A model generated the notes under the pieces. The model had not been told where the DNA came from and did not search any database. It worked only from the letters and a program-made list of their open reading frames with translations. From Squalus acanthias (taxonomy: Eukaryota): DNA of 64,000 nucleotides. Positions 1 to 64,000 of the stretch are shown here, piece by piece (position 1 is the first letter of the stretch; each line of letters begins with the position of its first letter). The translations under genes were made by a program, and so were the position numbers. The stretch lies in contig CM059448.1 in NCBI GenBank assembly GCA_030390025.1, forward strand, positions 10,106,001 through 10,170,000, read 5' to 3'.

Positions 1-560
1 ACTATTTCATTGGAGGGGTTGAGCGGTGCGGTGACTTGGAACACCCACCCGCATCTCGTCTCCGGGACACGGGCCTGAATGTAGGCCAGACCAATGGGGG
101 GATTATCTCCTTTCTCTGAAGGCTGTAAGGTGTCTTGAGCAAAATGTATTTTTGAAATCTCAGCCCAGTTCCTCATAGATTAGAATCCGTAGTACAATGT
201 GGCCATAATTCATCACTTAATTGACAATAACTTGGTAAATCCACACAGAAAGGGAAGCAAAGCCCAGCAAGAAACACATTCTCAGCCAATGGAAAACCTT
301 ATGAGTTGACCTTTAAAAAGCCCTGGTGATATTACATGATTTCAAAATATAAATATGGCAGCATCTAAGGAAGCCAGTGCTGGCGGTGGGGGGTGGGGGG
401 GGGGGGGGGGGTGGAGAATCTTTGTCTGTGTCTCACAGTAATGGTTAAAAATTAGTTAAAAACAGTAGTACAATTCACACAAAATTCTACATCTACTGAG
501 TGTAAAGCTAAAGGTCGTTTTTTTTTTAAGTTCTTTGGACATGGACAACACTTACAAGGC

Positions 561-1131
561 TTACAAGTAAAGGTGACCCCGAGCTTCCGGTCGCCTGTCA
601 CTTTAATTCTCCGCTCCACTCCCACTCTGACCTCTCTGTCCTCGGCCTCTTGCACTGTTCCAACGAAGCTCAAGGAACAGCACCTCATTTTTCGATTAGG
701 TACTTTACAACCTTCTGGACTCAACATCGAGTTGAGCAATTTCAGACCATAACCTCGGCCCCTATTTTTTCACACTGCAGCTGTTGATGATTCTGCCATT
801 CCCATTTACACCTCATCTAGGCCCATCTTTTGCTTCTATACTTATTCCATTACCATCTCCTTTTGCTTTGTACTATCATACCTTTTGTCTTTTAATCTCT
901 CCTGCCTTCCACCCTATCACAGACCTTCCCTTTTGTTCTTTCCTGCCCTCCCACCTTTCCCTTGCTTAAAATCTGTTACATCTCTAACTTTTTCCAGTTC
1001 TGATGAAAGGTCATCGACCTGAAACGTTGACTCTGTTTCTCTCTCCACAGATGCTGCCTGACCGGCTGAGTATTTCCAGCATTTTCTGTTTTTATTTCCG
1101 ATTTCCAGCATCTGCCATATTTTGCTATTGT
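561..1131 (+). mobile_element. Penelope-like retroelement fragment (GIY-YIG C-terminus + pseudo-LTR with hammerhead motif)
   Basis: About 600-745 reads HFNSPLHSHSDLSVLGLLHCSNE/KLKEQHLIFRLGTLQPSGLNIE with a frameshift, typical of the Penelope GIY-YIG endonuclease end. Flanked by an 11-bp direct repeat acttacaaggc (550-560, 1132-1142). Confidence 0.85.
996..1032 (+). ncRNA. Minimal type I hammerhead ribozyme motif (family A)
   Basis: agtt-CTGATGA-a-aggtc-atc-gacct-GAAA-cg-tt-gact: intact core, 5-bp stem II, palindromic ACGT stem III, stem I aguu/gacu. Confidence 0.8.
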
Positions 1132-1851
1132 ACTTACAAGGCAGTATTTATTTCCCATCTCGAGTTGTCCTGAGGTGTGGGATATAGTGTGGGATTGGAG
1201 TCCCATGTAGGTCAGACTGGGTATGGATGGCAGGTTCCCTTCCCTGAAGGACATTAGTGAACCGGTTGGGTTTTTGCCATAATCTGGCAGCTTTCATGGT
1301 TAGTTTTTGTTTTCTGGTGCTTGCCCACAAATGACCAGATTTATTGGGTGCAGCTTTGAACTTCAGCGGGGACATAAAATGGGCAATTGCGGATCTGCCG
1401 CCTGTCAATAGAAGTGAAAATCGGGTGAAGTGTATGACGGGCAGCCGGTCTGATGTCACTCATTTTACCTCTCTGCCAAGTTTGAAAGTTCTAGCTGTTG
1501 AATTCAATGTGCTATCGATAGGATTTGAACTCCCAACCTCTGGGTTGCTAGTCTAGGAATATAAGCACCAGTATACCGTACTTTCATTATAAGCTGATCT
1601 TTCTGAAACTAAATACAAAAACATGCTTTTATTTTTATCGCACCTTTCAGAAATGTTCCAAAGCGCTTCACATGCAATGAATTACTTTGTCGTGAATGTT
1701 ATATAAGCAAATGTCACAAATCATATTAGCTGGCTGTTCGTCTCATTGCTGTTTGGTTATTCATTTCATTGCTCTTCACAGTCAGTCCGTTTTTTTGTAG
1801 TGGTGGTTGAGGGAGGAATATTGACCAGGGCACCTCCCTGTTCTTCTTCAA

Positions 1852-2220
1852 ATTGATAGAGGTGTTTAAAATCATGAAGGGTTTAGAGAGAGTAAATAAA
1901 GAGAAACTGTTTCCAATGGCTTAGGGGTCGATAACAAGAGGGCACAGATTGAAGGTGATTGGCAAAAGAACCAGAGGCGACATGAGGAAAAACTTTCTTA
2001 CACAACGAGTGGTTAGGATTTGGAATGCATTACCTGATAGGGTGGTGGAAACAGATTCTATAGCAGCATTCAAAAGGGAATTGGATAAATAGTTGAAGGA
2101 GAAAAAATTGCAGGGACATGGGGAAAGAGAGAGGCAGTGGGACTAACTGGATTGCTCTTCGAAAGAGCCGGCGCAGACTCGATGGGCTGAATGGCCTCCT
2201 TCTGTGCTGTACTATTCTAT
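1852..2220 (+). mobile_element. CR1 LINE 3' fragment
   Basis: LIEVFKIMKG...MRKNFLTQRVVRIWNALP RT C-terminus and CR1 3'UTR (ggctgaatggcctccttctgtgctgta...ttctat). Confidence 0.85.
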
Positions 2221-2320
2221 AGTGCCAAAGGATCTTTAACATCCATCTCAACCACCAGGCCATCCAAAGGGGGCAGCATCGCCATCAATGCAGCACTCCC
2301 TCACTGCTACAGCTAGATTA

Positions 2321-2466
2321 TGGAAGATAATTTTGACTTTGGGTGCTACTGCAAAATGGGCGATACTGGATCAGCTTCCCATTATAATTATTAATCGGGA
2401 GAGATGTATAACGGGCAGCTGATCCGATGTCACCCCTTCTGCACTCACACCCAAAATTACCTCCCA
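2321..2466. mobile_element. Palindromic Harbinger-type MITE (~146 bp)
   Basis: Imperfect TIRs tggaagataattt / aaattacctccca, internal inverted repeat ggatcagcttcccattata / tataacgggcagctgatcc, tta and taa flanks. A related degenerate copy lies at about 1345-1495. Confidence 0.6.
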
Positions 2467-4818
2467 TAATGTAAGGCCATGGAATGGGGCTTGAACCCAC
2501 AACCACTTGATTCCAAGGTGAGAATGCTACCAGCTAAGTCAAGTTGACAGTCCAAAAGGATCCCACGATTAAATTCCTGAACGGAACAATGAGAAACCTT
2601 CACTCGCGATGCTGCAGCACTAATCCTTTTCATCATACATTGGTAGTGAAGAAACACGAAGAGTAAACATATCAGAAAGAGGCAGGTCACGATGAGATCA
2701 GCAAAATTAAAAGGTAAAATAGTTTCACTGTAAGGTGTGATGATTAAGGCAAAATCCATGAGTAAAGGTACGAATCGCAAACCTCAAATTCTGACAAATG
2801 ATGGATCCAAAATTAATATTATAATTGGAATCCATCAATACTTCCAGTATTAAATAAATACCTTCCATATTATTATAAAGTTAAACTTTCTCTCCCTCTT
2901 AACAATGGACTGGGTTGAATCTCCGTTTGAATGTATAACTTCATTCAGTGAAACAACTCGTACAAAGTAAAGGGGAGTTGTCGTACTTTTCACGATAAAA
3001 ATTCCCCACCTAATCAACAGTCTCCCCTCCTCTCCCAAAGGCTGGGGTATAGTCACCCATGCCCCAGGACACCCAAAGTTGCCATTATTCAGATGTGAGC
3101 CTTGAAAGTAACTTTTGACAAGCTATTCAACCACGGGGGGTGGGGGTAGGATCACAATCAAGTTCGAGCCTCCCCTCATCCAACATCCACCCGTTGCACA
3201 TTTTTCAGCACGACTCATTGCGCAGAGAATGAAAATGAGAATTGTTGCTGATTTCCCCTTCCCAGCCGAGGGCACGTCATGACCCCCGGGTCTGCAGGCC
3301 CTGTTTCCACCTCAGTCAGGCTCAGCTTACTCTACAAGGCTCAGTTCCACACTGGGCAGTTGCACTTACCGACTGAACCAGCGGGCAACAAAATAGAGGC
3401 AGGCTTTTGATTTCTTTTTCAGCCAAGAGTTGTATGAGTGATCCATTAGCCGTTGAAATAACAAGAAGTTGTTAGCTGAGGGATTTCCTATTGTTGTTTT
3501 ACGAGGTACTGCAGAACTATGCTAGCAGATCAATTCGATTCAAAGATCATAGAGCAGCCATGGAAGTCATACGAGTGAGGTGTATTCTGTGTGATTGAAT
3601 GGGGAATCAGTGAACCGTAACTGATACATTCACTGGGATTCAATAGCGCAAGTTTGTTTTTTACTTGACTGCATGTATTAGAAACATCACATAGCTCTGA
3701 ATAATACTACTGAACTCTCTCAGCATCTGTGTGGCCAGAGCTACCGTCCTGTCAATAATGTCTTTTCCTCCACTTGATCCACAATAAATGCAAATAAATA
3801 ACGCACATTGTGCAATTTCTGTCTCATTTCAAGTGGGAGATAGACTTAGCCAATATTCTCTGAGTCTGAGTTATAGAGTTCTTCTCACCTATAAAATAAG
3901 GCAGATTATATTCTTTACTATGTATTATCCTTTGTATCTGTGTTGCAAAGTGACAGCATCTTTCATGTTGAGCTGCAAAGCTATCCTTTAGTGAAAGCTG
4001 CATGTGCGCCTTCATTCTTTTATCTCAGCTTTCCAATTCAAGTATGTTTAATGTTGGTTGTGGCAAGAATGATCTTTACAATGCTAAAGGGAAGATCACC
4101 GTTGGTGTACAGGATCTGTAAAGGCCAGTATTATAGTCCAGACCGCATTTTAAACAACATAATGTAGAACAGGCAAGGGCTGTCCACAACGCTTCTCTGT
4201 CTTCACTTGTGCTGCGATGGTTTGTTGGAAAATGTTGGATGTTCCAAAGCAGAACTATATGGAAGTAGGCTCGGATTACAATCCTAATTCTTTTTTAAAT
4301 TATCCACTGTTCCTGTTTGCTCCTTTCAATAACCGCTTCCCCTCTTGTATCCTCTTCCGGTTAGGAGGATATGTAGCCTACATTCCCATTTTCTACAATT
4401 GAACAGTAAAAGACTTGATTCAAGTACAGTACAATGGGCAATTGCAGTTTTCCACTCCTACCCCACCACCCCCCAAAAGTGTGTTATAGGGGGTCCTCCA
4501 GCATGTGGTCCGACAAGCAGAATCCTGTCCTACAGTCTATGGGCTGGATTTTGTCTTGGGGTCGGGTTGGGGTCATGTTACCCACATTTCGTGTTGCCCC
4601 CCCCGACTCCAGATTAATGTGGATTAATGATGCGATTTTAACTTAATTGGCCAATTGAGTTCCCACATGTGGGAACCCATGGCCAATGAGTTATTCCAGT
4701 CTGAAAGTCGCCTCCGATGACGTCATCATTGCTGCTGCATTTAAGGTCTGCAGCAAGCCTTGCTTCCTCTGCAGGCTGCCAAGCTTTTGGACCTGTAATC
4801 TCAGCACCTGCAGCAGGA

Positions 4819-6738
4819 ATGGCCAGCCAATGGCCCAGGGCTGCTCCCAGGTTCCATGATGTTGCCCTTCAGGCTTTGGTAGATGGAGCAAGAGCCAACA
4901 AGGAGGTGCTCTTCCCCTCCTCAGGGAGGAAGAAGCCTCCCCAGCAGACAAAGGCTGTGTGGGTCCAGATCGCCCAGGAGGTCACCTCTTTATCTCTGAC
5001 AAGCAGAACCTGGATCCAGTGCAGGAAGAGGTTTCATGACCTTCTACGTACTGCTAGAGTATGACTTTCCCTTCACCCTCAATCTGATCCCCATTGCCTC
5101 TCCTCACCAGCACTCAGCTTTAGCAACCTCTTCCTCCATATCCCACTTGACACTGACATCCATGCACCCTTACCCATTCCCTCTCCCTATATGGTCACAT
5201 TCACCTTACTATTCCACTATGCAGCCCTCACACTCCCTATCACTGTCATGCTATGAAAACAACTTACAACACACAGGGAGGGCCCTTGGTCTTGCCACCT
5301 CACTCCATCTTTGTCTCCTTCTAAGCATCTATGCTATGGACTCTCTACACTCACTCCTTCAATCTCACTCAAACTCCACTTGTCTCCCTCATTGCAGGAA
5401 AATTGAGCTCACAATAAAAGAGAAAGAGCCAGGACAGGAGGAGGCCCACCCTCATTAGCCCAGCTCACCCCCTGGTAGGAGGCAGTCCTGGAGATCGTGG
5501 GCGTCCAGGAGGAAACGCAAGTGGGGGACGGACAGACGGGTGCAGCAGAGGAAGCTGGTGACTGAATAGTGTTCCATCTCTCTCATTGACATTGCATGAG
5601 TCGCTGATAATGAATCTGAAGCTCTAACAGATGGATTTATGATCATCTGCAATATGCAATGTGCATGTAACCTTGGCATCACATCTCTGACTCTTTCCTT
5701 TACTCCCCCACAGGACCATCGCAAGCACCCATCCCCCCTAGCCAGGAGGACCAGCCTGAGCAGACAGACTCCTCAGAGGAAGCTGCAACCTCTGAGGGCG
5801 CAGCGTCAGCAGAACTAAGTGCACCCAGCACCAGCGCAGACACTCACACCTCGGTGGGACCCTCGGGACATAGAGTAGTGTTGTCACCTGGTGTATCACA
5901 GCTCACAAGTGAGCATCAGCAGATGGTGGAGACAGGGACAGCAGTGGAGAGTCCTAGTAGGAGGGCGCAGGACTCCCCTAGCTCGGCTCAGCTGCATGTC
6001 GACCCTCTGCCTCTGGGGCCATCCATAAGATCAGCGGTGCTGGGACTCCAGGAACAGATGCAGGAGTCTCTGACAGGTTTTATCTCCAGGGTCGCTGCGA
6101 GTGTGGAGCGAATGGAGGAGTCCATAGCGAACATGAGCAGAGCCTTTGTGGAGTCATTGGCGCATGAACGCATCACCATGGAAAGGATGGCAACCTCCAT
6201 GGAGGTGATAAGTCGCCAGAGTGCAGAAAACATGGTTATTGTTCTGAATAGAATGCCATCTCTGGAGGAGCGATGGTCATCTATTGAACAGAGAAACAAG
6301 ACCTTCATGGAAGTCCTTCTGAGTAGGACTTCCAGTGCAGATACGGGTCCCCATGGCCCCCCTGATGTGCAGCAAGGTGCTCTCAAGCCACTTGCAAGCA
6401 CGGAGGTGGACCTGACCCATGAGAGGGATGTTGGTGGCACACAACAAGGAGGTGGGGGCATCTCTCCAAGCGCTCACACTTCCATGCCACTAACAGGTCC
6501 TCGCTCAGAGCCCCATCAGAGTCCGCACCCAAGTGAGATCGGCGTCTCAACCCCTGCCCAGCCGCAGGAGCAGCAGACTGTTGCCGAGCCCTCTCAGGTT
6601 CGCAACCCCAGAGGACGCCCACCAAAGGAGTCGAGACAGGAGCAGCAACAAAGTGAGCAGGGGGCCTCCACTTCTGCTGAAGCCACAGGGGAAGCACCAC
6701 GTCGGAGCACGCGTAAGAGAAAGAAACTGCACAAATAG
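4819..6738 (+). pseudogene. Harbinger Myb/SANT-like DNA-binding partner gene (MSANTD/NAIF1-like), 3 exons, two premature stops
   Basis: Exon 1 4819-5058 (MASQWPRAAPRFHD...W..IA..V...RTWIQCRKRFHDL trihelix). Exon 2 5398-5557 (EN*AHNKRERARTGGGPP...W*EAVLEIVG; TGA 5404-5406, TAG 5476-5478). Exon 3 5714-6738 ends RRSTRKRKKLHK. GT-AG introns keep the frame; AATAAA near 6805. Confidence 0.85.
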
Positions 6739-6995
6739 TCACAAGGGTAGTCACTTGGGTGAATTTTGATGTGTATTGTTAAGAAGCCATCAGGTCTAAA
6801 GTGTAAATAAAAACTCTGATGGCTACAGCTGCAGTTGTGGCGTCTGTCATTTCGCTAATGGGACTTCCACAATGAGGCCTTAGGATAACTTGCAATTGTC
6901 AGTATGGTGGTCACATTGTTAGGGATCCGCTGGGTCTAGGCCATTGTCGTAGCTCTGGTAAGAAGCTGCGAGGCATAAGTGCTTTCTTGTCTAGG

Positions 6996-8255
6996 CTAAG
7001 CAAATCTGGCCAAGATGAGTGCGTTCCTTGCATTCCGGGCAGCTATGGTCTCGCGTAATGCTGCCGCTGGTTGAGGGGCCTCTGCAACTTGTTCGTTCTC
7101 TCTCTCCTCCTCCTCCTCCTCCTCCTCATCTGAGGAGGCTATGTGAGGAGCCACTTGGTCCTCCGGCATCTGTAAGCCATGACGCTGTGCCATGTTGTGA
7201 AGTGCACAGCAAACCACGACGATTCTGGAGACCCTGGCTGCTGAGTATTGCAGGGCTCCACCTGATCTATCCAGGCATCTGAAGCGCATCTTCAGCATAC
7301 CGATGGTTTGCTCGATTATGGATCTGGTGGAAATGTGGCTGGAGTTGTAGCTCTCCTCAGCTGCGTTGGATGGGCTCCTCAACGGCGTCATCAGCCACGT
7401 CCTCAGGGGATAGCCCTTGTCTCCAAGTAGCCATCCGTGAAGTTGGTCTGGCGGACTGAATAGCGGAGGCACACTAGACTGGCGCAGTATGAAGGAGTCA
7501 TGGCAACTGCCAGGGTACTTGGCACAAACATGCAGAACTTCCTTGTTGTGGTCACACACCAGCTGAACATTGAGGGAGTGGAAGCCCTTGCGGTTGACAA
7601 AAATACCTGGATTGCGATGGGGTGCCTTAAGGGCCACATGTGTGCAGTCAACGACGCCCTGCACCCTTGGAAAGCCTGCCAGATTAGCTAATCCAACCGC
7701 ACGCGCTGTGACACTTGCTCGATCCTTGGTGAAATGGATGTGATTGTGCGCGATGGCAAAGAGGGCATCGGTTACCTGCGTGATGCAGGTGTGTGCGGCC
7801 GCCTGTGAGATGCTGCTGATGTCTGCTGCTGATCCCTGGAATGAGCCTGAGGCAAAAAAGTTGAGTGCGGTGGTGACTTTGACGGCCACTGGTAAGGGGC
7901 ATCCACCTGGTCCTCTGGGCTCCAGGTCTTGTTGCAGCATTGCACAGATGTCACCCACTACCTCTCGCGAAAGTCGGAGCCGCCTTTGGCACTGCTGCTC
8001 AGACATGTTGAGGTAGCTGACCCTCTGTCTGTAGACCCTGTTTGGGGGGTATCTCCTGCGCCGACGGCCTTCCATGCGCAGGCCCCTTCTGTCCTGTGCA
8101 GCTTCAGGTGGGTGAGCAGCAGCTTGGCGCTCCTGCTGTTGCTGCTGCTGTTGCTGCTGCTGTTGGTGGTGCTGTTGTTCATGGTTCTGCTGGTGCCGCG
8201 GCTGCTGTTCCTCCTCATCAGATATCCAGGAGGGAAGGAAATAAATGGCTCCCAT
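6996..8255 (-). CDS. Harbinger DDE transposase (HARBI1-like), open ORF of about 419 aa
   Basis: Motifs [73 protein letters not shown] at 8255, N-terminal polyQ, acidic C-terminal tract. Confidence 0.93.
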
Positions 8256-8450
8256 GCCTCTGGTATATGTCTCAGTTGAGGAAGCCCTCAATGAGGGTGG
8301 CGAGAGGGGTTTCCCAGGAGGTCACACTGCAGATGGGTGTCAGGCTCCAAACTTCCAGAGCTGTGGTTATGCCTTCTAAAAGTTCCCCCAGACCTGTTAC
8401 AACAAAGTCCTGCCACCTGCAATTGATGGCTGATCAAATCTCCTATTTAA

Positions 8451-10117
8451 ACATAGAAACATAGAAGATAGGAGCAGGAGTAGGCCATTCGGCCCCTCGA
8501 GCCTGCTCCGCCATTCGATGAGATCATGGCTGATCATCCAAACTCAGTACCCTGTACCTGCCTTCTCCCCATATCCCTTGATACCTTTAGCTTTAAGAAA
8601 TATATCTAACTCATCCTTGAATATATTTAATGACTTCGCCTCAACTACCTTCTGTGGTAGAGAATTCCACAGGTTCACCACTCTCTGGGTGAAGAAATTC
8701 TTCCTCATTTCTGTCCTAAATGGTTTACCCGTTATCCGTAGATTATGACCCCTGGTTCTGGACTCTCCGATCATCGGGAACATTCTTCCTGCATCTAGTT
8801 TGTCCAGACCTGTCAGAATTTTATATGTTTCGATGAGATCCCCTCTCATTCTTCTATACTCCAGTGAGTATAAGCCCAATCGACCCAATCTCTCCTCATA
8901 TGTCATTCCTGCCATCCCAGGTATCAGCCTTGTGAATCTTCGCTGAACTCCTTCCATGGCAAGAACATCCTTCCTCAGATAAGGTGACCAAAACTGCACA
9001 CAGTACTCAAGGTGTGGTCTCACCAAGGCCCTGTACAACTGCAGCAGGACATCCCTGTTCCTATACTCAAACCCTTTCGCTATGAAGGCCAACATGCCAT
9101 TTGCCTTCTTCACCGCCTGCTGCACCTGCATGCTTACTTTCAGCGACTGGTGCACAAGGACACCCAGGTCTCGTTGCACTTCCCCTTCTCCCAATCTATT
9201 GCCATTCAGATAATAGTCTGCCTTTCTGTTTTTGACACCAAAGTGGATAACCTCGCACTTATCCACGTTATATTGCATCTGCCACGCTTCTGCCCACTCA
9301 CCCAACCTGTCCAAATCATCCTGGAGTTTCTCGGTATCCTCCTCGCAGCACACACTCCCACCCAGCTTTGTGTCATCTGCAAACTTGGAGATATTACATT
9401 TAATTCCCTTATCTAGATCATTAATGTATATTGTGAATAGCTGGGGTCCAAGGACCGATCCCTGCGGTACCCCACTAGTCACTGCTTGCCACTCGGAAAA
9501 AGACCCATTAATTCCTACTCTCTGCTTTCTGTCCGCCAACCAGTTCTCTATCCAAGTCAATACCTTGCCCCCAATCCCATGTGCCTTAACTTTACACGCT
9601 AATCTCTCATGCGGGACCTTATCGAAAGCCTTTTGAAAGTCCAAATACACCACATCTACTGGTTCTCCCTTATCCATTTTCCCAGTTACATCCTCAAAAA
9701 ATTCCAGTAGATTAGTCAAGCACGATTTACCTTTTGTAAATCCATGTTCACTTTGTCCGATCCTGTCACTGTTTTTCAAGTGCTCAGCTATTACATCCTT
9801 TATAATGGACTCTAGCATTTTCCCCACTACCGATGTCAGGCTTACCGGTCTGTAATTCCCCGCTTTCTCTCTACCACCCTTTTTGAATAGTGGGGTAACA
9901 TTAGCTACCCTCCAATCCATGGGTACAGTTCCAGATTCCATCGAATGTTGGAAGATGATCAGCAATGCATCTATTATTTCTAGGGCCACTTCCTTAAGTA
10001 CCCTAGGATGTAGATTATCAGGCCCTGGGGATTTATCGGCCTTCAATACCGTCAATTTCCCTAACACCATTTCCCTGCAAATACTGATTTCTTTCAGTTC
10101 CTCCCTTTCATCAGACC
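8451..10117 (-). mobile_element. 5'-truncated CR1 LINE inserted in the Harbinger
   Basis: Open RT ORF 8544-10070, CR1 3'UTR and short tandem tail (acatagaaacatagaa) at 8451-8466. Confidence 0.93.
8544..10070 (-). CDS. CR1 ORF2 reverse transcriptase domain (5'-truncated, no endonuclease)
   Basis: KSPGPD, NYRPVSLTS, YLDFQKAFDKVPH, GVPQGSVLGP, KFADD; 508 aa with no stop. Confidence 0.9.
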   Translation of the reverse strand: MVLGKLTVLKADKSPGPDNLHPRVLKEVALEIIDALLIIFQHSMESGTVPMDWRVANVTPLFKKGGREKAGNYRPVSLTSVVGKMLESIIKDVIAEHLKNSDRIGQSEHGFTKGKSCLTNLLEFFEDVTGKMDKGEPVDVVYLDFQKAFDKVPHERLACKVKAHGIGGKVLTWIENWLADRKQRVGINGSFSEWQAVTSGVPQGSVLGPQLFTIYINDLDKGIKCNISKFADDTKLGGSVCCEEDTEKLQDDLDRLGEWAEAWQMQYNVDKCEVIHFGVKNRKADYYLNGNRLGEGEVQRDLGVLVHQSLKVSMQVQQAVKKANGMLAFIAKGFEYRNRDVLLQLYRALVRPHLEYCVQFWSPYLRKDVLAMEGVQRRFTRLIPGMAGMTYEERLGRLGLYSLEYRRMRGDLIETYKILTGLDKLDAGRMFPMIGESRTRGHNLRITGKPFRTEMRKNFFTQRVVNLWNSLPQKVVEAKSLNIFKDELDIFLKAKGIKGYGEKAGTGY

Positions 10118-10460
10118 GTCAAAGGTTGAGCTGCAGCTGATAGTCAGCAATCCACTTGTGCTCCCGCCAGGTTTCACTGGAGTGTTTCCCATCAGGCGTG
10201 CTTCACATGGGAAAAGGGTTAAAGTACCTAAAATGGTTCAAAATGGCATTACTGAGCCACTTTAGGGATTGTTAAGAGCGTTAATGGCCTTTCGCGCCTC
10301 TTGGAGGCGGGACGGAGTCGGGAACCCCGCGACCCATTTTGTCAAAATTGCGTGGAGGCGTGTTGGTGTCGGGATGGGGTCGGGACCCCCGAATCTGCTA
10401 CTTTAACCCCCCCCCACGCCTCCAAACCCGACTCCACGGGGCATTCAAAATCCAGCCCTA

Positions 10461-12267
10461 ATCCTGTCCTACAGTGTACGCCTCCAGCCAAAATCCTGTC
10501 CCACAGTCTATGTCTCCAACCAGAATCCTGTCCTGCAGTCTATGTCTCCAACCAGAATCCTGTCCTACAGTCTATGCCTCCAGTCAGAATCCTGTCTTAC
10601 AGTCTATGCCTCCAGTCAGAATCCTGTCCTGCAGTCTATGTCTCCAGTCAGAATCCTGTCCTGCAGTCTATGTCTCCAGTCAGAATCCTGTCTTACAGTC
10701 TATGCCTCCAGTCAGAATCCTGTCTTACAGTCTATGTCTCCAGCCAGAATCCTGTCTTACAGTCTATGCCTCCAGTCAGAATCCTGTCTTACAGTCTATG
10801 CCTCCAGTCAGAATCCTGTCCTGCAGTCTATGTCTCCAGTCAGAATCCTGTCCTGCAGTCTATGTCTCCAGTCAGAATCCTGTCCTGCAGTCTATGTCTC
10901 CAGTCAGAATCCTGTCCTACAGTCTATGTCTCCAGTCAGAATCCTGTGTTACAGTCTATGTCTCCAGTCAGAATCCTGTCCTACAGTCTATGCCTATATC
11001 CAGAATCCTGTCCTAGAGTCTATGCCTATATCCAGAATCCTGTCCTACAGTCTATGCCTATATCCAGAATCCTGTCTTACAGTCTATGTCTCCAGTCAGA
11101 ATCCTGTCCTGCAGTCTATGTCTCCAGTCAGAATCCTGTCCCACAGTCTATGCCTATATCCAGAATCCTGTCCTAGAGTCTATGCCTATATCCAGAATCC
11201 TGTCCTACAGTCTATGCCTATATCCAGAATCCTGTCTTACAGTCTATGTCTCCAGTCAGAATCCTGTCCTACAGTCTATGCCTATATCCAGAATCCTGTC
11301 CTGCAGTCTATGCCTCCAGTCAGAATCCTGTCTTACAGTCTATGCCTCCAGTCAGAATCCTGTCTTACAGTCTATGCCTATATCCAGAATCCTGTCCTAG
11401 AGTCTATGCCTATATCCAGAATCCTGTCTTACAGTCTATGCCTATATCCAGAATCCTGTCTTACAGTCTATGCCTATATCCAGAATCCTGTCCTACAGTC
11501 TATGCCTATATCCAGAATCCTGTCCTACAGTCTATGCCTATATCCAGAATCCTGTCTTACAGTCTATGCCTATATCCAGAATCCTGTCCTACAGTCTATG
11601 CCTATATCCAGAATCCTGTCTTACAGTCTATGCCTATATCCAGAATCCTGTCCTACAGTCCAAGCCTCCAGTCAGAATCCTGTCCTACAGTCTATGCATC
11701 CAGCCAGAATCCTGTCTTACAGTCTAAGCCTCCAGTCAGAATCCTGTCTTACAGTCTAAGCCTCCAGTCAGAATCCTGTCCTACAGTCTAAGCCTCCAGT
11801 CAGAATCCTGTCCTACAGTCTATGTCTCCAGTCAGAATCCTGTCCTACAGTCTATGCCTCCAGTCAGAATCCTGTCCTACAGTCTAAGCCTCCAGTCAGA
11901 ATCCTGTCTTACAGTCTATGTCTCCAGTCAGAATCCTGTCCTACAGTCTATGTCTCCAGTCAGAATCCTGTCTTACAGTCTATGCCTCCAGTCAGAATCC
12001 TGTCCTGCAGTCTATGCCTCCAGTCAGAATCCTGTCCTACAGTCTATGCCTCCAGTCAGAATCCTGCCTTACAGTCTATGCCTCCAGTCAGAATCCTGCC
12101 TTACAGTCTATGCCTCCAGTCAGAATCCTGTCCTACAGTCTATGCCTCCAGTCAGAATCCTGTCCTACAGTCTATGCCTCCAGTCAGAATCCTGTCCTAC
12201 AGTCTATGCCTCCAGTCAGAATCCTGTCCTACAGTCTATGCCTCCAGCCAGAATCCTGCCTTACAGT
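10461..12267 (+). repeat. 32-bp minisatellite, about 56 units
   Basis: Unit cagaatcctgtcctacagtctatgcctccagt with variants (gtctccagt, gcctatatc, ctaagcc). It explains all repetitive ORFs in this interval. Confidence 0.97.
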
Positions 12268-12394
12268 GAAGTCCTCCACCCTCCTCCCTGGTTATAGCGA
12301 TTTTCTCAAGCCAGAAACGAAGGCAATAGTGGACCTTCAGCCAGAAACTGCTGCAATTGTGGGATCGATGGAAGTACTATAACACTGCTAAAGA

Positions 12395-12521
12395 ATTCCA
12401 CCTTTCACAGCCTCAGAACGTCCCAAAGCGTGTTCCAGCCAATGAAGTACTTTTTGAAGTGTAGTCACTGTTGTAATGTAATGTTGTAATATGCGCACAG
12501 CAAGCTCCCACAAACAGCAAT
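12395..12521 (-). mobile_element. Deu-SINE 3' part, split by the CR1 at 12522; continues at 14514-14540
   Basis: gtcccaaagc...gaagtgtagtcactgttgtaatg...cacaaacagcaat resumes as agcaatgagataatgaccagataatct after the LINE. Confidence 0.75.
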
Positions 12522-14513
12522 TGAGGGTAAGTAAAGAGGCATACATTAAGTACATGGACAGCAGAGGAGAGCATGATAAGGGAAAATATGAAGAGATTAG
12601 GAAAGAAGTCAGAAAAACAATTAGGAAGGCAAAGAGGAACTATGAAATTAAATGATCAAGGAACATAAAACAAAATAGTAAAATATTTTACTGGCACATC
12701 AATAAAAAAAGGAAGGTCGGGATGGGAATAGGGCCACTAAGGGATGGACAGGATAATACCACAGGCAGTGATAGAGTGGTGGCAGATATTAAATAATTAC
12801 TTTGCCTCAGTATTTACCAGGGAGATAGAACAGGTGGACATGACATTGGATCATGAGATTAGTAATGAAATAACTGCATTTACAATAAAAAAGAGATATA
12901 TTAAATAAACTAATCAAACTCAAAGAGGAAAAAAACCCTGGTCCGGATGGACTACATCCGCGCATTTTAAAAGAATCTAGGGAAGAGATAGCAGAGGCAT
13001 TACTACACATATTTAATAATTCGTTAGAAAAAGGTGTCGTGCCAGAGGACTGGCGGATAGCTAACGTAATACCGATATTTAAGAAGGGGGATAGAACATG
13101 TCCAGGGAATTATAGACCAGTCAGCTTAACATTGGTGGTAGGTAAAATAATGGAATCACTACTAAAGGAGAAAACAGAAGAACATCTAGAAGCCAAAAAT
13201 ATAATACTGAATAGTCCGCATGGATTTCAAAAGGGAAAGTCTTACTTGACCAACCTCATTGAATTTTTTGAAGAGGCAACAGAGAGAATAGACAATGGTA
13301 ATGCAGTAGATGTAATTGACCTAGATTTTCAAAAGGCCTTCGATAAGGTACCCCATAATAGACTGATGAACAAGGTCAGAGAATGCGAAGTCATGGGACA
13401 AGTAGCAGAATGGCTAGCTAGCTGGCTTCAAGACAGAAAGCAGAGAGTAGGGGTAAAAGGTAGCTATTCACAGTGGCAGAATGTGGGTAGTGGTTTTCCA
13501 CAAGGATCAGTGCTGGGACCACTGCTGTTCACAATTTATAATTAACAATTTAGACATTGGAATCAAAAACACAATTTCTAAATTTGCGGATGACACCAAA
13601 TTGGGGGGATAGTTAATACTGAGGAGGACTGCAACAAATTACAGGAAGACATTAATAAACTTGCTGAATGGGCATATAATTGGCAAATGAAATTCAACAC
13701 AGATGAATGTGAGATATTACATTTTGGTAGGAAGAATAGGGAGGTCACTTATTACTTGGAAGGTGCGAGTCTGGGTGGGGTAGAGGAGCAAAGGGATCTC
13801 GGAGTACAAATACACAAATCAATAAAAGTAGCGACACAGGTTAACAAGGCCATAAAAAAAGCAAACCAGGCACTAGGGTTTATTTCTAGAGGGATAGAAT
13901 TGAAAAGTAGTGAAGTTATGCTAAACTTGTATTGAACCTTGGTTAGACCACACTTCGATTACTGCGTACAGTTCTGGTCGCCATATTATAAAAAGGATAT
14001 AGAGGCACTGGAGAGGGTGCAGAGAAGATTTACAAGGATGATACCAGAAATACGAGGGTACATCTATCAGGAAAAGATGAACAGGCTGGATCTCTTTTCG
14101 CTTGAAAAAATAAGGTTGAGTGGTGACCTAATTGAGGTCTTTAAAATTATGAAAGGTTTTGATAGATTAGATACAGAGAGAGTGTTTCCACTTGTGGGGA
14201 AGAGCATAACTAGAGGACATCAATATAAGATAGTCACCAATAAATCAAATAGGGAATTCAGAAGAAACTTCTTTACCCAGAGAGTGGTGAGAATGTGGAA
14301 CTCGCTACCACAGGGAATGGTTGAGTCAAATAGTGTAGATGCATTTAAGGGGAGGCTAGAGAAGCATACGAGGGAGAAGGGAATAGAGGGTTATGCTGAT
14401 AGAGTTAGATGAGGAAAGAGGGGAGGAAGCTCGAGTGGAGCATAAACGCCGGCATGGACTGGTTGGGCCGAATGGCCTGTTTCTGTGCCGTATATCCTAT
14501 GTAATCCTATGTA
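12522..14513 (+). mobile_element. CR1 LINE, 5'-truncated, with frameshifts and stops
   Basis: RT fragments 13039-13545, 13687-13935 and 13939-14412 (NYRPVSLT, DFQKAFDKVPH, PQGSVLGP, KFADD); tail cctatgtaat; 6-bp TSD agcaat. Confidence 0.92.
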
Positions 14514-14549
14514 AGCAATGAGATAATGACCAGATAATCTAGAATCAGT

Positions 14550-14682
14550 CAGAAGGAAGGATTCCAGAACTGGTAGTATCAGACATAAAGAAGTACCCTA
14601 CGACTGGTAATATCAGACTGAAGTACTTTAGAACTGATAGTATCGGACCGAAGGAAGTACTGTAGAACTGGTAGCATCAGAT
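14550..14682 (+). repeat. Degenerate tandem repeat of about 30-33 bp, 4 copies
   Basis: Recurring gaagtac...agaactggtagtatcagac. Confidence 0.65.
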
Positions 14683-15440
14683 CAATTAATCCAGCTTTGT
14701 TGATGACACCTTTGGAAATACTGTTAAACAATGAAAAATAACTCATCACTGAAACAGCTAACCTGATTTCAGAATGGTTAATTAGGTCAGAAATGATAAT
14801 GGAGAATGACATGACACAAGTCGAGTCCATTTGAAGTGTGCACATAAATTTCACAGCTTCTAGTGTCCACCTATGTACATTCTTACTTTACAAAGAGGCA
14901 GTGGTGTTTTTGGACAATGCTTGTGGTTTGAGAAATCTTACAAGGTCAATCAAATATTCTGGCAACGATTTTCCTTGATGGATGGCCTGGCATATGGATT
15001 AAAAGACAGTGCACATTATTAGGATTAAGTATTTACTACAAATCACAGCAGGCTGACAGCGATGTACCTTAGCCATTCTGGAGTGGATTCAGTGTTGTCA
15101 GCACTTTCTTTGTTCCACTGGGTCTTTTAGGCTATTAATAATCAGATGCATCTCTTCGAGACTGAATTTATATTTACCCAAGTGTCGCTTCAGCTCTTTA
15201 GTTGCTACAATGGCTATTTCCCTATTGCTGTGTGGTTGGGCCCTTGCACAGTGACTGTTTACAAACAACACAATTGCATTGTATGCTGTTAATGCGCTGA
15301 ATATACAAAAGGGTTATTCTGATGTTCTGACTAATCTCCCAGCATCTGGCATGGAGCACGATGAGAGGCTAAAATTTTCTGGTAACCACTTTGTTTCAAT
15401 AAATAAACCACAGCTCTGAGATCATAGGCAGCAGTTTCAT

Positions 15441-15975
15441 GGCCCAGATTTTTGCATTGACAATAACGGTGAAGCTGTCGGCACGCTCCGTTCTTAAAGA
15501 CTAAATCGGACAGTAACTTCTGGAGTCCGCACCATGCGCGGCGAAACGCGGAAATCGGGAGGTTGCTGTCTGAGCTGCCCTGCTCCTCCACAAGCTGCAC
15601 TACACCGGTTTCAGCATTCAAACACGTGAAGGGTGTGAAGGTGCTGCACTTACCCACTAATTACCCACTAAACATGCCAGAAAAAGTTAGGGCTGGTGCA
15701 TTCAGGTGTAAGTGAATTTTTAACGGCATGATAAGTCTTAATTACTGCCAAACAACCTCTCTGGCCCTGATAATTTACATTTACAAGTGTAGATTCTCAT
15801 TCCTTTAGATTTTAATTATTGTTGGAGATTTAAAAACAATTAAAAATTAAAATAATTTTTTTTAAACACCTCTTTTATCTCTCTCTTTTTCTTTCCATCC
15901 CTTTATTTTGCTTTCTGTACATGATTTTACATTGAATTAAATATTCTAATTTATTCTTCCTGGTTTAGACTCTGT
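15441..15975. mobile_element. Harbinger-type non-autonomous element, left end
   Basis: Begins ggcccagatttttgc...aataacggtgaagc...taaatcggacagtaacttctgg, homologous to the reverse complement of 51050-51270. Confidence 0.6.
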
Positions 15976-15976
15976 G

Positions 15977-17009
15977 ACCGGAATTTTACCGGCGCTGAGA
16001 GGATGGGATCGGAGGCGGGTCAGCTGTGAAATTAGAAATGATTGACAGCAGGTCGGGACCTGGCTGTCAACTCGCCCCCATGCTAGTCTCCCAGGTGTCG
16101 GGTCTGTCAGTGCTGAACAGACCCCACACCAAGCGGTGGGGGATGCAATTTAGATCATTAGTTGAATTGTTAAGAGGCAATTAAGTGTTATTTTAAGTCT
16201 ACCTTTAGATTTTTAGAGGTCGCCAATGGCTTACTGCATTTGGAAAACAGATTGAGCTTTATGCAGGTTGCAAGTGTTTGGAGCAAACTCTCTATCCAGT
16301 GTCACCTCATTGGAACAACCTCTCTCACCATTGACAGATCGCTCCTGTCATCTCAACCTCACCTGCCATCTATTTCATCAGCATCATTGCCCTTGAAACT
16401 ATCTCACCTTGCTCCTCAGAATCCCACCATGATCAGCCCCAACACCAGCATCACCGGGCACACCAGCAGCACCAACAACAACACCAACCTTCTCCGCAAT
16501 CAACTGATGCTGCACAGGACAGAGGGCATGGTGTTGGTGTGGGGTGGTGCCAACCTGGCGCATCATGTGGCAGCCAGGGTGTGCAGCATCAAGTGAAGTA
16601 AATCTGGCCATGGTGAGTCCATCCCTGGCATCCTGGGCAGCAATGTGGTTGGGTGCTGATGCCCTGTGTACTGTGCAGCATCAGTTGATTGCGGAGAAGG
16701 TTGGTGTTGATGCTGCTGGTGTGCCCGGTGATTCTGGTGTTGGGGCGTGGGCGACCCCGTGGGCGACCTTGTAAAATGGTACGGTGTGCTCAAAATACTT
16801 TTTAATGGGCTGTTAACAAGGTCATAATGACCTGAATTGCCTCCCCCGCCACTGTGTGTCGGGTCTGTTCAGCCCTGACTGACCCGACATCTGGGAAAGT
16901 CACGTGGTGGCAGGTTGACAGCGGGGTCCCGACCCGCTGTCAAAAACATTTTTTTCCCACCCAACCCACCACAGAACGTGCCCGCTGACCCCCCGAAAAA
17001 TTACCCCCA
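15977..17009. mobile_element. Internally deleted and rearranged non-autonomous Harbinger
   Basis: Long imperfect subterminal IRs (about 16042-16200 vs 16790-16943) with gtcggg motifs, internal IR 16436-16529 / 16659-16746, transposase N- and C-terminal remnants. Confidence 0.7.
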
Positions 17010-17164
17010 TCTATTCAGAACCCTATCTACCGGCTGGAAATCATTTCACTAATTCCAGCACTGTACAATATTTGAACAGTGTAGTTAGCTGTGTCTGAAT
17101 AACAAATCTTATATCCTATATGATATACCCAAGGAAAATCCTTCTTGTGTCCTAAATTCTTAAA

Positions 17165-17386
17165 TTAGGATTTGGACTGCACTGCCTGATAGAGTGGTGA
17201 ATACAGATTCAATAGTAGTCTTCAAAAGGGAATTGGATAAATACTTGAAGGAGAAAAAATTGCAGGGATATGGGGAAAGAGCGGGGCAGTGGGACTAACT
17301 GGATTGCTCTTCAAAAGTGCCAGCGCAGACTCGATGGGCTGAATGGCCTCCTTCTGTGCTGTACTCTTCTATGATTCTATGATTCT
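17165..17386 (+). mobile_element. CR1 3' fragment
   Basis: Near-identical to 2015-2220; attctatg tandem tail. Confidence 0.85.
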
Positions 17387-19127
17387 GACTTCTTTATTTT
17401 CCCACCAGAAGTGAGTCCCACACTGCCCTCCTCCCCATTCGGGTCCTTAAGTGTACGGTTCAGACAAGGCACTTGGGAGACAAAGACCCTTCTGCTCCAT
17501 CCAGTTTGGCAACCACCTTTAGGAACCTGGGCCCTGCGATCACTGTGGTTCACCTTGAACTCAAATTCACACAGGTCATTTTTTATTCCCCACTCGTGGA
17601 TTCCAATAGATGTCTGCGAATTAAAATAGGTTCCACATCTCTATGCCTGATGGCACCCAGTTACCCTGTGATTATACTTGAGGCAAATGATGGCCAAGAC
17701 AAGGCACAGGGGAGTGATCACCTTCCGAATGGGAAAAATGCAGTTCCTCCCCTTCATTAGCATTTGGCTAACAGTTTTCCTCCCAGATAGCGGGTTCTCA
17801 GAAGTCTCGTCAGGCTGATGCTGCCGGGCAAATTAGTCAAAAGAAAAAGGCACAAGTGGCACAAAAGGTAGTGAGAGAGAAATTAAAGGAAAGGTGGCCA
17901 TTCCTTGTGACACAAAACCTGACTCAGGGTTGAAGGGAACTAAGTCTTCTTAATCACTAACACAGAGAGGCTAATGCATTACCCAAGTGCAATTATTACA
18001 AGGATGGGGATAAATAAGCTCATGACTTCAGCACTGAAGTAGCAGCCAGCTAAGTAAATCAATTCTACAGCAAGGCTCCCTGTGCTCTAATAAGTCAATT
18101 AACCGAGAATTTGCCAACCACCGATGATGTTGCCTGGGTGACCTTAGAGTGTCCATTGGTTCACTAGAAGCTTCCATTACTGGTGGACATCACAGGATAT
18201 TGTCTATCTCGTCAACAATGAGAGTGAAATTGCCACATAGTACAGTACTCTTACATTCTCGCATGCATTTTTAGTTGATTGGGCCATTTGATTTGTTTTA
18301 GTCGTGCCCTCCTCCCGGCACTGTGGGGGGAGCTGCACTTGTAGAGATAGTTGTCCTCGTGGCATTGGGCTTGCCACTCCATTGGTCCAAGCAAATTAGA
18401 GCCAACTACCGCTTAACCCTTTACCATTCAAACTAGTAATATTCGATGCAGAGATAAGAATTGTACTTAGACAAGCTCCCGCTCCCAGCTGGGTCAATGG
18501 GATAGGAATGTGCTAGTGGATGCCCCACAGTTTATCTGTGGGAAATAAAGGCATCCATCAAAATAATGGAAATGGGTAAAGTTCAGGGACCTATTGGGTT
18601 TCCAGAAGAATGCTCAAATGGGCACTCTTATTCAAGCACCTGGTGAGATGTTAGCAGTACTTTTAGTCAATTCTCCTGTTGAAGTATGACTTAAAATCCT
18701 GACCAATTATCAGCACTGTGTCTCGCTGACTGGTACCAAAACCGGTTGATAATAACTAAACGGGATTCATCTGTGGAAGACACCCTGGAAACAAAGCCCA
18801 ACACCTTCTGAGTATTGCCGTAAAACATATTGGTGTGCCCACGCCCACTCTCGTACTCTCACTCAGTGCTGGAAAGGACTTTAGCAGAATTCAGAAGCCC
18901 TTCCTCTGGTCAGTCCTAGAGGTAAGGAGATTCAGTCTGGTATTCACTTAGTAGATCTTTCCAATTTACTTGTGCCCCTTATCCTCCACCATTACCAATA
19001 ATTGTAAGGGTACAAGACAAGGATGCTCGTTGCCATTGCAATTGTTTGTCATGAGTATCAATCTAGTGGCCTTGACCACATAATACTTCTAAGGTATCCA
19101 GAGGATTAAAATAGGAACTCAAAGAAC

Positions 19128-19665
19128 TATATAGGAACAGAGGAACAGGAGGAGGCCATTCAGCCCCTCGAGCCTGTTCCGCCATTCAGTGAGATCATGG
19201 CTGATCTACGACCTAACTCCATATACCCGCCTTTAGCCCATATCCCTTAATACCTTTGGTTAACCAAAAGCTATCAATCTCCGATTTAAAACTAACAATT
19301 GATCCAGCATCAATTGCCGTTTGCGGAAGAGAGTTCCAACCTTCTACCACTCTTTGTGTGTAGAAGTGTTTCCTAATTTCACTCTTGAAAGGTCTGGCTC
19401 TAATTTTTAGACTATGCCCCCTAGTCCTAGAATCCCCAACCAGTGAAAATAGTTTCTCTCTTATCTACCCTATCTGTTCCCCTTAATATCTTGAAAACTT
19501 CAATCAGATCACCCCTTAACCTTCTAAATTCTAGGGAATACGACCCTAATTTGTGTAATCTCTCCTCGTAACTTAACGCTTGGAGTCCAGGTATCATTCT
19601 GGTAAATCTACGCTGCACTCCCTCCAAGGCCAATATATCCTTCCTAAGATGTGGTGCCCAGAACT
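19128..19665 (-). mobile_element. CR1 3' fragment
   Basis: ORF ALEGVQRRFTRMIPGL...RRLRGDLIEVFKI; 3'UTR stem at 19150-19205. Confidence 0.88.
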
Positions 19666-19841
19666 GGGCCCTGAACTACTCATTATATGATGAAAACATG
19701 TCCCTGTACATGAGGTGATCCTCTCATCTCCTTCCCAAACATCGTTGTTACAGCAAAGCAATGAGGACCATACCTGTATACAAGATCAACTACTTCAAAA
19801 TAAAGGCTTCAACTCACGATCCTGGATAGATTCCAACCTCG

Positions 19842-20292
19842 TGTCAGCTTGTCTCAGTGGTCGCACTCTCACCTCTGAGTCAGAGGAGCAAAGGTTCAAG
19901 CCCCATTCCATGACTTGAGTCCATACTCTAGCCTGACACTTCAGTGCAGTACTGAGGGTGTGCTATGTTGTTGTTGGAGGTGCCATCTTTCAAATGAGAA
20001 GCTAAACCAAGGGCCCATCTGCCTGTTGAGGTGGATGTAAAAGATCTCATGGTAATATTTGAAGGCGAGCAGAGGAGTCCTCCTGGTGTCCTAGCCAACA
20101 TTCCTCCTTCAACCAACACACAGAATAATTGGTCATTACCTCATTACTGTTTGTGGACACTGCTATATGCAAATTGTCTGCCACTTTTGCCCAAACACCC
20201 ATATTGATTACACTTTAATTCATTGGCTGTGGGGCATTTTGGGACACCCCTGAGAGCATGAAAGATGCTTTAAAAACACACGTTCTTTCTTT
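19842..20292 (+). mobile_element. Deu-domain tRNA-derived SINE (SacSINE1/AmnSINE1-like)
   Basis: Box A/B-like ctcagtggt and ggttcaagccc; core ctgacacttcagtgcagtactgagg...ggaggtgccatcttt; L2-like tail. Confidence 0.8.
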
Positions 20293-23043
20293 ACAGGAAG
20301 CTAGAATTTACAATATGTGTTCTTGCGGGTGAGGCTTCCTGCTGGGAAAACAAAGTCAGAAAATTAGCCTTGCTATGCCTGAACTAACACACAATATGCC
20401 CTGCCAGAGGCCCATAGGACAATAAGATTAGGAGATGAAACATGGGAAAGCCGGAAATCTAAAAAGGTAGAGCCAGATAATCCTGAAAGTTCACTCGTGG
20501 CATCACTGGAAACAGAGAGGGAGGAATCAAATAGAAAAGTGAAAGTTTTGGGCCCCGCCCAGCAATGGATTAATTTACAATGTAACATGCTCGCTTATAA
20601 AAACACTGCTGTGTATCCAGCATAAGAGGGGAGGGGAGCAAGAATGCATGATATTTCAAAAATTAAAAAAGCAAATATGAATGAACTGTGCACTGTGACC
20701 TCTTGCGGTGTATGTATATTAAGCTAACAAAGCTTGTTTCGAATAAGCGATTTTCCAGCATGTCTGAAGTTGAATCGTTTAAGGCAAAATTCCAGCAGTA
20801 TACAGTACGTTAGAAAATGTTCTGTTTATTGTGCTGCCGTGTAGGTAAAACATAACATCGCATCAGTAATTAATATCCCAAGATATTTCATATCCCAGTT
20901 TTGAAAAATTGTTATTTTTTTCGCTTGCCCTCCCCCACCCCTCGTTTCCTGAAGGCAATTTAAGGGTATAACTTCCATTGACAGCCTGGACAGAGATTGT
21001 TGACTGGCTATTCCACAATGGGGACCATCACAGCCCCAGCCCAATCTTGTACTCGTCTGACATCAATACATTCTTGCTTCAAGTTACTGTGATCAAAAAA
21101 CAAAAACCACAGCCAATTTGTTTCCTATTCCAGTGATATTCAGACCGATTGTAGCAACTACCACTGCCACCTTAAAGTCTTTTCGTATTCCCTGTACAGT
21201 CAGTGTAGAAGGGGAGGGAGCACGACAATTATCCCAATTCCATCCTATCATGCCATCTTAAGTGGTATTTGCTGTATTCCATGTTGCATGTTAGTCCAAA
21301 GCTGCCACTGTGGTCCTGAAAGGGTTAATTTAACTGACTGAATCAATAGACAGACAAGTAGTCCAACAGACAGATAAACAGATTAGACAGATGGATAACT
21401 TACACCTGCCATTTTAACAAGTGCTGTCAGTCCCTGATAACCATAACCCTGATCAAAACGCAGAAAATCCAATACACTAAAACCACATCTCATTCAATCC
21501 AACTGTGTATCATTCCTGATCTATGCGCAACATTTAAATACACAGACCTGGTCCGAGCACAAACTACTCCTAAATTAGCCAATTTTTAATGCTCAGCACA
21601 CAAGCTATGATTAATCTACTGCCAACTTTTATTTAGAAACAACAGCAGTCGTTAGAAGTCTAGTCACGCTTTGGTTAAAGGAACTCTTATCTTCCTGCAA
21701 AAAAGGTTTGCCAAACCTTTTATTGTATTTGTCGGTGAGTGGTGAGCCAGAAGAATTGTGCATAATTTTCACACATGCAATTGACGTGATGATGTGATGC
21801 GACACGCTATACATCATTGTGCTATGAGGTTTGTCATGATGAAGACGGTACCCCTTTAAGTGTTGTCTATCTGTTTACTTATTTGTAATGGATTGCTGAA
21901 TGAATGTCGAAAAGGAGTCGTGGCATAAAAAATACTGGCTGCTTTTAGCTATAACTTATGGAAATTGTGATCTAAGTCTAATCCTGATCCATGGGCAACA
22001 TTCTTTGACAAACCCCTGTGTCTACAGTCAAGATTCAATTGTATATATGTATAGATAAAAACTCTGAAGTTCAGTGCTTTTGCGAAACAATGCCTGAAAG
22101 AGACAGCCCTGGGGATGAATAGGCTAAATTCTATTTGTGTAACGATGCAAAAAAAAAAGAAAGTTCTTGGTAGGCTTATGAAACCCTGTACTATTTCTCA
22201 TTCAGTTGAGTTGGGTAAATAAAGCAGTGAACCACTTGTGCTGCAGTATTGTGGCTGGTGAAAGACTGCGCCCCCTGTTGGCTTTGGTTGAATTATGGCG
22301 CAGGCACATTCAATGCACAGTTTTGGACAGAAGAGCTGTCAGCTCGGGCGATCCATTCAATTCTATTTGTTTGTTTAAATGTTGTTTGGGAAACTGGTGC
22401 ATATAAGAGTGCGACTTACTGTCTTGGAAGGCCAACCCCCCCAATGTATTTATGATTGTATTGATTGCAGGAACAGTGACAATTCTCACTCAGGCGCTGC
22501 CTTGTAAATAGGCTGTGAAACACGTTCCACTTAAATTCGAGCACAAGGTGCAACTGCTGCACATCACTGGCACATAAGGCGTGTTGTGAAAATCAAACAG
22601 AGGGGGTAACTTTGCAGTCAACACGGGTAAATCCCCGGCGTTAGAGAATGTGAAGAGAGAGAGAGAGAGAGGGCAACAAAGTCTCAATCAAAACAAATCC
22701 CATCGCCACTTTTAATCTTGCGAATCTAGGTCAGGAGTGTTGAAGCTGGGAGCTTGAAAATATACCGAGACACGGGAGGGGAGGGGAGGGGGGTTAGCAT
22801 TGGATATTGTGGCGAGGAACTGGACCTTATAATGAGCCACTGGGGACAAGTGAAGTTATTCCCCCCTCTTTAATGTTTCCCCAATCATAGTGGCATAAAT
22901 CATTCATAAATCCAGCACCGGATTGTCACTTCTTAAAAAGAGCAATCAAAATGGGGAAACTAGATTCAAACCAAACATGATAACTACAAATGGTATAATC
23001 ATTTGGGTTTACATTTCCCCATTCAATTTTTGGGCTATATTGA

Positions 23044-23200
23044 AACTGCCACCAATTGCCTGGATTAAGTATTTTCTGTTCATTAATATTAATCCGATTT
23101 ATATCTTTTTTTCTCTCTTTCAGAATTGCCACCAATTGCCTGGATTAAGTATTTGGATTGTTCATTAATATTAATCCGATTTATATCCTTTTCTCTCTCT
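23044..23200 (+). repeat. Tandem duplication of about 80 bp in the intron
   Basis: tgccaccaattgcctggattaagtattt...ttcattaatattaatccgatttatatc occurs twice. Confidence 0.85.
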
Positions 23201-23370
23201 CTCTCTCTCGGGTGAGGTTTTCAACAGCATTCTCCAAAAACTGCTGCTGTGCGACCAAAAGTGACACATTTATTGCAATTTGTGAATGTAACTTTCGCCC
23301 CAGACAAAACATTAAAAAAAGAGAGACAAGACAGGTAAAGGAAGCCCCCCCGCCACCCCCAGTGATTTAC

Positions 23371-23586
23371 CTGCCAAGAGCCCGAGGGGATGTCGGCGAA
23401 GCTGCCGAGGCCGCCGAAAGTGTAACAGTTGTAGACGGTCTCGGAGCAGTGCCACAGCAACCCGAAGCTCACCGAATCTTTGCTTTTCTCCTTGACGATC
23501 CAGGCGGGCGAGATGAAGCTGAAACTGCAGACGGCCACCAGGCAGCAGGAGAGCAGCACCCAGAGGCAGCCCACGCAGGTCCACAT
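23371..23586 (-). CDS. First coding exon of an LHFPL-family tetraspan protein (LHFPL7/TMEM211-like)
   Basis: MWTCVGCLWVLLSCCLVAVCSFSFISPAW...SFGLLWHC...C...SFADIPSGSWQ matches the LHFPL TM1, P-W, (S)FGL..C and F..IPS..W motifs. Phase-0 donor CAG|GTAAAT. In-frame upstream ATGs at 23622 and 23682. Later exons were not found in the window. Confidence 0.8.
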
Positions 23587-24328
23587 CCTCTGGGCTTGGG
23601 GCAGCAGGCTGCCCGCCGGCATGTCCACGAAGCCCAGCTCGGCACCCGCTTCTTTCTTTTTCCGATCCAACAGCGAATGCATCTGGAAGACAACTGAGAT
23701 GGTTTTTCTCCCCCCCCCCCCCCCACCTCTTCTGCTTTTATATTCCAACTCCCCCCCTCCCTGCCTCCTCTAAATCTTCACATCAAAAAAGTCCAGCTCA
23801 CGCAGTGAGATCAGTTTATAAAAGAATCTGGCATCAGGCACTTGGATCTTAAAAAAAATATCATCTACAGGTTTCCCTCCCCCCCACCCCCACCCCCTCA
23901 GCCTTCTGTAGGATTAATCCCGATTGGCAAACTAGAAGGCAGAGTGCTGGCTGTCAGCGAGGAAGTGTTGTCTCTGCTACTCTCCCGTCTCTCTCCCCTT
24001 CTAGAGAAAGGGGAGATTTTCACTTTGCAGTCAGTCACAGCTTTCGCTTCTGCATTGCTTGCCGATGCCACTAGGCGCAGACAGGTGCCTGCTCCGTGTG
24101 AACAAATCCAAGGGAAGGGAGGGAGGGGTGGGGTGGAGACACTGAGAGGAAAGAGCAAGAAATCAACAAACGCCCACTGCCTTGGCAAATCTGCTGGGGG
24201 CTTTCACAGTTTGAGCTAAATTAGCTCCCTCAGGTAGCTGAAGTGAGAGATACAATCGCATTCAGTGTGTGTGGTGGGAGGGGCTCCAGATCTGCTCTGC
24301 TTAATGAGTGTGTTCACCAAATAACTAT

Positions 24329-24566
24329 GATGCGGAGATGCCGGTGTTGGACTGGGGTGGACAAAAGTGAGAAGTCGCACAACACCAGGTTATAGTCCAA
24401 CAGTTTTATTTGAAATCACAAGCTTTCGGAGCTGCTGCTCCTTCGTCAGGTGAAGTGAAGGAATACAGTATTCCCTCACTTCACCTGAGAAGGAGCAGCA
24501 GCTCCGAAAGCTTGTGATTTCAAATAAAACTGTTGGACTATAACCTGGTGTTGTGCGACTTCTCAC
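24329..24566. mobile_element. Penelope-derived fold-back element (family B) with hammerhead motifs on both strands
   Basis: Inverted arms about 24367-24458 / 24477-24567; 15-bp TSD tcaccaaataactat (24314-24328, 24563-24577). Confidence 0.85.
24416..24453 (-). ncRNA. Type I hammerhead motif (family B), intact core
   Basis: rc: tcac-CTGACGA-a-ggagc-agca-gctcc-GAAA-gc-tt-gtga. The plus-strand partner at 24481-24517 has a 1-nt core deletion (CTGA-GA). Confidence 0.8.
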
Positions 24567-24614
24567 CAAATAACTATAGGAGGGAGAAAGGAATATGGAA
24601 GGCTAGAAAAGAGA

Positions 24615-25021
24615 AGGCTGAGGGTGAGCTGATAGAGGTCTTTACAATTATGAAGGGGTTCGATAGGGTAGACCTAGAGAAGATGGTTCCATTTGTGAGG
24701 GGGGCGGGGGGGGGGGGGGGTCCAAAACTAGTGTCCATAAATATAAGATAGTCACTAATAAATCCACTAGGGAATTCAGGAGAAACTTCTTTACCCAGAG
24801 AGAGTGGTGAGAATGTGGAACTCGCTACCACAGAGAGTGGTTGAGGCGAATAGCACAGATGCATTTAAGGTAAAGCTAGATAAACACGAGGGAGAAAGGA
24901 ATAGAAGGGTATGCTGATGGCGTTAGATGAAGTAGGGGTGGGCAGAGGCTCGTGTGGAGCATAAACACCGGCATGGACCAGTTGTGCCGAATAGCCTGTC
25001 TCTGTGCTGTAATTTCTATGT
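24615..25021 (+). mobile_element. CR1 3' fragment
   Basis: LIEVFTIMKGFDRVD; 3'UTR homologous to 14130-14513. Confidence 0.85.
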
Positions 25022-25545
25022 GATAAAAGGGCTACTAGCCTAGCGCTCTCAATATGCGAGAGATGGAATAATGCAAATTCCAAACCCCTTTATAGAATCA
25101 GAAATGATAGCACAGAAAGGGCCCATTGGGCCCATTTGCAACTCAAACAACGACTCCAATCCCATATCCTCGTCCTTTCCCCATATCCTTTCATGTTCTT
25201 CCTCTTCAAATACTTATTCAAGTCCCTTTTAAATGTTCTGACCGTCTTTGCCTCATGGCCACTTGTAGCAAATCATTCCTTGCTCTGATAACCCTCTGTG
25301 AAAAAAATCCTAATTTCCCCTGTGTTTCTTTAAACAAAGGAGGAAGATTTCCGATTGACGCCCTGTGTAGCAAAAATACAGAAAAACTGTTTACTATTTG
25401 CTACAGGTAGTGTGCCAAACAAATCGACCCTGTGTGTTTACTATTCAGCATGAGATATGTCAAAACGGGTTATATTTTTAAAATCAGATTAAGTGAGCCT
25501 CCCTCCAAATAAATGAGTCCTAATAACACTGCCCAAATCATATAA

Positions 25546-26075
25546 AAAACAACAGCTTGTATTTATATAGCGCCTTTAACATAATAAAACGTCCCAAGGC
25601 ACTTTACAGGAATACTAAAAGACAAAAAATTTGACATCGAGCCACATAAGGAGAAATTAGGGCAGGTGACCAAAAGCTTGGTTGAAGAGGTAGGTTTTAA
25701 GGAGCGTCTTAAAGGAGGAAAGAGAGGTAGCGAGGCAGAGAGGTTTAGGCAGGGAATTCCAGAGCTTAGGGCCTAGGCAACAGAAGGCACAGCCACCAAT
25801 GGTGGAGCGATTATAATCGGGGATGCTCAAGAGGGCAGAATTAGAGGAGCGCAGATATCTCGGGGGGTTGTGGGGCTGGAGGAGATTATAGAGATAGGGA
25901 GGGGCGAGGCCATGGAGGGATTTGAAAACAAGGATGAGAATTTTGAAATCGAGGTGCTGCTTAACCAGGAGCCAATGTAGGTCAGCGAGCACAGGGGTGA
26001 TGGGCGAACGGGACTTGGTGCGAGTTAGGACACGGGCAGCCGAGTTTTGGGTGACCTCAAGTTTATGTAGGGTAG
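25546..26075 (-). mobile_element. L2 LINE 3' fragment
   Basis: [33 protein letters not shown]...KLWNSLP...FKTLLKTYLF; tail ggcgctatataaatacaagctgttg. Confidence 0.88.
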
Positions 26076-26141
26076 AATAATACATGTAATAAGAGAATGT
26101 TAAGAATGAGATTGAGTCAGCATCAGCTTGGGTTTTGAAAT

Positions 26142-26442
26142 TCATAAAATCATCAAATCTTACAGCACAGAAGGAGGCCATTCGGCCCATCATGCCTGTG
26201 ACAGCTCTTTGAAAGAGCGATCCAATTAGTCCCACAGCCCCAGCTTTTCCCCCATAACCCTGAAAATCAGTCCTCTTCAAGTACATGTCTAATTGCCTTT
26301 TAAAACTTCCTATAAAATCTGATTCCACCACCCTTTCAGTTAGTGCGTTCCGGCTATTAACCACTCTCTGTGTGAAGAAATTTCTCCACATTCCCCCTCT
26401 AGTTCTTTTGCCAATTATTTTAAATCTATGACCTCTGGTTAA
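26142..26442 (-). mobile_element. CR1 3' fragment
   Basis: TRGHRFKIIGKRTRGGMWRNFFTQRVVN plus CR1 3'UTR. Confidence 0.85.
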
Positions 26443-26504
26443 CTCTGTAATAAAAATAGAAAATGTTGGAAATTCACAACAGGCCAATGATCCTCTGAAA
26501 GAGA

Positions 26505-26710
26505 GGTGGCCCTGGAGTAGGAGCGCGCGGTGTCTGCTGGTACGCTGGAGGCCTTCCGCCACCGGTGAGCACCGCAGGGATTGGAGGGCATGTTGGACAC
26601 GGGCGACAACATTATTTAACCTGATAAGCTTCCTTTGCTTTTTATTATTTCATTTTCTAGTAGTTGTGCCCCTCTAAAAAAAAAGGGGGCACTTTTGTTA
26701 GATTTTTTGG
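26505..26710 (+). mobile_element. Tx1-like LINE 3' end
   Basis: LE*ERAVSAGTLEAFRHR*APQG resembles a Tx1 ORF2 C-terminus; T-rich 3'UTR with hairpin gtgcccct-(a)n-gggggcac at 26666-26692. Confidence 0.55.
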
Positions 26711-27971
26711 CTTGATGACCTCCTAATGGGTTTCTAAGAAAAGACATCTGAAAGAGAAAGAGTCAGCCTTTCCTCAGAAGCGAACACTGTATCTCCACTT
26801 TAAAACCAATCAGATTCACTGGCAGGCTCCACTGCATCTTCCTATGCAGGGGTTCCCTGCTGCTCTTGTGCAATTGATGACTTATTTGGTCATCAGTTTT
26901 TATGGACTGTTACTTCGGGCTGCAGGACAAGCACCATTTTGAGCTTCTTCTTCAAAGTGCTTTTCCAGTTACTTTTCTTCACCCATTTTTTTCCCCCATC
27001 CTACTTTAAAACCGAATGAAACCTCTTGCTAGCTCAGATTTCATGACTGCATCTGAGAATTTGATTGATGTTTGGATGCTACAAACGGTTGGGTTATTCC
27101 GGTGTTCAGTTCTCAAGCTCCTGTCGCTGCTTGTTTGACTCACAAAGAACAAGAGGGGGGAAAAGTGTCAAGAATGTTGGCATAAGGGTGCTTAATAGCA
27201 TCAGCTTCGGTCCAAAGGGGGATGTTTGATCCAAGTTTAATATCTTTCTGGCTCAACGCCAATTCAACAATCCTACGTTTAGCTTCTAGAAGTAACAGAA
27301 GTTTGACTTAGAGCCAGAATAGCTCCATGTCGCCAGTTTGTCCATCCAATTACTTGCAGTGTTAACAATACATGATAATGATGATGAAGCTGGTGAGCTA
27401 TATTTCATTTTGTCAAAATGAAGGTCGATTTAAAAAAGCAGCAGGCCTCCATTTGTGATTGCAGTTCCAATGCCAACAATTTGCTGTTTACAGGTATAAC
27501 ATGTGCACTGATTTGTATTCTTTCTGATTAGTCAAATATTGGTTATCACTTGATAAACATACAGTAGTGAGGTCACAATTGTAACTCCTTCATGTATCAA
27601 AGTCAACATGTCAAAATTGAGATGGCACCTTTGCAATTACTCCAGACTGTACATACATACGCTCCATAGTGATGGCAACACTGTAAGATCCATTTTGGGT
27701 TTAGTTGATGATGATAAACCCAAACAGCTTTGCTGTTGGAGCTATGCTGTGAACTCAAACCCTTTGAACAGTTTAACGCCTTGTAATCATTCCCAAAATC
27801 CATTATTCTATTTATAATTTTAAAAAGTGATGAATTAATTTCATGTAGAGTATCACTCGTGCTACTGCAGTAAATCTTCCACTTAAAATGTGGACAGCAG
27901 CTTATAGTGGAATGATTACTTTGGCATTAACTATACTTTTAGCATAGCTTTTTCCAGTTAATTAATTACAG

Positions 27972-28646
27972 TTTTTTTGTTATTCGTTCATGGGATGTGG
28001 GCGTAGCTGGCAAGGCGAGCATTTATTGCTCATCCCTAATTGCCCTTGGGAAGGTGGCGGTGAGCCGCCTTCTTGAACCGCTGCAGTCCGTGTGGTGAAG
28101 GTGCTCCCACAGTGCTGTTAGGTAGAGAGTTCCAGGATTTTGACCCAGCGACGATGAAGGAACGATGATATATTTCCAAGTCAGGACGGTGTGTGACTTG
28201 GAGGGGAACTTGCAGGTGATGGTGTTCCCCTGCGCCTGTTGTCCTTGTCCTTCTAGGTGGTAGAGGTCGCGGGTTTGGGAGGTGCTGCCGAAGAAGCCTT
28301 GGCGAGTTGCTGCAGTGCATCTTGTAGCTGGTACACACTGCAGCCACGGTACGCTGGTGGTGGAGGGAGTGAATGTTTAAGGTGGTGGATGGGGTGCCAA
28401 TCAAGCTGGCTGTTTTGTCCTGGATGGTGTCAAGCTTCTTGAGTGTTGTTGGAGCTGCACTCATCCAGGCAAGTGGAGAGTATTCCATCACATTCCTTAC
28501 TTGTGCCTTGTAGATGGTGGAAAGGCTTTGGGGAGTCAGGAGGTGAGACACTCACCGCAGAATACCCAGCCTCTGACCTGCTCTTGTAGCCACAGTATTT
28601 ATGTGGCTGGTCCAGTTAAGTTTCTGGTCAATGATGACCCCCAGGA
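27972..28646 (-). mobile_element. Poly(A)-tailed CR1/L2-group LINE 3' fragment
   Basis: LLTPQSLSTIYKAQVRNVMEYSPLAW...LHHQRTVAA...WNSLPNSTV; homologous copies at 29826, 39557 and 41265. Confidence 0.85.
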
Positions 28647-28661
28647 TAGTGCTGATGTTTT

Positions 28662-29206
28662 ACATAAGAACATAAGAACATAAGAAATAGGAGCAGGAGT
28701 AGGCCAATTGGCCCCTCGAGCCTGCTCCGCCATTCAATAAGATCATGGCTGATCTGATCCTAACCGCCAATCTACTATCACAGAACCATCTCCTGAACCT
28801 AACAGAATTGGACACACGAAATAGGAGCAGGATCAGGCTACACGGCCCCTGGGCCCGCTGCGCTACCCACAGGGCCATGACCAATCCGAACCTAGACTCA
28901 TGTCCAAATTCCTGCCCGCTCCCCATAACCCTTAATTCCCTTTATTTCTAGGAAACTGTCTATTTCTGTTTTAAATTTATGTAATGATGCAGCTTCTACA
29001 GCTTTTTGGGGCAGCATATTCCATGGACCTACCACCCTCTGAGTGAAGTAGTTCCTTCTCATCTCAGTTTTGAAAGAGCAGCCCCTTATTCTAAGACTAT
29101 GCCCCCTAGTTCTAGTTTCACCCATCATCGGGAACATCCTCCCCGCATCCACCCGATCCAACCCCTTCACAATCTTATATGTTTCAATAAGATCGCCTCT
29201 CATTCT
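28662..29206 (-). mobile_element. CR1 3' fragment with extended or duplicated 3'UTR
   Basis: RMRGDLIETYKIVKGLDRVDAGRMFP; acataaga tandem tail; aaataggagcagga appears twice (about 28685 and 28819). Confidence 0.85.
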
Positions 29207-29825
29207 AACCAATAGCTGAAATGTCAATGAAGCCAACTATTAAGAGTCAGACAGGACTAAAATGAACCAAGCTGCAATTTTGTAGAACTTTTTTTTTGCA
29301 CTAAGCACCTGCACTATAAAAGACATGTGAAGCAGGGCTTATTGCTGCTGCCACACACCGATTCCTTTACTCACATCAATTGGCAGCTGCAGCAACATCC
29401 CGTGTCAGTGGGGTGTTCATTGGTAGAAGCTATAAAGGAATACAGAAGAAGGAAAAGTGAAACCTAAAGAATGAGCCATTGTCTGTGTGGATGAATCTAA
29501 CCAGCAAGGAACCAACCTTTTTTGGTATTGGTAGAATAGCATTGTCTTCCGACTCAGCAAAGTCCACTGAAATGACCTGAGGCACCCTCTTTGATTTCCA
29601 CCATATTTCCTGTAGTTGTGATGATCATTCAACCATGAATTTCTACGCCACTAGATCTCTTCCAACCTCCAAGGGATAATGAAGCAGGTATCTCACAGTC
29701 AACCATTTGCAACTGCATCCAGGTCCATCCCAACATATTTATGTTTTTTTGCTAAAAGCTAGGAGCAGTAATGACTAAGAAACACAGCTGGTATCCCTGG
29801 TTTCTAAGGGTTCTTGGTGTTACTC

Positions 29826-30080
29826 ATGGTACCATCACCTGCAAGTTCCCCTCCAAGTCACACACCATCCTGACTTGGAAATATATCGTCGTTCCTTCAT
29901 CGTCGCTGGGTCAATATCCTGGAACTCCCTCCCTAACAGCACTGTGGGAGTACCTTCACCACACGAACTGCAGCGGTTCAAGAAGGCGGCTCACCACCAC
30001 CTTCTCAAGGGCAATTAGGGATGGGCAATAAATGCTGGCCTTACCAGTGACGCCCACATCCCAGGAAAGAATAAAAAAAA
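29826..30080 (+). mobile_element. 3' fragment of the poly(A)-tailed LINE family
   Basis: Homologous to rc of 27972-28225; ends gaataaaaaaaa. Confidence 0.85.
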
Positions 30081-31052
30081 CACATGGGGATCTTCACCTA
30101 GCCCAAGTACTTCTGCCTCCATGAGTAGGAAAGGGTTCTTTTCATTGAATATGCAGGTACTTTTTAACATGAGAGATGTCATAACTTGATCATGTGCTAA
30201 CTCAGCAGGATCCATGCATGTCTTATTCAGTCCATCTCAATCTGCTTTACCCAGAATGTTTCAGGGAGATGGTAGGATACATGGATGGCCTCTGGGTATG
30301 GCACAGGGTCATGGCTGATGGTTCCTTTCCAAAATCCACAATCTCCTGCAGAAACAGTGATGGTCACTAAGCCACACACTCACTGATTGAAAGAATACTT
30401 GGAAAGCCCAAAGTATGTTTTCATTACCTGGACCAACTGCAAGGTGCAATATGTCTCAGGGATGGAGGGTTGGTTCAATGGTGAGATTGACTTCCTGCTT
30501 TGTAACTCTTGGCTTTTGTTTAGTACAGTTCTAATGGTAGTATTACCACATGGTAGCTAATAATGTCAAGGGCCTAGTGTCTGGCTAGTAAGTATGTTTA
30601 AAGAAATTATAGAAATTGTGTTTCCACTAGGTGATTTAATTTGTGTCATCAGCAAATTAACTTGTAACAAAAGTGGAACCTGGCATCTTAATAGTTGATA
30701 GTAACTACTTGTAATTGTCAAAATACCTCTAACAGCAGCAAACAGGATGATTCTGCTACAGTTTATTCATTTATGTAATAATTTAAGTAACAGCCTGATA
30801 TAGAAGGTACTTCATTATAAATCAATGCATTTTTTTCACTATATAGAGATAAGAGATACACAAAAGTGTTTGCAGGGTAGTGATTCCAAGAACTGGTGGT
30901 ACAGTTGGATAGCACTATTTTTTTTTTGTCTTTGGGATCTAAATTGAATTCAACCCAAACTCATTGCATGAGTGTCCCCTGGAGTGAGAACTCCAGCACT
31001 TTGTGCCACGGTGCTGCCTGGTATATGGCAAACTGTAGCACAGAGCAATCAG

Positions 31053-31077
31053 TGAGTCACCATTAGAGGGCAGCACT
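31053..31077 (+). promoter_or_regulatory. Candidate CTCF site with adjacent AP-1 motif
   Basis: tgagtca overlapping ccattagagggcagca (CTCF core consensus CCASYAGRKGGCRS, one mismatch). Confidence 0.35.
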
Positions 31078-31844
31078 GTGCAGAGGTGTAGTATCCACCA
31101 GACAGCAAGGGGGATGTAATTGAAAATTCATATTGTTCACAGAAACCATAAATGTCCGTTCTATTTTGATAAATGTTGGTGCTGTAGCTTAATAATCATT
31201 TAAGCCTCTCGAAATTGATATTTTAAGGCAATACCTCCTTTGTCAGAGTTGAACGTTTATCCACAATTGTCAGTAGAAATGCAATTTTTTTACATATTAA
31301 AGTAATCCTGCACAGTTTCCTCTTAGAGGTAGTCATCTAGAAACTGTTAGTGACTTGGGGAGGGGTTGATGGTTATGGCACTGTTGCTAAAGAGATAAGG
31401 GTGGCAGAAGTGCACTTGCCTGGTCAAGTGCTGAAGTTGTACACTTTAAAACATTCTCATGCAAAAAGATATAAAATATGAAATTTCCACTAGTCTTTCT
31501 AACATTTTCTCTGTTTCTTCTAATTTAAAGTTGGGGCTAATGTAAAATCAGCACAGGAGATCCCTCTTACAGCATTAGTGATTCATAATTTAATATGTTA
31601 AAAAAAATTCTAAAGTCATTTTTAAAATGTGTATATTAAACCCCCCCCCCAAAATATTTGTATACTTTTACAAGATAAATATCTTTCATATGCAAAGTCA
31701 TTTTCACAATTAATAAAATGAATATATATTGGTAAATATTAAATACTTTGAAACATTTTGGAAATAATGTAGAGTTCTTAAATATTAAGGGTATTGAAAT
31801 ATATAATTCAATAATAAAACACACAGCAATAGTATTAACTCAGT

Positions 31845-32418
31845 CATCATCCGCTAAAACCATGTTTCATGCCTTTGTCACCTCCAGAAGTGATTATTCC
31901 AATGCTCTCCTAGCTAGTCTCCCATCCTACATGCTCTATAAACTTCAACTCATCCAAAATTCTGCTGCCTGTATCCTATACCGCACCAAAATCCTCTCAC
32001 CCCCTCACTCCTGTCCTCACCCATAATGGCTTCTGGTCCCTCAGCACTTCAAATTGAAAATCCTTTCATTCCTCGCCCCTTTAGCTCTGTCACCTCCTCC
32101 AGCCCCAGAGCCACCCCTATATTCTCTGTTCTGCTGACTGGCTCTCCCTCTTGTGCATTTTCTCCATCTTCGCCCCACCATTGGTGCCCGTGCCTTCAGC
32201 CACCTAGGTCCCTCTCTCTGGGATTCACTTCCTAAACCACTCAGCCATTCCACTTTCCTCTCCTCCTGTAAGACCCTTCTTAAAATCCAACTCTCTGACC
32301 AAGCTTTTAGTCACCTCTCCTAATCTCTTCAGCTTTGACTCAGCGTATGCCTCTATGAAGCAACTTGGGATGTTTTCTACATTAAAGGTATTGTGAAAAT
32401 GCAAGTTGTTGTTGTTGA
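31845..32418 (+). mobile_element. L2 LINE 3' fragment (degenerate)
   Basis: [19 protein letters not shown]...KLQLIQNSAA; ttg tandem tail. Confidence 0.8.
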
Positions 32419-32659
32419 ATGATACTGAAGTTTGCTGATTGACATGAATCTTGTCATTCATGTGGAAATGACTTATGAAATAATACTGGGCGGTCTGCTG
32501 GTGGCGCTGTCCAGGGAGAGTATAACTACTTGGGCATGGGCCCAGCTTGCTCAGGACATTCTTTAACAGGAACTAGAAAAGGACACAACTAGATCTCCAT
32601 GTTGAAAAACAGTTGATTAAAGCTTTGTTTAACGCTTAGACCAAGTGCCTAGTAGTTTT

Positions 32660-33512
32660 CTTACATCACTGATGATCCCAAATGTGTGGATATGGAAAAC
32701 TATGAGGAAGAATGCAAGGGATTTATACAGGGTAGTTGAGTGGGCAGATAGGTGACAGTTACAGTTCAATGCAGAGAAATGTAAAGTAGTACATTTTGGG
32801 AAAAGATGAAATATACCATAAATGGTAATACTCTTTTCAGAGTAGAGGAACAGAGTAATGTAGGGGAGCAGATCTTTAAAGGTACAGCTTGAAAAAGACA
32901 TGAAAAGCATTGAATATAAAAGTAAACAACTGATGTTGAAATTATACTAGACATTGGTTAGGCTACTGGAATATTCCTTGCAGTTATACATACCTTATTA
33001 TAGGAAGGATATCAGAGCCATGGAATGGGTACAGTAAAGGGTCACTAGAATGATACCAGCAGCAAAAGGTTCTGGTTGTGAAGAAAGGGTCAAAAAATTG
33101 GGGCTTTTTTCCCCCAGGATCAGAGAAGGTTAAGGGGGGTCCAGCAGAGGCTTTTCAAAATTATAAAACGTTTTAAAAGGATAAATAGTGAAAGATTGTT
33201 TCCACTGGCTGGTGAATCACTCACAAGTGGGCACAGACTGGCTTATCACTTGAAGAATGAATGGGGAAGTATAAAAACGTTTTTTTCCCACACAGAATAA
33301 TTAGAATTGGAATGTGTTACCGTAAATGGCTATTGAGGCAGAGAGTACAGTATCGTTTAAAAAGGAATTGAATAAGTATTTGAAAAGACTATAAAAGGAT
33401 ACAAGGAAAGGGCTGGCAAATGGGAATACAGTAGACAGCGCCAGCTGAAAAGCTAGCACAGGCAGACGGGCCAAATAGGCTCCTTCTGTGCTGTAACATC
33501 TATGATTCCATG
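32660..33512 (+). mobile_element. Old degenerate CR1 fragment
   Basis: FNAEKCKVVHFG remnant and CR1 3'UTR ending ctatgattccatg. Confidence 0.7.
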
Positions 33513-33584
33513 CTAGTTGACTATTTAGTAAAAAATGAGAAGTCGCACAATACCAGGTTATAATCCAACAGATTTATTTAAAAT

Positions 33585-33620
33585 TACAAGCTTTCGGAGC
33601 TGTTGCCCCTTCGTCAGATA
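33585..33620 (-). ncRNA. Type I hammerhead motif, intact core
   Basis: rc: tat-CTGACGA-a-ggggc-aaca-gctcc-GAAA-gc-tt-gta. Confidence 0.72.
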
Positions 33621-33894
33621 GAGTTACAATGAGGGAATCTACAATATTACACAGTATATAAACACCGAAAGCAATTTGTCTGCAGAGATACAATCTTTCA
33701 GGGAGGCCTTACATCAAAGACACACCAGAGCACAGCCAAGACAATGAGATGGGTGACAGGGGGTCCAACGTGTCAAATCCTGCTGTCTGCAGTTGAGCTT
33801 TTGTAAGGCCTCCCTGAAAGATTGTATCTCTGCAGACAAATTGCTTTCGGTGTTTATATACTGTGTAATATTGTAGATTCCCTCATTGTAACTC

Positions 33895-33930
33895 TACCTG
33901 ACGAAGGGGCAACAGCTCCGAAAGCTTGTA
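33895..33930 (+). ncRNA. Type I hammerhead motif, intact core
   Basis: tac-CTGACGA-a-ggggc-aaca-gctcc-GAAA-gc-tt-gta. Confidence 0.78.
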
Positions 33931-34427
33931 ATTTTAAATAAATCTGTTGGACTATAACCTGGTGTTGTGCGACTTCTCATTTTTGTCCACCCCAGTCCAA
34001 CACCGGCATCTCCGCATCATGACGACTATTTAGTAGGAAGCACAGGAAATGATTGGGAAGGTTGACAATTCTTACAGCTTCTTTGCTTAATTTAATTGTA
34101 AATATGATCCTTTGTGGTGTTTAGAGATGCTTTGAACACTCTTTAAATAAGATTTGACATTGCACTGGTGTTGTACTCCATACAATGTGATTGAGACTGC
34201 CTTCTCCAAGGGATCTCACAACCCCTCTCCAAAGTTAGGGACCTGAATCTTGAGTTATACTACAACTTTAACATCACATCAATTCCAAGGTTGCAGTATA
34301 AATGCACCTTATATTTTGCAGCAAAAACACTATCTGTGCCTATGTATGTATATCTGTATCTAAATACTAATTTGAATAGACAAATTTCCCTTTTTCATAT
34401 TTTGAATGTACAAGCATATCTTGCTAA

Positions 34428-34703
34428 TGAATCATACAGCACACAAGGAGCCTATTCAGTCCATCATGCCTGTGCCGGCTCTTTGAAAGAGCTATCCGAT
34501 TAGTCCCACTCCCCCTGCTCTTTCCCCATGGCCCTGCAAATTTCCCCCCTTCAAGTATTTATCCAATTCCCTTTTGAAAGTTACTATTGAATCTGCTTCC
34601 ACCACCCTTTCAGGTAGTGCATTCCAGATCACAACAACTCACTGTGTAAAAAATGTTTTCCTCATGTCGCCTCTGGCTCTATTGCCAATTACCTTAAATC
34701 TGA
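34428..34703 (-). mobile_element. CR1 3' fragment
   Basis: Homologous to 26142-26442 and to rc of 1950-2220. Confidence 0.85.
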
Positions 34704-36039
34704 AGATAGGCAATTAAAAAAATAAAAATTCTAAAACATTCCTCTAATGCACAAATTTTAATACAGAAAAAAATCACTTCCATTATCTACAATCAAACTT
34801 TGGCTGACACTGTGTGACGAATGATGTTGGAATGCATCTGTTTTCAAAGCCAGTGTTGTGTAGTATTTAAAGGAAGCATGATTGACTAAAAGTTGTAGTA
34901 TTTTTCCACTGGTACAATCAAATCCCATGTGATTCTTATAATAGAACACCCTAGAATTCATATTAGATTCGTGTATCTATTTGTTTTAACAGTTATTGTT
35001 TTATCTATACAATATCATTAATACTTTGATAACTGGATGCTGTGGTGTGGAGAAGAGAAATTGCAGGTTTTTATATTTGGATAAAGTCCTTACTTATCTG
35101 TATTTATCTTGTGATCACACCAGTATTAAACATACAGGAGCAGGAACATGTTGTGTACTGGAACCCCAGACTCTGTATATCAAAGGATGCATATCACCCA
35201 TAATTCTCAGCAGTTCAACTCAAACTAGCACCTATAAAAAGAGCAACTTGAATTGTTATGATTACAATATGTGTTTAGCCAACTTAATGAAACTAAACAA
35301 CTACTAATGACCCACTTTCAAAACGATTGCACATACTTCAAAGAGCATATAGTTTGCAGTAACTTCATTTACAATCTACTGAACACTTGTCCAATGTGAA
35401 GTACTGTATTTTATTATTATAAATGTTATTAACGCTTTGCTAAACCAGCTGTGACAGTCACAATACAAGAGCCTCCATAATTTGGCTTAATCACTTTAAA
35501 TTTCACCTCAAGCTGTAACTTTCTCAAATAACTGTAATTAATGGAAGGGGTCAAAACATTAATTTAGGAGGTGCCTTTCAAACGATGTCACTGTTTGTGG
35601 TGGGACCTCCAAACCCTGAATACTTATGTATTAAGATTCCTCTTCAGAAAGGCGTTTCTTAATTACAATTAAAAAGATGGCAAAATGTACAGAAAGGCAG
35701 TCTAAACAGTCCTGAAAGTAAATGCTGTTTACATAAATATTTTATTTATTTAACTTAATGATTTTAGTATTTCTTTTTTTAAATTCTCCACACATTGCCA
35801 TTTGTGACCCTGTTGTTAAAAGCTAAGAATGCAATACCATTAAACCTTGTTGCATAAAATACACAAATGTTGGGAATGATGTTCTAGTTTGTGATGGGCG
35901 CCCCGGACCATGAATAGAGAGTATTAATATTCCCAAATCCTTCCACTTTTAACGGTTACAGTGTTGCCTCGGCGGCTTGACAGACAATCTATGAAATCTT
36001 GGTTTGATTAAAAAAATATATAGTTGACTTGTGAAACGG

Positions 36040-36545
36040 TTTGAAAGGAGATGCGCTTGTTGCTGAGAGTGTGTGCATGCGGCTATGCTGGGTCCAGGGT
36101 CCCTTGTCCCTTTGGGTGCCCCGGCCGGGCGCAGGATTCTACCCATGATGCTGCGCGGTCGACGCCATTCGGCTGCGCTCGGCTCCGTTCGGCTCCATTC
36201 GGCGCTCGGGGGGGATGGCCGCGGACAGGGGACTATGAGGAGGAGGAAGTGCCGGTTTGACAGCTCCCTCTTGTCTCGTACAATGAATGAAGCCAGCTCC
36301 CAGCCGCCGGCTATGCACTGAACACGAGCGGCGGCACGGTTCCCGCACAATCCCGAACATGTCATTTTTTAGGCGAAGAGGTAAGAAGAAGAAGAAGGAG
36401 GAGGAGGAGGAGAAGGAGGGCGGGTTTCCATGACAGGGAGGCGGCAGGAGCAGGCCCTGCTGCTGGGGGTAGGCCTCCCAGAGCCGGCTGCTGCCTTATA
36501 GGCAACACCCCTCCCACACAGCTCCTGCCTGACCCGTGTGGTGGA
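36040..36545 (+). promoter_or_regulatory. CpG island / promoter and 5'UTR of AKAP10
   Basis: GC- and CpG-rich segment in an AT-rich background, cggctc repeats, strong donor GAG|GTAAGA at 36380/36381. Confidence 0.8.
36287..36380 (+). CDS. AKAP10: AKAP10 (D-AKAP2) coding exon 1
   Basis: MKPAPSRRLCTEHERRHGSRTIPN-MSFFRRR(G), second ATG at 36359. Recognised from the mammalian N-terminus ...MSFFRRKVKGKEQEKTSD (recalled, not searched). Phase-1 donor. Confidence 0.8.
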
Positions 36546-37329
36546 CAACCTTTACCCACATATTATTTTCGCACTGATTTCCTGTTGATGTGCTGTACAT
36601 TCGAGTGCTTCTTTATGTATGTATGTAAGTAAAACATGTCCCTGCTCCAATTTTAAATGCAATGAATTGAACAGTTTATGCAGAGGAATTAAATTTAACC
36701 TGCGAGTTTAGAGATGGGGTACAGCAAAAACAAACTTCAGGGTCTCTGCTGTGTTTTGAAAAGAGGCAGTGTTGTTGTGTAATTCAGGCTGCTGTATTTA
36801 GTTGCTGACTGTAGTCACACTACACAGTGTTGTTATGGACTGTGTCACCTTGGCGTTGTGTAGCTTTTAAAAGAGGGGAGGGAGGGGGGAAATACAACAT
36901 GAGGTGGAGCTGACTGATGACGATAGACGTTTCAAACTCTAAGCCAACTTTTAATATTGGATTGTACAAATATTAATTCAAATTTAGCATTGGTTGCCTG
37001 TTTCTGCAATTTGCCCACCTCACTTGTGCAGGATAGAAATGAGATGTATAATTTGTGGGTTTTTTTCTTGCTTTGAATTATTTCAGTAAATTAGAGGTTT
37101 CCACATCGCAACTTATGTGCTACTAATGCTTTATATCCCAGTTAGTGATGTATTTGTTAGCTCTTGATCAGGCTGCTTGGTGGAGCACCTCAAACTAACT
37201 TGTATAACCCATACTTCAGTCAACCTTAAACAAATCTTTATTATAATTATAATATAGCTGTTCCTGGAGAAACAATAAATGCTAAAACAGCCTATCTTGG
37301 GTAGTCACTCAATACGACCGTAGATGCCA

Positions 37330-37452
37330 CAGGGCTCCTACATTACAACAGTGACTACACTTCAAAAAGTACTTCATTGGCTGTAAAGTGCTTTGGGATG
37401 TCCAGTGGTTGTGAAAGGCGCTATAGAAATGAAAGTCTTTCTCTCTTTCTTT
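37330..37452 (+). mobile_element. SINE/L2-type 3' tail fragment
   Basis: cattacaacagtgactacacttcaaaagtac...ggcgctatagaaat. Confidence 0.75.
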
Positions 37453-37649
37453 CATGAGTACAATTCTGTCCTCTATCAGTTCCTGCAGCTGTCTGTCAGA
37501 TACCACTCTTCCATTCAGATCAGTTTGCATACATGACTGTCAGTGCACTTCAGAATTAATTAATTGTATGTGAGGCACTTTGGACTATTTTTGAGAGATG
37601 TGAAAAATGCAAGTTCACGTCAATATCTTGTTTGTGTTCCTACCTATAG

Positions 37650-38040
37650 GGTCAACCTTGGCTCAGTGGCAGCACTCGCCTCTGTGTCAGAGGGTCATGG
37701 TTCAAGCCCACTCCAGAGACTTGAACACATAATCTAGGCTAGCACTTCAGTGCAATACTGAGCGGCGAGTGCTGCACTGTCGGAGGTGCCATCATTTGGA
37801 TGAGAAATTTAACCAAGGCTCCATCTGCCCCCTCAGGCGGGTGTGAAAGATCCTGTGCACTACTCGAAGAAGAGCAGGGGATTTCTTCCAGTGTTCTGGC
37901 CAACATTTATCGCTCAACCAACCACCATTTAAAAACACATTATCTAGCCATTTATCTGATTCCTGTTAGGGGATCTTGCTATGCACAACTAGGCTACCAA
38001 TTTCCCTATATTACAACAGAGACTACACCAGAAGTACTTA
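37650..38040 (+). mobile_element. Deu-domain tRNA SINE
   Basis: tggctcagtgg and ggttcaagccc boxes; gtgctgcactgtcggaggtgcc core. Confidence 0.82.
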
Positions 38041-38077
38041 ATCCAGAGAACATTAAATTGATGATAAGTTCTTTCTT

Positions 38078-38784
38078 TGTTCGCAACCTTAGTGTCGTAT
38101 TTAACCCTGAGATGAGTTCCGCCCACACATCTGATCCATCGCCAAGACTGCCTACTTCCACCTCCGTGACATCGCCCGTCTCCGTCCCTGCCTCAGCATA
38201 TCTGCTCCTGAAACGCTCATCCATGCCTTTGTTGCCTCTAGACTTGACTATTCCAACGCTCTCTTGGCCGGCCTCCCATCTTCCACCCTCCATAAACTTG
38301 AGCTCATCCAAAACTCTGCTGTCATATCCTATCTCGCACCAAGTCCCGTTCACCCATCACCCCTGTGCTTGCTGACCTGAATTGGCTCCCGGTCTGGCAT
38401 CACCTCGATTTTTGAAATTCTCATCCTTGTGTTCAAATCTCTCCATGACCTCGCCCATCCTATCTCTGTAACCTCCCAGCCCTACAACCCTCCGCGATCT
38501 CTGCGCTCCTCGGCCTCTTGCGCATCCCCGATTTTAATTGCTCCACCATTGGTGGCCATGTCTTCGGTTCCCTAGGCTCTGGAATTGCCTCCCTAAACCT
38601 CTCCGCCTCTCTCTCTCCTCCCTTGAGACGCTCCTTAAAACCTACTTCTTTGACCAAGCTTTTGGTCATCTGTTCTAATATTTCCATATGTGTCAAATTT
38701 TGTTTGGTAATGCTCCTGTGAAGTGCCTTGAGACGTTTTACTACGTTAAAGGCGCTATATAAGTGCAAATAATTGTTGTTGTTT
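38078..38784 (+). mobile_element. L2 LINE 3' fragment
   Basis: VRNLSVVFNPE...[19 protein letters not shown]; ttg tandem tail. Confidence 0.85.
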
Positions 38785-39556
38785 GCCAGCTCAGCCTTCC
38801 ACAAGGTCTTTTCCAAACTGGGACCTATTCCTTCCTCTTCCAAGAATACATATGTGCTGCCCATTGCAATCAATCTTGATGGATAGAAGATTTACAAAAA
38901 GAATACGCACTGCGTTTTAATGCACAAAAGACATTTCTTGCATTTAAATGCATGTAAAGACTCAATGTCCGTATTCCTGGAAAACATGTGCTGCCTTTAG
39001 TAAATCTAGTTCCCCAATGTTTGCGAAAACATTGCTCTTTAGTTGCAATATATTCAGTATATACGCACATTTAATAATTTTTAAGGTCTGCTTCAGCAAG
39101 CAACTTGGTGGCAGCCTGAAGTAAGAGTTTGGGAACAGTTTTTGTGCTTGGAGACGACAGGTTAGCTTCACAGTAAAATCAGCATTGCCAACGCATGTAA
39201 AAATAGCAAGCGTCGGGCCCTGCAGCAATTGCACCTCCTGTCAGTTGAACACTGAGGGGTGTTGATGTCTGTTGCTTACTCATCCACCCTCGCAGTTGAA
39301 AATGTATTTTGTATTTTTCCAGAAAATTGCTGGATTATGTTAACTTCTTGTGTATAGTTGATTACACTATATAACAGGTACTTTTTTGGGGGGGAGTGGG
39401 TGGTGGAGAGCAGACAGTAACTTTGTGAACACTTGTATATGCTGGTCAGTAAACAGGGCTTTACCTAACCTAGCAACACAATTTATTTTGAATTATTTTT
39501 GTGACTAAATATATTTCTTGTGAGCAAGGGTGTTAAAAATCATAAGAGTCAGTGAC

Positions 39557-40420
39557 TTTTTTTATTTGTTCATGGGATGTGGGCGTCGCTGGTAAGGCCA
39601 GCATTTATTGCCCATCCCCAATTGCCCTTGAGAAGGTGGTAGTGAGCTGCTGCCTTGAACTGCTGCAGTCCTTGTGGTGAAGGTACTCCCACAGTGCTGT
39701 TAGGGAGGCTGTTCCTAGATTTTTGACCCAGCGACGATGAAGGAACGGCGATATATTTCCAAGTCAGGATGGTGTGCAATTTGGAGGGGAACTTACAGGT
39801 GATGGTGTTGCCATGCACTTGCTGCCCTTGTCCTTCTAGGTGGTAGAGGTTGCGGGTTTGGGAGGTGCTGCTGAAGAAGCCTTGGTGAGCTGCTGCAGTG
39901 CATCTTGTAGATGGTACACACTGCAGCCACGGTACACCGGTGGTGGAGGGAGTGAATGTTTAAGGTGGTGGATGGGGGTGCCAATCAAGCGGGCTGCTTT
40001 GTCCTGGATGGTGTCGAGCTTCTTGAGTGTTGTTGGAGTTGCACTCATCCAGGCAAATGGAGAATATTCCATCACACTCCTTACTTGTGCCTTGTAGATG
40101 GTGGAAAAGCTTTGGGGAGTCAGGAGGTGAGTCATTCGCCGCAGAATACCCAGCTTCTGACCTGCTCTTGTAGCCACAGTATTTATGTGGCTGGTCCAGT
40201 TAAGTTTCTGGTCAATGGTGACCCCCAGGATGTTGATGGTGGGGGATTCGGCGATGGTAATGCCGTTGAATGTCAAGGGGAGGTGGTTAGACTCTCGCTT
40301 GTTGGAGATAATCATTGCCTGGCATTCTTCTGTGGCGCGAATGTTACCTGCCACTTATCAGCCCAAGCCTGAATGTCATCCAGGTCTTGCTGCATTTGGG
40401 CATGGACTGCTTCATTATCT
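39557..40420 (-). mobile_element. Poly(A)-tailed CR1/L2-group LINE fragment
   Basis: INILGVTIDQKLNWTSHI...YKAQVRSVMEYSPFAW. Confidence 0.87.
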
Positions 40421-40479
40421 GCTATGTGACTGCTTCACATTTGATCTTTTGTTATTTATTTATATATATATTTTTTTGT

Positions 40480-40760
40480 ATATATCTCTTGCTTTGTATA
40501 ATCATTCCTTTTGTCATTTATTCACTGCTGCCTTCCACCCTATCACAGACCTACCCTTTTGTTCTTTCCTCCCCATCCCGCTTTCCCTGCCTCTGCACTT
40601 GCTTAAAACCTGTCATATCTCTAACTTTTTCCAGTTTTGACAAAAGGTCATCAACCTGAAACGTTAACTCTGTTTCTCTCTCCACAGAGTGCGCCCGAGT
40701 GTTTCCAGCATTTTCTGTTTTTATTTCAGATTTCCAGCATCTGCAGTATTTTGCTTTTGT
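40480..40760 (+). mobile_element. Penelope pseudo-LTR fragment (family A) with decayed hammerhead
   Basis: Homologous to 860-1130; core at 40633-40669 mutated to TTGACAA while stems and GAAACGTT remain. Confidence 0.8.
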
Positions 40761-41264
40761 CTATATTTATGTTTGTGTATATGTTTTATTTTCACTAGTT
40801 GTCTACTATAATTGACATAGAAGGAAAGAGTGTTGAATTATTTAAGATAGATAAGTGTAAACCTAAATAAGCAGTATTCAAGATGGATGCATAAGGCAAT
40901 TAAATAGGAATAAAAGAGATAAAGAAAAGGTACAATGATTACAAGAAATAAGAGTGGGCGAACTCTGGGAGGAACATAGGAATTAGTGAAACAGGTTAAA
41001 AGAGGTCTTTGAGGTGAGAACTAAATATGTTGAGGCTGTAGTGTCCTTCCAGTATCACTGCAGTAAAGGAGTAATGAGCAAGGAAGTTAGAATTCTAAAG
41101 TAAAATTGGTGAGACCGTAGTTAAAATATTAAGTGAATACTTTCTAGGAGTATTTGACCAACAGGATAATATTAACTTGCTATTCAATTTTTGTAGTACT
41201 GTATTCCCAATATCCTAGAGGCCTTTGAGGTCTGTGTGAAAGGAGCACTTGAGGGACTCACCTA

Positions 41265-41562
41265 ACACCTCCCAAACCTGCAACCTCTACCAGCTAGAAG
41301 GACAAAGGCAGCATGCGCATGGGAACACCATCACCTCCAGGTTCCCCTTCCATCCTGACTTGGAAATATATCGCCGTTCCTTCATCGTCGCTGGGTCAAT
41401 ATCCTGGAACTCCCTACCTAACAGCACTGTGGGAGCACCTTCACCACACGGACTGCTGCGGTTCAAGGCGGCAGCTCGCCACCACCTTTTCGAGGACAAT
41501 TCGGGATGGGCGATAAATGCTGGCCTTGCCAGCGACGTCCGCATCCCGTGAACGAATAAAAA
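41265..41562 (+). mobile_element. 3' fragment of the poly(A)-tailed LINE family
   Basis: Homologous to 29826-30080. Confidence 0.83.
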
Positions 41563-42944
41563 ACCCCAACAAATCCCTAGGGCCATTTGTGGGGTGTGGC
41601 TATTGGCATGAGGGAATGTTTGGGCACTAGTGAGGTTATATCTCTGTTTAAAAAGATGACGCATCTGACCAAGGCCACTACAGGCTCATTTGTCTAAATA
41701 GCACGTAACAGTAGCTAATCTAAGGGGGAAGCTGGAGCAATTGATGGCTTTCTGTGATTAATACATTTTCATAGAATCCATCCCAACTCTGTGTTTGGTT
41801 TTTATTGCACTGATTCCCCCTAGTTCTCCCATCCATATAAAGCTCAAATAACCTATCCAACCAAACAGTATTATTACCATCATCTTTTTAAAAACCTGAG
41901 TCTGCACTTCTCCAATAATCCTCCCCTCCCCATGGGTCCGGTTATCGCAGTGCTTTCTAACCTGCTGGACCTGAATTGCTGTACTTGGTCTTGACTTCCT
42001 GTGTGTAGTGCCACTGGAGGTTGACAACTATAAAACCTTACTTTCCTCTCCAATTCGTGTAAATGAACACAATCAATCCCAATAGTAAAGGGGGTGATCT
42101 GCGAGTAGAGACTAGAGAAGCTCAAGCTGCACACTCTAGAGAGACTGCAGTTAAGGGAGGACTTCGTTAAGGTCTTTAAAATATTAAATAGCGCGGAAAA
42201 TGTAAATCCTGAAACTTGCTTCAAACTAATCCAGCAAAGCAGAGCCAAATGATGTAAATTTAAACCAAATATTAAGAACTACTTTGCTTCAGGAGTGATA
42301 AATGGTTGCAGTAGTCGACCAGATGCTAGAAAATGAGGGATGAGCTTCAATGGCAGAATGGTCTTTGTGTCCTTGACTTCTTATGTTCTTATGAAATTGG
42401 TACATTGACGACGTCAGCACATACTGCAGAACGTTTTAGCATCTGATGCATGGTGAAGGTATGACGTAGAACCGCTCAAGGCAGCTGCTTCACAGATATA
42501 GTACACCATGATCTTGGGGCTATGTCTGTCACTGTTAATACTGTGATTGGTGGATGATCCAAGCAGAAAAGCACAATTTTCACAATAGATAGGATTGTGC
42601 ATATATTAAATGATAGAGGATCTTGCCGGGGTTAACCTTGTTATTTTCTCTTTTCTCATTTGCAAATTTCCCCTTGCCAGAGGCAAGTCGTACGTGAACT
42701 ACCCGCCCTCGAGTCTCCATCAACATCGCTGTTGATCTTGCTGCCAAGATATGTGTGAAAATGCCTTGTGATGGCTTACAGTTGTTGTTTTTCTTCCTTT
42801 CTTCTCCTTAGCTTCATCATTTGGGGGCAAAGCAGTTGGCCTCTGGTTCATACCTCTCTGGAAGGCATAGCTGCGATTGGGAATTTGCTTTGTGGCCACA
42901 AAGTTGCATCCTAGCATTGTCACAATACACTCAATATGATGTAT

Positions 42945-43530
42945 CATAAGAACATAAGAAATCGGAGCAGGAGTAGGCCATCTGGCCCTTTGAGCCTGCT
43001 CCGCCATTCAATAAGATCATGGCTGATCATCTTCCTCATCTCCACATTCCTGCACTATCCCCATATCCCTTGATTCCCTTAACATTCAAAAATCTATCGA
43101 TCTCTGTCTTGAATAAACTCAACCACTGAGCCGCCACAACCCTCTGGGGTAGAGAATTCCAAAAACTCATCATTCTCTGAGTGAAGAAATTTCTCCTCAT
43201 CTCAGTCCTAAATGGCCGACCCCTTATTCTGAGACTGTGAACCCTGGTTCTAGACTCCCCAGCCAGGGGAAACATCCTCCCTGCATCGACCCTGTCAAGC
43301 CCTGTAAGAATTGTGTATGTTTCAATGAGATCACCTCTCATTCTTCTAAACTCTAGAGAATATAGGCCTAGTCTACTCAATCTCTCCTCCATAGGACAAT
43401 CCCCCATCCCAGGAACCAGTCTGGTGAACCTTTGTTGCACTCCCTCTATGGCAAGTATATCCTTCCTTAGGTAAGGAGACCAAATCTGTACACAATACTC
43501 CAGGTGTGGTCTCGCCGGGGCCTTATATAA
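42945..43530 (-). mobile_element. CR1 3' fragment
   Basis: QRFTRLVPGM...EFRRMRGDLIETY...MRRNFFTQR; cataagaa tandem tail. Confidence 0.88.
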
Positions 43531-46453
43531 CAGTATCGTGACACTGTGTGGGGAATAAGATGTTTATATGGAAAATGTAATTGACCTGGTTAGGGTTCTG
43601 CTGCTTTGAGATAAAAGTTGTTTTTTTTGGTGGGGGTGGGGGGGCAGTGGTGAAGATCTAAACAAATACCTGCTGAGATTGTTGTAAACTAATAGGCCAA
43701 AAAAAACCCAAATCTGCCGTAATGAAGTTATTACTGTTTTAAAAAAAAAAACCCAGAAAACTTTGTTTCTAAAGTTCCATGGCCTCATAACATGCAGGTT
43801 CTTGAATGCTGTCGCACAGCTATTTCTGAATATTTTTACATCTGTCATAATTGCAAAATAATGGCAATCAGTTGGGATGGAGTCTGTTTTGGGAGCCACA
43901 GATTGTGCTACAACCTGCTGTTATTGATCCACTTTTGAGCCCATCTAGCACAGTCTTTAGTAAAAACCCAGGATTTCCCCCTCCCTCTTTTTCCTTCCCC
44001 CATCAGAGCATGTAACTATCTCTTGAATAATTCCAGAGCTTGTCTCCGCCAGCTTACCTATAAGACCATTCCAGGCAATCTCACTCTTTGTGAAGAATTG
44101 CTTCCTGACAGAACCCTCATCTTCTCTCTTACCAGTTTTTTACCTACGTCCCCTTGTTCTCTTGTCGTCATTTAATTATTGTAACAGTGCTCACGATTAA
44201 CCTTTTCTATTACAATTAGCAGCTTATACTTTAATAAGATTCCCTTTCATCTGCCTCATTTTAATACCAAAGAGTCTGGGCCCTAGACCTATTCTTGTGC
44301 TGAAGTTTTTGATAAGTAGTGTGTCAGTGTAGCTGATGCCGTGCATGTGAATTTCATGAAAGGAGCCATGTTGCTGTACAGTTGTCTGAGGTCGACTCTC
44401 TACCTTTCATGGGAAACCTAGGTTGAGTATTGCAGCAGTTTAGACGCTTACTTCACGTATTTGCAGCTGTATCTTCAAGTTCCAGGTTACAGTAACACTG
44501 GAATCAAGTAGCCACATATCCATAAGTTTTGCCAGTATCCAGTTGTGTGTTACTGCTGCAAAGTGTTATTCCCGTAAAGCAGTAGAACCTGAGGCACTCC
44601 ATTTTGTACCTTACTTGTCATGCTCCCTGATGGTTGAGCAAGAAGTAACATTAATGGCATAAATTGTTGAGTCTGTCATGCAAGGAGGCTTGAGGGAATG
44701 TAAACATAATGTGGGTGGAAATAAAAGTAAGGAAATGGAGAATCTATGCTACAGTATTTAAAACTGGATAACGCCCACAGGAGCTTTATCTCGTATTCTT
44801 TAATCAATGCGAGCATATGAAAATGACAGATAGGGAAAGGACCAGCTGGTCCATCAAGCCTGCTCCACACTCACGATGCCTGGAGCATCCTGACTAGATG
44901 TTCCCCCTCTCCCACAGCCATGTAATCTCCTGGGCGAGGCAAGAAAACAAGAGAAAAAACTCTGGAAAATTCCTCTCCGACCCCCTCAGGCGATCAAAGT
45001 CAGTCAAGGAGATCTAGCAATGAATTAAAACAATGAATAGGTCCAAAGCACATGCACATTGAATGCTATGAAGGGGGAGGGGTGCATAGGATACTGCATG
45101 CTAGCAGGCAGTTGCATTTGTGGCTTGAATTTAAACCGAAAGTAATTGTTGCCATCAAAATATAAACGGAACCAGGAGCAGGGCATCAAAGACAAAGACT
45201 CATCTTGAAGCCGAGGACAATCTGAGGCTCGTTCATACGAACAATGACGGAAAGGTAAAGACCCTTTGGTCCATCGAGCCTGTTCCTCAAACCGGTATCT
45301 CTGGGAAGATAGGACAGAGAGAGTTGCCTCTTAAAGTACTCCAGAAATACTTATCCCCAGACATTATTAGAGATTGGACTGATGGGAACTGAAACCGGGG
45401 AGTAAATGATGCTGAAGTAGAAGAGTCATTTGCAAGGTCTGATGGAAAAGCTACTAAGCAGACTCATTTAAATTCTCATGGAGACAACTTGGGAAAGGTG
45501 GAAAACTGCTGTATTAAGAGGAGGCTTGGTGAGGAGGGGTTGGTGGGTAAGAAACCCGAGACAAATAAGGTACTAGGACAAGCTTAGTAACGAAAGCAAT
45601 TGGAGAAGAAAGCAAAAGAGCGTGATTTGAGTTGGGAAAAGAAAGGAACACACACAAATAAGATAAAACTGACTTGGTGAATGAAATACAAATACTTTCT
45701 TGATATGTTTGATTCAAATTATTGAACCAGAATAATTTTTTATTCCTTCATTTTTTCATTGTCTCCATGATCATATATGGCATTATTCTTTCATAGGGGT
45801 ATCATTATGTACACCATTTATAAAAAAAAGAATGGGTGAATTTTTTGCTCTCTTCGAGATATTCATGTGGGATAATGGAATGATCATTCCCAGGTGAGGT
45901 TTAGCATGGGTTAGGTGCAGAATTAAGCTTCCTGTCGGCTTCTCCCACGGAGCAGCCTAAACAGAATTGTGGCAGTCTGAATTTTTCGATTTTTAAAAAA
46001 ATTTATTTAAAATTTTTTTTTATTGGCGCAGTATACAGTACTTAGTGAAATTATGGTGTAAAATTTTCTTACCACACCCATTCAAATTTATTATGGTGGC
46101 TTTTTTTGATTTTATTCAGTTATGCCAAGTTTTAAAAGAAAGCAATATTTGTATATGAAAGGCTGCAGCAAGCCATTGTTGAATCAACACATCAGTTTGT
46201 GCTATGTGGTGTTTACAAGAAAATAGAAGTCCCGCTGGTGAACATCTTGGATTTATCCCCTCACGGAGAGTTTGGTAAAGTATGATTTCGATGTTTGAGT
46301 TAGTGTGTTTACAACAGAGTGAAAGTGCACGTGTCAGTTGTAAATTTCATCCAATTAATTGCACCCAATTGTGAAAGATTGTAAGATTGACATTGATAAT
46401 CTGCATAGGTTGAAAACTACTGTGTGATGTGACTGTTGCAAAGTAATTGTTAC

Positions 46454-47414
46454 AGTAGGCTCCCGAGGTATGGAAAGTGGTCCACGTTGTCCAAGGCCTT
46501 GTCATGGATTTTGATAATCGGGGGGCAGTACTGTGTGGCGGGGGCAGGTTGGTAGAGGACCTTTGTCTTACGGATGTTTAGTGTAAGGCCCATGCTATCG
46601 TACGCTTTGGTGAAGGTGTTAACGATGGTTTGGAGTTCGACCTCTGAGTGTGCGCAGACGCAAGCGTCGTCTGCATACTGTAATTCGACAACAGAGGAAG
46701 GGACGACCTTGGATCTGGACTGGAGGCGACGGAGGTTGAACAGTTTCCCGTTTGTTCTGTAAATTAACTCCACTCCAGCGGGGAGCTTACTGAGGGTGAG
46801 ATGGAGCATTGCCGCAAGGAAGATCGAGAAGAGCGTTGGTGCGATGACACAGCCTTGCTTGACCCCGGTCCGTACATGAATTGGGTCTGTGGTGGAACCG
46901 TTGGTCAGGATCACGGCTTGCATGTCGTCGTGAAGCAGGAGGAGGATGCTGACAAACTTTTGAGGGCAGCCAAATTTGAGGAGGACACTCCATAATCCCT
47001 CACAGTTGACCGTGTCAAAGGCCTTTGTGAGGTCAAAGAAGGCCATGTACAGCGGCTGGTGCTGTTCCCTGCATTTCTCTTGTAATTGGCGCGTGGTGAA
47101 GATCATGTCCATTGCGCCCCTTAGTGGGCGGAATCCACATTGCGACTCTGGGAGGAGCTCTTCAGCCACTGGGAGAAGGTGATTGAGGTGGATTCTTGCG
47201 ATGACTTTCCCTGTGGCAGACAGCAGGGAAACTCCTCTGTAATTACCGCAATCGGACTTGTCACCTTTCTTGAAGATGGTCACAATTACGGCATCTCCGA
47301 GATCCCCTGGCATGCTCTCCTCCTTCCAGATAAGAGAAATTAGTTCATGAATTCGTGCCAGTAGTGCTTTTCCGCCATGCTTTAGTGCCTCGGCAGGGAT
47401 TCCATCTACTCCTG
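46454..47414 (-). mobile_element. RTE-clade LINE internal RT fragment, open frame
   Basis: GVDGIPAE, NYRGVSLLS, ESQCGFR, FFDLTKAFD, GVKQGCVIAPTLF, QYADD, FPYLGS; both ends missing. Confidence 0.9.
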
Positions 47415-47927
47415 AAATTACAAGAAATTTTGTTAAAAAGGAAGTAAAACTACGGTCGGAAGTCGAAAGAAAATTTAGCAGTGAAAAGTGGCTTTGAGTT
47501 AGAGTTGTGGTATATTGTACCATGGGCATTAAGGATTTGTTTTGCTTCTGATTTTCTCGCCTGGTTAGTTTGCAGTTTCAGCAGGCACATCTAGGTTGAG
47601 ACATCAAGGAGAGATGAGGTAATTTCACAGAGGAGATGCAGTCTTAATATAGTAGAGAGTTGAGGTTTTAGGCCACTGGATTAATCATGATTATGCAATA
47701 AACCACATTACTGAACAGTAGTATGAAAAAGCAACAATAATAAACGTCTTTTTTGAATGTATGGTTTGTTAGGCATATGTATTTCTTCTTTTGGGATTAT
47801 CCTGTGGCTGTTGTAAATTGCCTGAGGATATTCTGTGCTGCTGCTCAAACCGGCTTTGCAAAGTTCCTTTATAAATTCCCCAAATATATTTGGTTTTAGA
47901 ATTGTTACATTGGAGCTTGTACAGTAA

Positions 47928-48142
47928 AGAAAGAAAGTCTTGCATTTATATAGCGCCTTTAACGACCACCGGACGTCCCAAAGCGCTTTACAACCAATTA
48001 AGTACTTTTGGAGTGTAGTCACTGTTGTAATGTGGGAAACGCGGCAGCCAATTTGCGCACAGCAAGCTCCCACAAACAGCAGTGTGATAATGACCAGATA
48101 ATCTCTTTTTATTGTGTTGATTGAGGGATAAATATTGGTCCG
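47928..48142 (-). mobile_element. Deu-SINE 3' half
   Basis: rc homologous to 60360-60562. Confidence 0.8.
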
Positions 48143-49444
48143 TACATTCGAAGATGTTAAGTGGAGCCATTTAAAAGTAAAATCGGGGTTCCCATCAAAT
48201 TGCGATGCTTGCCCTCCAGTGGGGAGCTAACATCTAACCTTGGCTTTTGTCCATCAAATGGACATAATGTGAAATGAAAGGCCACCCCTCCAGATAGAAC
48301 TTCCAGTTAAAAGAGCTGCTGCCAGTTGCTTGATAATATTGGCTGGCTGCTATGCCTGGCACCACAATTTCATTACCGAAAGGAAGAGAAAGTAGTTGTG
48401 ACCTTTGTTTTGTTTTTCCTCAAGTGAAATGCAGCATCATTTAAAGGTGCTTTGGTGACTGAAGTATTTTGTCTGGTTTGTAGCACGAGGAGTGACGGAG
48501 TAATGAGATTCGAGTACTTGACACCAATGTGTTGCTAATTGTGAAACTTGGTAAAATCATTTGAAATACTGACTGGGGGGGGGGGGGGGAATAAAGTTTC
48601 ACAAAGTTCATGTTGCAACATTTGTCAGCATCTGCAGTGGAAAATTTCTTGCCGAGGCTAGCAGCTTTTGGAACACATCTTTCTTCTTGTTCAGGAGCAC
48701 TGCCAACCAGAACCTGGCCATGTGGCGACATCGCCCCTTTTTTGAAAAATAAGTGATTTTTCTTTTCGGGGGGGATGGATGTATCTGCTCAGTGTGATGA
48801 TGTTGCTGTGAAATGGCCATGTTTCCTGCTGAATAAATGTACAGGTGCTTTCCACTCGATGGAGTGCCATTGACAGCAGATGCATGGTGTCCCTGCCACT
48901 GTGCGCACTCATGAATGATCTGACCACCACTGATCCAATGATATTGCAACCCAGGCGTTTGTTGGTGCTGTAATCTCCCATTGGATTGATTGCGTTTAAT
49001 GAGCCAGGAAAGGGAGGTACTGAGCCGATTACGTGCATCTGCTCGATTGTGTCAGACCGTTTGGGATTAATGCCGTTGACTCTGAAGGTACCAGCGAAAC
49101 CCATTTCTTTAGGTAGGTCATGCAGCTTTTGGTGGCAGCAATGCTGCCGTGTTTATTTACTGTACTGCCCCCAAAATCGGGGCTGCCATTTGCATAGTGC
49201 AATAAAGCAAATGTGTGTTAATTAAGACTGTTGGTTTGTGCCAAATAATGGCAGAGGTGAAAAAACAATATTCCAACCCCCTGAGCCAGCCCGTCAGTTC
49301 CCCTGATACCACCTCTATAAAGATCCAAAATAAACAGCCTGTGATGTCTCTCAACTGGAAATGTGACTCTGGTTTAGTATATATGATGGAAAGGGCTAAA
49401 TTAAAGGTGCAGCAATGTTTTGTACTAGATGCTGAAACCTTTTT

Positions 49445-49803
49445 ACATCAAATTACATAATCTACAGCATACAAACTGGCCATTCGGCCCAATTGGTCTA
49501 TGCTGGCGTTTATGCTCCACACGAGCCTCCTCCCACCCCTCTTGATCTAACCCTATCAGCATATCCTTCTATTCCTGTCTCCCTCATGTGCTTATCTAGC
49601 TTCCCCTTAAATGCATCCATGCTATTTGCCTCAACTACTCCTTGTGGTGGCGAGTACCACATTCTTCCCACTTTTTGGGTGAAGAAGTTTCTTCTGAATT
49701 CCCTATTAGATTTATCGATGACTGTCTTATATTTAGGGCCCCTAGTTTTTGGGGAAACAAGTGGCAACGTCTCTACATCTACCCTATCAAACCCTTTCAT
49801 CAT
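49445..49803 (-). mobile_element. CR1 3' fragment
   Basis: MKGFDRVD...REFRRNFFTQKVGRMW; same family as 12522-14513. Confidence 0.85.
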
Positions 49804-49923
49804 CTAGACGTGCTGGGTAGGGGAGAACTGTGTTTTATGGCCCGATGATTTTTAAACAATCTTTTGGTTCTTTGCTTTCCTTTATTCCTGTGGTAACACG
49901 GTGCTCTGACTGTGGGTGGTGAG

Positions 49924-50072
49924 CAATGTTCCCGTTAAGCTGGGCGGCCGCGCAGCGCTCTGGAGGTGCCGCGCACCAGCTCTTATATGACAAAAACCGC
50001 ATGAACATTTAAATGGGCGCACAGCCAGTTAAAGGGCCCGGGAACCGGGAAAAAAAATAAGAGGGAACATTG
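49924..50072. mobile_element. Short TIR element (hAT-like MITE)
   Basis: TIRs caatgttccc / gggaacattg, CpG-rich interior; TSD only partly conserved. Confidence 0.55.
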
Positions 50073-50883
50073 GTGATAAAGAGATCCATGAGCCCTGCAG
50101 CTACAACTTATTAGACCAGGAAATAAATTCCCGAATTTAATTTTGGAAGCGACGTACTGGTAGTATTTTTTTTGGACTAGTTTTTGTTTCATTGAAACAG
50201 AAGGGGGTGTAAGGTATTACAAATGTTGCACCCTGTCTCTCAAATTCTGACTATTTTTGTGTTGATTTGAAAGAATGGGTACAAGTTGCATTGTATTGTT
50301 GACATTTTATACAATTTGCTAAATGACTGAACCTGCCTCGTCTGTGAAACTGGTCTGACAGCTCGTGGTTTACACTCTGAAGTATTACCTGTCAGATTGT
50401 ATTTTCTGGTTTTGACATTTACCACAGGGTGTAACATATCATTATGGATATATGGTTATGAATGTTGCAGATGTAGAAGTGTGTAATTACCTGCAGTGCT
50501 AAGTAGGATAATTGTGTGTGCAGAAGATGACAATTATGTAAAAACAGTGATATTTTTACAATGAATTGGTTTCCTTCCTTCCCTTTCTCCACCTGGCAGG
50601 GCTTGAACTTGAGTATGTAACTAGGCACAGAAGTAGCAGTTTACAAAGCGTGCTGGTGTTCAGTTTTTTTAAAAAAGAAGTGCATTAGTCTGGTAAAATA
50701 GAAACTAAAATTACCTTTATACATGCTTGATTTAGAAAAAAATTGTAGTTCTGCAGGAAAGTACAGTGCTACAAGTAGTAGTATGATTGCATCTATTGGT
50801 CTGCCAAACCAGTAGTACTTTCACTGTCACTGGTCCATCCCTCAAATTACTGGTCCTGATCTGGGAGACCAGTGTTCACTTAG

Positions 50884-51045
50884 AGTCAGGCAGCATCTAT
50901 GGAGAGAGAGAAGCAGAGTTAACGTTTCAGGTTGATGACCTTTAGTCAGAACCTGAAACGTTAACTCTGTTTTTCTCTCTCCACAGATGCTGCCTGACCT
51001 GTTGAGTATTTCCAGCATCCGCAGTATTTTGCTTTTGTTTTCATT
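50884..51045. mobile_element. Penelope family A fold-back fragment
   Basis: Inverted arms about 50885-50931 / 50952-50998. The minus-strand hammerhead at 50917-50952 has core CTGACTA (G-to-T change); the plus arm starts just before GAAACGTT. Confidence 0.78.
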
Positions 51046-51049
51046 TAGA

Positions 51050-51270
51050 GTCATACCGTTGCGGCAGTTTGTGAACTTCTGTAATTGACGTGGAAAATGG
51101 ATTAGGTGACGGTCATTAAGCCAATTGACACATGCAAAGATTATGCACAAAATTCCTGATTGCAATGTTTAACTGCGCATGTGCGGTCGCCAGAAGTTGC
51201 TGTCCGATTTACTCTTTAATCACGTTGAGCGCTGATAGCCTCGCCGTTATTCTTACTGCAAAATCCGGGC
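51050..51270. mobile_element. Harbinger-type non-autonomous element, terminal fragment
   Basis: Ends ...gcaaaatccgggcc; reverse-complement homology to 15441-15570. Confidence 0.6.
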
Positions 51271-52999
51271 CAATGAGACATTTCTACATGGCAGGCAGGA
51301 CAGGCATAAAAAGAATCGCACCCAGTGATCATCTTCAACTCTGCCTCTCCACCATGCTATTTTCTAGTTTAAATTTGCAAACATCTGTTGTTGTAGCCTT
51401 GCTCTTTTTAAATACTATAATTTTATACTCTAATGTGCATATGCTGACTGGTTTGATGAATTGAGTAAGGAGTGTAAATTTATTGTCAGTTATATGTAGG
51501 ACAAGGAATAATGAATTACAAATGTGCAAGTCAGTTCTGATAAAACTTTGAAGCTTGATTTTTGTTTTTTAAGAACATTAGTCGAACTGTGATCATCAAT
51601 TATGGCTGTTTATTGTAATTTATAGTGCATATTCCTTTTAACACTTGTTTTAGTGTTGTACCTGAGCATGGTGGGTGTGCTGGACTTAGATACTGTAAGT
51701 GAAATGGTAACAAAAATAATAAATCGGACTGATGGCATCAAGTGACCAATATTATGGGTTTATTTATCTGCCCATCAGTTGGTTTACTGGGAAACAAGCT
51801 ATACAGTATAGAATAATAGTGAGTGCTGCTATCATCTAAATGAGGGATTCCAATGACATCCTAAGCAGCAATGGTCAAATACTGTCTTATGAATATGATT
51901 TGAACCCTAGGGTTAAGATTGTAATTTTTTTTTTAAACGGTGACCTCTTTCCCCCTCCTGACCCCTCAATTTTCTCTCTCTTTTTCCTTGCCTCCATTCT
52001 GTGCCAGACATCTGTATCTGGGAGGGCAAGGAGCTTTTTGTCAGGCCACTGCCGATGCTGTTCTCTTGCTGTCCATGAGGAGGCACACCAATATTTTCCC
52101 ATCTTTTCTCCCCACCCCCTCAGTTTTCTGCAGCTTCAGGATTTCACCTTCACAAAGCTCAAAGCTGCATGGCTGAGATCAGAACCATGCATTCCTCCAC
52201 TCCGGCTTTGCTCGATTAGATCACAATCACTCAATTCCATCTGTTAAGTGCTGTGCACTTTCCAATTATAATGTATTGAGAACGGATATCGGTACTCAGC
52301 AATGGGCCATTGGTCCACTTTTCTTTCTGCATAATGCTTTAAAGCTATCAAGTTTGTTCCCATTACCGTTCCTGTAACTTTATTTTTCTGTTGTATTATC
52401 TTCTCCCTTAAAATCTTTCTCTGCTGTTCACCATCTGCAGCTTAGAGGATGCAACTTTATGCCCAGCGATGACATTCTCATAAATGCACAGACTCGAGCA
52501 AAAATTAATTGGTACATATAAAGATGTCAGGAATATGCTGCATGCAAGTCTTATGGTGGATGTTCTTGGCCATTCTCCTTTTATGGAGGTAACATCTATT
52601 TGCACCATTGACCAGGTTCAGTCACTTTAGGAAATTTGAGTAAACGTTCTCCATTTGTGCCTCAGGGAAAAATATCTGTCAGATGTGAAAATTATTAATC
52701 TTTTTCCATACAGTGCATTAAAACAACAGCTAGCATTCTGCCCAGTGTAAATAACCCAATATTAGATTGGGACCTCAAATTTGAGATCTTTTCCCTCGCT
52801 GGTGTAGTAGATTATTGTAATATCTTTCCCTGTTCTGCTGAATATACACGTATCTGAAGAAATGTAGTTAAATCCCCAGATTGTTCATTTAAATTGAATT
52901 AAGGCAGCTAGCAAGGTGAACTTTTATGATGCTAACTACAGACGCACTAAACCTCCTGACTGGGCATTCGATTAATGAATATATTTGTGTTTTCTACAG

Positions 53000-53050
53000 G
53001 TAAAGCCAAAGGAGAAAAAGAGAAACTCTCAGAGCCACAAACCAATAAAT
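53000..53050 (+). CDS. AKAP10: AKAP10 coding exon 2 (51 nt)
   Basis: tttctacAG acceptor, GTAAGT donor, phase 1-1. Joined to exon 1 it gives MSFFRRRGKAKGEKEKLSEPQTNK, which aligns to mammalian MSFFRRKVKGKEQEKTSDVKSIK. Confidence 0.8.
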
Positions 53051-54152
53051 GTAAGTTTAAAAAAAAAAAAAATTAAATGTAATGCGGGGCCGGGGTGGCA
53101 TGTGGGCGTGTTGGTGAGAACTGGAGCAATGCTCAGTTCACCACAAAAGGAGGCTGTCTCAATAACTCCGGAACATCAAAGTTGCTCGAGTTTCATTGCT
53201 TGCCCCATGATTACAGCGGACATTTCGAATGAGGTTGCTGTGTCAGGGGGTTTTAATGTTCAGTAATACTGGGATTATTCGTCCATTAGTTTCTTGAATC
53301 ATTCTCTTCCAACACGTGACGTCTTGCTTTAGCAGATACCGCATGCACAGCTCGGTGGTGTTGAATGATGACACTTCCTGTCTCAATTGGAATTTAGACA
53401 GCGTTCTCATTATCGAGAATAAGGAGGTGTGGTCCCCTAGTTTTAAGTAAACTCTTTGAAATGTGCATTTAGTATCCATACCTCTTCTGCTACTTGTAAA
53501 AGCAAAACACTGGGGACATTTGGCAAGAGTCGTGTAACTGAAATATCATGTTGTAACGGCTGATCTTGTCATTGCTGATGGCAAGTTGGAGGATAGGCAG
53601 TGGGGTTGTTTAATTTGGCCTTTACTTTTAAGACCATCAAGTGTACTCCCCGTGCAGAAGTAATATAAATCGGCGCATCCTGATGTCAGCCGAAGTCTTA
53701 ATTATTGTTGCTGATGGAAGTTGACATTCTTCAGCTGTAATTTGTTATTTTATGAATTATTTTAGATGCAAATGTCATGGAGTTTTTTCGGGGTCATCTG
53801 GGGGCTAATTGCTCCCAGAGACATCCAGAGGTCAATTAGATGGCCTATTGATGCAGGATAAGCTTGTAAGGAGATTGGAAATATTGGCTTTTAAAAAAAA
53901 AAAATATCCTTTCTAAGTGGTATAGAATTTTTTCCCTCCTGTTTCTTGTGTTGTTTGTGCCTGTGTCTTTTTTTTGCAGATTCTTATCTTTTGTTTTTGT
54001 GCTGACTGTGCAACAGTGAGCACTTTAACTTGGTGATTGTGGGTGGTGGTGGGAAGCGAAAGAGAAAAAAGGGGATCTGTAACTCAACATGGAGAATAAT
54101 TTTTTTTAGCATTATTCACTGGCCTTGAAGAAACTGTAACCGCATTTTATAT

Positions 54153-54972
54153 TACATAAGAAATAGGAGCGGGAGTAGGCCATACGTCCCCTCGAACCTG
54201 CTCCGCCACTCAATAATATCATGGCTGTACTTCGACATCAACTCCACTTTCCCACCATATCCACGTATTCCTTGATTCCCTTAGTGCCCAAAAACCTATT
54301 GATCTCAGTCCTGAATATACTCATCAACTGAACATCCACCCCCCTCGGGTAGAGAGTTCCAAAGATTCACAACCCTCTGAGTGGAGAAATTCCTCCTCAT
54401 CTCAGTCCTAAATGGCCGTCCCCTTATCCTGAGACTATGACCCCTAGTTCCAAACTCTCCAGCCAGTGGGAAACAGCCTCTCAACATCTACCCTGTCAAG
54501 CCTTCTAAGAATGTTATACATTTCAATGAGATCACCTCTCGTTCTTCTAAACTCCAGAGAGAGTATAGGCCCATTCTACTCAATCTTTCCTCATAGGACA
54601 ACCTTCTCATCCCAGCAATCAATCTAGTGAACCTTTGTTGCATGCCTCCAAGGCAAGTATATCCTTCCTTAGGTAAGGAGACCAAAACTGTGCACAGTAC
54701 TGCAGGTGTGGTCTCTCCAAAGCCCTATATAATTGCAGCAAGACTTCCTTACTCTTTTTTTTTTATACTCCGACCCCCTTGCAATAAAGGCTAACATACC
54801 ATTTGCTTTCCCAATTGCTTGCTATACCTGCATGTTAACTTTCTGTGATTTGTATACAAGGACCCTCAAATTCCCTTTGTATACCAACATTTACCTGTCT
54901 CTCACCTTTTAAAAAATATTCTGCTTTTCCATTCTTCTTACCAAAGTGGATAATTTTACACTTCCCCACATA
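54153..54972 (-). mobile_element. CR1 3' fragment
   Basis: VGKCKIIHFGKKN...QQRFTRLIAGM...TRGHSLRIRGRPFRTEMRRNF; CR1 tail. Confidence 0.87.
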
Positions 54973-56334
54973 TTTCAGTAGCTGTTCTAACGTACAGAGA
55001 GAGACGTCTGAGTACATTATAGGGCAGTGAATATCAAGTGGACACCAAGCAGGAGGCCGAAAGAGTATAGGAAAAAAGCTAAAGCACTGTCAAAATGGAG
55101 GGTCTTCAGGAGGTTTTTGGAGGCTGGGGCATAGTGGCTGAAGGAGCAGATGCCAATGAAGGCGGGGGAATGAGAAGTGGGTCAGTTTTGGAGGAGATGA
55201 TAGTATGTAGTTGAAGATCGCCAAGGTAGGGAGGGCAAAGCAGTAGAGGAATTTGAAGGTGAGGATGAAGATATTTGATTCTCTGGATATAATGCAGTGA
55301 AGCTCAATATAATGTACAGGTTGTGCTAGAAATATACAGTAGAAAATGATTGTGTGTTGGAGCAGTAAGTGGCTGAGAATCTAGGCCAGTGTTACTTTGT
55401 CGTTTTTATTAAATTCTTTGCCTGCATAAAAATCCCAGTCTGTTTTTTATTACAAGTATTCATGATTTCAAGTGCCTCAATCTTGGGAATTCATGAATGT
55501 AAGTAGTCTAAAAATATTTGATTTTTATTCGACAATAATTTAGGTTTCTGTTGTGACACCCTGTCAGCTAACAAACATTTAGCTTTTTGTGAGGGACGCT
55601 GAGCTCGGATCACAGGAGTAGGCCATTCAGCCCCTCGAGCCTGTCCCGCTCTCAAAAAATGACCCAGAACTTGTCGATCGCTTTCCGAATTGCCCAACCT
55701 CGACCTACCTGCAATAAAATCGAACCCATTGGAAGATATTTCCGTCTACTCCAAAGAAGAACATATCTTTTCTGTAGCTGTGGAGTTGGTGAGAGGGTGG
55801 GGAGGGAAGGCGAAGAGCCATTCAACTACCACCTTGGCACCTTGAAAATGTTTAAATAGAAAATCATTTAGGGTTGTCGAGAGGTTTTTCACTTTTACTA
55901 ACTGTTTTTCTGTCTGTCATTTTACTTATTTTCAATTGATTGCTTCACAGTGTGTTGAAAAAGGATCAACTCATTTACTGCATGTACTTCTTGAAGGACT
56001 TTTTAAAAACGTAATTGGCTTGAGTGTTTGCTTTCTGATAATATTATTTGAATTGTAATTTAGGATCGTCAGACCTAGACTAGCTGGAATGTTTGAGCCA
56101 TGTTTGAGGTCAATAACAAAGAAAAAAAGACTTGCATTTACATGGCATATTATCATGTTCCTCAAACATCGGAGCTTCACACAATTCAATTTTTTTCGTG
56201 CAGTGTTATTGTTATGTTGGCAAAAGTGCAAGACAAATGCATTTCCAACAATAGCATTTTTGCTAAGCGGCAACTTACCAAAGGCCTCCTGTAATCTACA
56301 AGGTTTTAAAACTTGGTGTCACCCAGTGACAATT

Positions 56335-57270
56335 TCCTGATATCTCCCACCATTCTTTGAATCTGCCCTTGTCAAAGTCATAAATGTTGTCTTTTTGACT
56401 CTGGTTTGTTCATCCTCCTTGAACTTACAGCTGCCTTGGATGCCATTGATCATTGTATCCTCCTCTAACATTTCTCAATGGTCCACCTTTGCGGCACTGC
56501 TTTCTCTCCTGGTTCCAATCATACCTGTCCCAAAAACATGTATCCATATATCCTCAGACTGTGCGGTTACCGCTGATGTCCCTCAGGGCTTCATCCTTAG
56601 TCCTCTCTTCATCCTTTTCATTATGCATCTCCTCAGTGACATTACCTAGAAGCATAGGATCAGGTTCAATATTTATGCTCTGCTTTACCTTTCCAGCTCT
56701 TTTGATTCTAAGGCAGTTGTTCACCACTCCAACTCTCCATTCGACGTTGTTGAAATTTCCTCTAGCGTAATATTGGAAAAACTGACGTCATTGTTTTTGG
56801 TTCCTGTAAACTTCTAAACACCTCTGCCCCTCACTGCATCAGCGTTCCCGCCTGCCATCTCCGGTTCCTTTCAGTGGTGTAGCGCCTCTGCATGCTATTT
56901 GATATTGAGCTGAGTTTGTTTCTCTGCATATGTTCCTGTCGCCAAGACTGCCACCTTCTATCTTCGTAACATTGCATGTCTCGGTCCCTACCTCTCCTGC
57001 AGAGACTCGAATTCAGAACTTTTTTTTACTTCAAGGCTTTATTTTTGAAAAGCTGTCCTAGCTGGTTCCACCACTTTCACCCATCATAAGTTGCAACTCA
57101 TCTGGAATGGCAGTGCTTACCTGCTCAGTCCCTGCACTTCCATTACAATGGTCCAGGCCAGGTTTCATTGGCTCCCTGCGGCCCATGAATCAATTTCAAC
57201 GTCCTTATCCTTCACATGCCTCCGTGGTCTTGCCTTATCCTATTTCAGTGACCTGCTTCAGCTTTATGTC
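56335..57270 (+). mobile_element. Old degenerate L2 RT fragment
   Basis: LSWFQSYLS, VPQGFILSPLF and FHWLP remnants. Confidence 0.65.
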
Positions 57271-58314
57271 TCTGGAAGTGATTCTGGAATTTACATTCAC
57301 ATGTTTCAGTCATAGCGTAGAGGCTAATGCTTAAAAAGCTTGAATCAAATATAGCCTGTAATCCACAAATAAAGATGTTCTGTTTGCAGTGAGATTTGCC
57401 AGCGTTTGCTTGTGTTCTCATGGTGTTAGGCTGCTTACTTTTTAATGATTTCCTCAACCAACTCCTATCAACATTTTGTAGGTAGTTGTTGTTGTTTGTC
57501 ATTTTGTTTTTAGATATTCAGGTGTATGTTTAAAATATGTAATATTTATTACACACATTTAAATGTATTATCTAAAAGCTTTGGCAATATACCTGTGACT
57601 TTTCCTTGAAATAGAATAATTATAAACCTAAATCATTTTAATGCCTTTAATGCTTTCAATAAAGTTTGACCAAAGTGAATGCAAAGGGGATAGCGGGGCT
57701 GTTACTATTTGGAGCATTGTGCTCTGCTCCACATTTGATTTGACTTAATTTTTTTCTTTGGTGATGGTGGTGTGAATGACTCACTCCTTTGAGAGAAAAG
57801 ATTATATCTTAACATCAAAAGATTTTTTTTAAAGCGACTTGAAAATAGAGTAGCAACAGTTCTCTCACATTAGGAGCTTAAAATAGAATTCCGGACTCTG
57901 AACTAGATTTTCAAGTGTTGTTGGCTTCCAGATGAGCTGCTTGATAGATTTGTTCTCGCCCCACTGTTGTATAACTGCCGGCCACTGAGCAGCATTATTC
58001 ATAGTGTTGTCAGTAGAATTTCAGTAAAGTGCAGCGATGAAGAGTGTCATTTTTATGCAGCTCTATTGTAGCCATTTCCATCCATTATTATTATAATAGT
58101 GTAATGGTGGATATGTGAAACTTTCAGACTTGCCTACTTGAACTGGAAAGGTCACCTGGCTTATACAGAATAAGTAAAGGTTTTGTCCTTCAGAACTTGA
58201 GTTGCGTCTGTAGAGAGTATTTTGAGATGCATAACACGAGGGTGAAGTGCTAATGATTGCAGATCTATCACTGGTGGTGATAATGAGCAGTTTGAGGTGA
58301 TAAATTAAGGTTAA

Positions 58315-58865
58315 AGAAAGATCTTGCATTTCTATAGCAACTGTCATGTTATCAGGACATCCCAAAGCACTTCACAGCTAATAAATTGCTTTTGAAGTGC
58401 AGTCACTGTGATGTAGACAAATGTGGCAGACAATTTGCACATAAGAGTCCCATAAACAGCAAATTAGATAACCGACCAGTTACCTTGTTCTGTTGGTATT
58501 GGTTGATGGATAACTGTTGGCCAGAACAGTGGGGAAACTCATTTGTTCTTAAAGTCGTGCCAGGGAATGTAGTGCAGGGCTTCAATTTCACACTAATACA
58601 AAAAGAAAAGACTGCAGATGCTGGAAATCTGAAATAAAAACAGAAAATGCTGGAGATACTCAGCAGGTCAGGCAGCATCTGTGAAGAGAGAAACAGAGTT
58701 AACGTTTCAGGTCGATGACCTTTCACTTCAATTTCACATCTCATCTGAAAGACATCACCTCTGACAATGGCGCACTCCCGCTGTACAGCACTAAAATGTC
58801 AGCCTAGATTGTATGCTCCAGTCTTGGAATGGGGCTTAAACTCTCAACCTTCTAACCCAGGCAAA
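58315..58865 (-). mobile_element. Deu-SINE with nested Penelope fragment
   Basis: SINE tail at 58315-58400 and head near 58830-58860; interrupted at 58593-58725. Confidence 0.7.
58593..58725 (-). mobile_element. Penelope family A fragment truncated inside the hammerhead
   Basis: rc homologous to 1004-1130; 13-bp TSD cttcaatttcaca (58580-58592, 58726-58738). Confidence 0.8.
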
Positions 58866-59209
58866 AAGCGTATCTCAAATGAAAGCATATCGGCTTCAAT
58901 GTGATTTCCCCTAGCTCCTTCACGTCCAACAATCCTACAATAGTGTGTTACTCGTAAGTGTAATTCATTGTTGTAACATATGCAAAGGCAGCTGCCATTT
59001 GCATACAGCAAGGTCCCACGAACAGCAATGAGATAAATAACCGGATGATGTTGGTTAAGGGATATTTATGGTGGCTGGGACACCAGAAGAGCTCCCTGGG
59101 ATCTTGTATGTCTGCTTCAACAGGTGGATGTCTCATTTCAAAGACAGCACCTTTGATATTGCAGCACTCTCCCAGTACTAAACTGAAGTGTCAGCCTAGA
59201 TTATGTGTG

Positions 59210-59400
59210 ATGTGGAGATGCCGGTGTTGGACTGGGGTGGACAAATGTGAGAAGTCGCACAACACCAGGTTATAGTCCAACAGCTTTATTTGAAATCACA
59301 AGCTTTCGGAGCGCTGCTCCTTCGTCAGGTGAAGTCACCTGACGAAGGAGCAGCGCTCCAAAAGCTTGTGATTTCAAATAAAGCTGTTGGACTATAACCT
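59210..59400. mobile_element. Penelope-derived fold-back element (family B), minimal version
   Basis: Arms about 59267-59332 / 59335-59400 with a 2-nt loop; 15-bp TSD cctagattatgtgtg (59195-59209, 59398-59412). Confidence 0.87.
59296..59332 (-). ncRNA. Type I hammerhead motif, intact core
   Basis: rc: tcac-CTGACGA-a-ggagc-agc-gctcc-GAAA-gc-tt-gtga. The plus partner at 59335-59371 has GAAA changed to AAAA. Confidence 0.8.
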
Positions 59401-60112
59401 AGATTATGTGTGGGATTGAAACCCACAACCCTCTGATTCAGAGGTGAAAATACTACCACTGAGCCAAGGCTGACACTCTATGAAGTAGAAATTCTAACGG
59501 CTGTGAAGAACTAGCTGGAAGATAGGGAATTATAGATATGTTTTTTAATTTAAGGGATAACTAAAAATATTACTATAAGAAAATCACCTCTTAAAGCACT
59601 TAAAAACAATCTGTTGAATAAATTCCAAATTCTGGTTTCCAAATAATCGGCCTAGGGTGGTTTGCACAAGATGCTGTACTGCTGGGAACTTTTTAAACTT
59701 TGTTTCACACTGGCCTGAGTTGTAGTGCAGCAGGTGTGAAGCTGAAATGGTGAGACAACCTTCTGGAGTTGGTTCCTGACTCTTGCTTTTTAGTCCGCTT
59801 CAAGTGACTTAATGCCTCTAACACAGCACCATTTGTATTGATGTGAAAGTGAAACTGCTCCACGTCAATGTGAGCGTCATTATATAAATTGCTTGCAGGT
59901 GATGAAAGAGAAGACAGGAGGGCCATTAAAAAGACTATATTTAGTTCGTGAGAACTTCAACACATGTTGCTAAAGTTACAATTAAACATCAAAGAAAGGA
60001 GTTCTCGATATTCCTCAAGTATTTTAAATGCTGAAAATGTATTTTAATGGCTTATTTTGTCTGAAGCCAAAATTATTTCCCCATAAATGTTGATTCCTGT
60101 TCCTATTAGAAG

Positions 60113-60562
60113 TGTCAGCCTTTGGCTCAGTGGTACTCTTGGTCAGGAGGTCATGGGTTTGAGTCCCACTCCAGAGACTTGAGCACAGAATCTAGGCTGA
60201 CACTTCAGTGCAGAACTGAGGGAGTGCTGCACTGTCGGAGGTGCAGACCTTCGGATGAGATGTTAAACCGAGGCCCTGTCTGTCCTCTTAGATGGATGTA
60301 AAAGAACCCACCATACAATTGGAAGAAGAGCATGGAAGTTCTCCCTGTGTCCTGGTCAACAGTTATCCCTCAGCCAATACCTAAAGCAAATTATCTGGTC
60401 ATTTATTTAATTGGTGCTTGTGGGCCCTTGCTGTGCGCAAATTTACTGCCGCGTTTCCCAAATTACAACAGTGACTACATTTCAAAAGTATTTCATTGGC
60501 TGTAAAGCGCTTTAGGACATCCTGATGTCGTGAAAGGCGCTATATAGATGCAAGTTCTTTTT
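60113..60562 (+). mobile_element. Full-length Deu-domain tRNA SINE
   Basis: Box A tggctcagtgg, box B-like ggtttgagtccc, core gtgctgcactgtcggaggtgc...ggatgagatgttaaaccgaggccc, L2-like tail ggcgctatatagatgcaag. Confidence 0.85.
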
Positions 60563-62264
60563 ACAGATTTTAAGGAATGATTTAGTTTGATCCATCATTC
60601 AATGCAATGAAGTGATGTTTGACAGACTGGAATTGGAACACCATGAAAATAAATTGCTTTCGGTTGCATTGTGCAAACTTTCCAAATGGATTTAAAGCGC
60701 CGGTGTTGATGGGGTTAGTTATGTTGCTAAGTAATATGATTTCAAGACAAATAATTGTGATTCAGTGCATTTGAAAATCATGGAATGATGTAAAACTGTC
60801 AATTTTGAAATGCCTGCCCATTTAGAGTATCACATTTTGCTGTCGTGTGACCTTTAGCATATGCAAATTATGACATTATTGCATCTTGATGCAGCATCTA
60901 TCCTGATAACTCGAGCGAATTGAACAATAAAGATGTGATTATGGTTGTAATTTTTTTATTGAGTAGAAAATTACGCGCTTTGTCCAAGTTGGTGAAATGC
61001 CACTTCTTTTCCGAAATGCTGAATGAACCCGTGTTGGAGTATTCCCACCTGTAAGTTTCAGAAGCTCCCATTGTTTTACATGGAAATTCACAGTTGGATT
61101 TCTACACGTAGATAAAACCGTTCAACAAGAAGTGATGCTGGATCCATTCATCCCCACTACCTTGGCTGCTGCGCGGTAAATTTATACCTGCCAATTGCAG
61201 TCAAATGCTGTCAGCATTTCCTGTGGCCAGTCGCAGGCATAAACTGTAGGTGCTGTGAACATGAAACATCACCTGCTCATTTTAATTAAACAATTGCACT
61301 ACCTGTTTAAACAGCAGGCATGTCTCTGAATTAGTACCTATCCAACTGTTTCTGAATTAAACATTCTACCCGGAACAATGGCTAAATCTGGTGGTAACCA
61401 GATGTTTTAATAATGTGGGTAAATGGATCCTGTTATGTAGCTATTTGGAAGGATTGTTGCTATTTGTTACCATTTGGGGGCATGGAACATTTTTTTGAAT
61501 GTATTACTAAGAATCTGCAGCCATGAGCTTTAAGAAACTGTGTTTATTCAGAGCAGAAGCAGTGTCCTTAGTACTGGCATTTACTTTCCTAGCTATGAAA
61601 TGAAACGATTTGTCTGTTTCTATTCTTTCCTTCCTCGCACGTACATTTTCTTTTTCTTAACTTTGTAGCGCACCAGGTTCCCAACACGATTTTGCAGCTT
61701 GTCTGGGAATCTGCTGAATGAAGGTGATGTGCTTCCTTGCAGATGTGAGGAGAGAATTGGGGAGAGGGATTAAAAAAAAATCTGCCTGTATCACTTGACA
61801 CTTCCAAGGCAGCATTGATGGTGACCTGTAAACAAATCATCTGCTCGCCCTCCGTGGTGATGAGGTGGAATAAAAATACTTCTTCCTCTTCTCCCACCAC
61901 CAAACAAAGAAAACTTGTAATGGCTTGCAATGTGTTGACTAAAATAGCAGGTGTAGTGCTTTGAATTTATATGCTTAGTGAGGAGAGAGAGAATGCTCCC
62001 AGCGTCAGCATCAGTACAATTCCAAGTCGGGTATAGCATGAGGAAATTTCTCAAGCCCAGTTAGTTGCTCTCTAGTGCATCAGTGTGGCATTTCCATTTT
62101 GAGCACTAGTCTCTGATTGAGGCTCCCAATTTCTACCATTTTTTTGTGCTGTGGCCCGCACCCACTATAACTACGTTAAAGCACCCAAAATTCACAGAAC
62201 CCTTATCAGCGGACAAAGAGTGGATTTTATCGCTTTAATCGAGTGGTTTTCACTCTGGGTCCCA

Positions 62265-62642
62265 AAACAACAACAACTCTGCATTTATATTGTTTCTTTA
62301 ACGTAGTAAAACGTCCCAAGGTGCTTCACAGGAGCGATTTATCAAACAAAATTTGATACCGAGCCACATAGAGACATTGGGACAGGTGACCAAAAGCTTG
62401 GTCAAAGATAGGTTTTAAGGAGCATCTTAAAGGAGGAGAGAGGCAGAGAGGTTTAGGAAGGGAATTCCAGAGCTTAGGGCCTCATGAGCTGAAGGCACAG
62501 CCGCCAGTGGTGGAATGAAGAAAACCGGGGATGTGCAAAAGGCCAGAATTGGAAGAGCGCAGAGATCTCTGAGGGTTGTAGGGCTGGAGGAGCTTACAGA
62601 GATCGGGAGAGGCGAGGCCGTAGAGGGATTTGAAACACAAGG
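62265..62642 (-). mobile_element. L2 3' fragment
   Basis: Homologous to 25546-25935. Confidence 0.83.
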
Positions 62643-62929
62643 AAAAGAATAGCGCCCTAAACCAGTGGTGTCCAAACTACAGGCTGTGTTCCCCGAGTCC
62701 TGACAACCCATATGAAGCCCAGGGCATCTCACTCTCGCTGATTGTATTTATTAATGATTGACTTCAGCGCCTTGGGTTGTTTTACTACGTTTAAGTTACT
62801 ATATAAATGCAAGTTATTGTTAATTATATTTATTACTTTTACATTTGTCCTTTTTAAATATCGTGGGCTTGGAGGTTTGGAAAGGGCTGTTGTCTCTTTG
62901 GTGGATGAATCCTAAATCAGAACACCAAG

Positions 62930-63150
62930 AACTTCAGCTGCCTAAGCCCCACATTCTGCAATTCCCTCGCTAAATCCCTTTGTCTCTCTGCCTCCCTCTC
63001 CTTCAAGACCCTCCTTAAAACCCATCTCTCTTACCAAGATTTTGCTCATTCTTCCTAATATCTCCTCCTTGCCTCGGCTTCAATATTTATTTCCTTATGC
63101 CTCGGTGAAGAGCGTTGAGATACTTTTCTACATTAAAGGCAGCGTATAAA
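62930..63150 (+). mobile_element. L2 3' fragment (degenerate)
   Basis: cttcagctgcctaagccc...cttcaagaccctccttaaaaccc, homologous to 38560-38760. Confidence 0.65.
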
Positions 63151-64000
63151 TAGGACACTAATAAAAATGACAGTACAGGGTTTAAAGAATTTAAGATGGA
63201 AATTGGGAAGCTGGGGGTGGAAGGGGAAAGCAGCGAGGACCTCCTGCAGGCTCGGTTAATGTTGGCTGTGCTGTTGAAAATGTGAAATTTTTGAGGCAAT
63301 AGAACTTCAGTGGGAACTGCTGCCAATATTAACATTTTGATTGAATTTGGGGTCTAAGGAAGGTTTTGTATATGGAGCTTATTCTGTGATGATCTAATGA
63401 TCAAGCACACTGAAATCTTTACTTTTTCACTCGATTCCTAACGCGTCTGTGTTTTCATTTGATGTAATTATGTAATACCAAATACCTATATAACTTGGTC
63501 ACTTATCATTGAGCTCTTCTTAATATGTTAAAATTTTTTATCTAACTTTGAATACACATCCTTATTGATTTAAATAATTCCAGTATCAATGCCTGTATTT
63601 CCTTCAATTATCAGCCTAAGGCAACCTATCCACAATTATTTAAATAGCATAAATTCTATTTAAATGGAATAAATTCCTTTTATTTTAGCATCTTTTCTGT
63701 TGCAGGAGTTATAACCGTAATTGCTAACATAAACGAAGGCATTGTTCACTGGAACACTCTGATAACATTAAAAAACATAAAGCTCTTGTTCTACTGAATG
63801 ACGGAGATCTTGGCATTTAACAAGGCTTCACACATGCACCAGTACATTGGCAATGGCCAGTTCCTGTATACTAATGATGAAGACTGAACTGTATTGTGTG
63901 ACCATGAGTGCTCCCTACTTCTAGGAGCTTGTATGAGTAGAGTTATTCTCCTGTGGTCCCAAATGACGTTCTAGTTCATAACGATTTGTTTTTAGCTCCC

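Follow-up and report, generated by a model that had tools for sequence, protein, structure and literature searches.

Short inverted insertions of a Penelope-like element in a shark genome, likely dead on arrival and likely primed from both target nicks

Background

What are the short, tailed inverted repeats with opposed hammerhead motifs that occur three times in one 64-kb stretch of shark DNA (the window, that is, the whole stretch analysed), and how did they come about? How Penelope-like elements (PLEs) come to insert as inverted copies with a tail, and whether the minimal hammerheads that they carry cleave in vivo, are questions that the literature states to be open (PMC8557442, PMC4209133, PMC11167929). 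The initial annotation saw in these repeats either a non-autonomous family of Penelope-like origin or stereotyped insertion products. In this report, we find that the second description holds: each of the three items is an inserted copy, inverted and 5'-truncated, of an abundant autonomous Penelope-like element of sharks with RT and GIY-YIG. We hold with good confidence that these stubs are short inverted PLE insertions, likely dead on arrival, and likely derived from twin priming at both target nicks.

Three inverted insertions in the window

The three insertions were confirmed at the positions first given, with TSDs of 12 to 15 bp, inverted arms and a one-sided tail of 37-38 nt, which is the unpaired end of about 40 nt described at first. 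No ORF was found in them (tblastn without matches), and blastn with the three copies as queries revealed no fourth copy in the window.

Copy 1 lies between 15-nt TSDs (24314..24328, exact, and 24563..24577, whose initial bases are common to the element end), the family mode being 12 nt. Its tailed arm (24329..24467), with the element sense on the - strand, consists of the tail (24329-24366) and then the pLTR; it carries an intact hammerhead (24416-24453, -) and ends 18 nt upstream of the hammerhead core. The tail-less arm (24468..24566, +) ends in the second RT start region, and its hammerhead (24481-24517, +) misses one core base. Copy 2, between TSDs of 12 nt (33519..33530 and 34024..34035), has a tail-less arm of 272 nt (33531..33802, -) that extends into the element 3' UTR, and a tailed arm (33802..34023, +) made of 217 nt plus the initial 5 nt of the ORF start; the 88 nt formerly taken for a spacer are 3' UTR. 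The hammerhead is intact in the tailed arm (33894-33931, +), while that of the tail-less arm (33584-33621, -) has a wobble in stem I, which qualifies the pairing first proposed for this stem. Copy 3, between TSDs of 13-14 nt (59195..59208 and 59398..59411), has a tailed arm (59209..59335, -) whose end falls on the A of the predicted initiator. This is the modal end, 7 nt upstream of the core; the hammerhead of this arm is intact (59296-59332, -). The tail-less arm (59335..59400, +) does not reach the usual second start region, ending about 20 nt before it, and GAAA is changed to AAAA in its hammerhead (59335-59371, +). Four of the six motifs have an intact core, and the two on the + strand of copies 1 and 3 are damaged.

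A full-length parent and its family

The Penelope-like origin proved right. An autonomous parent that shares the terminal repeat and codes for RT and GIY-YIG was found as a full-length copy. In locus L108 the order is pLTR-tail-ATG, an 848-codon open frame, a frameshift, 3' UTR and pLTR-tail. Profile searches placed RVT_1 above the cut-off in this frame (E 2e-9) and GIY-YIG below it in locus L035 (E 8.5e-4), and VVY...C-x3-C...YIG can be read in the translation of the parent; none of the solved structures matched its protein. The element has the properties of an EN+ PLE: one ORF with RT followed by a C-terminal GIY-YIG (the match below cut-off), a DKG motif, a hammerhead in the pLTR and, in the insertions of about 6 kb at L038 and L108, a partial-tandem pLTR, an inverted 5'-truncated copy and a single-end tail. 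YIDD and CX4CxxC motifs are also present, the latter at residue 753, where it corresponds to the CX2-5CxxC linker between RT and EN that distinguishes Neptune (or Nematis). Judged by this motif, the parent would have a Neptune-type affinity; an assignment to the Penelope/Poseidon clade was rejected on the presence of the linker. None of the at least 120 homologues listed bears the name of a clade.

Genome copies were located by sequence patterns. A search of the 3.7-Gb genome for the 37-nt tail gave 21,336 exact matches, and none for its reversed control. In samples taken from contig C1, which favour young copies, 86 of 103 copies possess the tail-less inverted arm. Copy sizes form a continuous series up to full length, reaching into the ORF, and the usual short copy is a 200-240 bp stub of two pLTR ends. 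The outer ends are two fixed positions about 37 nt apart, and the inner junction is variable: 46 short copies display 40 distinct junctions, the recurrent ones being GTAC palindromes. Palindromes were found at junctions in 17 of 50 and 19 of 39 cases in two symmetric classes. Exact TSDs are mostly 12 nt long (45/73), or 13 nt (13/73), and those of 12 bp are 75% AT. Overlap between target and element exceeds that of shuffled pairings at the two ends (0.76 versus 0.33 nt, and 1.64 versus 0.69 nt).

The hammerhead motif

That the pLTR holds a minimal type I hammerhead is upheld by motif and pair counts. Among 23 variants, 97.1% of cells in stems I and II are paired, compared to at most 45% in slid controls, and two pairs show a two-sided change, each possibly a single event. 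The core GAAA is present in 230 of 235 parsed arms, although the parser itself demands a near-intact core. Stem II, said to vary by a G-U wobble and loop length only, is more variable across the family than in the three window copies, and includes a C-G to U-A change. One subfamily carries a U4-to-C change in the core. Curated Rfam hammerhead models expect stem III. The Rfam check suggested at the outset gave no match to hammerhead models, only to hairpin-like miRNA models, none of which reached the gathering score; the motif and the pair counts are thus the basis for calling a ribozyme. A generic hammerhead scan that demands stem II right after the core missed the window motifs as well.

The importance given to the opposed ribozymes finds no support in folding predictions, in which whole-stub transcripts form plain hairpins with the ribozyme buried and a stem II probability of 0.0. 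Predicted cofolds of two motifs show stem II swaps or stem III/I duplexes, and no clear dimer ribozyme.

Arm ends at the predicted cut

Arms end preferentially just upstream of the hammerhead: 33 of 103 and 32 of 77 stop at most 13 nt from the core, and only 3 and 4 in the next 14 nt. This pile-up coincides with a transcription start site predicted from TATA/Inr motifs only; between subfamilies, the site shifts by about 3 nt for a spacer difference of 6 nt, a shift confounded by the GTAC palindrome. Depending on the subfamily, the initiator is predicted 7 or 13 nt upstream of the core. Of one raw RNA run, 0 reads aligned.

Compared with five neighbouring positions, the exact predicted cut (position 90, after the CUU/CUC) has two to three times as many arm ends, and this excess is possibly a trace of cleavage in vivo. 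At somewhat under even odds, the peak arose without ribozyme cleavage, either by microhomology or because hairpin tips were trimmed at the 6-bp palindrome next to it. Stem I being self-complementary, a cDNA end at this place matches the usual start of the partner arm, and the 4-nt match was used in 7 of 30 inspected loci; however, microhomology was used about equally at control positions (20 loci inspected each). Another 3 of the 30 loci are small insertions rather than junctions, yet an excess of about 2-fold is left once the microhomology and insertion classes are dropped. Trimming of tips predicts a maximum at 93-96 rather than 90, and both arms end at the cut or one base short in 4 of 27 true junctions. 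On the side of an origin without cleavage, the following base is mostly T, there is no spill-over at position 91, and the second subfamily (n=39) has a weak mode only, with six ends at the cut, four one base short and five one or two bases beyond.

Origin of the stubs

If one cDNA or antisense RNA folded back and primed itself at palindromes, with the tail asymmetry set at hairpin resolution and integration, inverted arms would follow. This route, put forward in parts of PMC3846280 and PMC8557442 and by the initial annotation, agrees with the frequency of palindromic junctions. It also agrees with arms that are mostly identical and coupled in depth: stem II is the same on both arms in 47 of 74 copies (10% expected from random pairing), the depths correlate (Spearman 0.58), and 11 of 30 deep copies have arm depths within 15% of each other (permutation mean 1.9). 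But when a cDNA is primed at the tail, the tail-less arm cannot become the deeper one, and among 77 copies (some serving as their own reference, and the tailed arms of L034, L039 and L071 being limited to 900 nt) the tail-less arm is deeper by more than 10 nt in 31, the tailed arm in 13, and the two are similar in 33. Window copy 2, mis-split in these counts, stays in the tail-less-deeper class with the corrected split (272 versus 217 nt). Nor can one molecule give arms with different common haplotypes, as seen at L141, L147, L149 and L194, some at 3-7 places; the arms bear two different common stem II variants in 12 of 74 copies and differ at two or more places in 20 of 74. Because of the deeper tail-less arms (31/77) and the mixed variants (12/74), simple fold-back is disfavoured as a general route, and we judge it unlikely; priming from both target nicks is favoured.

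Far less likely still is a retrozyme- or SINE-like hairpin element that is transcribed, cleaves itself and is copied as a unit. High copy number, a modal short size and a conserved core with compensatory changes would suit it, and vertebrate retrozymes derived from pLTRs exist (10.64898/2026.07.22.740005). Dispersed copies do not share an inner junction, however, sizes run without a break into the ORF, and the ribozyme is buried in the predicted RNA fold, so that the non-autonomous family moving as a unit is largely refuted. A non-LTR retrozyme, in which every direct repeat of a tandem has its own hammerhead, was rejected on the inverted orientation of the arms. A reading of the arms as the terminal inverted repeats of a MITE-type DNA transposon has next to no probability, as short, inverted, non-coding copies with a TSD would fit but the one-sided tail, the variable centre and the continuity with the RT ORF refute it.

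Proposed mechanism and significance

Under twin priming, each stub is likely a composite of two RNA copies that were begun separately, some of these copies likely made from ribozyme-cut RNA. The element protein, perhaps as a dimer, would cut both target strands 12 nt apart. Of the two target 3' ends, one would start cDNA next to the start codon, where the tail ends, and the other about 35-39 nt upstream of this point, on templates that may sometimes be different RNA molecules. Both cDNAs would extend toward the RNA 5' end and usually run off where transcription begins, a little upstream of the hammerhead, which on this proposal accounts for the 200-240 bp stub; in about 1% of arms, the run-off would be at the ribozyme cut. 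The two ends would then be joined via microhomology or short filler.

The matching stem II sequences and coupled depths, also predicted by snap-back synthesis, count against twin priming, as do the many junctions on palindromes. Snap-back or a switch of template may often account for the inner join, and mixed arms could stem from later gene conversion.

The shark element itself is ordinary; its value is that of a mechanistic record, in which the ends of more than 60,000 arms are open to mapping at single-base resolution. We propose tentatively, at somewhat under even odds, that the tens of thousands of stubs are a germ-line record of a dimeric enzyme, of two RNAs (sometimes from different sources), of nicks 12 bp apart and of promoter-defined run-off, with about 1% at the hammerhead cut. 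If true, and as far as the portions of the literature cited here extend, cleavage by a metazoan minimal PLE hammerhead would here have left its first trace in vivo, with the cut RNA still serving as template. Three predictions follow from the counts: the nicks should be staggered by 12 nt, two RNAs should give rise to mixed arms, and RNA should have 5' ends both at the cut and at the initiator.

Comparison with known systems

Set against parts of the published descriptions, the layout is not under-described, as was first thought: PMC3846280 and PMC8557442 show an inverted pLTR together with a TSD and a tail on one side, and PMC11167929 explains the tail. Pen2/Pen2a of Adineta vaga (PMC3846280; scheme in PMC8557442) share with the stubs an inverted 5'-truncated arm, a single-end tail of 30-40 nt and a TSD, and with the shark element TATA/initiator-like motifs in the pLTR and a partial tandem in full-length copies (PMC3846280). 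In contrast, most shark copies are stubs of 200-240 bp that consist of two pLTR ends, the TSD is 12 bp (mode) instead of 8-10 bp, and mixed arms suggest two templates where self-priming was proposed for Pen2/Pen2a (PMC3846280).

A related protein, Poseidon_Ac (PAc) of Anolis, nicks and extends both strands in vitro, from two RT start sites that bracket the tail (PMC11167929); in the shark element, the genomic copies and their ends point to the same. Both have AT-rich targets and a hammerhead upstream of the tail. They differ in the ORF start, which is inside the ribozyme in PAc and directly after the tail in the shark element, and in the CX4CxxC linker, present in the shark protein and absent from Penelope/Poseidon. 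The PAc study, in the parts considered here, reports no RNA ends at the cut (PMC11167929), whereas shark genomic ends show the 2-3-fold peak.

With the minimal type I hammerheads of metazoan PLEs, the shark motif has in common the CUGANGA core, an extra base before stem II, the G10.1-C11.1 pair, a short stem I and a palindromic stem III stub (PMC4209133). Opposed motifs 100-700 bp apart had already been noted there; activity was weak and limited to dimers, and the sections drawn on hold no in vivo evidence (PMC4209133).

Non-LTR retrozymes (10.64898/2026.07.22.740005) resemble the stubs in being non-coding, derived from pLTRs and endowed with a type I hammerhead. They are, however, tandem direct repeats able to form dimer ribozymes, while the shark stubs have inverted arms and arise afresh with every insertion.

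L1 twin priming leaves an inverted, truncated insert between TSDs, joined by microhomology; there, the second primer binds internally, at a place that varies, and the two segments are free of overlap. Our model for the shark element shares with it the priming by both target ends (PMC2837659), but differs in that both starts would be at fixed sites near one end, which yields a palindrome with a tail.

Anatomy of the insertions

Three insertions had been claimed in the window, and all were borne out (24329-24566, 33531-34023 and 59209-59400): each has a target site duplication (TSD) and two inverted arms, only one of which ends in a 38-nt tail (the tailed arm, as opposed to the tail-less one). 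The initial annotation also placed a hammerhead motif on each strand, which holds for the four of six motifs that have an intact core; the other two are damaged, one lacking a core base and another carrying AAAA in place of GAAA. The apparent spacer of the second copy is in fact element sequence, a tail-less arm of 272 nt joining a tailed arm of 217 nt.

Genome-wide, 21,336 sites match the tail exactly and 60,865 match a 31-nt anchor in the arm. A sample of 103 copies, drawn from the 100 tail matches that come first on contig C1 plus the three copies in the window, forms an unbroken series of sizes. A tail-less inverted arm is present in 86 of them, 80 of which have a TSD (one mismatch allowed); exact TSDs of at least 10 nt measure 12 nt in 45/73 cases and 13 nt in 13/73, the 12-nt ones having an AT content of 75%. 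The tailed outer end is the tail end plus 0 to 8 nt of the ORF start, the tail-less outer end lies mostly at d 33-39 (d being the distance upstream of the last tail base, on the element sense strand), and the overlap between target and element at both junctions exceeds that of shuffled pairings. Different copies share one site within other repeats, with near-identical flanks (L003, L004/L032, L008, L011/L033 and L027; L013/L035, L020, L047 and L050; L012/L034 and L017/L039), which can be read either as recurrent targeting or as co-duplication. At L152, a stub (a short insertion of two inverted pseudo-LTR, or pLTR, ends) has landed within another copy's TATA-like run; its stem II and upstream sequence differ.

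A second repeat family of the window combines a hammerhead-like core with a palindromic stem III stub (50881-51003, likewise fold-back; near 1000-1070 (+), 40640-40710 (+) and 58660-58730 (-)), and probably represents a further Penelope-like family that inserts in the same way. A 32-bp minisatellite occupies about 10320-12400 (56 overlapping 300-nt registers).

The parent element

The initial annotation proposed searching the genome for an autonomous element sharing this end, and one was found at locus L108; Pfam gives an RVT_1 match above the cut-off and, at L035, a GIY-YIG match below it. The full-length unit reads short pLTR, tail, ATG, ORF, 3' UTR, pLTR, tail, the ATG adjoining the tail directly and opening 848 codons before a frameshift close to the ORF end; L038 and L108 are a single insertion of about 6 kb that includes an inverted near-full copy. 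The protein has DKG, YIDD and a CX4CxxC linker, a type given in passages of PMC8557442 as a trait of Neptune/Nematis, not Penelope/Poseidon, and the nearest named proteins among the matches listed are from sharks (Heptranchias, 92%; Scyliorhinus, 85%). By tblastn, the ORF is matched in 17/98 loci, two of the 17 matching a more distant family; ORF fragments of a distant Penelope-like family lie at L055:3637-4035 and L063:1-1729 (29-39% identity). At L108:233-335, the tail and part of the pLTR form a 9-bp stem with the second RT start region inside it, a candidate structure for setting both RT start sites.

Origin of the two arms

The ribozyme could be parsed on both arms in 74 copies of an enlarged set of 186 (the 103 plus new ones from a second-subfamily pattern). 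Stem II is identical across arms in 47, represents two different common variants in 12 and shows a rare difference in 15; arms differ at two or more places in 20/74. Copies whose arms carry differing ribozymes need two templates or later conversion. Arm depths are coupled within copies and arms are mostly identical, so that a single source, or a single RNA, would usually supply both cDNAs; the same observations speak against a pure model of two independent RNAs. A template switch may be part of the inner join, whose preferred sites are palindromes; excerpts of PMC3846280 interpret palindromic joins as self-priming. Fold-back of one cDNA, the origin initially proposed, leaves 31 of 77 simple two-arm copies unexplained, because a tail-primed cDNA folding back cannot yield the deeper tail-less arm (by more than 10 nt) that these have (tailed deeper, 13; similar, 33).

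Arm ends and the predicted cut

Arm ends accumulate at most 13 nt upstream of the hammerhead core (tailed, 33/103; tail-less, 32/77) and drop to 3 and 4, respectively, in the next 14 nt. By eye, the reference sequences have an initiator-like A 7 nt upstream of the core and a TATA-like run 27-32 nt before this A. Short ends at least 9 nt upstream number 38/49 in subfamilies with a 6-nt-longer spacer versus 8/28 in short-spacer ones (Fisher P = 3.5e-5), in a hand tally from which 5 and 7 rows with an ill-fitting reference were dropped; the tally enters each palindromic copy twice and is confounded by a GTAC palindrome. Short stubs would thus represent cDNA run-off at the RNA 5' end.

The predicted cut would produce an RNA beginning at d 90. 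Genome-wide, 206 arms leave the reference there (d 87, 50; d 89, 75; d 91, 125; d 92, 75; d 93, 93). Once corrected by the share of junctions that each pattern can catch, ends at d 90 amount to 571-735, about 1% of the 60,865 arms, versus 226-295 at the five neighbors (Poisson P of about 4e-24, conditional on the capture model holding). Inspection of 30 loci with ends at d 90 revealed 3 small insertions and 7 cases in which 4 nt matched the partner arm; microhomology use was similar at d 92 and d 93 (20 loci each). In a by-eye tally of the first 50 of 270 symmetric loci, 17 were full palindromes, and the deeper arm ended at d 87 in 1, 88 in 2, 89 in 6, 90 in 11, 91-92 in 6, 93 in 3 and further in 3 (unclear, 1). 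A second subfamily weakly replicates the peak (39 loci: 19 palindromes; d 90, 6; d 89, 4; d 91-92, 5). We lean slightly toward ribozyme cleavage as the cause of the d 90 peak. A subfamily with core U4 changed to C and a rebuilt stem II (L008, L035, L041, L043 and L050; 14/235 parsed arms) provides a natural control for this peak.

Across 23 variants, pairing in the proposed stems reaches 97.1%; each stem shows one compensatory change, which may be a single event. Isolated motifs fold as expected; stem II probability is 0.0 in 6/6 whole-stub transcripts versus 0.52 in the parent 5' RNA. This folding suggests that the opposed ribozymes of a stub, to which importance had been attached, are probably inert, and that the one that matters is probably in the parent transcript.

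Comparison with known elements

The feature is real, and is not a new system. Its designation as under-described does not stand: passages of PMC3846280 and PMC8557442 already describe the inverted truncated arm, one-sided tail and TSD for Penelope-like elements, and part of PMC4209133 describes opposed minimal hammerheads 100-700 bp apart. Twin priming is known for L1 (excerpts of PMC2837659); for Penelope-like elements, we found no report of it, of mixed arms or of genomic ends at the cut in the portions of the literature consulted, outside subscription journals, Repbase and supplements. Retrozymes are tandem in the part of 10.64898/2026.07.22.740005 consulted, whereas the arms here are inverted. 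Rotifer pLTRs share the TATA- and initiator-like motifs (PMC3846280, in part), unlike the Drosophila promoter, described as TATA-less in passages of PMC2377424. The value of the stubs lies in base-level evidence on mechanism. Their anatomy agrees with in vitro findings reported in excerpts of PMC11167929 for the Anolis element Poseidon_Ac, where RT starts at two sites and both strands are extended.
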